Source of the DNA: Eledone cirrhosa | Lineage: Eukaryota | Length of the DNA stretch: 64,000 bases | Assembly (NCBI GenBank): GCA_964016885.1 | Contig: OZ024743.1 | Span: 367,846,001 to 367,910,000 of the forward strand | Direction: 5' to 3' | In this document: positions 1 through 64,000 of the stretch, one piece after another | How positions within the stretch are numbered: the stretch's first letter is position 1 | How the letters are laid out: each line of letters starts with the position of its first letter | Made by a program: the position numbers and the translations under genes | Notes under the pieces: model-generated | What the model saw: the letters and a program-made list of their open reading frames with translations, nothing else | Databases searched by the model: none | Told to the model about the DNA's origin: nothing

Positions 1-1358
1 AGGGCTCTGTTCTTAGCCCTCTCCTGTTCATCATAGTCCTGCAGGCAATAACGGAGGAGTTTAAGACCGGATGCCCATGGGAACTCCTGTATGCTGATGA
101 CCTCGCACTCATAGCTGAATCTATGGTAGAACTAGAGAATAAATTCCAAACCTGGAAGCAGGGACTAGAGAGAAAGGGCCTCAAAGTCAACATGACAAAG
201 ACTAAGGTCCTTATAAGTAGACGAGAAAACAGAACCCAGATCCCCTCAGGGAAATGGCCTTGCTCAGTATGTAGGAAAGGTGTAGGTAGGAACTCCATTC
301 TCTGCCACAAATGCAAACAATGGGTACACAAGAGATGTAGCGGGATCTCAGGAAGCTTAATTAAGAATGTAGGATTCACATGCAGCAGCTGTGCTGAAAC
401 AGCAAGCAAACAGCCACAGGACACAAGTACCACCAATCTCTGGGAGGGCCCTGTAGAAACAGTAGACAGCTTCTGCTACCTAGGTGACCGAATTAGCAAC
501 GGAGGTGGGTGCTCAGAAAGTACAATAACTAGGGTAAGAACGGGATAGAAGAAGTTTAGGGAACTACTACCACTGCTAGCTGCAAAAGGCTTCTCCCTCA
601 GAATGAAAGGCAGACTGTATGATGCGTGTATCCGAACAGCGATGTTGCATGGTAATGAGACCTGGGCGCTGAAGGTGGAAGACTTACGTAGATTAGAGAG
701 AAACGAAGCCTGCATGCTCCGATGGATGTGTAACAGTAATATACGTGAACGACAAAGCATAAAGGAATTGAGAGAGAGACTGAGCATAAGAGGAATCAAA
801 TGCTGCGTGCAGGAGAGGCGGTTACGCTGGTATGGACATGTGATGCGTATGAAGGATGACAGCTGCATAAAAAGGTGCAGAGCACTAGAAGTTGATGGAA
901 ACCGCGGAGTGGGGAGACCCAAGATGACTTGGGATGAGGTGATAAAAGCCGACCTTACCCATCTACACCTCTCAAAGTCAATGACACACGACCGTGACTT
1001 CTGGCGTCACGCAGTAATACAGGGTACCCGACCTCCCATGGGTACATGCTGAAGCATATAAACAATATGCCCCCCCCCCCCACCGCAAGGTGGTCGTGGA
1101 GGTGCCACGGCAAAAAAGCACCCAGCCCACACTGTAAAGTGGACGTGTAGGCGCCACGAAAAAGCACCCAGCACTCACTGTAAATGAAGTTGGTGTTAGG
1201 AAGGGCATCCAGCTGTAGAAATCAAGCCAGATCAGTTCCTGTATGAGCAAGGCATGGTCAGCCGACCAGACACTGCCCACAACAGGACAACCCGTCTAAC
1301 CCATGCTAGCGTGGAAGAACGGACGTAAAACGGTGATGATGATGATGATGATGATGAT
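1..1358 (+). mobile_element. RTE-clade LINE 3' portion (RT, PHD-like finger, C-terminus) with composite 3' UTR ending in (GAT)n
   Basis: Translates [33 protein letters not shown]. Premature TAG at 546-548 (W codon in homologs). Tail ...ggacgtaaaacggtgatgatgat. Homologous to the 44416-46596 ORF. Confidence 0.93.
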
Positions 1359-1359
1359 T

Positions 1360-1535
1360 CTAAGGTGGACTGAAGAAGAAATATCCAAGTTGGATAGAAA
1401 GATGAGAAAGTTAATGACATTGTATAGAGATTTACACCCTAAAGCAAATATAGATTGTACATGAAGAGAAAGAATGATGGTAGAGGTCTCAGTGTTGACT
1501 ATTGTATAAGAAGTGAAAGGAGAATGCTTGCAGAA
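1360..1535 (+). mobile_element. R4/Dong-like (RLE-type) LINE fragment, part 1
   Basis: Reads LRWTEEEISKLDRKMRKLMTLYRDLHPKANID...GRGL...RRMLAE and continues in frame at 2965 after removing the Helitron. Confidence 0.8.
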
Positions 1536-2964
1536 TCTATAATATTATAAAGCTGAGTGCCGTGTGTATGTATTATGTATGTATCCTACACACCTCCCTA
1601 TAGTTTCTTAGCTTTACTCTCTCCGTCGCTCGTCCCTCTCTCTATAATAGATCATTCCCTCTCTCTATAATTTAACTGCTTTACTCTCTGTCTCTCTTCA
1701 CTCTCTATATGACAACACTCTTTTACTTTCCGTATCTACCTTCAATATATCAATATATACCCAGGTTCTGCTGCACATTGGGCTGAGGGGACCAAACTCC
1801 TCAAATACTGGTCGCTCTCCGACAGGTTTGCGGTCGTACCCCTGGCAGTGGAGACTTCTGGTGTCCTCGGCCCCAGGGCTACCTCCTTGCTCACCACCAT
1901 AGGCGCTGAGGTGACCTGCCACAGATGTGAGTCCCGCGAGTTGGAGTGGCTTTTCCAGTGCGTCTCCCTTGCCGTCCTCCAGGGAAACGCATTCTCCATT
2001 CTGTCCGCCGGGGCTGTGGGTGGGCCCCATCTCGTAGCGTTGTAGTTGTTGTATACAGATATTAACTCATCAATCCCATTATTTATATCATATATCAACA
2101 TAGAGATGAGCATCGTATGTATGTTTATTTCAAAAGGATAACCTCCTTCAAATTCGGTCAACACACAAGCAGGTAATACATACATCAAAAGGCAACCCTC
2201 TTAGAGAGACAGAGAGTGAAAGAGACAGATTAGGAACACTACACACACACACACACATTTAAAGAGAGAGGAGAGAGAGACAGGGAAAGAGAAACAGAGG
2301 GATGGGCAAGCAGGTAATACATACATCTAAAATCATTTGGATACAAATATCATAATATAATGGTTGCAGAACGAAAATACAGACAAATATAATAATGTAT
2401 GTATCCCACACACTTTTTCTGTCATCGCTCGCATAAGTAACACACACTCACCACACACACACACACACACACACAAATACACATACTTTCACACCTGATT
2501 TCGCCAATTGCCGGATAACATCAAAACAAAACACACAAACACACACATACACAAACACAAACACACATATCTATACTTTATATGTATATATGTATGCATG
2601 TATGTATGTAAGATCATTCCCCCCTCTTTATAATTTAACTGCTTTACTCTCTCTGTCGCTCTTCACTCTCTATATGACAACACTGTTTTGTTTCCGTATC
2701 TCCCTTCAATATATACACATAGAGAGAGAGAAAGAGAGAGATTTAGAGAAAGATTAGGAAAACTACACACACACATCTACAGAGAGAGACAGAAAAACAG
2801 TGAGAGATAGAGCGTTAGACATAGAGAGATACAATTAAAGTGTTAGTTATTCAGAGAGAGAGAGTTGTAAGGACAATGTGACACGGGAGGGTGTGTGGTA
2901 TCTTTGCAGTGGAGTGGTGGGGGCAGGTATACCTAGCCGGGTGCCAGCCGGATGGGCCAGCTAG
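1536..2964 (+). mobile_element. Non-autonomous Helitron
   Basis: Starts TCTATAATATTATAAAGCTGAG. Ends with a GC-rich CCGG..CCGG hairpin then GCTAG. Inserted between A(1535) and T(2965) with no TSD, splitting the host LINE frame (MLAE|YLINSDEKLL). Internal ~110-bp duplication (about 1650-1760 and 2610-2715). Confidence 0.85.
1761..2045 (+). pseudogene. CRE-like retrotransposon C-terminal restriction-like endonuclease fragment inside the Helitron
   Basis: GC-rich island reading PGSAAHWAEGTKLLKY...FAVVPLAVETSGVLGPRA...LFQCVSLAVLQGNAFSIL, which resembles the VP.AVET.G..G and S.A.Q.GNA motifs of CRE-clade RLE domains. Confidence 0.7.
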
Positions 2965-3600
2965 TATTTGATAAACAGTGATGAAAAGTTGTTACAATAT
3001 GCAACAGAAGAGTATAAATGCAAGATGAAATGGCTTATAAGAAAGTGTTTAACCAAAGAAATGAAGAGTAAAGAAGATCTGGAAATGAGAATGCATAATC
3101 GGTTTGAAATAAATAAACAGGGTATCATGAATAAAATAACATCGTGGACATGGCTTAAGCAAGGGAATTTGAAATGTACCACTGAAAGTTTTACAATTGC
3201 AGCACAAGACCAAGCTCTTCCTACCAATTCAATGATATATAACATCTATAAAACTTCTGGCACCTAGAAATACAGACTCTGTGAAAAGAATGTGGAAAAT
3301 GTAACCCACTTGGTAAATGGATATGAGAGTCTTGTGCAAAAAAAAAAAAATACAAACACCACCATGATAAACTCTGTTTGTACCTTCATTGGCTGTTATG
3401 TTGTAAATATCAATATGAAGTAATAGAGAATTGGTATGAGCATGTGCCTTGTATAGTAAGACAGGAGGATGGGAAAACAATGATAATCTAGGATTATGAT
3501 TTTCAGACTGATAGAGTAATTGAGCGTTGCCAACCACATTGTCATTTTGAACAAGACAAATACTGTGAGATCATTGACGTAGCCATACCAAATGACATGA
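2965..3600 (+). mobile_element. R4/Dong-like LINE fragment, part 2 (Zn knuckle and RLE remnant)
   Basis: WLKQGNLKCTTESFTIAAQDQALPT..RLCEKNVENVTHLVNG, then DFQTDRVI and IIDVAIPND remnants, with stops and frameshifts. Confidence 0.8.
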
Positions 3601-3624
3601 ATAATAATAATAATAATAATAGTA

Positions 3625-4577
3625 ATGGTTTCTTATATAGGCACAAGGCCAGCAATTATTCCAGTGCATTACTGGTACTTTATTTTATCGACCCCGTAAG
3701 GATGAAAGGCAAAGTTAACCTCGGCGGGATTTGAACTCAGATCATAAAAGGCTGTAACTCTATGCTGCAAAGCATGGCGTCCGACCCTCTACCGGTGCTG
3801 CCAATCCAAATAATTGTTTCTACTTTAGGCACAAGGCCAGCAATAACCCAGTGCATTACTGGTACTTTATTTTATCGACCCCGTAAGGATGAAAGGCAAA
3901 GTTAACCTCGGCGGGATTTGAACTCAGATCATAAAAGGCTGTAACTCTATGCTGCAAAGCATGGCGTCCGACCCTCTACCGGTGCTGCCAATCCAAATAA
4001 TTGTTTCTACTTTAGGCACAAGGCCAGCAATAACCCAGTGCATTACTGGTACTTTATTTTATCGACCCCGTAAGGATGAAAGGCAAAGTTAACCTCGGCG
4101 GGATTTGAACTCAGATCATAAAAGGCTGTAACTCTATGCTGCAAAGCATGGCGTCCGACCCTCTACCGGTGCTGCCAATCCAAATAATTGTTTCTACTTT
4201 AGGCACAAGGCCAGCAATAACCCAGTGCATTACTGGTACTTTATTTTATCGACCCCGTAAGGATGAAAGGCAAAGTTAACCTCGGCGGGATTTGAACTCA
4301 GATCATAAAAGGCTGTAACTCTATGCTGCAAAGCATGGCGTCCGACCCTCTACCGGTGCTGCCAATCCAAATAATTGTTTCTACTTTAGGCACAAGGCCA
4401 GCAATAACCCAGTGCATTACTGGTACTTTATTTTATCGACCCCGTAAGGATGAAAGGCAAAGTCAACCTCGGCGGGATTTGAACTCAGATCATAAAGGGA
4501 CGTAACTATGCTGGAAAGCATGGCGTCCGACCCTCCACCGATACTGCCAATCCACCGCCAATACTGCCAATCCAAAT
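3625..4577 (-). repeat. Head-to-tail tandem array of five 187-bp tRNA-derived SINE units
   Basis: ccagtgcattactggtac recurs at 3661, 3848, 4035, 4222 and 4409 (period 187). The minus strand has a B-box GAGTTCAAATCCC and the central GCCTTTCATCCTTACGGGGTCGATAAAATAAAGTACC (Meta-domain-like). Confidence 0.92.
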
Positions 4578-5654
4578 AATGATGATGAGGATGATGATCT
4601 GGAACACGTGACTGGACAGCCAGAAGCCACCACATCTGCAGACTAAAAGCTTTCTAATAGCTGTGACTCACAAAATCAAGCACACATCCACTTCCTCCTC
4701 CTCCTTTTCCTCCTCCTCATCATCATTAACATCTGTTTTCTGTGATAGCAAGGGTTGGGCATGTCATCACAGACCAAATCAGTTCTTAATCAGAGCCACT
4801 GATTGATCAAATAGGCTGGGACCTCATCTCACTTACATACATTCCTACACTCAGTGTGTATGGCATTTTATCATACAAAAAAATCAAAATATTACAGATT
4901 TTTTCTAAACAGTTGAGTACAAATAGAGAATTTGATGATATGGATACTCAAGACTTTTCATGTTAAATTATGTTAAATTATATATATTCCCATGGTATTT
5001 TCTTTTGTTTTTCCTTTTATAATAGAAAAAAGTTTACTTTGTAGTTTAATAAATGGTTACTAGTATGAAAACTTAAATGCTATTAGCACAAATTTGAAAA
5101 ATTCAAACAAATATTTGTTTCAAAAATTGAACACTATTTACAAGGGTACTTCAAGAGGAATAACTCATTTTTGGATATATCAGCTGATAGCTTAACAGAA
5201 AAATGTTCCAGAAACTTACAATAAATTCTGTTTTGCTGATTTTATTGATTATCTTTGGTGACTTTTTAGATCAAGCTGCTAGCTAGAATTGCTCAACTTT
5301 GAAAATATTCAATAGAATCAATGATTTTGGTTTTTGGTATTCACTGTTATTCAAGATCCTTATCCTCTTTTTGTCTCCATTCCCTGCTGCCCAGCTTCTT
5401 TTATTTCCTATCTTCTTTAATCCAGTATTTGTTTCCCCCATCTCCCCTCCCCATCACTTTCATCCATTCCTTCTTTATTGCTCTCTTCCTTCCTATAACT
5501 TAATTGTGCCCCCCATCTATCTCCTACATTTCCTTTCTCTTTTAATTCTTATCATCAGCATTATCATTATCATTTCATCAGCACTATCAACATCAAAGCT
5601 AAAGCCATGGACCTTGGCACCAACACCATCACCATTATCATTATTATCACTATA

Positions 5655-6285
5655 AGGGCGGTGAATTGGCAGTATTGGTAGAGGGTCAGACATGCTTTCC
5701 AGCGTAGTTACGTCCCTTTACGATCTGAGTTAAAATCCCGCCGAGGTTAACTTTGCCTTTCATCCTTATGGGGTCGATAAAATAAAGTACCAGTAATACA
5801 CTGGAAAATTCCTAGCCTTGTGCCAAAAGTAGAAACAATTATCATTATTGTCGGACGCCATGCTTTCCAGCATAGTTACGTCCCTTTACGATCTGAGTTC
5901 AAATCCCGCCGAGGTTGACTTTGCCTTTCATCCTTACGGGGTCGATAAAATAAAGTACCAGTAATGCACTGGGTAATTGCTGGCCTTGTGCCTAAAGTAG
6001 AAACAATTATTATCACTATCATAATGTCCGATGTTCTAACTCTAACAATACTGCCAATCCAAGGGCAGTGGATTGGCAGTATTGTTAGAGCATCAGGCAT
6101 TATGCTTTGCAGCATATAGTTACAGCCCTTTACATTCTGAGTTCAAACCGAGGTTAGCTTTGCATTTCATCCTTACATGGTTGATAAAATAAGCACCAGC
6201 AATGCACTAGGGTGGATATAATCGACTTCCCTCCCACCTGACCAAACAAAATTGTTGGCCTTGTACCTAAATCAGAAACTATCAT
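5655..6285 (+). mobile_element. Cluster of three copies of the same tRNA-derived SINE
   Basis: Repeated ggattggcagt...gagttcaaatcccgccgagg...gtcgataaaataaagtacc...ggccttgtgcc, with ATT-rich tails. Confidence 0.85.
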
Positions 6286-6859
6286 TACTGCCATCTTTAA
6301 TGTCATCAATATATCATTATCAACATCTTCAATCTCACCACCAACACTCAATATTACCCCCTTTATTTCTTTATTACTACCACTACTCCTGTTATCATCA
6401 TCATCAATATTACCACCACCACCATCATTATCATTATCATCACCTTCATCCCTACCATCACCACCATCAGCTTCATTATCAACACTACCACCATTTCTTT
6501 CTTAAATTGGGCATACATTTATCGAAGAGGGATACAGTAGATTAAATTTGGTACTTATTATATCAACACTAGAGAAATGAAAAACAAAGTTGACCTCAAT
6601 AAGATTTGAACTCAGACCATATATACAAATACCACAAGGTACCCTGCAATAACAATGGTTTTAATTTAAGCATAAGGCCAGCAATGTTGAGGGGAGGAGG
6701 AACTCAATTAAATTGACTGATACTTTATTTTATTAACCTTGGAATGATGAATGGCAAAGTTGACATTGATGGGATTTGAACTCAGAATATAAAGAACAAA
6801 TACTACTAAGTGTTTCTCCAAAGCTCTCTTATGACACAACCAATGCACTGCAGTAATAA

Positions 6860-7036
6860 TTGTTTCTACTTTTAGCACAAGACCAGCAATTACCCAGTAC
6901 ATTACTGGTACTTTATTTTATCGACCCCGTAAGGATGAAAGGCAAAGTTAACCTCGACGGGATTTGAACTCAGATCATAAAGGGACGTAACTATGCTGCA
7001 AAGCATGGCGTCCGACCCTCTACCGATACTGCCAAT
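6860..7036 (-). mobile_element. tRNA-derived SINE copy (older copies at about 6500-6850)
   Basis: Matches the 187-bp unit. Confidence 0.85.
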
Positions 7037-8133
7037 AGTAACTAGATCCATGGAAATTTCACATTTCATAAATTCTTTATATTTCTATTTTGCTACTAAG
7101 TTTTATAGATCTTCATAACATTGTTTTAAAGATTTTAGTGGTTGTTGATAAGAAGGACATCCAGTTATAGGAAACCTGCCAAACAAAGGGTCAGGAAAAC
7201 TCTTAAACTGTTTCAAAGACAAGACAACTTCTCTAGTGGGGGGGGGGGGGCTACAATAAAATATATTCAGTTGTGTGAGGTAACGTATGTTGGGCCCCTG
7301 GCCTGTTCCAACAATTGCTAGAATATGGATAAGTATGTAACAGATATGCTTGCCCTCAACCCACCAGGAAGGCAGTGGCTCTGCTTGCATATTAACCGGT
7401 CTGTAACAATACATTTAACTCTTGCTTGTAAGGAAAATGATGATAATGATGATGATGATGATTTTTTTCTATAGGTAAGGTTGTCTAAAGTGCAACATTC
7501 AAACGTGTCACATTATGTCTTTGATTTCGTTCCATAGTTAAAGTTTTTTACAACATAACATTTAAAAATACAAAAGCCAAACAAGCAAAATGATAGTGTA
7601 GATAATGATTTTTTGAATTACTACAGGAGCAAAATGATACACATAAACAGTATGTGGGAGCTGGTTACAAGGTGTTAGAAATAGTGATAATCAGAATTTT
7701 GGTTTTGTATTGAATACATGAACTGAAAGAAAGCCGACTTATATGAAGATGATGGTGATGAAGCAAATAGTGGTGGCAGGGAGGTGGTAGCAATAGTAGA
7801 GGTGATGGCAGTGGAGGTGGTGATAGTGGAGATGGTGGCAGTGGAAGTGGAAGTAGTTGAGGTGGGAGCTGGGGAGGTTATGATAGTGGAGAAGGTGGAG
7901 GTGGCAACAGCTGAGGTGGTGGCAGTGGAGGTGGTGAGGATAATGGGGGTGGCAGCAGTAAAAATAACGACAAACAATTATGAGACCTAGAAATGGATAT
8001 ATATCTATAATGTGAGGAATGATAACAGAATCCCTATAATATTAAGTGACTTGGGAATGGTAAAAAGAGATGTGACAACATTTTCTGAGTAATGATTGAC
8101 AGTATCACAAGTTAATAAAGTAATATTTCAATA

Positions 8134-8439
8134 TATCAAATAAGAGTAGTTAAGACTAGATTATTTCACCATAAATGCTTTATTGCTTGATATATATTTC
8201 TGTTACATGGTTATGCATGTGACTTCATCAGATGCTTATGATATCATAGTCATGTGTCGCTGGTGATGTATTAACATCCAGTTGTGATGCCAGCGACATA
8301 GCCCAATGATTGCATTACTACACCTATGATTGCATAGGAATCTGATAAAGTCACATGCATAACTATGTAATAGAAATATATATCACGCAATACAGTAATT
8401 ATGGTGAAATAATCCTGTTTTAACTACTTTCATTTGATA
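8134..8439. repeat. Diverged fold-back element with a hammerhead motif in each arm
   Basis: Arms at about 8134-8262 and 8289-8439 are imperfect inverted repeats. The right arm core is mutated (CTGATAA at 8342). Confidence 0.75.
8189..8236 (-). ncRNA. Minimal type-I hammerhead ribozyme motif
   Basis: Minus strand: gcat CTGATGA agtcacatg cataac catgtaaca GAAA tatatatc (stem II partly mismatched, palindromic AT stem III). Confidence 0.65.
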
Positions 8440-8568
8440 AATAAATACTCTGTAACTCCTAATCTCCAACTTTTAGCTGAGATAAACTACTGACGAGTCT
8501 TTTGGATCGGAAGACTTATCCTCAAGAAGTTACAACATAACAACTGTGTATAAGCAACTTATCTTCTG

Positions 8569-8617
<49 letters not shown>

Positions 8618-8689
8618 GAAAAGTTGAAAAATTCAACACACCATGAAATACAATGAAGATATATAATAGTTTCATGCTTAATATAGTAG

Positions 8690-8732
8690 AAAAGTCTTAA
8701 TGTTTCAGGCACTAGTCCTTCATCAGGAAATA
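8690..8732 (-). ncRNA. Minimal hammerhead ribozyme motif (degenerate)
   Basis: Minus strand: CTGATGA agg actagtg cct GAAA catta, in a (TA)n-flanked island at about 8594-8886. Stem I is poor. Confidence 0.55.
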
Positions 8733-8967
8733 GAATAAGAAATTAAAGAAATAGAAAGATAGAGGAGAGTGAAAGGATGTAGAAACGAAAAGAATTTTTT
8801 GAGAAAAAGCAGGTCTGTTCATTTATGAAGTAATTAACTATAAAATACTAACAACAATTACCAATACTATTTTATTTTACTTTCCAATATATATATATAT
8901 GTGCTCCTGCATTGAAACGTTCATAGAGTAAAATAATGTTGTAAATCTTAACTGGTTGTTCATTATT

Positions 8968-9777
8968 GGTGGTTTGGCAGTATCGGTAGAGAGTCGGACA
9001 CCATGCTTTGAAGTATAGAGTTACGGCCCTTTATGATCTAAGTTCAAATCCCGCCGAGGTTAACTTTGCCTTTCATCCTTACGGGGTCGATAAAATAAAG
9101 TACCAGTAATCATCATCACCGTTTTACGTCCGTTCTTCCATGCTAGCATGGGTTAGACGGGTTGTCTTGATGTGGACAGTGTCTGGTCGGCTGACCATGC
9201 CTTGCTCATACAGGAACTGATTTGGCTTGATTTCTACAGCTGGATGCCCTTCCTAACACCAACCTCATTTCAGTGAGTGCTGGGTGCTTTTTCGTGGCAA
9301 CTACACGTCCACTTTACAGTGTGGGCTGGGTGCTTTTTTGCCGTGGCACCTCCACGACCACCTTGCAGTGGGAGGGTGTGGGGGCATGTTGTCTATATGC
9401 TTCAGCTTGTATCTATGGGAGGTCGGGTACTCTGAGGTCACGGTCGTGTGTCATCGCCTTTGAGAGGTGTAATTGGGTAAGGTCGGCTTTAATCACCTCA
9501 TCCCAGGTCTTCTTGGGTCTCCCTACTCCGCGGTTTCCATTGACCTCTAGTGCTCTGCACCTTTTTATGCAGCTGTCATCCTTCATACGCATCACATGTC
9601 CATACCAATGCAACCTCCTCTTCTGCACACAGCATTTGATTCCTCTTATGCTCAGTCTCTCTCTCAATTCATTTATGCTTTGTCATTCGCGTATATTACT
9701 ATTACACATCCATCGGAGCATGCAGGCATAATGTACTGGGTAATTGCTGGCCTTGTGCCTAAAATAGAAACAATTAT
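8968..9777 (+). mobile_element. tRNA-derived SINE split by an antisense RTE insertion
   Basis: The SINE stops at gtaccagtaat (9110) and resumes at taatgtactgggtaattgctggcc (9729). Confidence 0.8.
9111..9727 (-). mobile_element. 5'-truncated RTE with the same composite 3' UTR as 1-1358
   Basis: Reverse complement of about 705-1340. ORF 9413-9667 reads RRLHWYGHVMR. Confidence 0.9.
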
Positions 9778-10132
9778 TTTATATATATACATCAAATGAA
9801 GCAACGGAGTTAGAAACTTGCGTTTATTCCTGTAATTTAATGAGCTCAAAGGAAAAATTTCCTGGGCTCTTCAAAATATAATATAGAGAGGAGAATACAC
9901 AAGAGAATGTGTTTTCAATTACAGCGGGTATAAGGCCACTAGACTGAAAAATATAAAACTATGAAAGTTATGGGAAATACATTATAATTGAATAGATAAA
10001 TTAAAATGAAATAACCCACCTTTATAACCATAAATCACACATGTACAGACTCACAAAGATAATGTTTCACCATAAATTAGTGTGGGAATCATATCAACTC
10101 ATGGATCTTCAGCATATATATGGCTGTGTGTA

Positions 10133-13100
10133 TCATCATCATCATCATCATCATTTAACGTCCATCTTCCACGCTAGCATGGTTGTCTTGCTCGTATAGG
10201 ACTGTCTGGCGGGTTTTCTACGGCTGGATGCCCTTCCTAACACCAACCACGTTTACAGTGTGGACTGGGAGGTTTTTACTGTGTTACCTACACGGCCACA
10301 TTACAGCGTCGACTGTGTGTTTTTTTTTGTTGTGACACCTACACGACCTCATTTATTTAGGACTGGATGTTGTGGTACCAACATAACTTTACATTGAAAG
10401 AGGTGGTGTGGATAAAGTGGGGGTCGTGGGACGGGGGTGTATTTTGGTTAAGAGGTGCCTACAGACTGTAGGTTTCGCTTTGTACTTAGGCAAGGCGGGT
10501 CTTCTGTATTACTGTGTAGCGCCAAAGATCTCGGACCAGTGACATTGTCTTGGAGAGGTGTAAGTGTGTGAGGTCGGAATTTATCAAGTCGTCCCAGGTT
10601 TTTCTGGGTCTGCCTACTCCGTGGCTACCGTCTATTTTGATCGCCCTGCACTTTTTTTATACAGCTGTTACCTTTCGTGCGCATCATGTGACCATACCAA
10701 CGTAGTCTTCTCTCGAGTAAACAGCATCTGATCCCTCTTATTCCTAATTTCTCACTTAGTTCATTTATGCTTTGCCGTTCACGTATATTACTATTACACA
10801 TCCAACGGAGCATGCAAACTTTATTCCCCTCCAGTCTGCGTATATCCTCTGCATGCAATGCCCAAGTCTCACTGCCATGTAACATTGCTATTCGTATGCA
10901 GGCATCATACAGCCTGCCTCTCGTTTTTAGAGAGAAACCTTTAGCGGCCAATAGTGGTATAAGCTCTCTGAACTTTTTCCATCCCGTTCTGGCTCTAGCT
11001 ACTGTACTTTCAGAGCACCCTCCACCACTGCTGATTTTGTCACCCAGGTAACGGAAGGTGTCCACTATTTCTATAGAACCTTCTGTGCAATGGAATGAGC
11101 TAGTATTCTGTGGGCACTTGCTGCTACTTATTGCACCTGAGCACCGGCCACATATAAAATCTATATTCTTCGTTAGCTTACCTGTGATCCCACTACATTT
11201 TTTATGCATACATACTTTGCATTTGGGACATAAAATGAAGTTTCTGCCTACTCCTTTCCTACACACTGAGCATGGCCATTTCTCAGATGGGACCAGTGCC
11301 CTATTTTCCTTCCTACATACTAGAACTTTTGTCTTAGACAGGTTAATTTTAAGGCCTTTTGATTCTAGGCCATGCTTCCATGTTTGGAATTTCTTCTCTA
11401 GTTCAGCCATTGATTCAGCTATAAGCATTAGATAATCAGCGTATAGGAGTTCCCATGGGCAGCCAGTCTTGAACTCCTCTGTTATAGGCTAAAGGGCAAT
11501 AATAAATAGGAGGGGGCTAAGGACGGAGCCCTGATGAACACCAACTTTTACGCTAAACTTTTTACTATATTCATTGTTAATTCTAACCTTACTGACTGTT
11601 TCTTTATACATGGCTTGTATAGCTCTCACAAGCCATTCATCAACACCTAGTTTTCTGAGAGCCCACCAGATAATGGGGCATGGGGAATCTGTCAAAGGCT
11701 TTCTCCAAGTCAACAAATGCTAAGTATAGGGGTTTACTTTTAGGTAGGTACTTCTCCTGTAGTTGTCGTACAATGAAAAGAGCATCTGTGGTACTTTTAC
11801 CTGACACAAACCCGAACTGCATTTCATCTAGATCAATTTACTCTCTGATTAGTTGCGCTATTACTTTTTCTGTGACCTTCATGACCTAGTCAATTAATTT
11901 AATGCCTCTATAGTTTCCCCTATCTAGGGCATCTCCTTTACCCTTGTAGCAGTTAACGATGATGCTGCTATGCCAGTCCTTCGGTACGACCCCGTTCTGT
12001 ATGACTTGGTTTACTATCCGGGTGACCATAGTGTGTCCCACCATTCCAGATGCTTTCAGCATTTCAGCAACTATTTCCGAAGGCCCAGCCGCCTTGCCCG
12101 TCTTCATAACTTTGATTGCCTTACTTATTATACTACCTTCAACTTGCAGTGCTGGTCCCTCTATTGGATCGATGTGGGGGAGACTGTCTTTCTCCTATTT
12201 ATTCTCCTCATTTAGTAGCCTTTCGTAGTGACACTTCCAAGCTACCTTCTTATCAGTGTCAGTGGTGTCAAGTACACCATCATCATTAAGGACACACTTC
12301 TCCCCGACAATATCACGGTTTTCCTTGACACATTGCCTAGCAATCCTGAACTCCTCACGTTTTTGGTCCTTGCGTTGTAGAACTTTCTTTCCTCTGCTTC
12401 CCTTCTTTCGAAGTAGACTTGTCTCCTAGCTTCCCTCCTGGCCACTTGATAGTCTTCTCTACTTCCCCCATCCCGTCATACTTTCCAAGCCTGCTTTTTG
12501 GCCTTGATTTACTCCTCCACCTTACTGTTCCACCACCAAGTTACTCTCCACCTGCCTATAGTTCTGCTCCAGCCGCAGATTTCATCTGTCGCCTTCAGCA
12601 GGTTAGCTTTCAGGAATTCCCACTGTTCCTCTATATTGTATGACTCTAATTGCTCTTCCTTACTGTCAAAAGCATCAAGTAATATGCTTTTAAATTTATT
12701 ACTGGCTGTGGGGTCCTTTAGCTTCCATATTTTTCTCCTGAGGATAGTCCTCCTCTGTTGTCGAGTACGTCTCGTCCTAACTATGAGGTCGCTAACTATG
12801 AGTCTATGTTGGGAGGTGCATTCTTCATGGGGGAAGGATTTAGTGTTTACAACAGACACTCTGTCACATCTTCTGCTAAGGATATAATCTATCTGACTGG
12901 CGTGTTCCCCTGATCTATAGGTGATCAAGTGATTGTCTTGTTTTTTGAAGTTAGTGTTACAGATAGTTAGGTTATTTGCGTCACAGAATTCCAAGATTCT
13001 GGAATCTTCCTCATTTCTAGTACCAAACCCATAGCCTCCATGGATTCCGTCATAGCCGTCATAATGTTGTCCAACGTGACCATTTAGGTCGCCAGCAATA

Positions 13101-13250
13101 ATTATGTAGTCACTGTCGGTTATTTGGGAGGTAGTGAGCATTAATGACTCATAGAATCTGTCTTTTATAACGCCAGGCAGTCCGGATTGGGGTGCGTACA
13201 CAGATATTATTGTCACAGTAGTTCTATTTAGGACAATTCTTATTTTCATT
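10133..13250 (-). mobile_element. Decayed, 5'-truncated RTE LINE (APE endonuclease, RT, PHD-like finger), second subfamily
   Basis: Collinear ORF pieces 13249-12509 (ISVYAPQ, GDLNGHVG, SQIDY), 12107-11886, 11822-11640 (FVDLEKAFD), 11716-11489 and 11428-10625. (GAT)n tail at 10133-10154. Confidence 0.93.
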
Positions 13251-13809
13251 ATTCTGTCGTCCAGCTCAGAATAGTTACAGTGTATCCCTGTGTGTCATAT
13301 GAAGTGACTAAAAGGGTTGATCTTAGAAAGGGTATCTGGTTGTTAAACACTACCTGAAAAAGGTTATGTCCAACCCATGCTATTATGGAAAAGTTGATGT
13401 AAAAAGCGGTGAGGATGAGGATATACATTTTAAATATATATATATCATCATCCTCATCATCATCGTTTAACATCCATTTTCCACACTATCATGGGTTAGA
13501 GTGAGACAGCAGGTCGCTTTATAAATTTTGTGGTATCCAGTGGTTGGTGCAGGAACGGATTAAAGTATTTAAAATGACAACAGAAGGCCAGACTAGAAGA
13601 TATGCTGTAAATTTTAATACCAGCTCCATCATCCATTTATGATGCAAGACAAGATGATCTCATCAGGTAACTTCAACAGAATTACATAACAGAGTTACGT
13701 AGAAACACATACTTATCATGGAAGATTGGGAAAAGAGAATAGGAAATTGAAAAATGGAAAATGAAAATATGACTTGAGTATTAGCAATGAAGGAGTCTAG
13801 TGAGAGAGA

Positions 13810-14660
13810 CACATACAGGTGGTATTCTAAATAGATCCATCCACGACAACCTCCATCTCATGTGATACATCGTGGAGAGGGTAGCTAAGGAATCTGGCAC
13901 AGGTGGGGCTCTGATCAATTTAGAACAATCGAAAGCATTCTATAGGGTCGACCATCAGTATCTGGCAATGGTTCTGAGAGTGGATGGATTTAGGCCCATC
14001 TTCAGAGGCTGGATTGCTGCAATGCACAGCGACACCTGCTCTGTAGTGAGAGTGAACCTTCACCTTTTGGAACCGTTCAACATCATGCACTTGGTACACC
14101 AAGGTTGCCCCTCTCTTCCCAGTTGTATGTATTGACTTTAGAGTCATTACTGCACAAACTGGAGACAAATAAGAGCATCCCGCGTGAACTGGGATGTGGG
14201 AGAACCATGTCAGCTTATGCTGATGATGTCACCATTATGGTGTCAAGTGTCAAACATACTAAGGCAATCAGCACAACACTAAACAAATACGAGGTGGTGA
14301 CAGGAGCAATGATTAAGCAGGTAAAGTTGATGGGCCTATGACTTAGCACCTGGAGAGGCTGGTCCATAATGTTCAACAGCATTGTTGGGTGCTGGACAGA
14401 TGTACGGGTTAAATTGCTAGGGGTCTGGTTTGGTCCGGACTTCCAGACGGACAAAAACTGGGATGAGATGACGAGCAGGGTGGCCTCTCTCACCCAGAAA
14501 TGGGCTGAGTGAAAGCTATCCCTGAAAGGTTGGGTGGAGGTGGTGAATGCATTCATCACATCCACCATCTACTACTGCTTGACCATAGTGCCTTGTCCTA
14601 AGCCTCGACTAACTGCACAGGAGCGTTTGCTCTTTTGCTCTCTGTGGAAAGGACGCCTGA
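13810..14660 (+). mobile_element. Tx1/L1-like LINE RT fragment
   Basis: RSIHDNLHL..INLEQSKAFYRVDH..QGCPLS..AYADDVTI..VKLLGVWFG..KLSLKG, with frameshifts and stops. Confidence 0.8.
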
Positions 14661-15080
14661 CCCTGCTCATAACAGTGCCATACAGTTCCACACTGTAAAT
14701 GTGCCTATGGCTTCAAAACTATGGTTCCTCTATGAGAAGAGTATGGCACTGACAACTGGCCTGTCCATCCTCATAAGAGTACCATCCAATTCCTCACTGT
14801 AAATGTGGGAGCGGCTCCAAAAGTATGGTTTCACCGTGAGCAGGGTTTGGCTCAGCCAAATGGCTCGTCCCACCTCATAACTCTGCCATTCAGTTCCACA
14901 CTGTAAATGATGTTGGTGTTAGGAAAGGCATCCAGCTGTAAAAATCCCAACCAAATTCACAGTTCCTTCTGCATAAGCTATGGCATGGCCAATCTATCCA
15001 GAATTCTCTGAAGACATAAACGCCCAATCTAACCCTTGCAAGCATGGAAAATGGACTATAAACAGTGAAGATGATGATGA
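14660..15080 (+). mobile_element. Bipartite RTE-derived non-autonomous element with internal repeats
   Basis: cacactgtaaa..ggtgttaggaaaggcatccagctgtaaaa plus RTE-type tail aacccttgcaagcatggaaaatggac..gatgatga. Similar copies at 18950-19365, 19645-19880, 25505-25755 and 27290-27730. Confidence 0.75.
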
Positions 15081-15081
15081 T

Positions 15082-15108
<27 letters not shown>

Positions 15109-15112
<4 letters not shown>

Positions 15113-15212
15113 AGCAAGACAACTGGAAAATGAAAGGGAAAAGTATGATCTGTTGGCACACTGAGATGAAGGAATACTGCATTACATGGTCAAATGTAAA
15201 GATTAGATGATA

Positions 15213-15277
<65 letters not shown>

Positions 15278-15292
15278 TATATATATATACAC

Positions 15293-15329
<37 letters not shown>

Positions 15330-15550
15330 CATACATACATATTATATATGTATGTATACATATATATATATCATATATACATCATATATATATATATATA
15401 TGATGTATCATCTAATCTTTACATTTGACCATGTAATGCAGTATTCCTTCATCTCAGTGTGCCAACAGATCATACTTTTCCCTTTCCCCATTCTCCTTTC
15501 TCCATCTCTCATCTATTTCTCACTTTCATTTTCCGGTTGCCTTGCTTACA
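15109..15550. repeat. Inverted repeat (~110-bp arms) around a (TA)n/(CA)n spacer
   Basis: 15109-15218 is the reverse complement of 15400-15550, except for a ~40-bp segment present only in the right arm. Confidence 0.9.
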
Positions 15551-15799
15551 CTCTATCTTTTCTTTCATCTCAGCACAACTTTATGAAAGCACACATACAC
15601 ACACATGCATACATACATGCACACATACATACATACACACACACACATGAGTACACATACACGCACACATTGTAAATATTCATTATTGTAATACATGATG
15701 TATATAACAATTAAAACTGAACTTAAGGAGTGTTTTAGGGTTTTAGTCTTATTGCTTGACTATTGGCAGTTGAAAACCCACATCAATACTTCTCATAGT

Positions 15800-16326
15800 T
15801 TTGTTAATATCATCACCATCATCAACACCACCACCACCAACAACAACAACATCACTACCACCACCACCACCACCAACAACAACACCAGCACCACCACCAC
15901 CAACAACACCATCACCACCACCACCATCACCACCACCACCAACAACAACAACTCCATCACTACCACCAACACTACCATAGTCAACTCAGCCACAAATACT
16001 ACCACCAATACCATCCTCACTGCAACTACCACTAAAACCACCACCACCACCACCGCCACTATCACCACCGCCACTATCACCACCACCACCACCACCACTA
16101 TCACCACCACCACCACCACCACCACCACCACCACCACCACCACCACTGCCACCACTATCACCACCACCACCACTATCACCACCACCACCACCACTATCAC
16201 CACCACCACTATCACCACCACCACCACCACCATCACCACTACCACCACCACCACCACCATCACCACTACCACCACCACCACCACCACCACCACCACCACT
16301 ACCACCAACACCACCGCCACCATCAT
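15800..16326. repeat. (CAC)n/(CAT)n trinucleotide microsatellite
   Basis: About 520 bp of imperfect CAC repeats, producing spurious poly-T/V/G ORFs. Confidence 0.95.
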
Positions 16327-16543
16327 CAGACAATACATATATCTTAATTCTGCCCTGGTAGACACAGTTCAACAAGACTGTATTTATGATCCAAAATCTT
16401 TCTGAAGACCTGTGTTTAACATCTCAGATCTGTACTGTTAATCAGATGAGAAATATATCCATATCCATACAAACACACACATACATGCATATATATCTTA
16501 TTTCTTTCCATTCATCACTGAAAAACTAGCCAGACATTATTAT

Positions 16544-16925
16544 AAAGTACCAGTAATACACTGGGTAATTGCTGGCCTTGTGCCAAAAGTAGAAACAATT
16601 ATTTAGAGCAGTGGATTGGCAGTATTGGTAGAGGGTCGGACGCCATGCTTTGACGTATAGAGTTACGGCCCTTGCCATTCTGAGTTCAAATCCCGCCGAG
16701 GTTAAATTTGCCTGTCATCCTTACGGGGTCGATAAAATAAAGTACCATTAATGCACTGGGTAATTGCTGGCCTTGTGCCTAACATAGAAACAATTATTTC
16801 TCTTTACAAATCCCGCCGAGGTTAACTTTGCCTTTCATCCTTACGGGGTCAATAAAATAAAGTACCAGTAATGTACTGGGTAATTGCTGGCCTTGTGCCA
16901 ATAGTAGAAACAATTATTTCTCTTT
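16544..16925 (+). mobile_element. tRNA-derived SINE cluster (one full and two partial copies)
   Basis: B-box gagttcaaatcccg at about 16682 and repeated 3' ends. Confidence 0.85.
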
Positions 16926-16970
16926 ACACTTTTTTACCACTATAATGGTCACTATTTGCATATATATATA

Positions 16971-17323
16971 TACGATATTAAATAAATGGAAATTATATTT
17001 ATAAAACCATATTTATTTCATTATATATATTTCAGGGATATCATATTAAAAATATGTTATGCCTTCTTCAGACAAAATACAATATAGACAGTCTTATAAA
17101 TAAATAGATTCGACATACCTTTCAACATCGACTTGCATTTGAATCAACTCTTCAAATGCAAGTCGATGTTGAAAGGTATGTCGAATCTATTTATTTATAA
17201 GACTGTCTATATTGTATTTTGTCTGAAGAAGGCATAACATATTTTTAATATGATATCCCTGAAATATATATAATGAAATAAATATGGTTTTATAAATATA
17301 ATTTCCATTTATTTAATATCGTA
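16971..17323. repeat. Apparently perfect 173-bp-arm palindrome (7-nt loop) carrying paired hammerhead motifs
   Basis: Arms 16971-17143 and 17151-17323, loop TCAACTC. Flanked by (TA)n, with an unpaired ~90-bp tail on the right. Confidence 0.95.
17213..17280 (+). ncRNA. Minimal hammerhead ribozyme motif (mirror copy on minus strand at about 17014-17081)
   Basis: CTGAAGA(17223) agg catAACATATTTTTAATATGatat c cct GAAA(17261) tatata. Stem I is weak. Confidence 0.65.
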
Positions 17324-17934
17324 AATATACTCCAAATACTTGTTGAGTGCTTTTATATCAGTTATAAATATTTACTCGTTATAACCCAACAATTTAAATA
17401 TAACTTTCTATGTATATATATATATATATATTATGTGTGTGTGTGTGTGTATGTATACATATATATATATGTGTGTATAAGTAAATATGTATATATATAA
17501 TCCGTCTTTTGAAATTCTTCTCTACCTACTCAAAGAACTCTTTCCTTTTTTCCCATTCTCTCAACCTCACCTCCTACTACACCTCTTCCCTCCTCTCCCA
17601 CCCCCTCTAATTCACTATTTGATATCTGCTCCTTAAAAGAGCCCCCCCCACCACCACCACCACCACTACCATCCCCAACCACTAGGAAGACTATAAGTGT
17701 CAACAACTTTCTATGTCACCCTGCATTTCATAAGAACGAAACAGTTCTACTACTGTAGATGCCATTTCTATATTAAATATATATATCATCACCATCATCA
17801 TCACTGTTTAGCATCCATTTTCCATGTTTGCATGGGTTAGATGGGTCATCCACGCCATAAGGTAAGCCTGGCTAGAGTTGGCCATGTTGTACCTTGCTCT
17901 AGTGAGGACTGTAAATTTGGCCATGTTGACACAG

Positions 17935-18153
17935 CACACAAAAACAAGATGGTGTAGGACAGAACAAAGGAGAGACACAAAATAAAAACCTAGTCACTGA
18001 GGAGGTCACAGAGTGTGTGACGAAAGAGCTTTGACAATATATAAACAACCATCTGGTTATTGAAACAACCAACTGGAAATTTATAATAAATTGAAGTGAA
18101 AACCGACAGGTGCATGTTTTTATTGGCAACATGCCACCCCCCCAATATAACAA
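17935..18153 (+). mobile_element. Solo Penelope pseudo-LTR
   Basis: Homologous to the pLTRs at 25787-26080 and 27040-27262. Ends in (TA)n. Confidence 0.8.
17993..18035 (+). ncRNA. Type-I hammerhead ribozyme in pLTR
   Basis: GTCA CTGAGGA g GTCACA gagtg TGTGAC GAAA gagctt TGAC. Stems I and II both pair. Confidence 0.8.
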
Positions 18154-18559
18154 TATATATATATATATATACACATACACATCTGTATGTGTGTATTTAT
18201 AGGCACACATACATATATACATAAGGGCTGCAATATCTTCACAGATGATTACCGTCTCTTAATGAATCTCCATTGTCATTCCATCCGCCTCCATGACTTC
18301 ATAGATGACTTAATAGACCATCTGCAGATCTGCCTGGTTTAAGACACAGGTGACAGAAGAGAGCTGTGCTTTCCACAGGATTGTTGGGGTCATTTTGTGG
18401 AGTACAATCTTTATGCACCACCATGTGTTTTTTTAATCCGGAACTAGCTCTACACACTTTGTTGCATATCATGCACATTGTTTCACCAGGTCTTTGTTGA
18501 ATGATGTTGCGGGTGGTTGTTCTTTCATGTGACTTCAGGTGATTAATGTTAGCAGCTTT

Positions 18560-18950
18560 TGAAAGGAGAATTCATTAACAGAATTTGCATGTCCAACTAC
18601 TGATGTGTTTTCATCAAGACTGTAAGCATAATCTTTCTGGAGCTGATGCTTCAGTTGTTTATGTTCTAAGTGACATTCTTAAATGCTTTGCAACTGCCCT
18701 TTATGAACTTTCTCCACTCAGCCTTATTTAGAGCTATCTCCTCCCAGTCGTCTATATCAAATGCCAGCTCTTTGAGGTTGTTCGGTTTATGTTGAGGCAT
18801 TTTTCCAATGTAAAACAGTTGCTTTGAGATCTTGCTTTCTTTCATGCGGACAATATGTCCTGTCCAGTGCATTTGAGATGTTACTAGATACTTAATGCTT
18901 GGACATTCTGCTTTGACAAAGATATTGATGTCGGGAGTGACCTCTCTCAT
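18560..18950 (-). mobile_element. RTE (BovB-like) LINE 3' fragment
   Basis: HWTGHIVRMKESKISKQLFY...DIDDWEEIALNKAEWR. Confidence 0.7.
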
Positions 18951-19379
18951 AATGGGACAACCGAGCTCCCAAAATATAGTTCAGCTGTGAGCAGGGTATG
19001 GCATGGTCAACTGGCCAGACCCTCCTCATAATGGTACCTCCCAGCTCCACACTGTAAACGTGGTTAGTGTTAGGAAGGGCATCCAGCAGTCATAAAAACC
19101 CAGCCAACACACAGTCCCAATATGTGCAAGGTATGGCACAGCCATCTAGCCAGACTTGTCTCATAACAGTGCCACCCAGTTCCATACTGTAAACATTGGT
19201 TGGTGCTAGGAAGGGCATCCAGCTGTAAAAATCCCTGCCAAAATACAGTTCCGTTTGAGCAAGGTACGGTGTGGCCAACTGGCTAGACTTGTCTCATAAT
19301 GTGGATGACCCATCTAACCCATGCAAGCATAGAAAAATAGACATTAAATGGTGGTGATGATGATGATATATATATATAG

Positions 19380-19640
19380 TGAGAGAACTAGGATTTAGCT
19401 TCAGACATAGCTATATACAGATATGTATAGGAATTTCGTATTTCTAAAGAAACATGGTATGTTTATAGATAAGCATTTAAAAAGCCATAGCTATGAAAAA
19501 AACACCATGGGGGGCTATCCCCTCTGGTGGTGTCCAGCAGAAGCAAGGGGGACAATCGTCAATGCATTTCGAACTTAACTGGTTCTCATCAGGACGATTC
19601 CTCCCAACTCTTGCAACGGCTGGATTTGAAAACAGTCGAG
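19380..19640 (-). mobile_element. Retrozyme-like non-coding element, related to 54571-55260
   Basis: Shares gaatttcgtatttctaaagaaac and ctctggtggtgtccagcagaagcaagg with 54770-54865 and carries an intact hammerhead motif. Confidence 0.7.
19554..19599 (-). ncRNA. Type-I hammerhead ribozyme (best-preserved in window)
   Basis: Minus strand: AATCGTC CTGATGA GAAC cagttaa GTTC GAAA TGCAT T GACGATT. 7-bp stem I, 4-bp stem II, palindromic ATGCAT stem III. Confidence 0.88.
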
Positions 19641-19879
19641 AATATCATCATCATCATCATCTTCATCATCATCATTTAACGTCTATCTTCCACGCTAACA
19701 TGGGTTAGACGGGAATTGTCCCATTTGAGGTAAGATTGGTCGGGTGATCATGTCTCGCTCGTATAGAACTATCTGGCAGGTTTTCTACGGTTGGGTGCCC
19801 TTCCTAATACCAACTACATTTACAGTGTGGGGGAGCTTTTTACCGTGTTACCTATATGACCACATTACAGCGTGTACTG

Positions 19880-19926
<47 letters not shown>

Positions 19927-20309
19927 AATCATAAATCATATATATATCATAAATCATGTCCTTAGAATTATTAGATAAAATATATACCATTTCCTCTCCC
20001 AATTAGCATAATTAACCATGTAAAAAATCAATTAGACCAAGCTATAAGAATAAAGGCTCTTATGAAGAAATTTCTGACAAATAACCGAAACCAGCCTCTT
20101 CGCGGTGGCCCCAATAGAGTATTTATCCAACATTTCAACAGCATGTAGAAACTGACTAAATATACCATCAACCATACACAATTAGGTGTAAATTCAAACT
20201 TAGAAGAAATGTGTACATACTGTAATTATATCTTTACCATGGTTTCATCCATATTTTTAGACATCCAATTAACAGGATATACGTATATATATATATATAT
20301 ACACATATG

Positions 20310-20645
20310 CATCATCATCATCATCATCATCATTTCATTTTACGTCTGCTTTTTCCCTGCTTGCAAGGGTGGGACGGGAACTGATTCTGGCTTGATTTCT
20401 ACAGCTGGATGCCCTTCCTAACACCAATCTCATTTACAGTGAGTGCTGGGTGCTTTTTTGCCGTGGCACCTCCACAACCACTTTGCAGTGGAATGATATG
20501 GATCCCAGTCCTATCATCTCATTTCTACAGCTGAGTAAACTGGAGCAATGTGAAATAAAGTGTCTTGCTCAAGGAAACAACACATCACCCGGTCTGAGAA
20601 TTGAACTCACAACCGTTCGATTGCAAGGCCAATGCTCTAACCACT
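20310..20645 (-). mobile_element. tRNA-head CORE-like SINE with RTE-derived middle and 3' tail
   Basis: Minus strand: agtggttagagcattgg (A-box), gagttcaattc (B-box), tccttgagcaagacactt (CORE-like), then ggtgttaggaagggcatccagc and the tail cccacccttgcaagcaggg..gatgatg. Truncated copy at 48050-48330. Confidence 0.75.
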
Positions 20646-21404
20646 ATTATTTTCATTATCATATTCTTTTCTTAACTATGTCTACTTTTTTCCACGACTT
20701 TCTCCTCCTCTTTGTTATTGCCATGATTGCCATTATTTGCAATGTATGTACGTAAGTATGTATGTATGGATTTATAATTCTGGTTTTATAATTTCACAAA
20801 TTTATGTGTGTATGTATTCATGTATGCATGTATGCATTTGTTGGAGCAACTGTTTTTATTGCTGGATATAATAAATATATTACATCCAGCTGTACAAAGA
20901 TCCCAAACAAATTATTAGGAGAACCCGTTAGTTGTGTCAAAGCCAGACAACTTCTCTAATGCTTGCATCACTTGGTAGAGCATGGGGACAATGTAAGCTA
21001 GATGAGAACCCTTACTCTGTCTGGGAGGTCAGTAGCTCCACTGGAGTACTGACTCAATCTGTGAAAATCGGTCCTAAGCTTACTAGCTGGGAAAATGGAC
21101 ATTAAATGATGGTGATTATGGTGATGATATGTATATAAACCTAGTTCTTGATCAAAAGAAATTCGGTTATGATGGAAAGTGACTTCATAAAACTAGATAT
21201 TATATTAAGTTGTGTGTGTGCGCCAGTGCAGGTATCCAGTGTGCATGTGTCTGTGTGTGCATGTGAAAGGGAGGGGGAAGTATGTGAGGGAGTGATAGTC
21301 TTTCAGTTGACCATCTATTTGTTTGAAATTTAATCGCTGTCCATTCCACTAACAGTACTTTCCAGTCAGATAATTTGATGTAAAATATAATTATGGTCAT
21401 TAAT

Positions 21405-21588
21405 TGTTTCTACTTTAGGCACAAGGCCAGCAATTACCAGTGCATTACTGGTACTTTATTTTATCGACCCCGTAAGGATGAAAGGCAAAGTCAACCTCGG
21501 TGGGATTTGAACTCAGATGGTAAAGGGACGTAACTATGCTGGAAAGCATGGCGTCCGACCCTCCACCGATACTGCCAATCCACCGCCT
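21405..21588 (-). mobile_element. Full-length tRNA-derived SINE with ~17-bp TSD
   Basis: taattatggtcattaat on both sides, which defines the monomer of the 187-bp array. Confidence 0.9.
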
Positions 21589-22637
21589 TATAATTATGGT
21601 CATTAATGAACTGAAATTGTGTCCTGGGTAATACAACCCCCTCAAACTCTAGATGTGCGCTAAATACACATCTTGTGGTAGATATGTGTTAAATCTATCT
21701 CTTTTTTCTTTTTTATCTTTTTCCTTCATTTATATCTTTTTGTTTTGATTTCATTAAGAATATATTTCTTATTCTATTTTTCCCTTTGTATTTAATTTGC
21801 ATATTGTTTGTTTGGGTTTAAATTTTTTTGTATGGAAATGTTTGAAAAGTGTTATGCTTGCTATAGCTCCTGATGGATTAGTTGATTTATCTTTGTGATA
21901 TTGATGTTTGCATTTGTTTCAATAATATCATCTACAATGGCCAAGTTTTCAATTTTTATTGCTATTGCTATTTCAATCATTAGGTTTTATGATTATGAGG
22001 GACATTCATTGATCCACAATAAGTTCTGAAAAGCAATGGATTGGTAGAATCATAATTGTTGAACAAAATAGCTGTCATATTTGTTATGGCCCTTGATAGT
22101 CAAATCTTTCCTTTTGAGTTGATCAAATAAAGCATCCATCATGTATTGGTGTTAATTCCTATAAAACATCCAAGATGTCACTGGAATTACAATAAAAGAC
22201 AAGATCATTTGTAAATCTTAATTCTTTAACCATTACATCTATAAAAATATGATGCAATGATAGGAGCAAAAATTAACCTGGAAAAATCTGTAAGCTTGCA
22301 TGTTAGTACCTGGAAAGTACATGTCCTCATGTAAATTTGTTGAAAAGTGGTGAACTTGTATTGGGGAATACATCTGGGAGAGGGCACGTATCTTTGGCAG
22401 TTAGGTTCATCTTGGATCTATGAAGTTCATTCATTGGTCTTATGTAGCATTTTTCATACTGAAGACCGTTTTTATATTGTTATTCAATGATACTGAGATC
22501 AGCTTTAATGTCCACCCTTCTGGTATTGATAAACATTAGTACCAGTCAAATAGCGAGGTTGAGTGGATTGCCTACACCTCTCCTCAAAATGTTTAAATTT
22601 ATGTCGGTGTATTTTATCATCATTATTATAATTATAT

Positions 22638-22830
22638 TAGGGCGGTGGATTGGCAGTATCAGTAGAGAGTCGGGCACCATGCTTTGAAGCATAGAGTTAC
22701 GTCCCTTTATGATCTGAGTTCAAATGCTGCTGAGGTTAACTTTGCTTTTCATCCTTACAGGGTCGATCAAATAAAGTACCAGTAATGTACTGGGTAATTG
22801 CTGACCTTGTACCAAAAATAGAAACAATTA
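22638..22830 (+). mobile_element. Full-length tRNA-derived SINE
   Basis: Flanked by a direct repeat attattataattatatt. Confidence 0.85.
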
Positions 22831-24177
22831 TTATAATTATATTTTTCAAACACATAATTAGGTATATTTAATATTGAGTTGTTGAATACTAAGCACAAAC
22901 ACTAAATTCAAAAAAGACGATAATTTCCAAAATAAATTTTTATTTTAGAATTGTATTTGAAGGGTAAATAATTTTATAGGAATCTGTTAGTAATTTAATT
23001 TCTGACAAATATTACATTTCATTGAGCTTAGATTTGTAAAAAAAAAGTCTCTTTTCATATGACAGTTCAACACTTCACAAAATTTATTGCTTTTGTACTA
23101 ATATTCAATGTTTTATACAATTACAAATTTAATCTTTTCACTGAAATCTTAAAATAGTTATGAATTATGCAACAATATAAAAGGACTCCAAAGTCTATTG
23201 CAGTAAAGATGCATAAAAATTATCTTTCATATATCTTCATCTTCCCCATGTAACCATGTGAAAAATATAAAAGAATACAAGTTATCTAACTGCTTTTTTG
23301 AAGGTTTTCATGCTGATATTGTTTGGCTTTATGTTACTTAAATGTAAATTGTTATTTTTCTTTATTTTGAAATGAATTCTAAGCAATGGATGGAATAAAT
23401 GTGTGATTAAGTGACCACAGAATCATTTGCTATTCTTAATCAGATACTACTGGATAGAATTGCAATATTAAGATATAAACCAGTGAGTAAAATCATATAT
23501 ACCTCATAGATATAATCAAATATGACGTTGATAGATACCTAAAAATGTAAGAGCAATATCATGTAGCAGTTGCATGTATATAATTACATGTATATATTTC
23601 TTTGTTGAATAGTTTTGTGGTTTAGTTCATACATATGTAAAAAAATTATACACACATACACACACACATGGTGGCTGCCAACTCGTTTTCGAGTACGGCC
23701 ACTACTTTATATCCATGTAGGAGAACCCCTACCGATGCGCTGAACGAGTGTGACTTTTCAGTCCAGCCAGCGACTTGAAAACTCTAGTACAAACACTACA
23801 CTTGTGACAATGATTGACACACAGTGCTGGGCCCATGGTACCATGTGACGACAAGTGCAGAGAGATCTCCAGATATAAAGCAATGCCTGTGTCGTGAAGC
23901 TTTTATAGTGAGCAAAGGCACTGCACAAAGCCAGCCCCACTCTCTTAACACACATACATACACACATACACATACATACGTACATACACACGTACATATA
24001 CACATACACACAAATACATACATACACATACATACACATGCATCTACATATGTATGTATGTACATACATATACATACATACACATGCATACATATACATA
24101 CATACTTACATACATATATTAAGTGTAATGAATTCTTTTACAATGGAATTAGCTCAAAAGGAAATATTCCTGAGCCG

Positions 24178-24908
24178 TGTATAAAAGTAATATATATGAG
24201 TAATATATGTGATGAAACAGATACCAACACATCTGTATTTATATTGCAAAAGAAAATTAGCCAGAATGAAGAATATTAATTATTTTACCACAGTTCGTCC
24301 ACATCGATTTAAAATAATAAATCGACAAAAACTAGCTGCGCTGCCAAATGGCTATGATGTTTATACATATTTAAATTTCAAAATCAAACCTGTTCCGTAG
24401 ATAAGTTTAAACCTTAAAATCCAAACATGTTTCGAGATGAATAAGTGTATAAGTGTAGGAATATCTTGCCACTGCTCTCCTCAGTAAACATCCAGAGACA
24501 ATTGATAAGCTTCACTTCTAAATAATTTAAAAGACTGTGTGACGCACATGGGTTCACAGATTCAAGCTAGTCTCATAACCGTACTGCTAGAAATAACAGT
24601 CGTGAGGAGAGCAGTGGCATGATATTCCTACACTTATACACTTATTCATCTCGAAACATGTTTGGATTTTAAGGTTTAAACTTATCTACGGAACAGGTTT
24701 GATTTTGAAATTTAAATATGTATAAACATCATAGCCATTTGGCAGCGCAACTAGTTTTTGTCGATTTATTATTTTAAATCGATGTGGACGAACTGTGGTA
24801 AAATAATTAATATTCTTCATTCTGGCTAATTTTCTTTTGCAATATAAATACAGATGTGCTGGTATCTGTTTCATCATATATATTACTCATATATATTACT
24901 TTTATACA
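24178..24908. repeat. Fold-back element, ~305-bp near-identical arms with hammerhead motif
   Basis: 24178-24483 is the inverse of 24603-24908, with a ~120-bp spacer. Duplicated ORFs 24209-24400(+) and 24686-24877(-) confirm the inversion. Confidence 0.93.
24420..24490 (-). ncRNA. Hammerhead ribozyme motif with long stem-II loop
   Basis: Minus strand: CTGAGGA GAG...CTC GAAA CATGT t (palindromic ACATGT). The right-arm copy starts at TGAGGA (24603) and lacks the first core C. Confidence 0.7.
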
Positions 24909-25752
24909 TACATATATACATACTTATACATACATATACATACATATACATACATACATATACATTCAAACACATGCATCTATATCTATATGTGTGTGTG
25001 TGTAGGTGTGCGTGTGTCTGTAAGTGTGTGCGTAAGTGTGTGTAAATGTGCATGTTTGTGTGTGTAAGTATGTGTAAGTGTGTGTATGTGTGTGCATGTG
25101 TAAGTATGTGTATGTGTGTGTGTGCATTATATATTACAACAAAGCAGGCAAAATTGATTATCATTATGAAAAAGGTTTCATTGCCTTTTTTTTTACATTT
25201 CCAACTGTGGGAATGGATCCACTGACAGTTTCAACAAGGAGTAATCAGTTGTTCTAGCTACTGTATATCCTGCTTGTTAAAGTAATGTATAAGTAGGTGA
25301 GTATTCTACAGAAACATCTATTGTTACCATCATTCACAAGCAGAATGAGTGTGACACAATGTAACAAGGTTGAACCTTTGAATTAAGGATACAATCCATT
25401 CAATGAGATTCTACAATTTCTGTCTATTCAATTTCATTCAAAGGCTTGAATTGGTCAGAGACTATGTTGTACCAAGAACCTCATGATCATATATATATAT
25501 ATGTATATCCAGCTGTAGAAAACCCGCCAGACAGTTCACGCTGTAATGTGGCCGTGTAGGTAACACGGTAAAAACCTCCCAGCCCCACACTGTAAATGTG
25601 GTTGGTGTTTGGAAGGGCATCCAGCTGTAGAAAACCCGCCAGACAGTCCTATGCGAGCAAGACAATCACTCTTGCCTCAAGTGGGAAAACCCCCGTCCAA
25701 ACCCATGCAAGCGTGGAACACGGACGTTAAACGATGATGATGATGATGATGA

Positions 25753-25790
<38 letters not shown>

Positions 25791-25975
25791 CGTTTCTGAA
25801 TTTGTTTAGCAAGATTCTTTATCGGAAAACGTGTGTTGAAACTGATATTGTTATACTTTGGGAGGGTCATGTTGCCAATAAGAAACACATGCACCAGTTG
25901 CTTTCACTTCAATTTATTATAAATTTCCGGTTGGTTGGTTGGTTGGTTCCACAACGCGGTGGTTGTTCATATATT

Positions 25976-26017
25976 GTCAAAGTCTTTCGTCACACATTCT
26001 GTGACCTCTTCAGTGAC
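25976..26017 (-). ncRNA. Hammerhead ribozyme in 3' pLTR
   Basis: GTCA CTGAAGA g GTCACA gaatg TGTGAC GAAA gactt TGAC. Confidence 0.8.
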
Positions 26018-26213
26018 TGGGGATTCTTTTCTTTGTTTTGTGCCTCTCCTTTGTTCTGTCCTACGCCATCTTGTTTTTGTTTTTTTTGTTTGTGTTGTGT
26101 GCTTAGTTTGCGCATGTGTTACATCCGGGTGTCCGTGTGTGATTTTTATTTGTTTATTTACATGTTACTAGTTAGTTGTTTGTTCTATGTGTGTGTGTGT
26201 TTTCATTTTGTCC

Positions 26214-27040
26214 TTAATTGTAAGTTGTGATGTTGCTGTTCCATTCATGTTTCCTCTTTAATTTTGGTTGGAGTTCATTTATGTTTATTGCCTCTGTGAT
26301 TTGTCTAAACATTGCGTCTTTTCTGTGTGTAGATTTTGTTTTTATTTCTATGTTCTCTAATTTGCCCTTATGTTCTATCTTAGCATGTTGGTGGAGTACT
26401 GATGACTCTTTTCTATCTTGAATCTCTCGCCAGTGTTCATTTAATTGTTCTCCTATACTACGAGCTGTCTCACCTATGTACATTATATTCTTATCTTTAC
26501 ATTGTCCCTCAGTACATCTTATGCTATATACTATGTTTCTAGTTTTACAGTTAATATGGGGGCTTAGTTTACAGATTATGCATTTCTTATCTATACAGGG
26601 AGGTCTTTGAAAAGGGTATGTATTACTAATAAGTGTTTTTGTGGAGGCACTTGGTCTTTCCACTATCTTAATATTGAGTTTATGTTTATCAAGGGCCCTT
26701 CTAAATTTGTAAGCTAATTCACTTCTAGGGGTTGTATTGATGAACATTACACTCTGGTATTTATTGTTATCATACCATGAGTTTATTTTATTAATCTTAT
26801 TCCTAGTTCTTTCTATTCTATTCCAAAATTTGCTCCTATACAAGAGGCAGGTCCCATTTGTATCATTATTTACCATTTTTTCCCATTTGGTTCTGGCTCC
26901 TCTATATACTCTGATTTTATCTCTCTGATTGTAACCAGAGAACTGCATACGGTGGATGAAGTGTTTTATGTGTCTCTCTAGTTCTTTGGGGTTGCACATG
27001 CAGGACATGTTCCTCATCACCCTTACTAAATCCGCAATCA
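26214..27040 (-). pseudogene. Penelope RT-thumb/linker plus Cys knuckle plus GIY-YIG endonuclease (truncated ORF)
   Basis: CIDKKCIICK..NCKTRNIVYSIRC..MYIGETARSIGEQLNEH..HAKIEH..RQITEAININE. The ORF-track N-terminus (27158-27040) is read-through of the inverted pLTR. Confidence 0.9.
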
Positions 27041-27098
27041 AACAAGATGGCGTAGGACAGAACAAAGCAGAGGTACAAAGCAAAGAAAAGAATCCCCA

Positions 27099-27141
27099 GT
27101 CACCGAAGAGGTCACAGAATGTGTGACGAAAGAACTTTGAC
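27099..27141 (+). ncRNA. Hammerhead motif in inverted pLTR (core mutated to CCGAAGA)
   Basis: GTCA CCGAAGA g GTCACA gaatg TGTGAC GAAA gaactt TGAC. Confidence 0.65.
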
Positions 27142-28299
27142 AATATATGAACAACCATCCAGTTGTGGAACCAACCAGCCAGAAATTTATAATAAATTGA
27201 AGTGAAAGCAACTGGTGCGTGTGTTTCTTATTGGCAACATGACCCTCCCAAAGTATAACAATATATATATATATATATATACATACATATCATCATCATC
27301 ATCACCGTTTAACATTCATTTTTCCATGCTGACATGGGTTAGACAAGTTATCCTGTTGTGAGCAATGCCAGGTCAGGTCACCATCTCTAGCAATACAGAA
27401 CTGGATATATATATCCAGTTCACCATGTAAGGTGGTCATGTAGGTGTCATGACAAAAACTGCCCAGTCCACACTGTAATGTGCTCATTTGGGTAACACAA
27501 CAAAAAGCACCCAGTCCACACTGTAAAGTAGTCATCTTGATGTCATGACAAAAATCACCCAGTCCACACTGTGGTTGGCATTAAGGAGGGCATCCAGCCA
27601 TAGAAACCAAGCCAGAAACAGTTCTGTATGAGCAAGACACGGTTATTTGATCTCGCTTGTCTCACAATGGGACAACTCGTCTAACTCATGCTAGTGTAGG
27701 AAAATACCTGTTAAATGGTGATGATGATGATATATATATACATCATTTTATGTATGTATATTAGGCTTTTCATATTTATAGGGAAAAATTGTTGGAATCA
27801 CCTCATGTTGATTGCGCCCTGAATACATTTCACATAAAACCTACCAATTCAAAAATATAAGGAGATACAGATATATTAAAGGGTTGCACTGTTTGGTGCT
27901 TTTTGAATGCTATGCCAAAATATGTAAAAAGTTTACTTCAACACTTGTTGATTGTAGCTAGGTTGCATTCTTTGTCCTTTTCCCCCCGTGTACATGCAGG
28001 GGACATTCCTACTGTTTATAGGATCCTAAATGGAAAAGAAATGAACCATAAATTTTAAATATGTGTGTAGAAATAATTTTACATCAGTGATTGGTTTTCA
28101 TTGTTCACATTGATGAGATGAGCTTTTCGATATTTTTTTGATAATTCAGCAAGATAATGTGTTAACAATAAGATTATAATGTTCATTGCATTGTTGGTTC
28201 AGTGCTGGTTTGGTTAGCAAGAAATAAAAACACTGGTTTTTTTCAAGTTCCATCCGTTGTTATAAAGTCTAAAATTCATTGATTTTGATTTTCATCTTT

Positions 28300-29825
28300 C
28301 ACAGAGAATAAGAAAATGGAAATCAGAAAAGCCCTTTGGCAGTTTGAGAAAAACCCAACTCATACATGACCCCCTTCAAACAAGTGCTCTTGTGTTTTCT
28401 CTACAATCACATCAACTCAGAGAGACAATTTCAGTTGCCTTAAAAAAACACTAACTGAAGATCCAGGAAGTATGGGAAAAAGCAAAAAAACCCTTCTAAA
28501 ACAGAAAAGAATATCCACACTGCACTCAAGAAATTGTATAAGGAGTATCAAGAACAGACAAAAGAAAAATCAAAGTGTCAGATTTGGAAAGGAGATCTTA
28601 AAGAAATTTTTGACATTGCAAGCCAGGATGTTCTTGAACGAAAGGATGTCCTATCTGAAGACAAAGCTTTCCTTGAAACTTAGCAGGAAGATTGGATGTT
28701 TTCATTGATGGCTAGTGTTGATGAAGAACATGTGAGAGCCATTCAGAAGACGGAAAAGAAGATTCATGATATGAAAGTAAGAGAGTGAAAGCAGGATGAA
28801 GACTAGAAGATGTCTGAGAAAGTAGCTCTTGAAAGTTCATCATCCAACTCATCTATTATGATGATGATGATGAAATCTTCAAGTCAACATTGCCTCAAAA
28901 ACTCACCTCGAAAAAAGCCTTTTCTTGCCGCCTCTTTCATTGCCAAGTGGGAACGGGAGAAACTACTGGTATGACAAGATAGTAGTTCTTAAATTGCAAT
29001 TGTTCAACTGTTTATCGAGCAACAATAACTCACTGTGTGAAAATAGCTCAGGAAACTGAGTTATCTGCTTTCCTATCTGAAGACAGATCCTGGCTAGTCC
29101 ACCACTGGGATGGAGAATTATTACCATTGGCTTGCAGATCCAGAACACTCAAAGGTCGGATTGCAGTTTTAATTACAGGAAAAGGAAAGGAGAAGCTCTT
29201 AGGTGTTCACATTGCAAGAGATGGAACCAGACAACAAATCGCTGAAGTTGTTCTGAAGGAAATTCTACGACTCAAAATTGAGGTTAGAATAACTGGTGTC
29301 CTTCCACACCACCGCCAGTTACACTGGCATGCACCAAGGAGCTAATTAGAAAATTGAAGCAGCTCTGAAAAAATCCCTTTTGTTCTGGCTTGCCATCATC
29401 ACATTCTTGAACTGGTTTTGAAGAAAATCTTTGAGATATTTTCCAATCAACTGGTCCCAGTATCCCAATGTTCAAAAAGTTCCAGGAACATTGTGACTCC
29501 ATTGATAAGTCTTATTATCAAACTATCCTGGATGATGATGAGCCCATGGAAGATTTTTACAAGCAAAAGAGGGAGATGGTTGAATATCTACTGACTGCAC
29601 AGCTTTCTGGAGATCAGCCTCCAAAAGCCTATGTCAAGTTCATAAAGCTCTCCTATCTCTATTTTGGTGGTTGGTCATCTCCCCAAGTTTACCTTCGCTG
29701 TCTCAGGAGCTTACCACCACACTTGTTGGATGGCTAAGACAATCTATGGGATCAAGATAGTTCTGTTCAAAGAACAACTTAAGCTTATCCCATGTGAGTT
29801 CAGAGATCTGGAAAAAGTTGTTCCT
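28300..29825 (+). mobile_element. Decayed DNA-transposon transposase (hAT-like, probably hATm group)
   Basis: VHHWDGELLP..EKLLGV..DGT; HTTASYTGMHQG; HHILELVLK; STGPSIPMFKKF; GAYHHTCWMAKTIYGIKIVLF, across frameshifts. The element may begin at TTAGG 27761. Confidence 0.7.
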
Positions 29826-29844
29826 GGTAATAAATTTCTTTTCT

Positions 29845-30500
29845 TTTTCGCCCACTTATTCCTGAGGGGGTCATGGGGGAGAGTCCTCAAACACTCCTTC
29901 CAGCAGGTCCTGTCAGAATCAAATGTCTCCAACTGATCCTGTTCGATACTCAAATGAGACAAGCCAAACTCATGGATGTTATCCAACCATCATGCTCTGG
30001 CTCTACCCCTGGGTCTCCTGCCAGTTAGTTTTGACTGTAAAATCTGTCCAGCGATTCTTACTTGAGACATTCTAACCATATACCCTTAGTATCGGAGCAG
30101 TAATCTCTCAATTCAGAGAAGTAGCAGCTCTACCTGGAGTAACTCTGATCTCCGAGCTACACACTCTATTGAGTAACTTTACTCCAAACACCCTTTGGAG
30201 AAACCCCATTTTGGATGCTTGTATTCATGATCGTATTCTTTCGGTCATTGCCGAAGATTCATGACCAAATGTAAGGGTTTGCAAGAATACCGAATTTAAG
30301 ATAGCGAGTTTGGCTTTTACACCTATCTCCCTTCTTCTGATTACCGAATACTGAAGCTGGCACATTACTGCACCAGCTTCTGCAATTCTTGCACTTAATT
30401 CAGCCTCCTGCCTTCCACCACTCATGGACACGGCCCTGAGATACTTGAACTTCTCCAATTGACTCAGCAGAACTCCATTCGCATGTAGAGTATACATGTT
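29845..30500 (-). mobile_element. Expander/Rex3-like RTE LINE 3' end
   Basis: QLEKFKYLRAVSMSGGRQEAELSARIAEAGAVM..KAKLAILNSVF..CWKECLRTLP. Confidence 0.8.
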
Positions 30501-31850
30501 GGCACAGATCACCTGACATGGAAAGGTGTGATTAAAAGGAACGGTGACCCCGATCTAAATATGAATGGAAAGGCTTTATTAAACTTCTGTTCTAGCAATG
30601 AACTCTCTATTATGAACACCTTCCAGCACAGAGACATCCATAAATATACATGGTATAAGGGGATTCAGGGACAGAGATCAATAATTGATTTTGTTATTGT
30701 CTCTGATCACTTTGATTCTGTGTTGGATGTTCGTGTTAGAAGGGCTGAGCTGTCAATTGATCACTCTCTAGTTATCTGTAACTTGAGACTACTTAAAACT
30801 TAAGAAGCCCACAAAACTGGCAGGTCCAGGTACAGGATAAAGTGGGAAGCTTGATGGATAAGTAAGTCAGGATCAGGTATGCAGATACTATTGCATCTAA
30901 ATTCACAGTACTCCTTGAGCAAACTGAGGATGTTGAGACAGAGTGGAGATTGTTCAGCTCAGCAGTTTCTGCTTCAGCTGTTAAATGCTGTGGATGAAAG
31001 AGGCTTGGTGTGGTGCTGGGTGGCAGGAGGACCCTTTGGTTCAATCAAGGGGTAAAATATGCTATCCAAGCAAGGAAGGAGGCCTACAAAGCTTGACTTG
31101 GAAAGAAGTCCTCCTTCTCACACTTGTGGTACAAGCAGGCATGAAGAATTGCAGCAGAGAGAGTAATGACATCCAAAGTTAAGGCATGGGAGGACTTTGG
31201 GGTTAAGCATCCGACTTCAGATCAGCAAATAAAGTGTTCCGGCAGACCACCCGCTGACTTCGTAATAAGAAGTCCTCCTCTATGCCTGCTATCAGGAACA
31301 TGTCTGGGGTTCCTCCTTTTTTCAGAGAGGTACATCCTCGCAAGGTGGAAAGAATACTTTGCTGATCTCCTAGACCTGATCACAACAGCATCTGGGAGCA
31401 GTGACTAATCTCTCGGAGGCTTAGGTCACAAGAGCAGTTAAAGAGCTCAAATGTTGCTAGGCCATTAGGGAAGATGAAATCAAGCTAGAGATGTTAAAAG
31501 CCTTAAATAGAGAAGGTATTTTCTGGCTGACCCGTGCATGCTGAGTGGCTTGGATCTTTTGAAAGGCACCTAAGCAATGGGAACCGGGAACGATAATCCC
31601 AATTTTCAAAAAGGGAGACAAGAGAGATTGCTCCAATTACAGAGGGACCTCCTTGTTATGGTTCCTTGGTAAACTCTATGTCAGGAAAAGAGATGTAGGG
31701 ATATTGTTGAGTCCAAGCTAGCTGATGAATAGTATGGTTTTCACTCTGGATGCAGCACAGCTGACCAAATACTCACACTGCTGCAGGTCTTTGAGAAATT
31801 ATAGGTGTATTGCCAAGAGGTTTATTCTTGTTTTGTAGACCTTGAAAAGA
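30500..31850 (+). mobile_element. Expander-like LINE APE/RT fragment, inverted relative to the adjacent 3' end
   Basis: NMNGKALLNFC..IMNTFQHRDIHKYTW..SIIDFVIVSD..SIDHSLV; later IIPIFKKGDKRDCSNYRG and CFVDLEK. Confidence 0.8.
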
Positions 31851-33829
31851 CCAACAATAAATTTCCAGTTATAAATTTCATCTATAAAAAGTGTTTCTCA
31901 ATTTAACCCTAATATTATTGTGTATTTAGAACATATTCACCTACTTAATTTCATTTCATCTCATGGTTTCTATAACTAGATGTAATACTTAATGCCAACC
32001 ATTTTGCAGAGTGTACTTGTGCATTTTATCATGGCACTAGCACTAAAGATATGTCTTGTCCTAGATATAGCTGAAGAACCCTCTCTACCCATTTTAGGTA
32101 TGGTTTCTAATAGCTAGATGACCTTCTTAATGTTCAAATGTCAACCACATTACAGAGGTTGCCAGGTGTTTTTATAGTGGAATCAACACTAGAAATCTCA
32201 CATTGTTCTAAGGTAAACATGATAAAGAGTGGAAATGAAAGAGATATAGTGGCTAAAAAGATTGTCACTGTGTTCCAAGGCTGTCTGGTTAGTAGTGAGG
32301 AAGATAAAGTGATGGGACTACATGCTGGCTATTGGCAGGGGGTTGACTACAGGAACATGAAGAAGGAGAGGGATGGACAGCGGTAAAGTGATGGTGCCAT
32401 CTGAGAGGATAGAGAGAGAGAGAGAAAGGGTAATGATGGCCAGTGGTAGAAGGTGCTGTTACTAAGAAGGGAAAGAGTTATCGAGAATGATGGTTGAAAT
32501 AGCCAGAAAGATAGATGGATGGTGGCAGAAGTATAGTGATAATGATAATAATAGTGGAGGTATAAAAATTGAATATAGCCATACCTTTTTGCATTGTGGC
32601 ATCGCACAGAGTTCAATAGAAGAGATAAACGAGAAGGGAAGGGGGTTATATTGAACAGATGAAGAAAGTAGGATAAAAGGACTTAATAGAAGTATGTAGG
32701 GTACATTGCTTGTATATAATGTATATGACTCTTCTCCAGCTCTGCATGCTGCGAATCATCACATTCCTTGAAGTTTAGCTTTTGGGGGTCCCTGTCAATT
32801 GCCTTTTCCAGATTGACAAGTTCTAAGTATAGGGGTTTATTCCTAACTCAGTAATTCTCCTGAAGTTGTCCTACCAATAAGATGGCATCTGTAGTCCCTC
32901 CATCAATGTCTTGCCTCAGCCTGGAATCAATTGCATTTGCTAACATCTGCATCCCATATACAACTCTGATTTTAAATTTGATTTGTTTGGGGGGTTTTTC
33001 AGTAAATTTTTTCTACCTTTTGTTATTTACATGTCCCCTTTTTTATTCTATTATTTTAAATTGCATTACTTTATATATCAACATTTATATTTACACAAAT
33101 CCCCACCATAAAATGACACTTAACTAATGACTAAGCAATGATGAAGTCATCAAAATGAAATGCGAGTTGTTTGCTCCCATCAAAACTGGCCTCAATCTGA
33201 CTCACCTCATTAGTTCAAAGTTAGCGGACCTGATAGCCAACCAAAGTAGAGAAGGCCCTCTGTTGGGGCTGTACCATATATCTATTATGCTTTCTCAGTA
33301 CCTTAACATGCATCAAGTACTACACTGATCTCATTTGTGTGTGTGTGCATGTGTATATCTATGTGTGTCTGTGTGTCTGTGTCTGTGTGTGTGAATATAT
33401 ATATATATCATCATCATCGTCATTGTCATTGTCGTTTAACGTCCATTTTCCATGCTAGCATACACACACACATGTACACACATATATATATGAGGTGTCT
33501 TTGAATAGTCATCTGACCTGTTCAATGTTACAGGGGAATCCCCCTTTATATTTCTAATGTGTAAACTACATTTTTAAGCTCTGAATTGCAAGAATAGTTA
33601 TTTCATAATAAAGACATAAGGACCAGGGTTAAAAATAACAAGTGAAGATTTTTCATTCAGTTCCACATTTCAGTATCAGATATCTGTTACTAAACAACAA
33701 CAGCAGCAACTAGAACAGCCTAAGCAATAGCAACATTAGCAATCAAAATAGAGGCAAAACAGCACTGCAGAAGCTGGTGCAGTCATGTGCCAACTTCAGC
33801 ATTCAGTCATCAGAAGAAGGGAGGTAAAT

Positions 33830-34466
33830 GTAAAAGCCAAACTTGCTATCTTAAATTCAGTATTCATGCAAACCTTTATCTATGGTCATGAAATTGGGTA
33901 ATGACTAAAAGAATACAATTGCAAACACAAGTGGTTGAAATGGCTTTCATCTAAAGGCTCTTTGGGGTAATGTTACTCGATAAAGTGCATAGCTTGTAGA
34001 TCAGAGAGTTGCTCCAGGTAAAGCTACTACTTCCCTAAATTGAGAAATCACAGCTCTGATATTATGGACAGTAAAGTTACTCAATAGAGTGTGTAGCTCG
34101 GAGATCAGAGTCACTCCAGGTAGAGCTGCTACTTCTCTGAATTGAGAGATTACTGCTCCGATACTAAGGGTATATGGTTAGAATGTCTCAGGAAAGAATC
34201 GTTGGACAGATTTTATGAACAAAATCAACTGGGAGGAGACCCTGGATTAGTCCCCAAGCAAGATGGTTAGATAACATTCATGAGCTCAGCTAGTCCTGCT
34301 TTGGGGATCCAGCCAGAGTCAGTTGGAAATGGTTGCTTCTGACAGGACCTGCTGGAAGGAGTGTTTGAGTACTCTTCCCCCATGACCCTCAATGGAAGAA
34401 GAAGAAGAAGAAGAAGAAGAAGAAGAAGAAGAAGAAGAAGAAGAAGAAGAAGAAGAAGAAGAAGAA
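33830..34466 (+). mobile_element. Expander-like LINE 3' end with (GAA)n tail
   Basis: Homologous to 29845-30330. Internal ~100-bp duplication. (GAA)n at 34395-34466. Confidence 0.8.
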
Positions 34467-35630
34467 GATTCTTTTAAAATGATCTGAGCAAATTTGATGC
34501 AGGTCATCGCTCTCAGCACTATTTAATGATATCATGCATTTTTTATAGTAATGATTTCTTACATCTCTTAACATTATACAATAAGAGACTTCATGATTTA
34601 ATCTACTTGAAATCAAATCAAAAACACTGAAACATTATACAAGCCATACATGTGCTAGAATTAGAATTATCTCTAGCTAACAGTTGTTGGTATAAAAATA
34701 GTAGTGTCAAAAATGTATTTTTTAAGGAAACCAATAGGGTGTCATCAAGGAAACTTGAGTTTGGGTCCATATTTATTTGCACTGTTTACATCTACAAAGG
34801 TCACTTAGTTTAAAGTGTAAATATGTATTTAGCTTTAGTCTAAAATGACATTAGAGTGTAAAACCTAAATGAAACATGCTGGTCTGCCAAATGACAGATC
34901 ACAATTTTATCTTAGTTGAATATTCAAGGCAGTCATGAATATGCACCATCTCCTAATCTATCTATCTCTCTCTCTCCCTCTCACCCATCTGTCTCCCTAT
35001 CCCTCCCCTCTCTTTATGTATGTGTGTATATATTTTTTTTTTACCCAGAATTAGGAAAGAAAACATGATTCTACTGCCATGTTGGATATGGCCATGCTTG
35101 ATATGCTGAAAAGTAGTTGGTAAGATTTCATATGTAGATTATGGATGCAGTTTGTGAAGTATGGATGCACAAGAGGCCTTGTAGAATCACAAGTAAGCTG
35201 ATAGAAAAGGTATCAGAAGCAGTTAGCAGTAAGAATACACATAAAACAAATTCCTGCAAATAGGGTCCTTATAGTTGATAACTTTTCTTAATTAAGTGAC
35301 TTGATTAGCAGGGGAGGTGGATTTTCCAAGTAAAAACAGAAGAGAAAAGGTTCAAGGAGCTGTTATTCTTGCTGACAACAAAGACAATTTCAGAGTGAAA
35401 AAGAGATTGTATGATGCTTGTGTGATGCTGCCTGGTAGTGAGACATGAGCTTTGATTTGATTTGGAAAGGATGGTAAGAAATGTTCTGTTGGATGTTTTA
35501 TGTTAGAATACATGAAAGATGGAGCATAAATGAGATGAAAAACTGGATGTATGAAGAATTAAATGCAGTATGCAAAGAGAAGAGAATTGGCATGAGCATA
35601 TGGTGTATATAGAAGATTTCAGTTGTTTAG

Positions 35631-36093
35631 CCCTTTAGCTTTTTTATTACTCTATATTCTATTCTAAAGCGGGTAAAATTCCCGAGATCCATGGACGAGT
35701 TCTCTCCAGCGGTCTCTGTCCCTCATTATCGCTGTCATGTCCTGCGTCTCCAATAGACCAGTGTCTGTCCTTAGGGCATCAACATACGTTAACCTTGGTC
35801 TTCCTCTTCTAGTGTGTCCATGTAGGGGCTCCCAAAGGAGCACAGAGTGCAATGTCAACTCTGGATGTCGGTGAGCATGTCCAGCTAACCTCAGTCTCCT
35901 CTATATTGGGAATACTCTATATATACTACTGTATTTTTGTGGGAAAGGCTTTATCTCACATAATATTGAATCTATGAGATTTTGATATTATCAATTTTGT
36001 GAACAATACCTTAACATCAGTATGAGCATCAGGTTACAGCTGATTTAAACAGAAAGAGGTGAGATAATTCTGGCCAGTTTAAGTGCTAAAGGA
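35631..36093. mobile_element. piggyBac-type MITE
   Basis: TTAG-CCCTTTAGC ... GCTAAAGGA-TTAA termini (degenerate TTAA TSD, CCCTTTAGC TIR). Confidence 0.65.
35660..35898 (-). mobile_element. RTEX-like LINE 3' fragment inside the MITE
   Basis: RLRLAGHAHRHPEL..LLWEPLHG..RRGRPRLTYVDAL..MRDRDRWRE. ctctatatt direct repeats at 35650 and 35899. Confidence 0.75.
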
Positions 36094-36937
36094 TTAAGGA
36101 AGTACTGAGGATTTGAAGCGAATGGAACCTGTGGAAGAAGCTGACCAAGCAAAACATAGGACAAAGTGATGAGGACTGATCTCAAGAAGCTGAATTTCAT
36201 GAAGATGCTAAAGGATCACTGTGACAACTAGCAAAATGTCATACTGGAGACCCCTGCCGAACCCATGCAAGAATGGAAAAACAGACACAAAATATGGTGA
36301 TAATTGGGATGTGTATCTATATTTGAATCTCTCATCTGTTTATATTTTCCCTGCCACCAACCATTCTTGTTACTATCTATCACCCTCCCTCTCTCTTTAT
36401 TATTCACTTACTCCCACTGTCATGCTGTTCATATATTGAGAAATGGTAACACATTGGATGTAGCTATATTTAATCCCTCCTTTATCATCACCTTCTTCTA
36501 CTTCTAGCCATTACTTACTCCACCATCGTCCTTTTGCTTCCATCACTTTAGTTCCTTTTTATTATTCTCTTTTCTCTCACCCTCTTACTCTGATTCCCTT
36601 TCATCACTCTCTTCTATCACCATACTGGATATCTTCCTTCTATTAAATCTTCTTACCAACAGCCATCAAGTAGCTGTCTATCACTTTTTCTATCTCTTCT
36701 ATTACTTCTTCTCCGGTTAACTTGTTGTGGGGGAAAAAGGAATAAACAGAAACTAGACAGGGAAGAGGGAACACTTTATTCTTGCTCTCTGATGAAAGTG
36801 AATGGATGACATAGAATATATTAGGGATGACTCTTAAGTCTTGTGAGGGACCAGTCAAACTTTCTAGTGCTAATGCCTTGATAAAATGCACTCAGTATAC
36901 TCTGAAAAGTAATTGGTGATAGGAAAGGCATTCAGAC

Positions 36938-38044
36938 TGATATGAATGACCAGCTAGTTATCTGGCCCATAGAAACTATTTTCCAATCTTAGTCTAAAAT
37001 AAGTCTGAAATGAGGGATAAAAACATCACTAAAACAAAATGGCATCCATCATGACTGACAATGCGCACACTCTCTATCATGTCAAGGGAGGTCATTGCAT
37101 TTATACATTTTCCATTACATTCACTCTCACTTAAAATGTCTCATAAATCAAGCCTTTCTGGTGCTTTTCTGGTTCTCTAGGATTGATGCAGTTGATGAGA
37201 TTTGTCTTGTTGTTCAAGAGGGTCATCTCTATGAGGTGAATACCTTCCTATTAGATTTCTGTCTGGCTTTTGGGTGACCACAGGTGTCTGAGTTAATTTG
37301 TTGGTAGGATTGATTTTCCCTGGTGATGCAAATTGTTTGATAGATACTATTGTTTCATGGCTGTCTGAATAACGAATGTGTGCATATTGTGGGTTAGCTT
37401 TGATTAAATCAACTATTCAACAAGAGGGTCATACTTGCTAGTGCAAATGTTCCTTTGCATAAGAACAGGTCCTGTGTTGAGAAGACATAGATGTTCCAGT
37501 AGCTGAATGTCTTTGATAGTTGAAGAGACATTATTGGTTATATACAAAGGAGAGATCTGATTGAATGTAGCACATCTGGTAGAACCGTTTCCCATGAATA
37601 CACTGGAAGGCTATGAGTTTTCAAGGAGAGTATTACTGGTTTCCATATAATACCGTTATATCGCTCTACTTGACTGTTTCTGGGGGGATTGTATGGTGTC
37701 GTTCTACTTGTTGCAATGACCTACTGAGGAGCCATTCTCTCAATTCTGCAGACATAAAGGCAATGATTGAAAGTTTTATCTGCATTTGTGGTGTTTGAGT
37801 CTGAATTAAGTCTGTCTGGTTTCAAATATCTTTCCATGGTGAGTCCATGATAGTTTTTTTGATTGATATTAATGACCAGTTAGTTATCTGGCTCAACGAA
37901 ACTATTTTCCAATCTAGTCTAAAACAAGTCTGAAAATAGCTATAAAAACATCACCAAAACAAAATAGCATCCATTATGATTGATAATGCACTTGCTCTCT
38001 ATCATGTCAAGGGAGGTCACTGCATTTATATATTTTCCATTACA
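36938..38044 (-). mobile_element. Internally deleted Gypsy-type LTR retrotransposon
   Basis: Direct repeats 36938-37119 and 37864-38044 with TG..CA ends. Purine tract before the 3' LTR. The interior on minus reads gag-like MERYLKPDRL joined to integrase AFMS..ATSRTTPYNP..QVERYNGIIWK..WETVLPDVLHSIRSLLC..GPVL..SKYDPLVE. Confidence 0.82.
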
Positions 38045-39057
38045 CAGCTATAAAGATATGCCAAACAAAAGGAACATATGAGCACAAGAGTTTCTTGATA
38101 TATGTAGTGAATGTTTATTGGTGCTATTAAAGGAGTAATGAAACCTTGTAAAGTTCAAACAATATGGAATGGAAGTTCATTTAAAATTTGAAGATAGAGC
38201 AATTGAGAACTATCAGCTATTTCAACAAAGTAGTAACATACACTTAAAAAACAACAGTATTTTGAATTAAAAATTAACATTGTTTATAATTATTAGTAAT
38301 TATAGAAAAATCATAACTGTAAAAGAGTAATTATAATTGAAATTATTATAGAATGAAAATTACAATTTTTAATAATTATAGGAAAATAAAATAAACATAA
38401 TAATATAACAATGTTCTTTTCCAAAGTCTGTTGCAATGTTGTGCGGAAAAGGAGATTGAGAAGCAAACGCAGAAGAAAACTGAATGAAACAAACTGCATA
38501 TGAACCATATATCTTCATAAAATTTAACTTCCCATTAATTACAAAATCCAATGGTTTATTCCTAAATAATTATTATTAAAAAAAACAATAAATTATTCTT
38601 GTTATTATTGCAGTTATAATAACAGATTTGAACTCAGAAAATAAAGAGCCAGACCAAATACCACAATGGCATTTAAGAAAAAACTTCGATCAAAATGTTT
38701 TATATTGCTAAAAAAAAAAAAAAGTGTAAAAGACTAGATTCAACCTTAACCTAGGTGTAGCTATAACTGTAAATGCCTCATAATCCAAACACATACAGTT
38801 TGTCAAATACATATTGAGCGTTCAGTACTGAGAACTAGACATCAGTTCACAATCGTGGTCCCGTAATAGCTAATACTGACCAGATGAAACCATTACAAAG
38901 AACTTTTTTAACACAACATATATACCAAGTCAAATATCTGGACTGCATTATTCTAAAAGCACTAGAGTCCAGACACATGGCTCTCCACATACTGAATTCA
39001 AATTGCACAGGATCAACTTTCTCTTTCATCCTTTTGGAGGAGGAGGAAGAGTTGTAT

Positions 39058-40290
39058 TCTTCTTCTTCTTCTTCTTCTTCTTCTTCTTCTTCTTCTTCTT
39101 CTTCGCCCAGACAGGGTTGTGGGGGCAGAGTCCTCAAACACTCCTTCCAGTGGGTCCTGTCAGAAGCAACCGTCTCCAACTGATCCGGCTGGATTCCCAA
39201 GCAAGACCAGCCAAGCTCTTGGATGTTATCCAACCATCTTGCTTGGAGTCTGCCTCTGGATCTGCCGCTTAGTTTTGCCTGTAAAATTTGTCCAGTGATT
39301 CTTTCCTGAGACATTCGGACCACATGCCCCTAGTATTGGAGCTGTGATCTCTCAATTTGGAGAAGTAGTGGCTTTACCTGGAGTGACTCTCTGATCTCTG
39401 ACTTACACACTCTATTGAGTAATATTACTCCAAAGACCCTCCAGCGGACCCCTATTACGGCAGCTTATGTTTGTGATTGTAATATGTTGGTCATTACCTA
39501 AGCTTCATGACCATAGGTATGGTTTGGTATGAATACCAAATTGAAGTTTGGCTTTTACACCTACATCTGACTTGGGATGAGGTGATAAAAGCCGACCTTA
39601 CCCAACTACACCTCTCAAAGTCAATGACACACGACCGTGACTTTTGGTGTCACGCAGTAATACAGGGTACCCGACCTCCCATGGGTACATGCTGAAGCAT
39701 ATAAACAATATGCCCCCCCCCCCCCCCACCGCAAGGTGGTCGTGGAGGTGCCACGGCAAAAAAGCACCCAGCCCACACTGTAAAGTGGACGTGTAGGCGC
39801 CACGAAAAAGCACCCAGCACTCACTGTAAATGAGGTTGGTGTTAGGAAGGGCATCCAGCTGTAGAAATCAAGCCAGATCAGTTCCTGTATGAGCAAGGCA
39901 TGGTCAGCCGACCAGACACTGCCCACAACAGGACAACCCGTCTAACCCATGCTAGCGTGGAAGAACGGACGTAAAACGGTGATGATGATGATGATGATCT
40001 CTCCTTCTGATCTCCAAATGCTGAATCTGGCGCATTACTGCACCAGCTCCTGAAATTCTTGCACTTAATTCAGCCTCCTGCCTTCCATCACTCATGAACA
40101 CAGCTCCAAAATACTTGAACTTCTCCACCTGCTTCAGTGGAACTCCATTTGCATGTAGCATGCACTGCGCAGGCTTCCTTGAGAGGACAAGTGTCCCAGT
40201 TTTTGCAGCACTGATTTTCATTCCAGCCATACAGCACTCGGCATCAAATCTTTCAAGTGCAGATCAGAGATCACCTTCTGTCATACTAAA
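39058..40290 (-). mobile_element. Expander-like LINE 3' portion with (GAA)n tail, interrupted by an RTE composite
   Basis: ORFs 38847-39323 and 39952-40230 (VEKFKYFGAVFMSDGRQEAELSARI). Confidence 0.82.
39567..39998 (+). mobile_element. Young 5'-truncated RTE composite, near-identical to 925-1358
   Basis: Only a few substitutions relative to 925-1358. (GAT)n tail. Confidence 0.92.
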
Positions 40291-41012
40291 TCAAAACCAT
40301 TTCTTTTGGAGTCCATAAATAAAATACTAGTGTAAGGAAGTGGATTAATTGAATTGCTAGAGTATCAGCCTTTTGGTAGTTGTTCCCATTCCAAGTGTTT
40401 TGACTTCAAATCTTTACTCCTGTGACTAGAAAAAGAAGGAAATGATTGGAGTGGGATGTCTATCATTAAAACACAAGAATCCTCCTATGTGATGCAGCCT
40501 TATAGGAAGCCAGCTAAACCTATGCATAAGTGAGCAATATCAATAACTTATTTGTCAAATCGTGTCTGATCAAGTAACTGCAATGGAGACACTAATAATG
40601 TCTTGCATCAATGTGCCATCACCATAGAAGAGACACCTACTGTTCAAGTGAAAAAATATTGATTTCCTCCTTATTCAATTGAACATCAGAAATATCTGAT
40701 GTATCAATTTTACTTGAAAACTTTGTCTACAATTTTTCACTGTTAGATATTTTCGAGTTTTGTACAACATGTGCAACAATTCTATTTGAATATGGAAATT
40801 CCAGGAGTTTATTAATCTATCATCAATGACATCTGATGGAAATTAGCAGCTGCTATGAAAATATTTTTGCCATCTTTGAATGTATGATATTAATGTAATA
40901 GTTAATCTAATAAAGAAATCCAGTTCAGTAAAACCAGACAAAGAGGATATTGAATAATAGTATAAAATAAATTACTCAACACATCTTCCTATCACACACA
41001 TACACATATACG

Positions 41013-41053
<41 letters not shown>

Positions 41054-41175
41054 ATATATATATATATATGTGTGTGTGTATTAGGTAATTCCGAAGGAAA
41101 AGCAAAGGAAAATGGGTGCTCTATGTATAGAACAGAGCTATTTAATTAGAAAGTGAACAACACAAAATATAACTA

Positions 41176-41243
41176 CTCCATTACCAAAGGTTTCTGGATC
41201 ACAGACGATAATAATATACGTCTGGATCGGTCGTCAGACAGAG
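41176..41243 (-). ncRNA. Type-I hammerhead ribozyme motif
   Basis: Minus strand: ctctgt CTGACGA ccGATCcagacg..cgtctgtGATCca GAAA cc ttt gg T A atggag. Confidence 0.7.
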
Positions 41244-41513
41244 ATGTTATAGATAAAAAATATGAAATGAGATTTAAAATCTGTTAAAAATTGGAAGTGA
41301 GGCTGGAAAAATAACAAGAAATGTACATAAGAAAAGAAGGGTAAGAAAAATAATAAATAAAAATATAAAAATAAAAATATAAAAATATATAGCAATATAG
41401 AAAAAGACATGTGTGTGCATACATATACACACACATTCAGATAAAAGTAAAATATATATATATGTATATATACATACAAGTATATATATATATACACAGA
41501 AACATACATATAT

Positions 41514-41553
<40 letters not shown>

Positions 41554-41557
41554 TTGT

Positions 41558-42690
41558 TATGACCATGCTGTAAAATGGAGGGGTAGAGAGGGCCCATGAG
41601 TCCAGTAAGACATCCTCTCTAGTGCTGGTGGCATGAATAAAAGCACCCAGTCCATGCTGTAAAATGGCATTAGTGTTTAAGACTGGCTGTCCATGGGAAC
41701 TTCTCTATGCTGACGATCTGGTTCTTATAGCAGAATCAGTAGAGGAGCTAGAGAATAAATTCTGGCTACGGAAACAGCAGTTGGAAGCAAGAGGACTGAG
41801 AGTGAACCTAGCTAAGACAAAAGTGTTGATGAGTAGAAAAGAGGACAAAACTCTGATTCCGTCAGGGAATGGCCATGTTCGATATGCAGAAAAGGAACTG
41901 GCATAAATTCTATAAAATGCACACAATGCAGATCCTGGGTACACAAGAGATGTAGCGGGATAGCAGGCAAACTAACAGGTAGGGAGAAATACGTATGCAG
42001 TAGATGTACAGGGAAATTAGACAGTAGAAGTCGCATTGATAGACACATTTTTCAAATGCAGGCGGGTGCTATAGAAGTGGTAGATAGCTTCCGGTACCTA
42101 GGAGATCAGATTAGCATGGGAGGGGGGTGTTCTGAGGCCATAGTATCTAGAATAAGGATGGGTTGGAAGAAGTTTAGGGAGCTGCTTCCTCTGCTGATGA
42201 AGAAGGGTTTCTCCATGCGTACGAAAGGCCGGTTATATGATGCCTGTGTGAGGAGCGCGGTGCTGCATGGTAGTGAGATATGGGCAGCAACTGCAGAGGA
42301 TATGCGACAGCTTGAGAGAAATGAGGCAAGCATGCTCCGTTGGATGTGCAATGTCAATGTGCATAAACAACCCAGCATGAATGTGTTGAGAGAGAAACTG
42401 TGTCTGAGAGGGATAGAATGTAGTGAGCGAGAGAGGAGACTGAGGTGGTATGGACATGTGATGTGCATGGAGGATGACCGATGGGTGAAGAAGTGCCAGG
42501 AAATGCCAGTTGAAGGAAGACGTGGTAGAGGTAGACCATGAAAAACATGGGCGGAGGTGGTGAGAACAGACCTCAGATCGCTGAAGCTAACGGTGGAGAT
42601 GACGAAGGACTGTGACAAATGGAGAGATGCTGTGCTGAATAAGACCCATCCCACCCTTGCAAGCAGGGAAAACCGAACTTAAAATGATTA
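41558..42690 (+). mobile_element. Internally deleted copy of the adjacent full-length RTE
   Basis: The 5' UTR matches 43339-43457, then jumps at about 41677 to sequence matching 45590 onward. Confidence 0.9.
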
Positions 42691-43307
42691 TATTGATACA
42701 CACACACACATAAATACATATACAGACATACATACAGACATATACATATACACACACATATACTATATTTATATACACAACAACAACAACAACAACAACA
42801 ACACCAACAGCAACAACAACAACAGCAACAACACCATCGTCTGTGTTGAATGTGTGTGTATGTATTTGTATATATGCGACAGCAATAACAGCATCAACAC
42901 CATTGTCTGCAGCAACAGCAGCAGTGAAATGAAGGACAACAACAACAGCAACAACGACAACAACTACAATAACAACTACAGCACCAACAACTGCCACCAC
43001 CATCACTGACCATCCACCACCACCACACTGACACTATCCACCACCGCCATTACCAGCGTAAAGCAAACAATTATTATTGTTATTGTTATTATATACAAGC
43101 TGAACTGGACTGGGAAAGGTCAACAGTTGACATGATAGTGATTTTGACGATTTTGATTTTGATTTTGATTTTGTATCAGTACTGTCGGTAATATATGTAT
43201 ATATATATGTGTTTGTGAGTTGTGTGTGTGATTGTATGCATGAATGAGTGTTGGTATGTGTGGTTGTGGTTTGTATGCATGAGTATTGGTGTGTGAGTCG
43301 TGTCAAT

Positions 43308-43341
<34 letters not shown>

Positions 43342-43529
43342 GACCATGCTGTAAAATGGAGGGGTAGAGAGGGCCCTTGAGTCTAGTAAGACATCCTCTC
43401 TAGTGCTGGTGGCACAAATAAAAGCACCCAGTCCATGCTGTAAAGTGGCGCTGGTGTTAGGAAGGGCATCCAACCAGTGTATCAATGCCAAAAGCTTATC
43501 AGCACAGCAACAAAACAGCATAGAAAAAT

Positions 43530-44426
43530 ATGAAGACGTCGCATCTCAGAGTTGCAACACTTAATGTTGGCACTCTCAGAGGTAGATCTGCTGAAATAGC
43601 GGAGATGCTGGAGAGAAGGCAGGTGGATGTGTGCTGCGTGCAAGAGGTGAGATGGAGAGGTGCCTCTGCGAGACTAGTCGTAGGCAAGCGTCTTAGCTAT
43701 AAGCTATTCTGGGTAGGTAAGGATGATGGGTTAGGGGGAGTAGGCATTTTCCTGGCTGAGAAATGGATCAATAAGACAATAAAGGTAGTTCGAGTTAGTA
43801 ATCGAATAATTAAGCTTAGATTAGTTGTAGGTAGGAGACTACTGACAATCATCTCGGTCTATGCTCCCCAAGCAGGCCTAGGCAAAGATGAGAAAGACTG
43901 CTTTTATGAGCAACTCTTGCAAACAACCACAATGACCGAGGACGGAGACATCGTTATGCTAGCAGGAGACTTCAATGGTCATGTTGGACAGCTCCAGGAT
44001 GGTTACACTGGGGTACATGGTGGGCACGGTTACGGTTCAAGAAATGAAGAAGGAGTGAGACTTCTTGAATTTTGTGATGCAAGTACATTGACTATTTGCA
44101 ACACAAACTTCCAGAAACCTGCCAATCACCTAATAACCTACAAATCTGGTGAGCACATAAGCCAGATTGACTTCCTGCTAGTTAGGCAGCGGGACAGGCA
44201 GATAGTGTCTAATACCAAGGCATACCCTGGGGAAGAATGTACCCCACAGCATAGGTTAGTTGTTAGTGATATCTCAGTAAGCAAGAGATGGAATGAGACA
44301 TATAGGAAGGTGTGGAGAAGAAAGGTCTGGAAGCTAAAAGACCTTTCACTAAAATTCAAATTTAGGAAAGCCCTTCAAGATGTATATGACGAAAAAGAAG
44401 ACGATTTAGAGACGTATGACAGATAA
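43530..44426 (+). CDS. RTE apurinic-like endonuclease (N-terminal part of a single ORF)
   Basis: ATLNVGTL, CVQEVRW, ISVYAPQ, GDFNGHVG, SQIDF, QHRLVV motifs. Confidence 0.9.
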   Translation: MKTSHLRVATLNVGTLRGRSAEIAEMLERRQVDVCCVQEVRWRGASARLVVGKRLSYKLFWVGKDDGLGGVGIFLAEKWINKTIKVVRVSNRIIKLRLVVGRRLLTIISVYAPQAGLGKDEKDCFYEQLLQTTTMTEDGDIVMLAGDFNGHVGQLQDGYTGVHGGHGYGSRNEEGVRLLEFCDASTLTICNTNFQKPANHLITYKSGEHISQIDFLLVRQRDRQIVSNTKAYPGEECTPQHRLVVSDISVSKRWNETYRKVWRRKVWKLKDLSLKFKFRKALQDVYDEKEDDLETYDR

Positions 44427-46596
44427 TAACTGGAAGTTCTTACGTGACAACTTGCTGCAGGCTACTGATGAAACCTGTGGCTGGAGCAGAGCTCCAACCA
44501 GACAGAGAGTGACCTGGTGGTGGAACAGCACAGTAGATAAGGCTATTAGAGACAAAAGACTAGCATGGAAGGCTTGGAAAAAGGGTGGGAGTAGGGAAGA
44601 ATATTCAGCCACTAAGAGAGAAGCTAGACGTCAGGTGTACTTAGCACGCAGGGAGGCAGAGAGTAGGAAGTTTGCCAATGTTCTGCGACGGGAAGATCAG
44701 AGGCGTGCGGTGTTCCACATTGCAAGGCAGTGTGTCAATGCAAATCAGGATGTTGTTGGTGATAAATGTGTCCGGGATGATGCCGGTGTACTTAGTGTCA
44801 CGAATGACCAGAAAAAGGAGGCCTGGAAATGTCATTATGAGAGACTGATGAATGTGGAGAACGAATGGGAGAGAGAGAAATTACCCTTGGTAGATCCGAC
44901 AGAGGGACCAGCTATTGAGATTGACGAATATAGGGTCCAAGAGGCGATTAGGGAAATGAAAAATGGTAAGGCGGTCGGACCATCGGGAATAGTTGCTGAG
45001 ATGCTGAAGGCATCAGGGGACGTAGGCACTAAACTGGTTGCACGCATCATCAATCAGGCTATATATGGTGGTGTCATACCCAAAGACTGGTGCAGCAGTA
45101 TTCTCATAAATTGCTACAAAGGTAAAGGGGATGCTTTGGAGAGGAGCAATTATAGGGGTATAAAGCTGATAGATCAGGTTATGAAAGTGGCAGAAAGGAT
45201 TTTAGCACAACTAATTAGAGAAAGGGTCAAACTAGATGAGATGCAGTTTAGTTTTGTGCCTGGGAAGAGTACAACAGATGCCCTCTTCTTGGTGAGACAA
45301 ATGCAAGAGAGGTTCTTAGAGAAGAATAAGCCACTATACTTAGCCTTTGTTGACCTAGAGAAGGCCTTTGATAGGGTACCCCGATCTGTCATCTGGTGGT
45401 CCCTAAGGAAGCTGGGTGTTGAGGAATGGCTTGTGAGGACAGTGCAAACTTTGTACAGAGGTACTCTCAGTAGAGTCAGGGTAGGAATGGAGTTTAGTGA
45501 GGAATTCCAGATACAAGTAGGAGTACATCAGGGTTCGGTCCTCAGCCCGCTCTTGTTCATTATAGTCCTCCAAGCCATAACAGAGGAGTTTAAGACTGGC
45601 TGTCCATGGGAACTTCTCTATGCTGACGATCTGGCTCTTATGGCAGAATCAGTAGAGGAGCTAGAGAATAAATTCCGGCTGTGGAAACAGCAGTTGGAAG
45701 CAAGAGGACTGAGAGTAAATCTAGCTAAGACAAAAGTGTTGATGAGTAGAAAAGAGGACAAAACCCTGATTCCGTCAGGGAAATGGCCATGTTCGATATG
45801 CAGAAAAGGAACTGGCATAAATTCTATAAAATGCACACAATGCAGGTCCTGGGTACACAAGAGATGTAGCGGGATAGCAGGCAAACTAACAGGTAGGGAG
45901 AAATATGTATGCAGTAGATGTACAGGGAAATTAGACAGTAGAAGTCGCACTGATAGACACATTTTTCAAATGCGAGAGGGCGCTATAGAAGTGGTGGATA
46001 GCTTCCGGTACCTAGGAGATCAGATTAGCATGGGAGGAGGGTGTTCCGAGGCCATAGTATCTAGAATAAGGACGGGTTGGAAGAAGTTTAGGGAGCTGCT
46101 TCCTCTGTTGACGAAGAAGGGTTTCTCCCTGCGTACGAAAGGCCGGTTGTATGATGCCTGTCTGAGGAGCGCGATGCTGCATGGTAGTGAGACATGGGCA
46201 GCAACCGCAGAGGATATGCGACGGCTGGAGAGAAATGAGGCAAGCATGCTCCGTTGGATGTGCAGTGTAAATGTGCGTGAACGACCCAGCATAAATGTGT
46301 TGAGAGAGAAACTGTGTCTGAGAGGGATAGAATGTAGTGTACGGGAGAGGAGACTGAGGTGGTATGGACATGTGATGCGCATGGAGGATGACCGATGGGT
46401 GAAGAAGTGCCAGGAAATGCCAGTTGAGGGAAGACGTGGTAGAGGTAGACCACAAAAAACATGGGCGGAGGTGGTGAGAACAGACCTCAGATCATTGAAG
46501 CTCACGGTGGAGATGACGAGGGACCGTGACGAGTGGAGAGATGCTGTGCTGAATAAGACCCGTCCCACCCTTGCAAGCAGGGAAAAGCGGACGTAA
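44416..46596 (+). CDS. RTE reverse transcriptase with inserted C4HC3 finger (C-terminal part)
   Basis: 726-aa open frame: [48 protein letters not shown]. Confidence 0.95.
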
Positions 46597-46597
46597 A

Positions 46598-46629
<32 letters not shown>

Positions 46630-46785
46630 ATATATGTATATATACATATATAATGTATAAACATATGTATATATACATATATAATGTATAAACATATGTA
46701 TATATACATATATAATGTATAAATATGTGTATATATACATATATAATGTATAAACACACTAGTCTGCAAATATATACATACGCAA

Positions 46786-46816
<31 letters not shown>

Positions 46817-46905
46817 CAGGCATTCACACACACACACACACACACACGTATACATACACACATGCACACATACACATATATATACATATACATATATATA
46901 TATAC

Positions 46906-46992
<87 letters not shown>

Positions 46993-48382
46993 TACATATA
47001 CATACACATACACACACACACATGTATATGAACGCTAAGGCTGCGAGTAAAGTAAAAAAGTAAATAAATATAACAAAAATGCATGCACATACATATATAT
47101 ATATACACATGGCATAACACACTAGTCTGCAGACATATACATACACAAATACAAGGGAAAAAATATAAATAAAATAAAATAAAATAAAATAAAATAAAAT
47201 AAAATAAAAATATATATAAGCGGGCGGGCAAAATGATACGAAGATGTCACACACATAAAGATAAACTTATACATAAATACAATCACATATGCAAAACTAC
47301 AAATAGATACATGCATGTATGTGTCCAGTGGAAGTATAAACATATTGAAGCATGCAAAAATACAAATGAACACACACAGATAACCACACTTTTAATGAAT
47401 AAAATAGGTGTAATATATTCATTTTTTCTTTTCCCTAATTTTACCTTGAACAATCTCTCTTACTTTACCACGAACACTCTCTCTTATTTTATTCCATTTT
47501 ATTTTATTTTACATTCATATTATTGACTTCATCATTTCCTGAACCACTATCTCTTATTTTTACCACCATGGCCATTTACCACATACTTACAACACTTTTA
47601 TTTTATATTACACCTAGTTTATCCATTTCTTCATTTACTTTTACCTTGAACACTCTCTATTATTTTAATCACAAACTTTCTCTCTTATTTTAAACACCCC
47701 AAATATTTTTACATATTCAACACTTATTTTATTTTATACTTAATTTACACTTATATTATTGACTTATTGACTTCATCTTTTCCCAAACCTTCTTTATTAT
47801 TTTAACCACCATGGGCCTTTATCACATACTTTCAACAACAAAATATTTTTATAGCTTTGTTCTATACATAGAGCACTCGTTTTTCCTTTGCCTTTATCAC
47901 ATTCTTTTAACAACAAAATATATTTTATATATTTTTATATTTTTTATATACATAGAGTGTTCTATACATAGAGCACTCGTTTTTCCTTTGCTTCCTCTTC
48001 CTATATAACACATATATCTTTTTATATATATTTATTTTATATATATATATCATCATCATCATCATCATCATCATCATTTTACGTCCGCTTTTCCCTGCTT
48101 AAAAGGGTGGGATGGGAACTGATTCTGGCTTGATTTCTACAGCTGGATGCCCTTCCTAACACCAACCTCATTTACAGTGAGTGGTGGGTGCTTTTTTTCC
48201 GTGGCGCCTACATGTTCACTTTACAGTGTGGGCTGGGTGCTTTTTTACGACTTTGCAGTGGAATGATAGAGACCCCAGTCCCTATCATCGCATTTCTACA
48301 GGTGAGTAAACTGGAGCAATGTGAAAGGAATATATATATATATACATATATGTATGTATATATATATATGTATGTATGTATA

Positions 48383-48707
48383 GTTTTGCGATGTTTTTGA
48401 TATGAAATCGTGTGTCGAAACAAATATTGTTATACTTGGGGAGGGTCATATTTGTGTAATAATATTACCAGAATTAATAACAGAATACACTCACTGTTTG
48501 GTTGGTTTGAAGCGAAAACCAACCAAACAGTGAGTGTGTTCTGTTATTAATTCTGGCAATATTATTACACAAATATTGCCAGAATTAATAACACTTACGG
48601 GGTCGATAAAATAAAGTACCTGTAATGCACTGGGTAATTGCTTGCCTTGTGCCTAAAGTAGAAACAATATTATTACACAAATATGACCCTCCTCAAGTAT
48701 AACAATA
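48383..48707. repeat. Fold-back of a Penelope pLTR-tail sequence with a SINE 3' fragment in the right arm
   Basis: ttgttatacttggggagggtcat...atgaccctcctcaagtataacaa matches the pLTR ends at 25848/27262. Hairpin centre near 48510. SINE piece at 48594-48668. Confidence 0.75.
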
Positions 48708-48752
48708 TGTATATATATATATATATGTATGTATATCTATCTCTATATATAT

Positions 48753-48996
48753 GTTTCCACGAACCAAAGTCTCGTCTTCCTGTCTTCCTCCGGTTGCAAC
48801 GTTTTTTGAAATATCCACTTCTGCGTTTACAGATTGACTTTGTTAGTTTCAGAAGATCCCGTTAAGGGTGAAAGCAGCGATTCTTTGCTTAAACTTCTGA
48901 AACTAACAAAGTCAATCTGTAAACGCAGAAGTGGATATTTCAAAAAACGTTGCAACCGGAGGAAGACAGGAAGACGATACTTTGGTTCGTGGAAAC
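48753..48996. repeat. Palindrome, 103-bp arms, 38-nt spacer
   Basis: 48753-48855 is the inverse of 48894-48996. Followed by two diverged ~140-bp tandem units (48984-49258). Confidence 0.92.
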
Positions 48997-49842
48997 GTTC
49001 CCTGGCAAAGAACGGGGAAAAAACGAATAAAATACGTCATTATTTGGAGCGGTGAAAATCAATTACGTGCAAAGACAGAACCACGTTTATGGTATAAAAG
49101 AAGTCGTAGACTAATGTTCTCTTAGGTGGTTCATAGAGACGTTCTCTGGCAATGAACGAAAAAATCGAAGATAATACGTCATATGGAGAACAATTGCACG
49201 CAAAGACCAAACCACGTAAATGGTTTCGCTGAAGTTGTAGACTAAAATTCTAACTAGGAAACCGAATGATTCTCCGCTTCAGAGTTAAGAATAAAGTAAA
49301 TAAAATACAATACAGAGGTAGTTGAAATTAAATAAATACATACACGCATCCAAATACGTACATACACAAGCATACGCGAAAACACTCGCCATAGGTATAC
49401 AAAACCACGCACATATAAATATGTGTGTGTTTGTGTGTGTGTGCGTGTATACAAATAAATAAGTAATTAAATAAACGTATATAAATAAATAAATACGTAT
49501 ATAACAAGCGCACACACATACCTACATGTAAATACACAAATGTTCGGAGACAACCGTCAACCAAAACATGAAGTACCCATATACACACACCCAACATACG
49601 TACGAACCCGCATACTCACACAGACGCAAAACTCCCGTATACACATAACCAAAAGCATATGTACCAGAATATATAAAAATATACTCCATAACATATACAA
49701 TCAAATATACGTACGAGAAAGTATACGTACCTTCACAAAACATACAGGTAATATATACTTACCTATGCAAATAAGTAATGGTATAAACAAACATATACTT
49801 AGCTACCACATCAAGACGTAAAATATCCACGTATAGATCGTA

Positions 49843-51949
49843 CTATCCGTTAGGGTATAATGTGGGGCTGTAATACAGGAAAGTTTTGTGCAATTTACAA
49901 GCCGAAATTGCCTCAGATTTTTTGTTTAAGATGTGGTCTGTGGCGTAGAGTATTTCCAGGGCTTCAGCGGCGCAGAGGTCACATGGTCTTTTATTTCCGT
50001 TATACGATCTAGCCCTAGCTAGGATCTCCCAGTGTAACTTATATTGGGTGTGGTTGTCTTTTAGACTCCAGATATAAGCTGAAAGTGACGTCATATTCCT
50101 TCTTAGAAGGTAACGAAAAGAATGGGTATGCATATAAAGACGCTGCTTGAATCTATTGGCGGTTAACTCTATGTAGGCCCTACGGGACGTGGGTGTGTCA
50201 ACCTTACATTCAATGTTACTAGAGAGGCATTTCCCAGATAGGGGGCAATCAACCCAATTCCTACAATTACAGTTAGTACTAACTACAGGGTTGCACGTGT
50301 TCCTACGGCTAGGTAGTTTAGCTAAATTTGAAGCTGTGATGTTATGTGCAAGGCTAGGAGTCGTAGAGTAAGAAATTTTAATAGTATTTCTATTAAAAAG
50401 TTTACTATATTTATGTGTAGGGGGAAAATGCTTCGTAATAAGGGATAGAAAGATTTTAGCTAATGGTGTGGCCACCTCCATATTATATGGTGGGTTATAC
50501 CATATAATGCGACGGGATCTATTTCTTCTAGGTCTATTCTCGTACTCTGTATATGCTACCTTATCGACAAATCCACTCCGATCAAGAGCTTCATTGTAAT
50601 AAGTGGAATGGTCGTTGAAAATATGCTCGTTAGTAGATAGACGGGAAAGCCTCAACGAAACGTTTCATACCAGGTTCTTGGTTACGCTGGCAGGATGGTT
50701 GGAATGCTTACTTACGTAATTAAGCGTATCATTCGGCTTTCTATACGGGTAATACAAGCCATTCGATAAATTGAGGGTAACGTCGAGGTAATTAACGACC
50801 GAGAAGTTGGCTTCAACCTGTATAGAGAGGTTGAAGCCTTTAAAGAAGGCTGTGAGTTCTTTTCTGAACCTGTCGCAAGCACTTAGTCATGGTCAAAAGA
50901 CCATCATCACAGTACAAACCACCGCCCGCGTTGGGGAATTCGTCCTTGATAGAGAAAAGAAGGAAAAGGCCGACAAGATCAGTAACCTCCGCAGAATCGC
51001 TGGCGCCCATACTCACGTCGAATGGGGTACTATTGGATTTTTTAATCCAAATAGAGTCGTCGAAATTAATCACCGACTTACGGGCATTGAGGATGACATC
51101 AACTTCGAAATCCTTAACCACTGTGAGTGTTTTAGCGAAATTGATAGCTCTAAGGAGTAGTGGTAAAGTGATGGAGGAGTAGTAATTATTGATGTCGAAT
51201 TGGATAAAACGGCAATGTTCCTTGTTGCATATGCCGTTGAACCAATCAATCACCGCGAAAGAATTGTTCCACAGTGCAAGAGGGGCCAAACTTCTAATTT
51301 CAGGTATAATTCTATCAAGAATCCTTTTACTAAGTCTATCTAAATCGGACTTCGTAGGGTTAATAAGCCGAATAGAGGGGTTGTTCGGAAAATTGGATTT
51401 GTGATCCTTCAGGATAAAGTGGGGAAAAATAGGGTCCAGAGGTTCTATCCGGTCCAGGATGTTGAGATCAGAGGTGATTTTAAACCCAGCATCGTTGATT
51501 TCATTGATGACGCACCGATTAGTTTTACGGTAATCCTTAGTTACAGCATTATGTAGTAGTTGATGGTAAGTACTGTGCTCCACTTGATATAGGTTGCCAG
51601 TTTTGTCGGAATGGACGTGCACGGCATTATAATCCTTAATAGAACGAATTCTATTCTTCAGGTCCTGCTGGAAGGAATTGCTCCTATTCCGAAATTTGAT
51701 ACTCCGTATGAGTTCCAAGACATCATTTTCAATGGGTAGCAATGTTGGGTTACACGGAGGGTTATTATAGGTTTTAAACCCAAATTTATCCTGTTTGTTG
51801 TCAGCTTTTCGCGGATTATCGAAATAAAAGGCACGCCAACGCAACCTTTTAATGAACGAATCTGTTTTCTGTATCAGGAGTTTTAGGTATGTTTTCCTCC
51901 TTGGTACGGGTATGTTCTTTGAAGAAATATTCAGATGTTGTTTCTGCAT
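49843..51949 (-). pseudogene. Naiad-like Penelope element ORF (RT plus GIY-YIG), full length but disrupted
   Basis: N-terminus SSKNIPVP..IKRLRWRAFYF; RT FDINNYYSSI, MGASDSAEVTDLVG, GLYCDDGL; YLDVTLNL..HSNHP; CNCR..CPLSGKC, YIELT..FKQR, CDLC..LNKKSE. Frameshift near 50885 and in-frame TGA at 50665-50667. Confidence 0.88.
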
Positions 51950-51978
51950 GATGAATATAAGTCAATAGAGGAAGCCAA

Positions 51979-52138
51979 ATAGTAATAATAATAAATTTGA
52001 AGACTAAAATCCAAAGAGGGCTCGATAAAGATAAATATATATCAAATATATAAGAAACGGTTCTTATATATTTGATATATATTTATCCTTATCGAGCCCT
52101 CTTTGGATTTTAGGCTTCAAATTTATTATTATTACTAT
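51979..52138. repeat. Palindrome, 78-bp arms, 4-nt loop, at the 5' end of the Naiad-like ORF
   Basis: 51979-52056 is the inverse of 52061-52138. Followed by (TA)n. Confidence 0.92.
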
Positions 52139-52157
52139 ATATATATAAGATGACAGC

Positions 52158-52197
<40 letters not shown>

Positions 52198-52234
52198 ACG
52201 ACAGCTGTATAAAAAAGTGCAGGGCGATAAAAAT

Positions 52235-52772
52235 AGACGGTAGCCACGGAGTAGGCAGACCCAGAAAAACCTTGGACGACTTGATAAATTCCGACCTCAC
52301 ACACTTACACCTCTCCAAGACAATGTCACAGGACCGAGATCTTTGGCGCTACACAGTAATACAGAAGACCTGCCTTGCCTAAGTATAAAGCGAAACCTAC
52401 AGTCAGTAGGCACCTCTAACAAAAATACACTCCGTCCCACTACCCCCACCCCATCCACACCACCCCTTTCGATGTAAAGTTATGTTGGTTCCACAACATA
52501 CAGTCCGAAATAAATGAGGTCGTGTAGGTATCACGACAAAAAAACACACAGTTCACGCTGTAATGTGGCCGTGTAGGTAACACGGTAAAAACCTCCCAGT
52601 CCACACTGTTAACGTGGTTGGTGTTAGGAAGGGCATCCAGTCGTAGAAAACCCGCCAGACAGTCCTATACGAGCAAGACAACCAATCTTGCCTCAAGTGG
52701 GAAAATTCCCGTCCAAACCCATGCAAGCGTGGAAGATAGACGTTAAACGATGATAATGATGATGATGATGAT
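52235..52772 (+). mobile_element. RTE 3' end, subfamily of 10133-13250
   Basis: Reverse complement of about 10135-10640, with (GAT)n tail. Confidence 0.88.
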
Positions 52773-52782
52773 ATATATATAT

Positions 52783-53090
52783 ATAAAATGGAAAACGGAG
52801 AATCAGTGATGCATTAGAACTCAATTTATTACGTATTACAACTGATTCGCAAGTTCCTTAGATACGTCTAGTGATTTCGAAGCAAATTCTCTTTCTTCGA
52901 AATCACTAGACATATCTGAGGAACTTGCGAATCCATTCGAAATCACTAGACGTATCAAAGGAACTTGCGAATCCAGAGTCAGGTTCGATCCACAAACAGA
53001 TCGCACCTCGAGCTGTTCGCCGGAGAAACAATTGTAATACGTAATAAATTGAGTTCTGAAGCATCACTGATTCTTCGTTTTCCATTTTAT
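52783..53090. repeat. Nested fold-back element with degenerate hammerhead motif
   Basis: Outer arms 52783-52840 and 53030-53090, inner hairpin and a 40-bp tandem duplication. Consensus ACGTAT CTGAGGA acttGCGAA..TTCGCcgga GAAA CAATTGT A ATACGT. Confidence 0.7.
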
Positions 53091-53163
53091 CATACTCTGC
53101 TCCATAGAAGCATAGAGTGCTCAACCGGCATACCGCCTATGGACGCATCCTAGCAACCATACG

Positions 53164-53246
<83 letters not shown>

Positions 53247-53629
53247 TATGTGTGTGTGTGTATATATATATATTTTATATATATGTGTGTGCATATATGT
53301 ATTTATGCGTGTGATTATCTGTGTGTTTATTTGTATTCTTGCATGCTTCAATATGTTTATACTTCCACTGGACACATACATGCATGTATCTATCTGTAGT
53401 TTTGCGTATATGATTGTATTTATGTATAAGTTTATCTTTATGTGTGTGACATCTTCGTACCATTTTGCCCGACCGCTTATATATATTTCTATTTTATTTT
53501 ATTTTATTTATATTTTTTTCCCTTGTATTTGTGTATGTATATGTCTGCAGACTAATGAGTTATATTTATTTACTTTTTTACTTATGTTTTCGCAGCCTTA
53601 ACGCTCATATACATGTGTGTGTGTCTGTC

Positions 53630-53663
<34 letters not shown>

Positions 53664-53692
53664 GGCATAGGTTAAGAATAACGTCCTCGAAA

Positions 53693-54278
53693 ATGAAAGT
53701 GGATTTTTTGACAAGTGAATGTGTTTGTTTGTTTTTTTACAGTGAAATTTACGATACACTCTTTGTTTATTTACAACAGGTCTCTATAGTGATATGGTGT
53801 TAATTAGTATTGCGTGTGTGATTATTTTCTCTTATATATATATGTGTGTATATATACGTGTGTCTGTATGTATATATATATGTGTGTTTGTATATATATA
53901 TGTGTTTGTGTCATCATCATCGTTTAGATGTTTTTGTAATATCTTGCCAAAGTTGGCACCAACTATAAACAAATTAAGGCCGGGTCATAAGAAGGACAGA
54001 GAATAATAAGGGATTTGGGTAAAAACATCTAAACGATGATGATGACACAACACATATATATATACAAACACACATATATATATACATACAGACACACATA
54101 TATATACACACATATACACACCCACACATATATATATAAGAGAAAATAATCACACACGCAATACTAATTAACACCATATCACTATAGAGACCTGTTGTAA
54201 ATAAACAAAGAGTGTATCGTAAATTTCATTGTAAAAAAACAAACAAACACATTCACTTGTCAAAAAATCCACTTTCAT
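53693..54278. repeat. Inverted repeat with ~245-bp arms and 85-bp spacer
   Basis: 53693-53935 is the inverse of 54021-54278. Mirror ORFs 53794(+) and 54177(-). Confidence 0.9.
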
Positions 54279-54570
54279 CTATAAGTTTGTGGATGTGTGT
54301 AAAAAAATATCACGTATTCACAATCCAAATTGAAAATAATGACGTACGTAACTGTCAAAAATTAGTTTCACTTTTGAGACCGGCCGTTTTGACGTATGCC
54401 TATATATATATATGTGTGTGTGTGTATATATATGTATATGTATATATATGTGTATGTGTGCATGTGTGTGTGTGTGAATGCCTGTATATGTTTATGTTTG
54501 TATGTATATATATGCGTAGATGTATATACATGTATATATATGCGTAGATTTGTATACATTTCTGTCTTTA

Positions 54571-55260
54571 CTGGCCTTCCTCTGGACGGTCTCTCCCACA
54601 GCTTGCGAGTTCTGGACTTGAAGACAGGTGAGAATATATACTTTTCTCGTCTGTGTAAATGAGGTGATTAATCTCATTTGCATATGAAGCTGCATAAGTT
54701 GGCTCAACTTATAATAGAATAGAAATAGTATTTCGCTTCAAGCATATCTTTATACAAATATGTATAGAAATTTCGTATTTCTAAAGAAACACGGTTTTAG
54801 GAAGCCGTAGCTATGGAAACACCGGGGCTAACGCCCTCTGGTGGTGTCCAGCAGAAGCAAGGAGGACACCTGTCTATGCATTTCAGGCTTGACTGGCCTT
54901 CCTCAAGACGGTCTTGTATAAAGCTATGCTTGAAACGAAATCTTATTTCTATTCTATTATAAGTTGAGCCAACTTATACAGCTTCATATGCAAATGAGAT
55001 TAATCACCTCATCTACACAGACGAGAAAACTACATATTCTCGACTGTTTTCAGGTCCAGCAGTCGCAAGCAGTGGGAGAAACCAGTCAAGCCTGAATTGC
55101 ATAGACAGGTGTCCCCCTTGCTTCTACTGGACACCACCAGAGGGCGCTAGCCCCGGTGTTTGCATAGCTACGGCTTCCTAAAACCGTGTTTCTTTATAAA
55201 TACGAAATTTCTATACATATTTCTATAAAGCTATGCTTGAAGCGAAATCTTATTTCTATA
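54571..55260. mobile_element. Retrozyme-like ~322-nt monomer present as two inverted, circularly permuted copies
   Basis: ctggccttcctc..gacggtc repeats at 54571 and 54893. tataaagctatgcttgaa.cgaaatcttatttctat repeats at 54917 and 55224. Hammerhead motif on minus at 54868-54912. Confidence 0.78.
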
Positions 55261-55473
55261 CATATATATATTTTACTTTTATCTGAATGTGTGTATGTGT
55301 GTGTATATGTATGCACACATATATCTTTTTCTATATTGCTATATATTTTTATATTTTTATTTATTATTTTTATTACCCTTCTTTTCTTATGTACATTTCT
55401 TGTTATTTTTCCAGCCTCACTTCCAATTTTTAACAGATTTTAAATCTCATTTCATATTTTTTATCCATAACAT

Positions 55474-55541
55474 TTCTGTCTGACGACCGATCCAGACGTA
55501 TATTATTATCGCCTGTGATCCAGAAACCTTTGGTAATGGAG
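55474..55541 (+). ncRNA. Type-I hammerhead ribozyme motif (copy B of 41176-41243)
   Basis: ttctgt CTGACGA(55480) ccgatccagacg..cgcctgtgatcca GAAA(55523) cctttggt a atggag. Confidence 0.68.
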
Positions 55542-55575
55542 TAGTTATATTTTGTGTTGTTCACTTTCTAATTAA

Positions 55576-55615
<40 letters not shown>

Positions 55616-55670
55616 AAAAGAATGAAACGAAATTTCATTTCTCACTCTTAGTACGGCTGATATAGATACT

Positions 55671-55701
<31 letters not shown>

Positions 55702-56614
55702 GTATATATATATATTATGGTGGCAACTCGACTTTGAGTAATGCTATCGCTTGATACTTAAGCATGGATGTGGCTTTTTAGTCCTGCTAGGGACTTGCCT
55801 ATGGCCAGCAATACCATGCATCGCAAATAATGTCAGATATCAAGCAATGCTTGCGCTTGAAGCTTTTTTAAGAGAGGAAAGGCTTTGCACAGGGCCAATC
55901 CCACTCTCCAACCATCGAATTTGCCCCAAAAGAACTGTTCTACATCATTGGATGCAAACGATGTCATATGTTTTATATCAGAGTGACTTTCTCCTAGAGA
56001 GATGTCTTAATGAAAACTAGAAGTCTCTCTCTCCACAAAAAAAAAAAAACCTTTCTTGGATGGCCATTGACTTTCCTGAGTTACTACAGGGTGTCCAAAT
56101 TCACACTGGTTTAGTTGCCAACAACCCGACCATGCAGAGGTTGTACTAGGTTACATGTTACCTGTAGCCCTTATGAGCAACCAATATATATATATATATG
56201 TGTACAAGTGATTAAGTGGAGAGTAGAATAATCTGGACTTCTTGTCGGTAAAGAATGACACTACAAATTTTTCTGGGTGGGTAATGATTACAGGCTACAT
56301 GGAGAGGGGATTCTGTTAGCAGAAAAATGGGTAGACAGTGAACATAGGGAATGACAGAATCAACTCTAATCCTAATTGTAACTAATTATAATTTCAATTA
56401 ACTCTCTCACACTTATGTTTCTACACAACTACCTTCACATAAACAAACAGTAAAATACAAAACGTATACAGTTTTTAAACAAGATTTATCTCATTTATTG
56501 TATTTTATTTTATTCTAGCTTCTCCCTCTCAGCTCCCTGTAGCTCACTCTCCTTACCCTGCAGTGAACCGCATGCACTACAACTCTTGCTACACATATAT
56601 ACATATATATCATC

Positions 56615-56830
56615 AGTGGATTGGCAGTATCGGTAGAGAGTCGGACGCCATGCTTTGACGCATAGAGTTACGTCCCTTGCCATTCTGAGTTCAAATCCCG
56701 CCGAGGTTAACTTTGCCTTTCATCCTCACGGGGTCGATGAAATAAAGTACCAGTAATGCGATGAAATAAAGTACCAGTAATGCGATGAAATAAAGTACCA
56801 GTAATGGCCTTGTGCCAAAAGTAGAAATAA
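56615..56830 (+). mobile_element. tRNA-derived SINE with internal 24-bp triplication
   Basis: gatgaaataaagtaccagtaatgc repeated three times. Confidence 0.85.
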
Positions 56831-56834
56831 TTAT

Positions 56835-59830
56835 TGTTTAATGTCCATTTTTCCATGCTGGCATGGGTTAGATGAGTTGTCCCATTGTGAGACAAGCCAG
56901 ATGAGATGACCGTGTCTTTCTCATATAGGGCTGTACTGGGTGATTTTGTCATGACACCTACACAACCACTTGACAGTGTGGGCTGGGCACTTTTTGTTGT
57001 GACACCTACACAACCACTTTACAGTGTGGACTGGGGGCTAGGGGCTGGGAGACTTATCTGGCAAAGGATGTGGTGTTAGGGCATGGATGGAGTGTTAGAA
57101 CGTGGTTGGTGTATGGGAGGGGGGAAGGGAAGGTAGGAGAAGGTGGTGCATACTATATGTATGCTTCAACCCTTGCCCATGGGAAGGCGGGTCTTCTGCA
57201 TTACTGCATAGTACCAGAGATCTTAATCTGGTGTCTTTGCCTTTGAAAGGTGCTATTGTATGAAGTCAGCTTTTATCACCTCATCCCAAGTCTTCCTAGG
57301 TCTTCCTAGTCCATAGCTTCCATCAACTTTGAGTACCCTGCAACTTTTATGCAGCTATCATCCTTCATATGCTTCACATGTCCATACCACTCCAATCTTC
57401 TTTCCTGCACACTGCATCTAATCCTTCTTATGCTCAGTTTCTCTCTCAGTTATTTTATGTTTTCTTGCTCATGTACATTACTATTCAGATTCATCAAAGC
57501 ATGTAAGCCTCATTTCTTTTCAATCTATGCAGGTCCTTTGCAAACAGTGTCTATGTCTCACTACCATGTAGCATTGCAGGTTGTATACACACCTCATACA
57601 ATCTGCCTATCATTTTGAGGGAAAAGCCTTTTGTAGCCAGCAGCGGTAGTAGCTCCCTGAACTTTTTCCATCCCATTATCACTCTATATACTGTACTTTT
57701 GAAACACCTATCTCAATTCCTAATTTAGTCACCCAGGTAACAGAAGCTGTCAACTGCTTCTACAGCACCGTCTAAGAATTTGATAGCATTTGTTTCCTGT
57801 GAGTGTTTGCTGCTTACTGTTCCTGAGAAATGCCCACCTTTAAAACCTACATTCTTTGCTAGCCTATCTGAGATCCCACTACATCTCTTGTATACCCATA
57901 ATTTGCATTTGGGACAGAGGATGAATTTCCACACACCCCTTTCCTATACACTTAGCAGGGCTTTTTTCCAGAAGGGAACAGGGACTTGTTTTCCTTACTT
58001 CTAGAACTTTGGTCTTTGCCAAGTTGATTGTAAGACCCTTTTGATTCCAGGTTATGCTTCCAGGTCAGGAATATTTTCTCTAGTTCTGCCATAGATTCAG
58101 CATTAAATCATCAGCATAGAGGAGTTCCCAAGGTCATCCAGTTTTAAACTATTCTGTTATAGCCTGGAAGATGATAATAAACAGCAGAGGGCTAAGGGCG
58201 GCACCTTGGTCGACCCCAACTTGCGTGCTTAACTCCTCACTATAGTCATTATTAATTTTAACCTTGCTGACTGCACCTCTGTACATTGCTTGTACTGCCC
58301 TCACAAGCCACTCACCCACCCCTAGTTTCCTAAGTGCCCACAAAATTATAGAACGGGAGACCCTGTCAAAAGCTTTCTCCTGGTCAACAAAAGCTAATTA
58401 GAGGTGTTTACTTTTTGCTAGATACTTCTCAGGCAGTTGCCTCAAAAGGAAGAGGGCATCAATGGTACTTTTACCTGGCACAAATCCAAACTATATCTCA
58501 TATAGATTAATTCAATCCCTAATCAGTTGTACAATGACTTTTTCTGTAACTTTCATGATCTGGTCTATCAATTTGATGTCTCGGTAGTTCCCTCTGTCTA
58601 GTGCACCACCTTTGCACTTGAAGCAACTGATAATGATACTGCTACACCAGTCATTGTGTATAACACCATTTTATATTACTTGGTTTACAATATGGGTGGT
58701 TATAGTGTGGCCTACCATCCCAGATGCTTTCAGCAAGTCGGCAACTATTCTCAAAGGCTTGGCTGCTTTGCCTATCTTCATGTCCTTAATTGCCTTACTT
58801 ACTACGCTACCACTGACTTGTACCATTGGTCCTTCTGTTGGGTCTACTTGGGGCAGGCTATCTTCCTTGCACACATTCTCCTCATTCAGCAGTCTCTCTT
58901 AATGACAATTCCATGCTGTGTTCTTTTCAGTGTCAGTGAGAGCAAATGCACCATTGTCAACCCGGATACACTTCTTCCCAACATCACAATTTTCCCTGAC
59001 ACACTGTCTTGTGAGCCTGAACACCTCACATCTTTGGTCCTCACATAACATAACATGCATAAACTTTTTATTTTCTGCCTCCCTCCTTGCAGAGTAAACT
59101 TTGTCTAGCCTCTCTCCTGGCCTCTTGGTAAAGTTCTCTGCTTCCCCCATTTTTACATTTTTTCCATGCCTGTCTCTGAGCCATGTTTTATCCACCCTAC
59201 TATTCCACCTTCAAGTCACTCCCCTACTCCCTGGGCCTCTGCTCTAGCCACATACTTCGTTTGTGGCCTTCAGTAGATTATCTCTCACGAACTTTTCACT
59301 GGTCCTCTATATTGTATCTCGTAATTCCTTATTATTAACAGTGTCAAGTAGGGTATTCCTAAATTTGTTATAGGCTGAGGGCTCCATATCCTCCTCCATA
59401 TCCATACTTCCATATCCTCCTCCTCCAAGCTGCTCTCTGTCTACAAGTTCGTCTAGCTCTAATTAACAAATCACTGACCACAAAATTATGTTGGATGGTG
59501 CCACCTTCGACAGGGAGTGATTTTATGTTTACGACCATTGCTCTATCTCGCTTTCTGATGAGGATGAAATCTATTCAGCTGGTGTGCTTCCTTGATCTAT
59601 AGGTGAGCAAGTGATTGTTTGGTTTTTGAAGTTAATGTTGCAAAAAATTAGTTCCTTAGCGTCACAGAATTCTAGGACCTGGATCCTTCCTCATTTCTAG
59701 CACCAAACCCATAATCCCTTTGGATCCTGTTGAAGACATCACTGTGTTTCCCAACATGTCCATTAAAGTCACCTGCTATCACTAAGTGTTCCTTGTCATC
59801 CACTTGAGAGGTTGTCTGCTCCTTGTATAC
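56835..59830 (-). mobile_element. Heavily decayed RTE LINE, third subfamily
   Basis: Fragments 59884-59672 (GDFNGHVG), 58874-58671, 58343-58149 and 57934-57725 in collinear order. Confidence 0.88.
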
Positions 59831-59874
59831 CAGTATACCACCAGCTCTTCCTTGTGAGGCATCAATAGGAGAAG

Positions 59875-61100
59875 TACTTAGCAAAAATCAAACACCTCTA
59901 CTTAGCATTTGTTGACCCAGTGAAAGCTTTTGACAGAGTCCCCCATTCTGTAATCTGGTGCGCACTTAGGAAACTAGGGGTGGACGGGTGGTGTAAGAGG
60001 ATGGGATAAGCCATATATAGAGGTGTTGTCAGCAAGATTAAAATTAATAATGACTATAATGAAGAGTTTAGCATGCAAGTTGGGGTCTAACAGGGCTCTG
60101 CCCTTAGCCCTCTACTGTTTATTATCATCCTCCAGGCTATAACAGTAGAGTTTAAAACAAGTTACCTTTGGAAACTCCTGTATGCCGATTATCTAGCTCT
60201 CAGCTGAATCTATGACAGAACTAGTTAAAAACATTCCTGACCTGGAAGCCTAATCTGGAATCAAAAGGGTCTTAAAGTCAACTTGGCAAAGACTAAAATA
60301 AGGAAAAAAGAAAACATGGCCCAAATCTCTTCAGTGTGTAGGAAAGGGGTAGGTAGAAATTCTGTCTTCTGTCCCAAATGCAAACTATTGGTACAGAAGA
60401 GATGTAGTGGGATCTCGAGTAGGCTAGCTAAAAATGTAGGTTTTACATGTGGGCATTGCACAGGAGCAGTAAGCAGCAAACACTCATAGGAAATAAGTGC
60501 TATCTTGGAACGTTCTATAGAATCAGTTGAAAGCTTCTGTTACTTGGGGGACCAGATTAGCTGTACAGTAGCCAGAGTGAAAACAGGATGGAAAAAGGTC
60601 AAGAAACTGCTACCACTGCTAGTTATAAAAGGCTTGTCCCTCAAATTGAAGGGCAAATTGTTTGATGTGTGTTCATGAATAACAATGTTACATCGTAGTG
60701 ACATGGTAGTGACATGGTAGAGACATGGGCACTGTGTGCAGAGGTCCTATGAAGATTGGAAAGTAATGAAGCTTGTATGCTTCAATGGATGTGTAATACA
60801 TGAACAACATAAACTGGGCATAAGAGAGATCAGATGCAGTATACAAGAGAGGAGATTGCAGTGGTGTGGTCATACGATATGTATGAAGGATGACAGCTGT
60901 ATAAAAAGGTGTACAGTGCTCAAAATTAATGGAAGCTATGGAGTAAGAAGACCTAGGAAGAGTTGGAATGAAATGATAAAAGCTGACGTCTCAGAATTGC
61001 ACCTCTCAAAAGTGATGACACAGGATCTGACATTATACAGTAATGCAGAAGACCCACTCTCCCATGTGCACAGGTTGCAGCATAATCTATTATGCATACT
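59875..61100 (+). mobile_element. Decayed RTE 3' half, head-to-head with the preceding copy
   Basis: LYLAFVD..KAFDRVP; CRKGVGRNSVFCPKC; ERRLQWCGH. Confidence 0.85.
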
Positions 61101-61259
61101 TTCCCCTTTTCCCCTTCTGTCCTCTTCCTCCCATGTCTTAACACTCCATCCTCTACCATTCATCCATGCCCTTATACTCCACCCTTCACCAGCTAAGTGC
61201 CCCACCCTAGTTCTACCTCTCCAATTCCCACCCCTCTTCTTTGTCTTCGTCTTATTATT

Positions 61260-62040
61260 ATTCTTCGCTCACCTATTTCTGAGAGGATCAGAAGGAGTCC
61301 TGTCAGAAGCAACCATATCCAACTGATCCAGCTGAATACTCAAGTGAGACCAGCCAAGATCATGGATGTTATCCAACTATTTTGCTCAGTCTACCCCTGG
61401 GTTTCCTGCCAGTTGGTTTTGCCCATAAAATCTGTCCAGCAATTCTTTCCCAAAACATTCTAACCACATATCCAAAGTGATCTCTCAATTCAGAGAAGTA
61501 GTGACTCTCTGATCTCCTTATCTCTCCTGGAGTGACTCTCTGATCTCCAAGCTATGCACTCTATCATGTAACATTACTCCAAAGACTCTTTGGAAGAACC
61601 CCATTTTGGCCACTTGTATTTGCAATCATATTCTTTTGGACATTACCCAAGATGCATGACCATAAGTAAGGGTTGGCATGAATACTGAATTGAAGATAGC
61701 GAGCTTGGCCTTTACATTTACCTCTCTCTCCTTCTAATTGCTGTATGCTGAAGATGGTGCATTACTACACCAGCTCCAGCAATTCTTGCACTTAATTCAA
61801 CTTACTGCCTTCCACCACTCGTGAACACGGCCCCAAGATACTTGAACTTCTTTCCCTGCTTCAATAGAACTTCATTTACATGTAGAGTGCATTGTGCAGG
61901 CTTCCTTGAGAGGATGAGTGTCTCAGTTTTTGCAGCACAGATTTTCATTCCAGCTATACAGCCCTCAGCATCAAACCTATCAAGTGAAAGTCGGAGATCC
62001 CCTTCTGTCTAGTTAAGTATCACCATGTTGTCTGCACTTT
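61260..62040 (-). mobile_element. Expander-like LINE 3' portion
   Basis: Homologous to 39100-39480 and 40000-40280. Confidence 0.8.
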
Positions 62041-62230
62041 TCCAGCCAACCGATTTTACACTCTATATCTATAAATACATTAACTAATCTCTAAACCCAT
62101 GCTAGCGCGGAAGATAGACGTTAAACGATGATGATGATGATGATGATGATGATGATAATAGTATTTAATATATTGATATATCTATATATGTATGTATCTA
62201 TATATCTATATATGTATGTATATATATATC

Positions 62231-63277
62231 AAGGGAACATGCCAGTCAGATAGATTATATCCTTACCAGAAGACATGACAAAGTGTCGGTTGTAAACACT
62301 AAATCCCTACCCTGCGAAGAATGCACCTCCCAACATAACCTCATAGTTAGTGACCTCATAGTCAGGATGAGACATACTCGACAACAGAGGAGGACTACCC
62401 TGAGAAAAAGAATATGGAAGTTAAAGGACCCCACAACCAGTAACAAATTTAAAAGCATACTACTCAATTCTTTTGACAGTAAGGAAGAGCAATTAGAGCA
62501 GTACAATATAGAGGAACAGTGGGAATTCCTGAAAGTTAACCTGCTGAAGGCGACATATGAAATCTCTGGCTGGAGCAGACCTATAGGCAGGAGGAGAGTA
62601 GCGTGGTGGTGGAACAGTAAGGGGGAGGAGTCAATCAAGACTAAGAAGCAAGCTTGGAAAGTATGGCGGGATGGGGGAAGTAGAGAACACTATCAAATGG
62701 CGAGGAGGGAAGCTAGGAGACAAGTGTACTTTGCAAGAAGGGAAGCAGAGGAAAGAAAATTCAAGCAGGTTCTACAACACGAGGACCAAAAACGTGAGGT
62801 GTTCAGGATTGCTAGACAATGTGTCAAGGAAAATCGTGATATTGTCGGGGAGAAGTGATGATGGTATACTTGCGTCACTGATACTGATAAGAAGGTGGCT
62901 TGGAAGTGTCGTAGGCTCCTCCTAACCAAAAATACCCCCCCCCCACTACCCTTACCCCCCCCCCCCCCCCATCTACACCTCCTAAAGTTATGTTGGTGCC
63001 ACAACATCCAGTTCTAAATAAATGAGGTCGTGTAGGTGTCACAACAAAAAAACACACAGTCCACGCTGTAATATGGCCGTGTAGGTAACACGGTAAAAAC
63101 CTCCCAGCCCACACTGTAAACGTGGTTGGTGTTAGGAAGGGCATCCAGCCGTAGAAAACCCACCAGACAGTCCTATATGAGCGAGATAACCAATCTTGCC
63201 TCAAGTGGGACAATTCCCATTTAAACCCATGCTAGCGTGGATGATAGACATTAAACGACGATGATGATGATGATGAT
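62231..63277 (+). mobile_element. Internally deleted RTE (APE-RT linker joined directly to 3' UTR)
   Basis: ORF 62283-62858 matches the 12300-12900 region. At about 62910 it jumps to the 3' UTR seen at 52405-52770. Confidence 0.85.
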
Positions 63278-63399
63278 ATATATATGTATATATATATATC
63301 TATATATCTATATGTATGTATGTGTATATGCGAATAGATGACAATGAATATGCGAATAGATGACAGTTGATAATATGTATGTGATTATATAGATATATA

Positions 63400-63752
63400 C
63401 TTCGTTTTTGTATTTGTTTTGCAAGATTTCTTATCTGAAAATGAATGTTGAAACAGATGCTGTTATACTTTGGGAGGGCCATGCTGCAAATAAAAACACA
63501 TGCATCTGTTGGTTTACATTTCAATTTATTACAAATTTCCAAAATGGTGTTGGACAGAACAAAGGATAGACTCAAAATAACAGATAATCACTGGAGAGGT
63601 CACAGAATGTGTGAAGAAAGAGCTTTGACAATAAATAACCAGCCATCCGGTTATTAAACCAACTAACTGGAAATGTATAACAAATTAAAGAGAAAACCAA
63701 CAGGTATGTGTGTTTTAATTGGCAGCATGAACCTCCCACAGTATAACAATAT
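63400..63752. mobile_element. ORF-less fold-back of Penelope pLTRs with degenerate hammerhead
   Basis: pLTR tail on minus (63400-63540) fused to a plus pLTR (63540-63752). atca CTGGAGA ggtcaca gaatg tgtgaa GAAA gagctt tgac at 63587-63629. Confidence 0.75.
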
Positions 63753-64000
63753 ATATTATATATCACTCCCATTTAGGAATATCATCATTTAATGTCAAGG
63801 AAAACAGACGTTGAATGATGATGATGAAGTTGGTGATGATGATGAGGATGAGGATGATGTTGATGGTGATAATGATGATGATGATCCTCATCATCATTTA
63901 ACGTCTATCTTCCATGCTAGCATGATGATGATGATATTACTTATTTGGAATGAAGATCTTCATTTGATTTTAAAAAGCTTCATATACATGAAAATATCTA

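Follow-up and report, generated by a model that had tools for sequence, protein, structure and literature searches.

Type-I hammerhead motifs in terminal repeats of Penelope-like elements and in ORF-less repeats at (TA)n in Eledone cirrhosa

The window analysed here, a 64,000-nt stretch of contig OZ024743.1 of Eledone cirrhosa, contains copies of nine families (A to I) associated with hammerhead-like motifs, present as solo copies, as inverted arms and as parts of larger elements related to Penelope-like elements (PLEs). The features are as follows, in window positions.

8124..8233, minus strand: family A short arm; hammerhead with its core at 8231 and a decayed stem I
8336..8570, plus strand: family A long arm; tail of about 120 nt ending in (TA)n, core G8A
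8615..8830, minus strand: family B solo copy; core at 8726, old family with about 83% identity
16965..17142, minus strand: family C short arm; intact hammerhead at 17071
17152..17418, plus strand: family C long arm; intact hammerhead at 17223, tail of about 89 nt; pLTR of an intact 737-aa Hydra-type element
17938..18156, plus strand: family D solo pLTR copy; intact hammerhead at 17997
19378..19645, minus strand: family E solo copy, ORF-less monomer of about 340 nt; hammerhead at 19592
24118..24602, minus strand: family H long arm, ORF-less tandem monomer of about 525 nt; core at 24483, 62-nt tail
24603..24908, plus strand: family H short inverted arm, beginning inside the core
25788..26213, minus strand: family D 3' pLTR with tail; hammerhead at 26013
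26214..27039, minus strand: family D 5'-truncated ORF; RT thumb, CX4CX2C linker and GIY-YIG endonuclease (Neptune/Nematis type)
27040..27264, plus strand: family D short arm in inverted orientation; U4C in the core at 27103
41081..41543, minus strand: family F long arm with tail and a hammerhead at 41237, forming the left end of a large fold-back that nested insertions interrupt
46630..47389, minus strand: family F microsatellite-rich 3' UTR, continuing the left arm
48383..48710, strand unspecified: family D-related terminal fold-back, without a hammerhead
48753..48896, plus strand: family I arm (48850), absent from the preliminary description; hammerhead-like, core CAGAAGA (U4A)
48894..52059, minus strand: family I Hydra-type element body; broken RT/GIY-YIG ORF (50840-51961 and 49843-50664)
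52057..52134, plus strand: family I inverted tail
52783..52881, minus strand: family G short arm, internally deleted
52896..53166, plus strand: family G long arm with a 40-bp duplication, a long-stem-II hammerhead whose core is altered in this copy, and a tail of 76 nt
53179..53663, plus strand: family F 3' UTR, right arm
54566..55257, strand unspecified: family E second subfamily, complex fold-back; core at 54906(-), C3U, compensated stem II
55251..55577, plus strand: family F short arm; hammerhead at 55480
63401..63752, strand unspecified: family D fold-back, tailed arm on the minus and short arm on the plus strand; hammerhead decayed

At the window sites, the core CUGANGA and GAAA with UH were found together with three stems, stem I being open. 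Intact type-I hammerheads were recognized by a descriptor at seven positions, 17071(-), 17223(+), 17997(+), 19592(-), 26013(-), 41237(-) and 55480(+), compared with a mean of 0.13 (maximum 1) in 30 block-wise dinucleotide shuffles; a stricter descriptor retained five, against 0-0.17 in shuffles. The core at 24483(-), whose stem II is long and stem I G-U-rich, is also intact and is not among these seven. Motifs at 8231 (stem I), 8726 (stem III), 27103 (U4C) and 52956 (core changed) are decayed in the window and intact in most fetched relatives, further decayed copies lie at 54906 (C3U) and 63590, and the CUGAGGA at 52916 is part of the 40-bp duplication. Each site listed in the preliminary description of this DNA thus carries the CUGANGA-stem II-GAAA-stem III motif or a decayed copy of it. 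The reported palindromic stem III (ATATAT, ACATGT, ATGCAT, ACAATTGT or AGCT) is likewise present, except at 41237/55480, where stem III has 3 bp. The palindrome at 48383, also proposed as a ribozyme element, carries no such motif. The families had been called mutually unrelated, and blastn found no similarity among the nine family references.

Because the descriptor was tuned on the window itself, an independent 400-kb sample drawn across the 3.0-Gb genome carries particular weight: the same approach found 24 intact hammerheads there, compared with 0.125 in shuffles. The density of intact motifs is 1 per 9 kb in the window and approximately 1 per 17 kb in the sample; the earlier figure of one per 5 kb counted decayed copies, and the very large ribozyme load proposed with it is upheld. 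Extrapolation from the 400-kb sample gives a likely genome-wide total of roughly 100,000-270,000 motifs, and exact short patterns by themselves have about 61,000 genomic copies. Reversed-pattern controls gave 0 matches against 17,858-21,256 for the true patterns, and single-letter core decoys gave 0-1 against 24 for the true core. The counts in the sample and the reversed patterns refute a chance origin of the motifs in AT-rich repetitive DNA, which we credit with practically no probability, even though the tuning of the descriptor, the Rfam scan and the folding results would fit it. The Rfam check failed to recover hammerheads, none being present among the 150 of 151 matches (E<=10) listed; the matches were of microRNA type only, on palindromes and microsatellites. 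Energy folding of ten single motifs was no better than that of shuffles (z -1.5 to +0.3), and several of them showed rival folds.

In the family C group, 8 of 9 stem II pairs were changed on both sides and 93.6% of cells were paired, a covariation score reached by none of 500 shuffles. The alignment, whose rows are related, was picked by a pattern fixing stems I and III, so that the stem covariation sought for the motif is honestly tested, and found, in stem II alone. Across the fetched loci, the core is kept in 72 stem I/stem III contexts while the stems vary and covary, and one locus (L173) has a U3-A8 compensated core in both pLTRs flanking a Hydra-type ORF, which points to selection on catalytic geometry. 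Both observations count against the motifs being hammerhead-shaped fossils, non-cleaving in any lineage and kept as a part of the pLTR or as a protein-binding fold. We regard this alternative as unlikely; it is favored by the U at the cleavage position in families D, H and I, by a mismatched stem II base in several families, and by family I, in which A replaces the core U4 in about 21,000 copies compared with 94 canonical ones (exact patterns). In addition, published minimal PLE hammerheads cleave weakly (PMC4209133), and hammerheads were dispensable in vitro (PMC11167929).

In every family with tails, the 3' ends fall at two discrete positions separated by 57-122 nt. Among the first 60 family C arms listed on contig 1, 29 are long and 31 short, and (TA)n adjoins 58 of 60 family C arm 3' ends, compared with a background of 10%. 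Both orientations are present in 18 of 40 loci; a long arm pairs with a short one in 17 of these, the remaining locus having two short ends. The enrichment of (TA)n flanks and the one-sided tail expected from the preliminary description were thereby confirmed. Its inverted-repeat pairs were found at many sites, those at 8726, 17997 and 19592 being solo copies. Fold-back partners lie on opposite strands and hence are unable to act as cis dimer partners; a read-through transcript of a fold-back is predicted to form one long hairpin.

The preliminary description had read the short fold-backs as non-autonomous mini-elements, which would make them self-propagating, MITE-like and transposed as palindromic units. 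However, centre junctions differ from copy to copy, so the palindrome is not propagated as a unit, and the fold-back is created anew at each insertion. Arms in inverted orientation are separated by every kind of distance between 59 nt and several kb, the pLTRs concerned are also found on either side of intact ORFs, and family H spreads as head-to-tail monomers with inverted arms joined at varying points. Such a MITE-like origin is very unlikely, even considering that most copies lack an ORF, that families E and H are truly ORF-less, and that 13 of 26 short family C arms start at -81 to -91 from the core, giving many copies of similar length, in a count that covers copies containing the core. 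What stands of it is the non-autonomy of E and H, the short copies of families C, D, F and G being truncated autonomous elements. The supposed reduction series from 25787-27262 to 63400 and 48383 also falls, the first being itself 5'-truncated and the other two independent shorter insertions. As for the -81 to -91 cluster, its identification with the pLTR edge of full-length copies was rejected, since 2 of 3 upstream pLTRs extend further 5'. Private variants common to both arms number 0.50 per fold-back, compared with 0.13 for mismatched pairs (7 arm variants shared, 6 unshared). In two loci (L052 and L053) there is no overlap between the arms, which excludes that one served as template for the other; later gene conversion could be an alternative source of the shared variants.

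The link to PLEs was borne out, as four of the eight families noted earlier (17223, the 25787 group, 41176/55474 and 52950) are pLTRs of ORF-bearing elements. Families C, D, F and G continue upstream, elsewhere in the genome, into RT/GIY-YIG ORFs, and their short copies are therefore truncated insertions of autonomous elements. Judging from motifs rather than a tree, the parents would belong to the Hydra clade, with one of Neptune/Nematis type. Full-length pLTR-ORF-pLTR copies, in which the frame is open over 745 codons and both pLTRs carry a hammerhead, were found in 3 of 6 fetched family C loci (L211, L213 and L215), and the same arrangement in 2 of 3 for family I (L307 and L308); in both families, motifs and tblastn place RT along with C-terminal GIY-YIG in one ORF between the pLTRs. 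Of 24 other loci, 6 show the end of the family D ORF upstream of the pLTR, and ORF linkage was found elsewhere for family G in two loci and for family F in one. A Pfam search returned no family for either PLE ORF. Read directly, the C and I ORFs show the Hydra-clade DKT, CxCX5C linker, and CxxC and CxH around E and N, without CCHH, and have RWR where that clade has RWK. The family D window ORF carries the Neptune/Nematis motifs, which assign it to either of the two clades, and what is left of the coding region in the 25787-27262 element is limited to the RT thumb and the endonuclease. For families A and B, upstream walks reached longer UTR-like sequence and no ORF, and no same-strand pair at element spacing was present among the first 100 listed exact matches of each.

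Families E (19554) and H (24420) are the only two of the eight that are closed, ORF-less, retrozyme-like monomers. Family H, a young family, forms 16 consecutive full units in one locus (L313), each with one type-I hammerhead, and its longest Met-started frame has 49/63 codons; the ORF scan behind the ORF-less status was run on this family. Family E shows head-to-tail spacings of 336 nt and 342 nt in L010 and L018. Both share the tandem ORF-less monomer with one type-I hammerhead per unit that defines retrozymes, and both carry the PLE insertion footprint, namely an inverted truncated arm and a (TA)n target, to which H adds two fixed 3' ends. No ORF-linked relative or autonomous partner of either was found in the 1.4 Mb examined. 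Same-strand pairs of E (L293), H (L252) and F (L310 and L311), considered as pLTR-ORF-pLTR elements, proved to be local duplications.

Taken together, the inserts are very probably hammerhead pLTRs of endonuclease-positive PLEs in (TA)n, solo or head-to-head, likely made by cutting of both strands and RT from two fixed internal starts. The protein of the element would cut both strands of the (TA)n target, and the two nicked strands could then serve as primers on a shared source RNA, each at one of the two start sites. If both cDNAs ended early and their far ends were joined, a palindrome with a one-sided tail would result. The ORF-less families E and H were likely moved by the same Penelope machinery. 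In source lineages the ribozyme may act as a dimer, or assisted by protein, to trim read-through or multimeric RNA, and would be unneeded for insertion. Most genomic copies would be passive, and in fold-back copies the ribozyme would be hidden within double-stranded RNA formed by the copy itself. For the Anolis Poseidon element, Frangieh et al. 2024 (PMC11167929) demonstrated in vitro that the tail is delimited by two internal RT start sites, that both strands are cut and extended, and that insertion takes place without an active ribozyme, which we count as support.

The anatomy of the inserts has already been described by Cervera 2014, Craig 2021 and Frangieh 2024, so that of the window is unsurprising in itself and the genome-wide picture is the useful part. 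As in Poseidon, two internal RT start sites would define the tail, the tail adjoins the ORF start, and an AT-rich target would be cut on both strands; however, the two start sites showed no strand preference in vitro (PMC11167929), whereas 17 of 18 fold-backs here use one each. Minimal type-I hammerheads in metazoan PLEs were reported by Cervera and de la Pena 2014 (PMC4209133), and that report shares with our data the motif in pLTRs, an extra base before stem II, a palindromic stem III, the U3-A8 variant, and many families per genome, mostly as solo truncated copies with opposite-strand pairs 100-700 bp apart. The counts seen there are about 2,000-9,000 motifs per genome, compared with the 100,000 or more estimated here with a different descriptor; stems II reach up to 60 nt in the present data, and the sections consulted describe no counterpart of the fixed U4A family. 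The Hydra clade of C-terminal-endonuclease PLEs (Craig et al. 2021, PMC8557442) shares RW(K/R), DKT, the CxCX5C linker, the absence of CCHH, the CxxC and CxH motifs, hammerheads, (TA)n insertion (58/60 here), an inverted 5'-truncated arm and a one-sided tail. It is described as generally < 3 kb, with tails of 30-40 nt and few families outside cnidarians (PMC8557442), whereas the present elements are 3.3-3.7 kb or longer (hammerhead to hammerhead, 3,741 nt in C and about 3,260 nt in I), with microsatellite-rich 3' UTRs, tails of 58-89 nt and tens of thousands of copies. Non-LTR retrozymes (Cervera and de la Pena 2020, PMC7229834; Li et al. 2026, 10.64898/2026.07.22.740005) resemble E and H as ORF-less monomers (340 and 525 nt here) with one type-I hammerhead each, occurring in dimers and trimers and, for H, also in a long array. 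Their published link to PLEs consists of co-occurrence and pLTR homology (PMC7229834; 10.64898/2026.07.22.740005), whereas H and E bear the PLE insertion footprint itself; the hammerheads of E and H, known here from the genome, look minimal rather than canonical.

Beyond the known anatomy lie the motif load, the ORF-less 525-nt tandem family with a Penelope insertion footprint, and the ninth family (48850) with U4A. A joint reading, to which we give even weight for and against, would place this genome among the densest hammerhead loads reported (>100,000 motifs, dozens of families) and take the footprint of H as direct genomic proof of Penelope-moved retrozymes. Under the same reading, family I, the most numerous (>21,000, fixed U4A), would represent a new active core or cleavage dispensable in vivo, and the strict long and short pairing would reflect one RT start per target strand. 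With about one motif per 17 kb, the genome offers a large natural library of minimal ribozyme variants missed by Rfam, and family H is suited to a trans-mobilisation assay. Among short palindromes that repeat annotation could label as microRNA hairpins or MITEs, many are Penelope ends. What the PLE hammerhead does becomes directly testable by comparing family I (U4A, 21,000 copies) with families C and D, which have the canonical core in 18,000-21,000 copies.

The hammerhead motifs of the window proved real and largely explained by ordinary Penelope-like element (PLE) biology, but unusual in scale; the weight of the finding is carried by the motif load and by families H and I. The nine sequence families and their positions in the window were as follows, with copy numbers obtained genome-wide from exact 19–35-nt patterns that span stem I, the first half of the core and some of stem II.

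Hammerhead families: window core(s); exact pattern copies in the genome; distance between the two fixed 3' ends
Family A: 8231; 107 copies; 122 nt
Family B: 8726; 521 copies
Family C: 17223; 17,858 copies; 89 nt
Family D: 17997, 26013, 27103, 63590; 20,681 copies; 57 nt
Family E: 19592, 54906; 27 copies
Family F: 41237, 55480; 418 copies; 58 nt
Family G: 52956; 76 nt
Family H: 24483; 141 copies; 62 nt
Family I: 48850 (missed in the preliminary description); 21,256 copies

The families had been described as mutually unrelated, and blastn among the references A–I indeed returned no similarity. A type-I descriptor (core, stems I–III and UH) matched seven sites in the window against 0.13 per shuffle (30 shuffles), a control proposed in the preliminary description, and a stricter descriptor matched five against 0–0.17. 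The other sites originally listed are decayed in the window. In families A, B, D and G most relatives fetched have the intact motif, and family E relatives carry a clean motif with a stem I of 6–7 bp and, in most, the cleavage site AUC. The suggested Rfam search of the window showed no hammerhead among 150 of its 151 matches at E<=10. Energy folding of ten single motifs was no better than that of shuffles, and the D and E motifs left stem III unpaired; such poor folding of single motifs is expected, since they are thought to need dimers. Among 30 distinct motifs of the family C group, 8 of 9 stem II pairs showed two-sided changes, with 93.6% paired against 36–57% in slid controls, and the covariation score was reached by none of 500 shuffles. 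The rows compared are related, and the pattern used to select them left no freedom in stems I and III, so that of the covariation sought in stems I and II, the test covers and supports that of stem II. The canonical core occurred in 72 distinct stem I/stem III contexts in the fetched loci, including stems II of 50–80 nt and stems III of 3–5 bp that could act as monomers.

A sample of forty 10-kb stretches at round positions on 23 contigs contained 24 intact-core motifs, distributed over 17 stretches, versus 0.125 when shuffled; five single-letter core decoys gave one match each, and one to three of the 24 motifs resemble chance matches. Motif density in the window is roughly double that of this sample. 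Extrapolation to the genome (assembly of 3.0 Gb) gives about 180,000 motifs (bootstrap range 105,000–270,000), in line with the very large load first proposed. Published counts, a rough comparison because descriptors differ, are 126,247 in axolotl (PMC7229834), more than 6,000 in a coral, about 5,000 in a mussel, and, from PMC4209133, some 9,000 in Xenopus and 2,000 + 1,300 in Schistosoma. Reversed-pattern controls gave zero for all eight family patterns counted, and the 3' half of the motif was also retained in 56 of 60 family C arms. Hammerheads occurring en masse, as solo truncated copies or as pairs on opposite strands, have been reported (Cervera 2014, PMC4209133), and Penelope expansion in coleoids has been noted (PMC8967140). 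The Octopus vulgaris repeat annotation includes 31 recently active Penelope-like families, the word "ribozyme" being absent from its main text (PMC13282606), and the records listed by the literature search held no cephalopod hammerhead census.

In the window, family I is represented by one element:
48753–52134: Hydra-type (a PLE clade), 93% identity to a full-length copy

Its hammerhead-like motif combines a stem I of 5 bp, a 3-bp stem II with U-U at its base and a stem III of 4–5 bp with the core CAGAAGA (U4A). A4 was found in all 100 matches listed and in 19 of 21 copies examined, canonical U4 in 94 of the 21,256 exact copies. The main texts of the papers examined contained no U4A variant; PLE variants are reportedly also catalogued elsewhere (Lunse et al. 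2017). PMC3088659 and PMC7229834 mention U4C and U-U as naturally occurring variants. The window's family I arms meet tail-to-tail at stem I, unlike other fold-backs.

Families E and H are units closing on themselves, with repeat spacings of 336–342 and 519–534 nt, respectively. Family H forms dimers, trimers, inverted dimer pairs and one long array:
L313 (G000:C4:230480000-230489500, same contig as the window): ~23 monomers, 519–520 nt spacing, inverted truncated arm first

No frame above 63 codons was found in family H units, whose best copies share 97–99% identity. A PLE origin of retrozymes has been proposed (Li 2026, 10.64898/2026.07.22.740005), and dimers are reviewed in PMC6765202; among the records listed by the search, none reported retrozymes with PLE insertion footprints. 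Families A and B are old (80–90% identity), and their upstream extension reached no ORF.

Other families are joined to PLE ORFs. Long family C copies extend upstream by 1.5 kb, where they run into a GIY-YIG end, the tail extends as far as the ORF start, and protein searches yielded many open frames of 736–761 codons; three of six fetched copies were pLTR-ORF-pLTR with a hammerhead in each pLTR (terminal repeat). The protein has RWR, DKT, YRDD, CxCX5C, CxxC and CxH and lacks CCHH, agreeing with the Hydra clade description in PMC8557442. In 6 of 24 other family D loci, the pLTR is preceded by the end of an ORF with a CX4CX2C linker of Neptune/Nematis type.

25788–27264 (-): 5'-truncated family D copy plus inverted short arm
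63401–63752: shorter, independent family D insertion
48383–48710: shorter, independent family D insertion, without hammerhead

These insertions, at 25787–27262, 63400 and 48383 in the preliminary description, had been read there as a reduction series, which their independence contradicts. Family G joins Hydra-type ORF remnants through a UTR of ~1.8 kb at two loci and family F at one. The window's two family F sites mark the two ends of a single 14.5-kb fold-back (41081–55577) with microsatellite-rich UTR arms, divided by nested insertions (an RTE element, SINE-like repeats and copies of families I, G, D and E); motifs cluster locally because copies nest in each other's (TA)n. A full Hydra-type pLTR-ORF-pLTR element at L173:662-5892 (-), a fetched locus, has a compensated U3-A8 core in both hammerheads, and a second U3-A8 family is present in L052 and L173.

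The inverted arm and one-sided tail of PLEs are already described, as are the tail (Frangieh 2024, PMC11167929) and the anatomy of insertions with their bias towards (TA)n (Craig 2021, PMC8557442). Family E has less crisp 3' ends than those tabulated, and family B showed a single one, mostly beside (CA)n; a script counted (TA)n at 1 of 15. An unselected set of 40 loci was taken from the first family C matches listed on contig 1, of which it contained 60. Of these arms, 29 were long (tailed) and 31 short (untailed), followed by (TA)n in 58 of 60 against a background of 10%, which bears out the proposed (TA)n flanks. Both orientations occurred in 18 loci, 17 of which paired one long with one short arm (binomial chance ~7e-5, computed by hand). 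Centre junctions vary from copy to copy, and private variants were common to both arms four times more often than in mismatched pairs; in two loci the arms do not overlap. The data fit priming at two RNA sites, one from each target strand, in agreement with in vitro data on an anole element and with the PLE arm and tail arrangement mentioned above; each target strand would prime one of two RNA start sites, producing a long and a short arm. The palindrome, initially taken for a fold-back mini-element, is therefore a by-product. Its two ribozymes lie on opposite strands facing outward, and read-through RNA is predicted to form a single hairpin (-265 kcal/mol). Short-arm 5' ends cluster in the family C loci L253–L292: of the 26 arms that reach no further than 125 nt from the core, 13 begin between -81 and -91 and 5 between -39 and -41, for which a promoter start or RT stop could be responsible.

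The window also holds other repeats:
53693–54278: additional fold-back, 211-nt arms, 91%, no hammerhead motif found
43524–46596: near-complete RTE-type LINE with an endonuclease frame, a 728-aa RT frame containing a PHD-finger match, and a (GAT)n end; many decayed copies throughout the window
3623–4554, 5691–6010, 16603–16928: 187-nt SINE-like repeat, a tandem of five near-identical copies; relatives are dispersed or partial-tandem

Follow-up and report, generated by a model that had tools for sequence, protein, structure and literature searches.

The window analysed here, 64,000 nucleotides of the Eledone cirrhosa genome, carries on its minus strand a short motif that reads as a type I hammerhead, and the question this locus raises is whether the motif belongs to a working self-cleaving element, and by what route such an element would have spread. 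An earlier note had described it as a retrozyme copy with an intact hammerhead, sister to a second copy in the same window, and had taken matched stem changes between the two as a sign of selection on RNA structure. The letters of the motif at 19599-19554 hold position by position (Table 1), and the cut expected near 19561 falls at the same site, between 19561 and 19560. The features of the hammerhead class are found here, namely CUGANGA and GAAA, an NUH site, and three helices with helix I open. Under a strict descriptor that demands six Watson-Crick pairs in stem I and four in stem II, this is the sole match in the window, with 0 matches in 100 locally shuffled windows, which bears out the view that the motif is not a chance occurrence. 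In a 66-nt fold around the motif, both stem I and stem II are formed (z -2.16; 8 of 200 shuffles equally good), and the whole copy at 19381..19645 folds with z -2.89 (1 of 200 shuffles equally good). Rfam returned no hammerhead for this region at gathering score, and with the threshold relaxed to E up to 10 its 19 matches included none; because motif and pairing are read directly, this lowers the database label only.

Table 1. Coordinates of the features discussed, in positions of the window; u denotes unit position.
Feature	Position	Strand	Remark
Type I hammerhead	19554..19599	-	Stem I (6 pairs + U1.7), core, stem II, GAAA, minimal stem III
Stem I strand AATCGTC	19599-19593	-	Sequence read
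Core CUGAUGA (CTGATGA in DNA)	19586..19592	-	Sequence read
Stem II GAAC/GUUC, 7-nt loop cagttaa	19571..19585	-	Sequence read
GAAA	19570-19567	-	Sequence read
TGCA, then T16.1 and T17	T16.1 at 19562, T17 at 19561	-	Sequence read
Stem I closing strand GACGATT	19560-19554	-	Sequence read
Palindrome AUGCAU	19562..19567	-	Predicted dimer helix III
Predicted cut between AUU and G	19560..19561	-	AUC before G is the subfamily majority
Extended helix I (UCCAGC ... GCUGGA)	19533..19624	-	Closes ribozyme domain
5'-truncated single-arm retrozyme copy, subfamily A	19381..19645	-	About 0.75 unit
(GAT)n microsatellite	19644..19675		5' junction of copy
(TA)n run	19366..19378		Directly beyond the copy's 3' end, likely insertion target
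PLE-A, 3' part of PLE-type element	25790-27227	-	RT end, CxxC linker, GIY-YIG-like domain
PLE-B, second PLE-type element	48800-51961	-	Near full-length
Sister insertion (subfamily B), left arm	54553..54913	-	1.1 units (u290 to u328), two damaged ribozymes
Sister insertion, second arm	54914..55259	+	

With unit positions (u) numbered from the first base past the cut site, the copy begins at u245, crosses the cut site and ends at u161 of a unit of about 330 nt, and contains one ribozyme at a GC content of 0.40. As judged from its sequence, it is a genomic copy of a non-coding, hammerhead-bearing non-LTR retrozyme. The palindrome AUGCAU is predicted to give at most 1-2 pairs of helix III in the monomer and, where two copies meet, a duplex of 6 pairs (-4.7 kcal/mol). 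The U at position 17 is a minority letter in subfamily A, where the 56 rows have C in 40, T in 12, A in 3 and a gap in 1, and the following base is G in 43 and A in 10. Since T17 (12/56) and A at the next base (10/56) are nearly equally frequent, and CpG transitions (13.5-15.2%) run about threefold above those at non-CpG sites (4.4-4.6%), the AUU site of this copy is likely an AUC altered through CpG deamination. A hammerhead with U17 cleaves less well than one with C17. Having less than one unit and one ribozyme, the copy cannot release a unit, and it falls short of the rule of Li et al. (2026), under which an active copy has two consecutive ribozyme units; monomer copies are treated as non-transposing offspring in that preprint (10.64898/2026.07.22.740005). 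Ribozymes with such a short helix III are described as needing a second copy nearby (PMC4209133), and the nearest relative within the window lies 35 kb away. Taken with the likely decayed AUU and the weak monomer helix III, this suggests that the copy is probably an inert, truncated derivative. Intactness therefore holds for the motif and not for the copy, with its sub-unit length, likely decayed triplet and lack of a ribozyme partner nearby.

The sister copy was also correctly read in part, its stem II AGGC-cagtcaa-GCCT with a 7-nt loop and ATGCAT palindrome being present at 54906-54875 (-). It belongs to a two-armed insertion at 54553-55259, in which all three ribozymes are damaged. The ribozyme at 54906-54875 (-) has the core TTGAGGA (54906-54900; C3 to U) and a stem I reduced to 3 contiguous pairs, and its fold equals those of shuffles (z 0.04). 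The second ribozyme of the left arm has the core CAGAGGA near 54585. Identical stem I damage occurs in both arms of the insertion, which indicates that a damaged RNA was copied.

Both loci belong to a large family. Across the 3.0-Gb genome the ribozyme pattern has 1,563 exact matches, the same pattern with free stem II has 1,773, and a 20-mer from outside the core has 1,671, against 0 in the control of each search. DNA searches yielded 3,122 and 3,458 first-look candidates, of which 40 were scored in each. Divergence is about 5% per base among family copies, which together with the exact-match counts suggests, by our own estimate, a family of roughly 4,000-5,000 copies. Ribozymes of head-to-tail units are spaced 316-336 nt apart, and tandem cut-site pairs have 81 exact matches genome-wide, so that the proposed retrozyme identity stands. 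The unit is non-coding, with GC of 0.40-0.44, below the ceiling of about 45-50% for non-LTR retrozymes, and a longest stop-free stretch of 68 aa in the doubled unit. Four natural units folded as circles are branched and self-paired (z -2.7 to -8.5 against 40 shuffles each); the ribozyme forms in the circular fold of two of the four, and the opposite strand of the unit folds at least equally well. Among 27 copies chosen by sequence outside the core, the core is intact in 19, while core, all pairs and palindrome are intact together in 4. The family is thus old and decaying. At G000:C1:143,348,607-143,796,120, seven identical ribozyme matches lie about 58-106 kb apart; this region is a large segmental duplication or an assembly repeat.

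The family resembles the metazoan non-LTR retrozymes (Cervera and de la Pena, 2020; PMC7229834), sharing with those described there a canonical type I hammerhead with short palindromic helix III, a non-coding, low-GC unit of 150-450 nt in head-to-tail copies, and a highly self-paired predicted circle in which the ribozyme is free to form. It differs in that the copies seen here at the DNA level are mostly dispersed 5'-truncated arms of less than two units rather than long arrays. The main text of that study mentions no octopus, cephalopods or inverted arrangements. Searches of the literature, which covered main texts, found no paper on this retrozyme family. The ribozyme itself has the bases of a contact described for the Schistosoma-type extended hammerhead, in which U1.7 meets an A of loop II (PMC11875169): the seventh base after the cut is U in 101 of 106 aligned ribozymes, and the final A of loop II is present in 105 of 106 (3 of 109 stretches were dropped from this alignment for indels or a deleted core). 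The contact is predicted here. U1.7 can also wobble-pair with G2.7 (94/106), and in the 19381..19645 copy it faces an A, so that a full pair is possible. The closing pair of stem II, 10.1-11.1, is a highly conserved G-C according to PMC4209133; here it is A-U in most copies (730 exact copies) and U.U in 220. The 220 U.U copies come with both loop variants.

The matched stem changes between the two window copies extend through the family. A tree built with the ribozyme masked places 35 of 85 rows, the 19381..19645 copy included, in a clade A (support 97) apart from the B groups. Across 105 distinct ribozymes, 92.0% of cells are paired, and nearly all two-sided changes fall in four pairs: pair 5 of stem I (UA 46, CG 42) and pairs 1-3 of stem II (AU 51 and GC 32; GC 66 and AU 23; AU 52 and GC 51). 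When the majority letters of subfamily A (58 rows) and subfamily B (51 rows) are compared, with 32 of 141 rows unassigned and left out, 33 of 328 columns differ and 10 of these lie within the ribozyme. Eight of the ten make up four compensated pairs, three in stem II and one in stem I, and no pair is broken. Positions 7 and 17 account for the remaining two; hammerheads leave both free to vary, and the 11 invariant core positions are unchanged. Elsewhere in the unit, by the fold of one copy, none of 12 changed paired positions is compensated. Stem II occurs across the family as AGGC/GCCU, AGAC/GUCU, GGAC/GUCC, GGAC/GUUC, GAAC/GUUC and UGGC/GCCU, and the intermediate stems AGAC/GTCT, GGAC/GTCC and GGAC/GTTC each occur as groups. 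Compensatory change is thus upheld for four pairs, beyond those first noted, but not its statistical significance: the larger alignment offers 1-3 phylogenetically independent contrasts per pair, and no pair is significant once corrected for the tree (4 of 85 rows left out).

Constraint on the ribozyme is also visible in its core. Among copies whose selection ignored the core, 10 of 297 core cells are changed against 24.8 expected (P 0.001), and two BLAST-picked sets give 8 against 19.7 and 10 against 18.8, a deficit perhaps inflated by alignment noise and by homopolymer slippage outside the core. Such a deficit is expected if variation is partly inherited from source RNAs that were obliged to keep a working core. 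Changes common to both arms of one insertion (L216 left out) affect 20 of 898 stem cells (2.2%) versus 44 of 10,075 cells elsewhere (0.44%); inherited core changes number 0 of 497 against 2.2 expected, a shortfall that is not significant (P 0.11). Selection acted on ancestral source RNAs and is not shown for the 19381..19645 copy. Two copies alone, on which the earlier claim had been built, would not have carried it, and the stems have been loosely held. The fold was kept over the long term, yet sources with imperfect stems were copied too, as the 220 U.U copies and the frequent inherited stem changes indicate. A strand bias of A-to-G changes, the mark of RNA editing, is not seen in either subfamily (A, 53/3,647 versus 47/3,662; B, 32/3,167 versus 40/3,310). 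An excess of T-to-C changes (P 0.008) disappeared after removal of polymorphic columns.

How the copies were inserted can be read from their ends, for which 99 distinct insertions were drawn from 115 loci. On the ribozyme strand, 102 of 131 fragments have their 3' end at u121-180, while 5' ends are dispersed and do not accumulate at the cut site (3/131 at u1-20). In 40 of the 99 insertions there are two opposed arms with their 3' ends outward. One end lies at u110-140 and the other at u150-180 in 19 of these 40, both are short in 1 and both long in 2, and in the other 18 the ends are not both within these two zones. The short and long 3' ends, near u125 and u160, are separated by about 35-45 nt of the unit. 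TA repeats come after 80 of 138 3' ends, against a background of 305 in 2,300, and an arm exceeds one unit in 42 of the 99 insertions. With the reference locus L043 excluded, arms of one insertion share 44 of 625 rare variants (7.0%) and different insertions 857 of 69,370 (1.2%), which indicates that both arms derive from one source sequence.

A fixed 3' end, variable 5' truncation, an inverted truncated copy, a tail and (TA)n targets are the marks of PLE-type insertion. Reports on PLEs describe the same 5' truncation, partial tandems, inverted truncated copy and tail at one end (PMC4209133, PMC8557442, PMC11167929), the inverted copy being accompanied by a tail of 30-40 bp (PMC8557442) and internal initiation following nicks in AT-rich DNA on both strands (PMC11167929). 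The pLTR hammerheads of PLEs likewise share microsatellite targets, a type I ribozyme and a palindromic 15.2-16.2 (PMC4209133). In contrast to PLEs, the retrozyme has no ORF and its ribozyme is canonical rather than minimal. By analogy with these elements, the retrozyme insertions were likely made by a PLE reverse transcriptase-endonuclease. PLEs have been named as candidate helpers of retrozymes (PMC7229834), and a link between the two has been argued in a 2026 preprint (10.64898/2026.07.22.740005; Li et al.). The evidence presented there is co-occurrence in vertebrates and similarity to pLTRs, whereas here it consists of insertion ends; no pLTR similarity was found with the two PLE-type families of the window, and the preprint's main text mentions no mollusc.

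Both PLE-type families are abundant, with 38,131 candidates genome-wide for PLE-A and 32,801 for PLE-B. PLE-A has motifs that we take to be those of an RT end, a CxxC linker and a GIY-YIG-like domain. Pfam gave no label for either PLE-type frame, the relatives of PLE-B bearing accession numbers only; the PLE label thus stems from motifs, anatomy and a minimal ribozyme. This ribozyme, near 26020 in PLE-A, has a bulged G, a 5-pair stem II and a weak helix III. PLE-A insertions have opposed arms, and their 3' ends are fixed at two sites separated by about 50-65 nt. In PLE-B, many copies retain a 713-aa open frame at 93-95% identity, and the 3' region has an internal repeat of about 140 nt and a terminal hairpin; a descriptor search of 12 full loci detected no hammerhead belonging to PLE-B itself. 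The retrozyme unit has no sequence in common with PLE-A or PLE-B loci. Tail length (PLE-A, about 50-65 nt; PLE-B, about 20-40 nt) was considered as a means of choosing a partner and singled out neither. Other elements also populate the window. At 16990-17330 two arms form a near-perfect inverted repeat, and both bear a hammerhead-like motif rich in AT (CTGAAGA ... GAAA tatata TA); this is probably another two-armed PLE-type insertion. Opposed arms at 24200-24900, with a hammerhead-like motif at 24484 (-) whose stem II is long and whose helix III is the palindrome ACATGT, are read from their sequence as a further family. A LINE-type element at 43524-46596 (+) has an endonuclease-like frame and an RT frame with an inserted PHD finger (RVT_1, PHD), and several fragments of it lie elsewhere in the window.

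The number of units per arm bears on the form of the template. At 30 tandem-pair loci the longest arm has a median of 1.6 units and exceeds two units in 3. One locus stands out, an array of about 10.5 units with 10 ribozymes in one orientation (L228/L229; G000:C2, about 83,920,630-83,923,935), which terminates at u125. Compared with one another, 8 of its units differ at 26-51 positions, as old copies do, and all 10 ribozymes carry a U at stem I position 2.1, which occurs in 0 of 46 subfamily B rows. The array would most simply be explained by one pass around an RNA circle, and, being one locus, it may alternatively reflect local expansion early on or a linear source of many units. It had been a candidate master source of the family, which the absence of its shared variant from the 46 subfamily B rows ruled out.

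These observations are, in our judgment, quite likely to reflect a PLE-spread non-LTR retrozyme that was cut out as unit RNA, circularised and copied, with 19381..19645 as a truncated copy. A source locus of two or more units would be transcribed, and its hammerheads would release RNA of unit length, likely as dimers paired through AUGCAU as predicted; hammerhead cleavage in dimer mode has been shown in print for other families. A host ligase would presumably close the unit RNA into a circle. A PLE protein is the putative enzyme that would nick AT-rich microsatellite DNA, for which the TA targets are seen. Copying would then start at one of the two internal sites where the ends are fixed, near u125 and u160, and would pass through the cut junction, covering 0.1 to about 10 rounds, often from both sides of the break, the anatomy of the arms and their opposed arrangement being as expected of such a course. 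As source RNAs needed a working core, the stems of different subfamilies would diverge by compensated pairs, and copies once inserted would decay.

Cleavage may have no part in this, if a PLE-mobilised element were copied from uncleaved linear read-through RNA with the hammerhead as a passenger, no circle, and tandem arms produced by longer sources or template jumps. A PLE protein has been reported to insert in vitro without need of ribozyme cleavage: mutating the ribozyme did not lower insertion, and reads terminating at the cut site were absent (PMC11167929). Of the Xenopus retrozyme dimers, 8 of 9 failed to cleave (10.64898/2026.07.22.740005). The lack of a pile-up of 5' ends at the cut site, the copying of U.U and stem-damaged sources, and the fact that arms are shorter than two units in 27 of 30 loci even when chosen for two ribozymes are consistent with this. 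We nevertheless consider it unlikely, given the core deficit and the four compensated pairs in the ribozyme against none among the changed paired positions elsewhere. The sole long array found is, moreover, not a general source, so that arms would shrink with each round unless some step regenerated them.

It is improbable that the copies are instead terminal repeats (pLTRs), solo or truncated, of some autonomous PLE that the searches missed, rather than a separate small element. Units abut head to tail with nothing between them, an RT plus GIY-YIG frame included, the longest stop-free stretch is the 68 aa given above, and pieces of PLE-type ORF occur within about 1.5 kb in 23 of 115 loci, at varying place and strand. 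Although the insertion anatomy resembles that of the window's PLE-type family, with two fixed ends and opposed arms, and Xenopus retrozymes resemble pLTRs (10.64898/2026.07.22.740005), no sequence is common with 40 + 12 loci of the two PLE-type families, bar one co-inserted copy, and the canonical ribozyme of 6 + 4 pairs is unlike the minimal motif of PLE-A. A different doubt concerns the stems alone: the motif would be real, and the matched changes a neutral linkage between two diverged subfamilies with pairing kept by luck. Each change amounts to about one event, none is significant after tree correction, and the shuffle control on pair changes ignores relatedness. Against this, the chance that 8 changed positions among 10 form four whole pairs is P 0.0017 before complementarity is required, the intermediate stems exist as groups, and change reached the free positions 7 and 17 and spared all 11 invariant ones; luck of this kind appears very remote.

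With a PLE-spread, circularised retrozyme as the preferred reading, a more detailed account can be offered tentatively, as a possibility slightly less likely than not. A Penelope RT may have run up to about 10 times round a ribozyme-made circle, with the core filtered in each round while the stems drifted through compensated steps in a nearly complete series; the U.U variant at hundreds of sites would then imply cleavage assisted by dimers or protein.

The 19381..19645 copy is a fossil of little weight on its own, and what its family adds is a retrozyme with Penelope insertion marks. Help from PLEs and copying of a circle have both been proposed in the literature, in main texts that give no demonstration from insertion ends. 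Its stem variants, which form a natural series, and its two fixed start sites lend themselves to direct testing. If the detailed account is true, the spread of U.U sources would mean that such assisted cleavage tolerates the loss of a pair that has been described as highly conserved.
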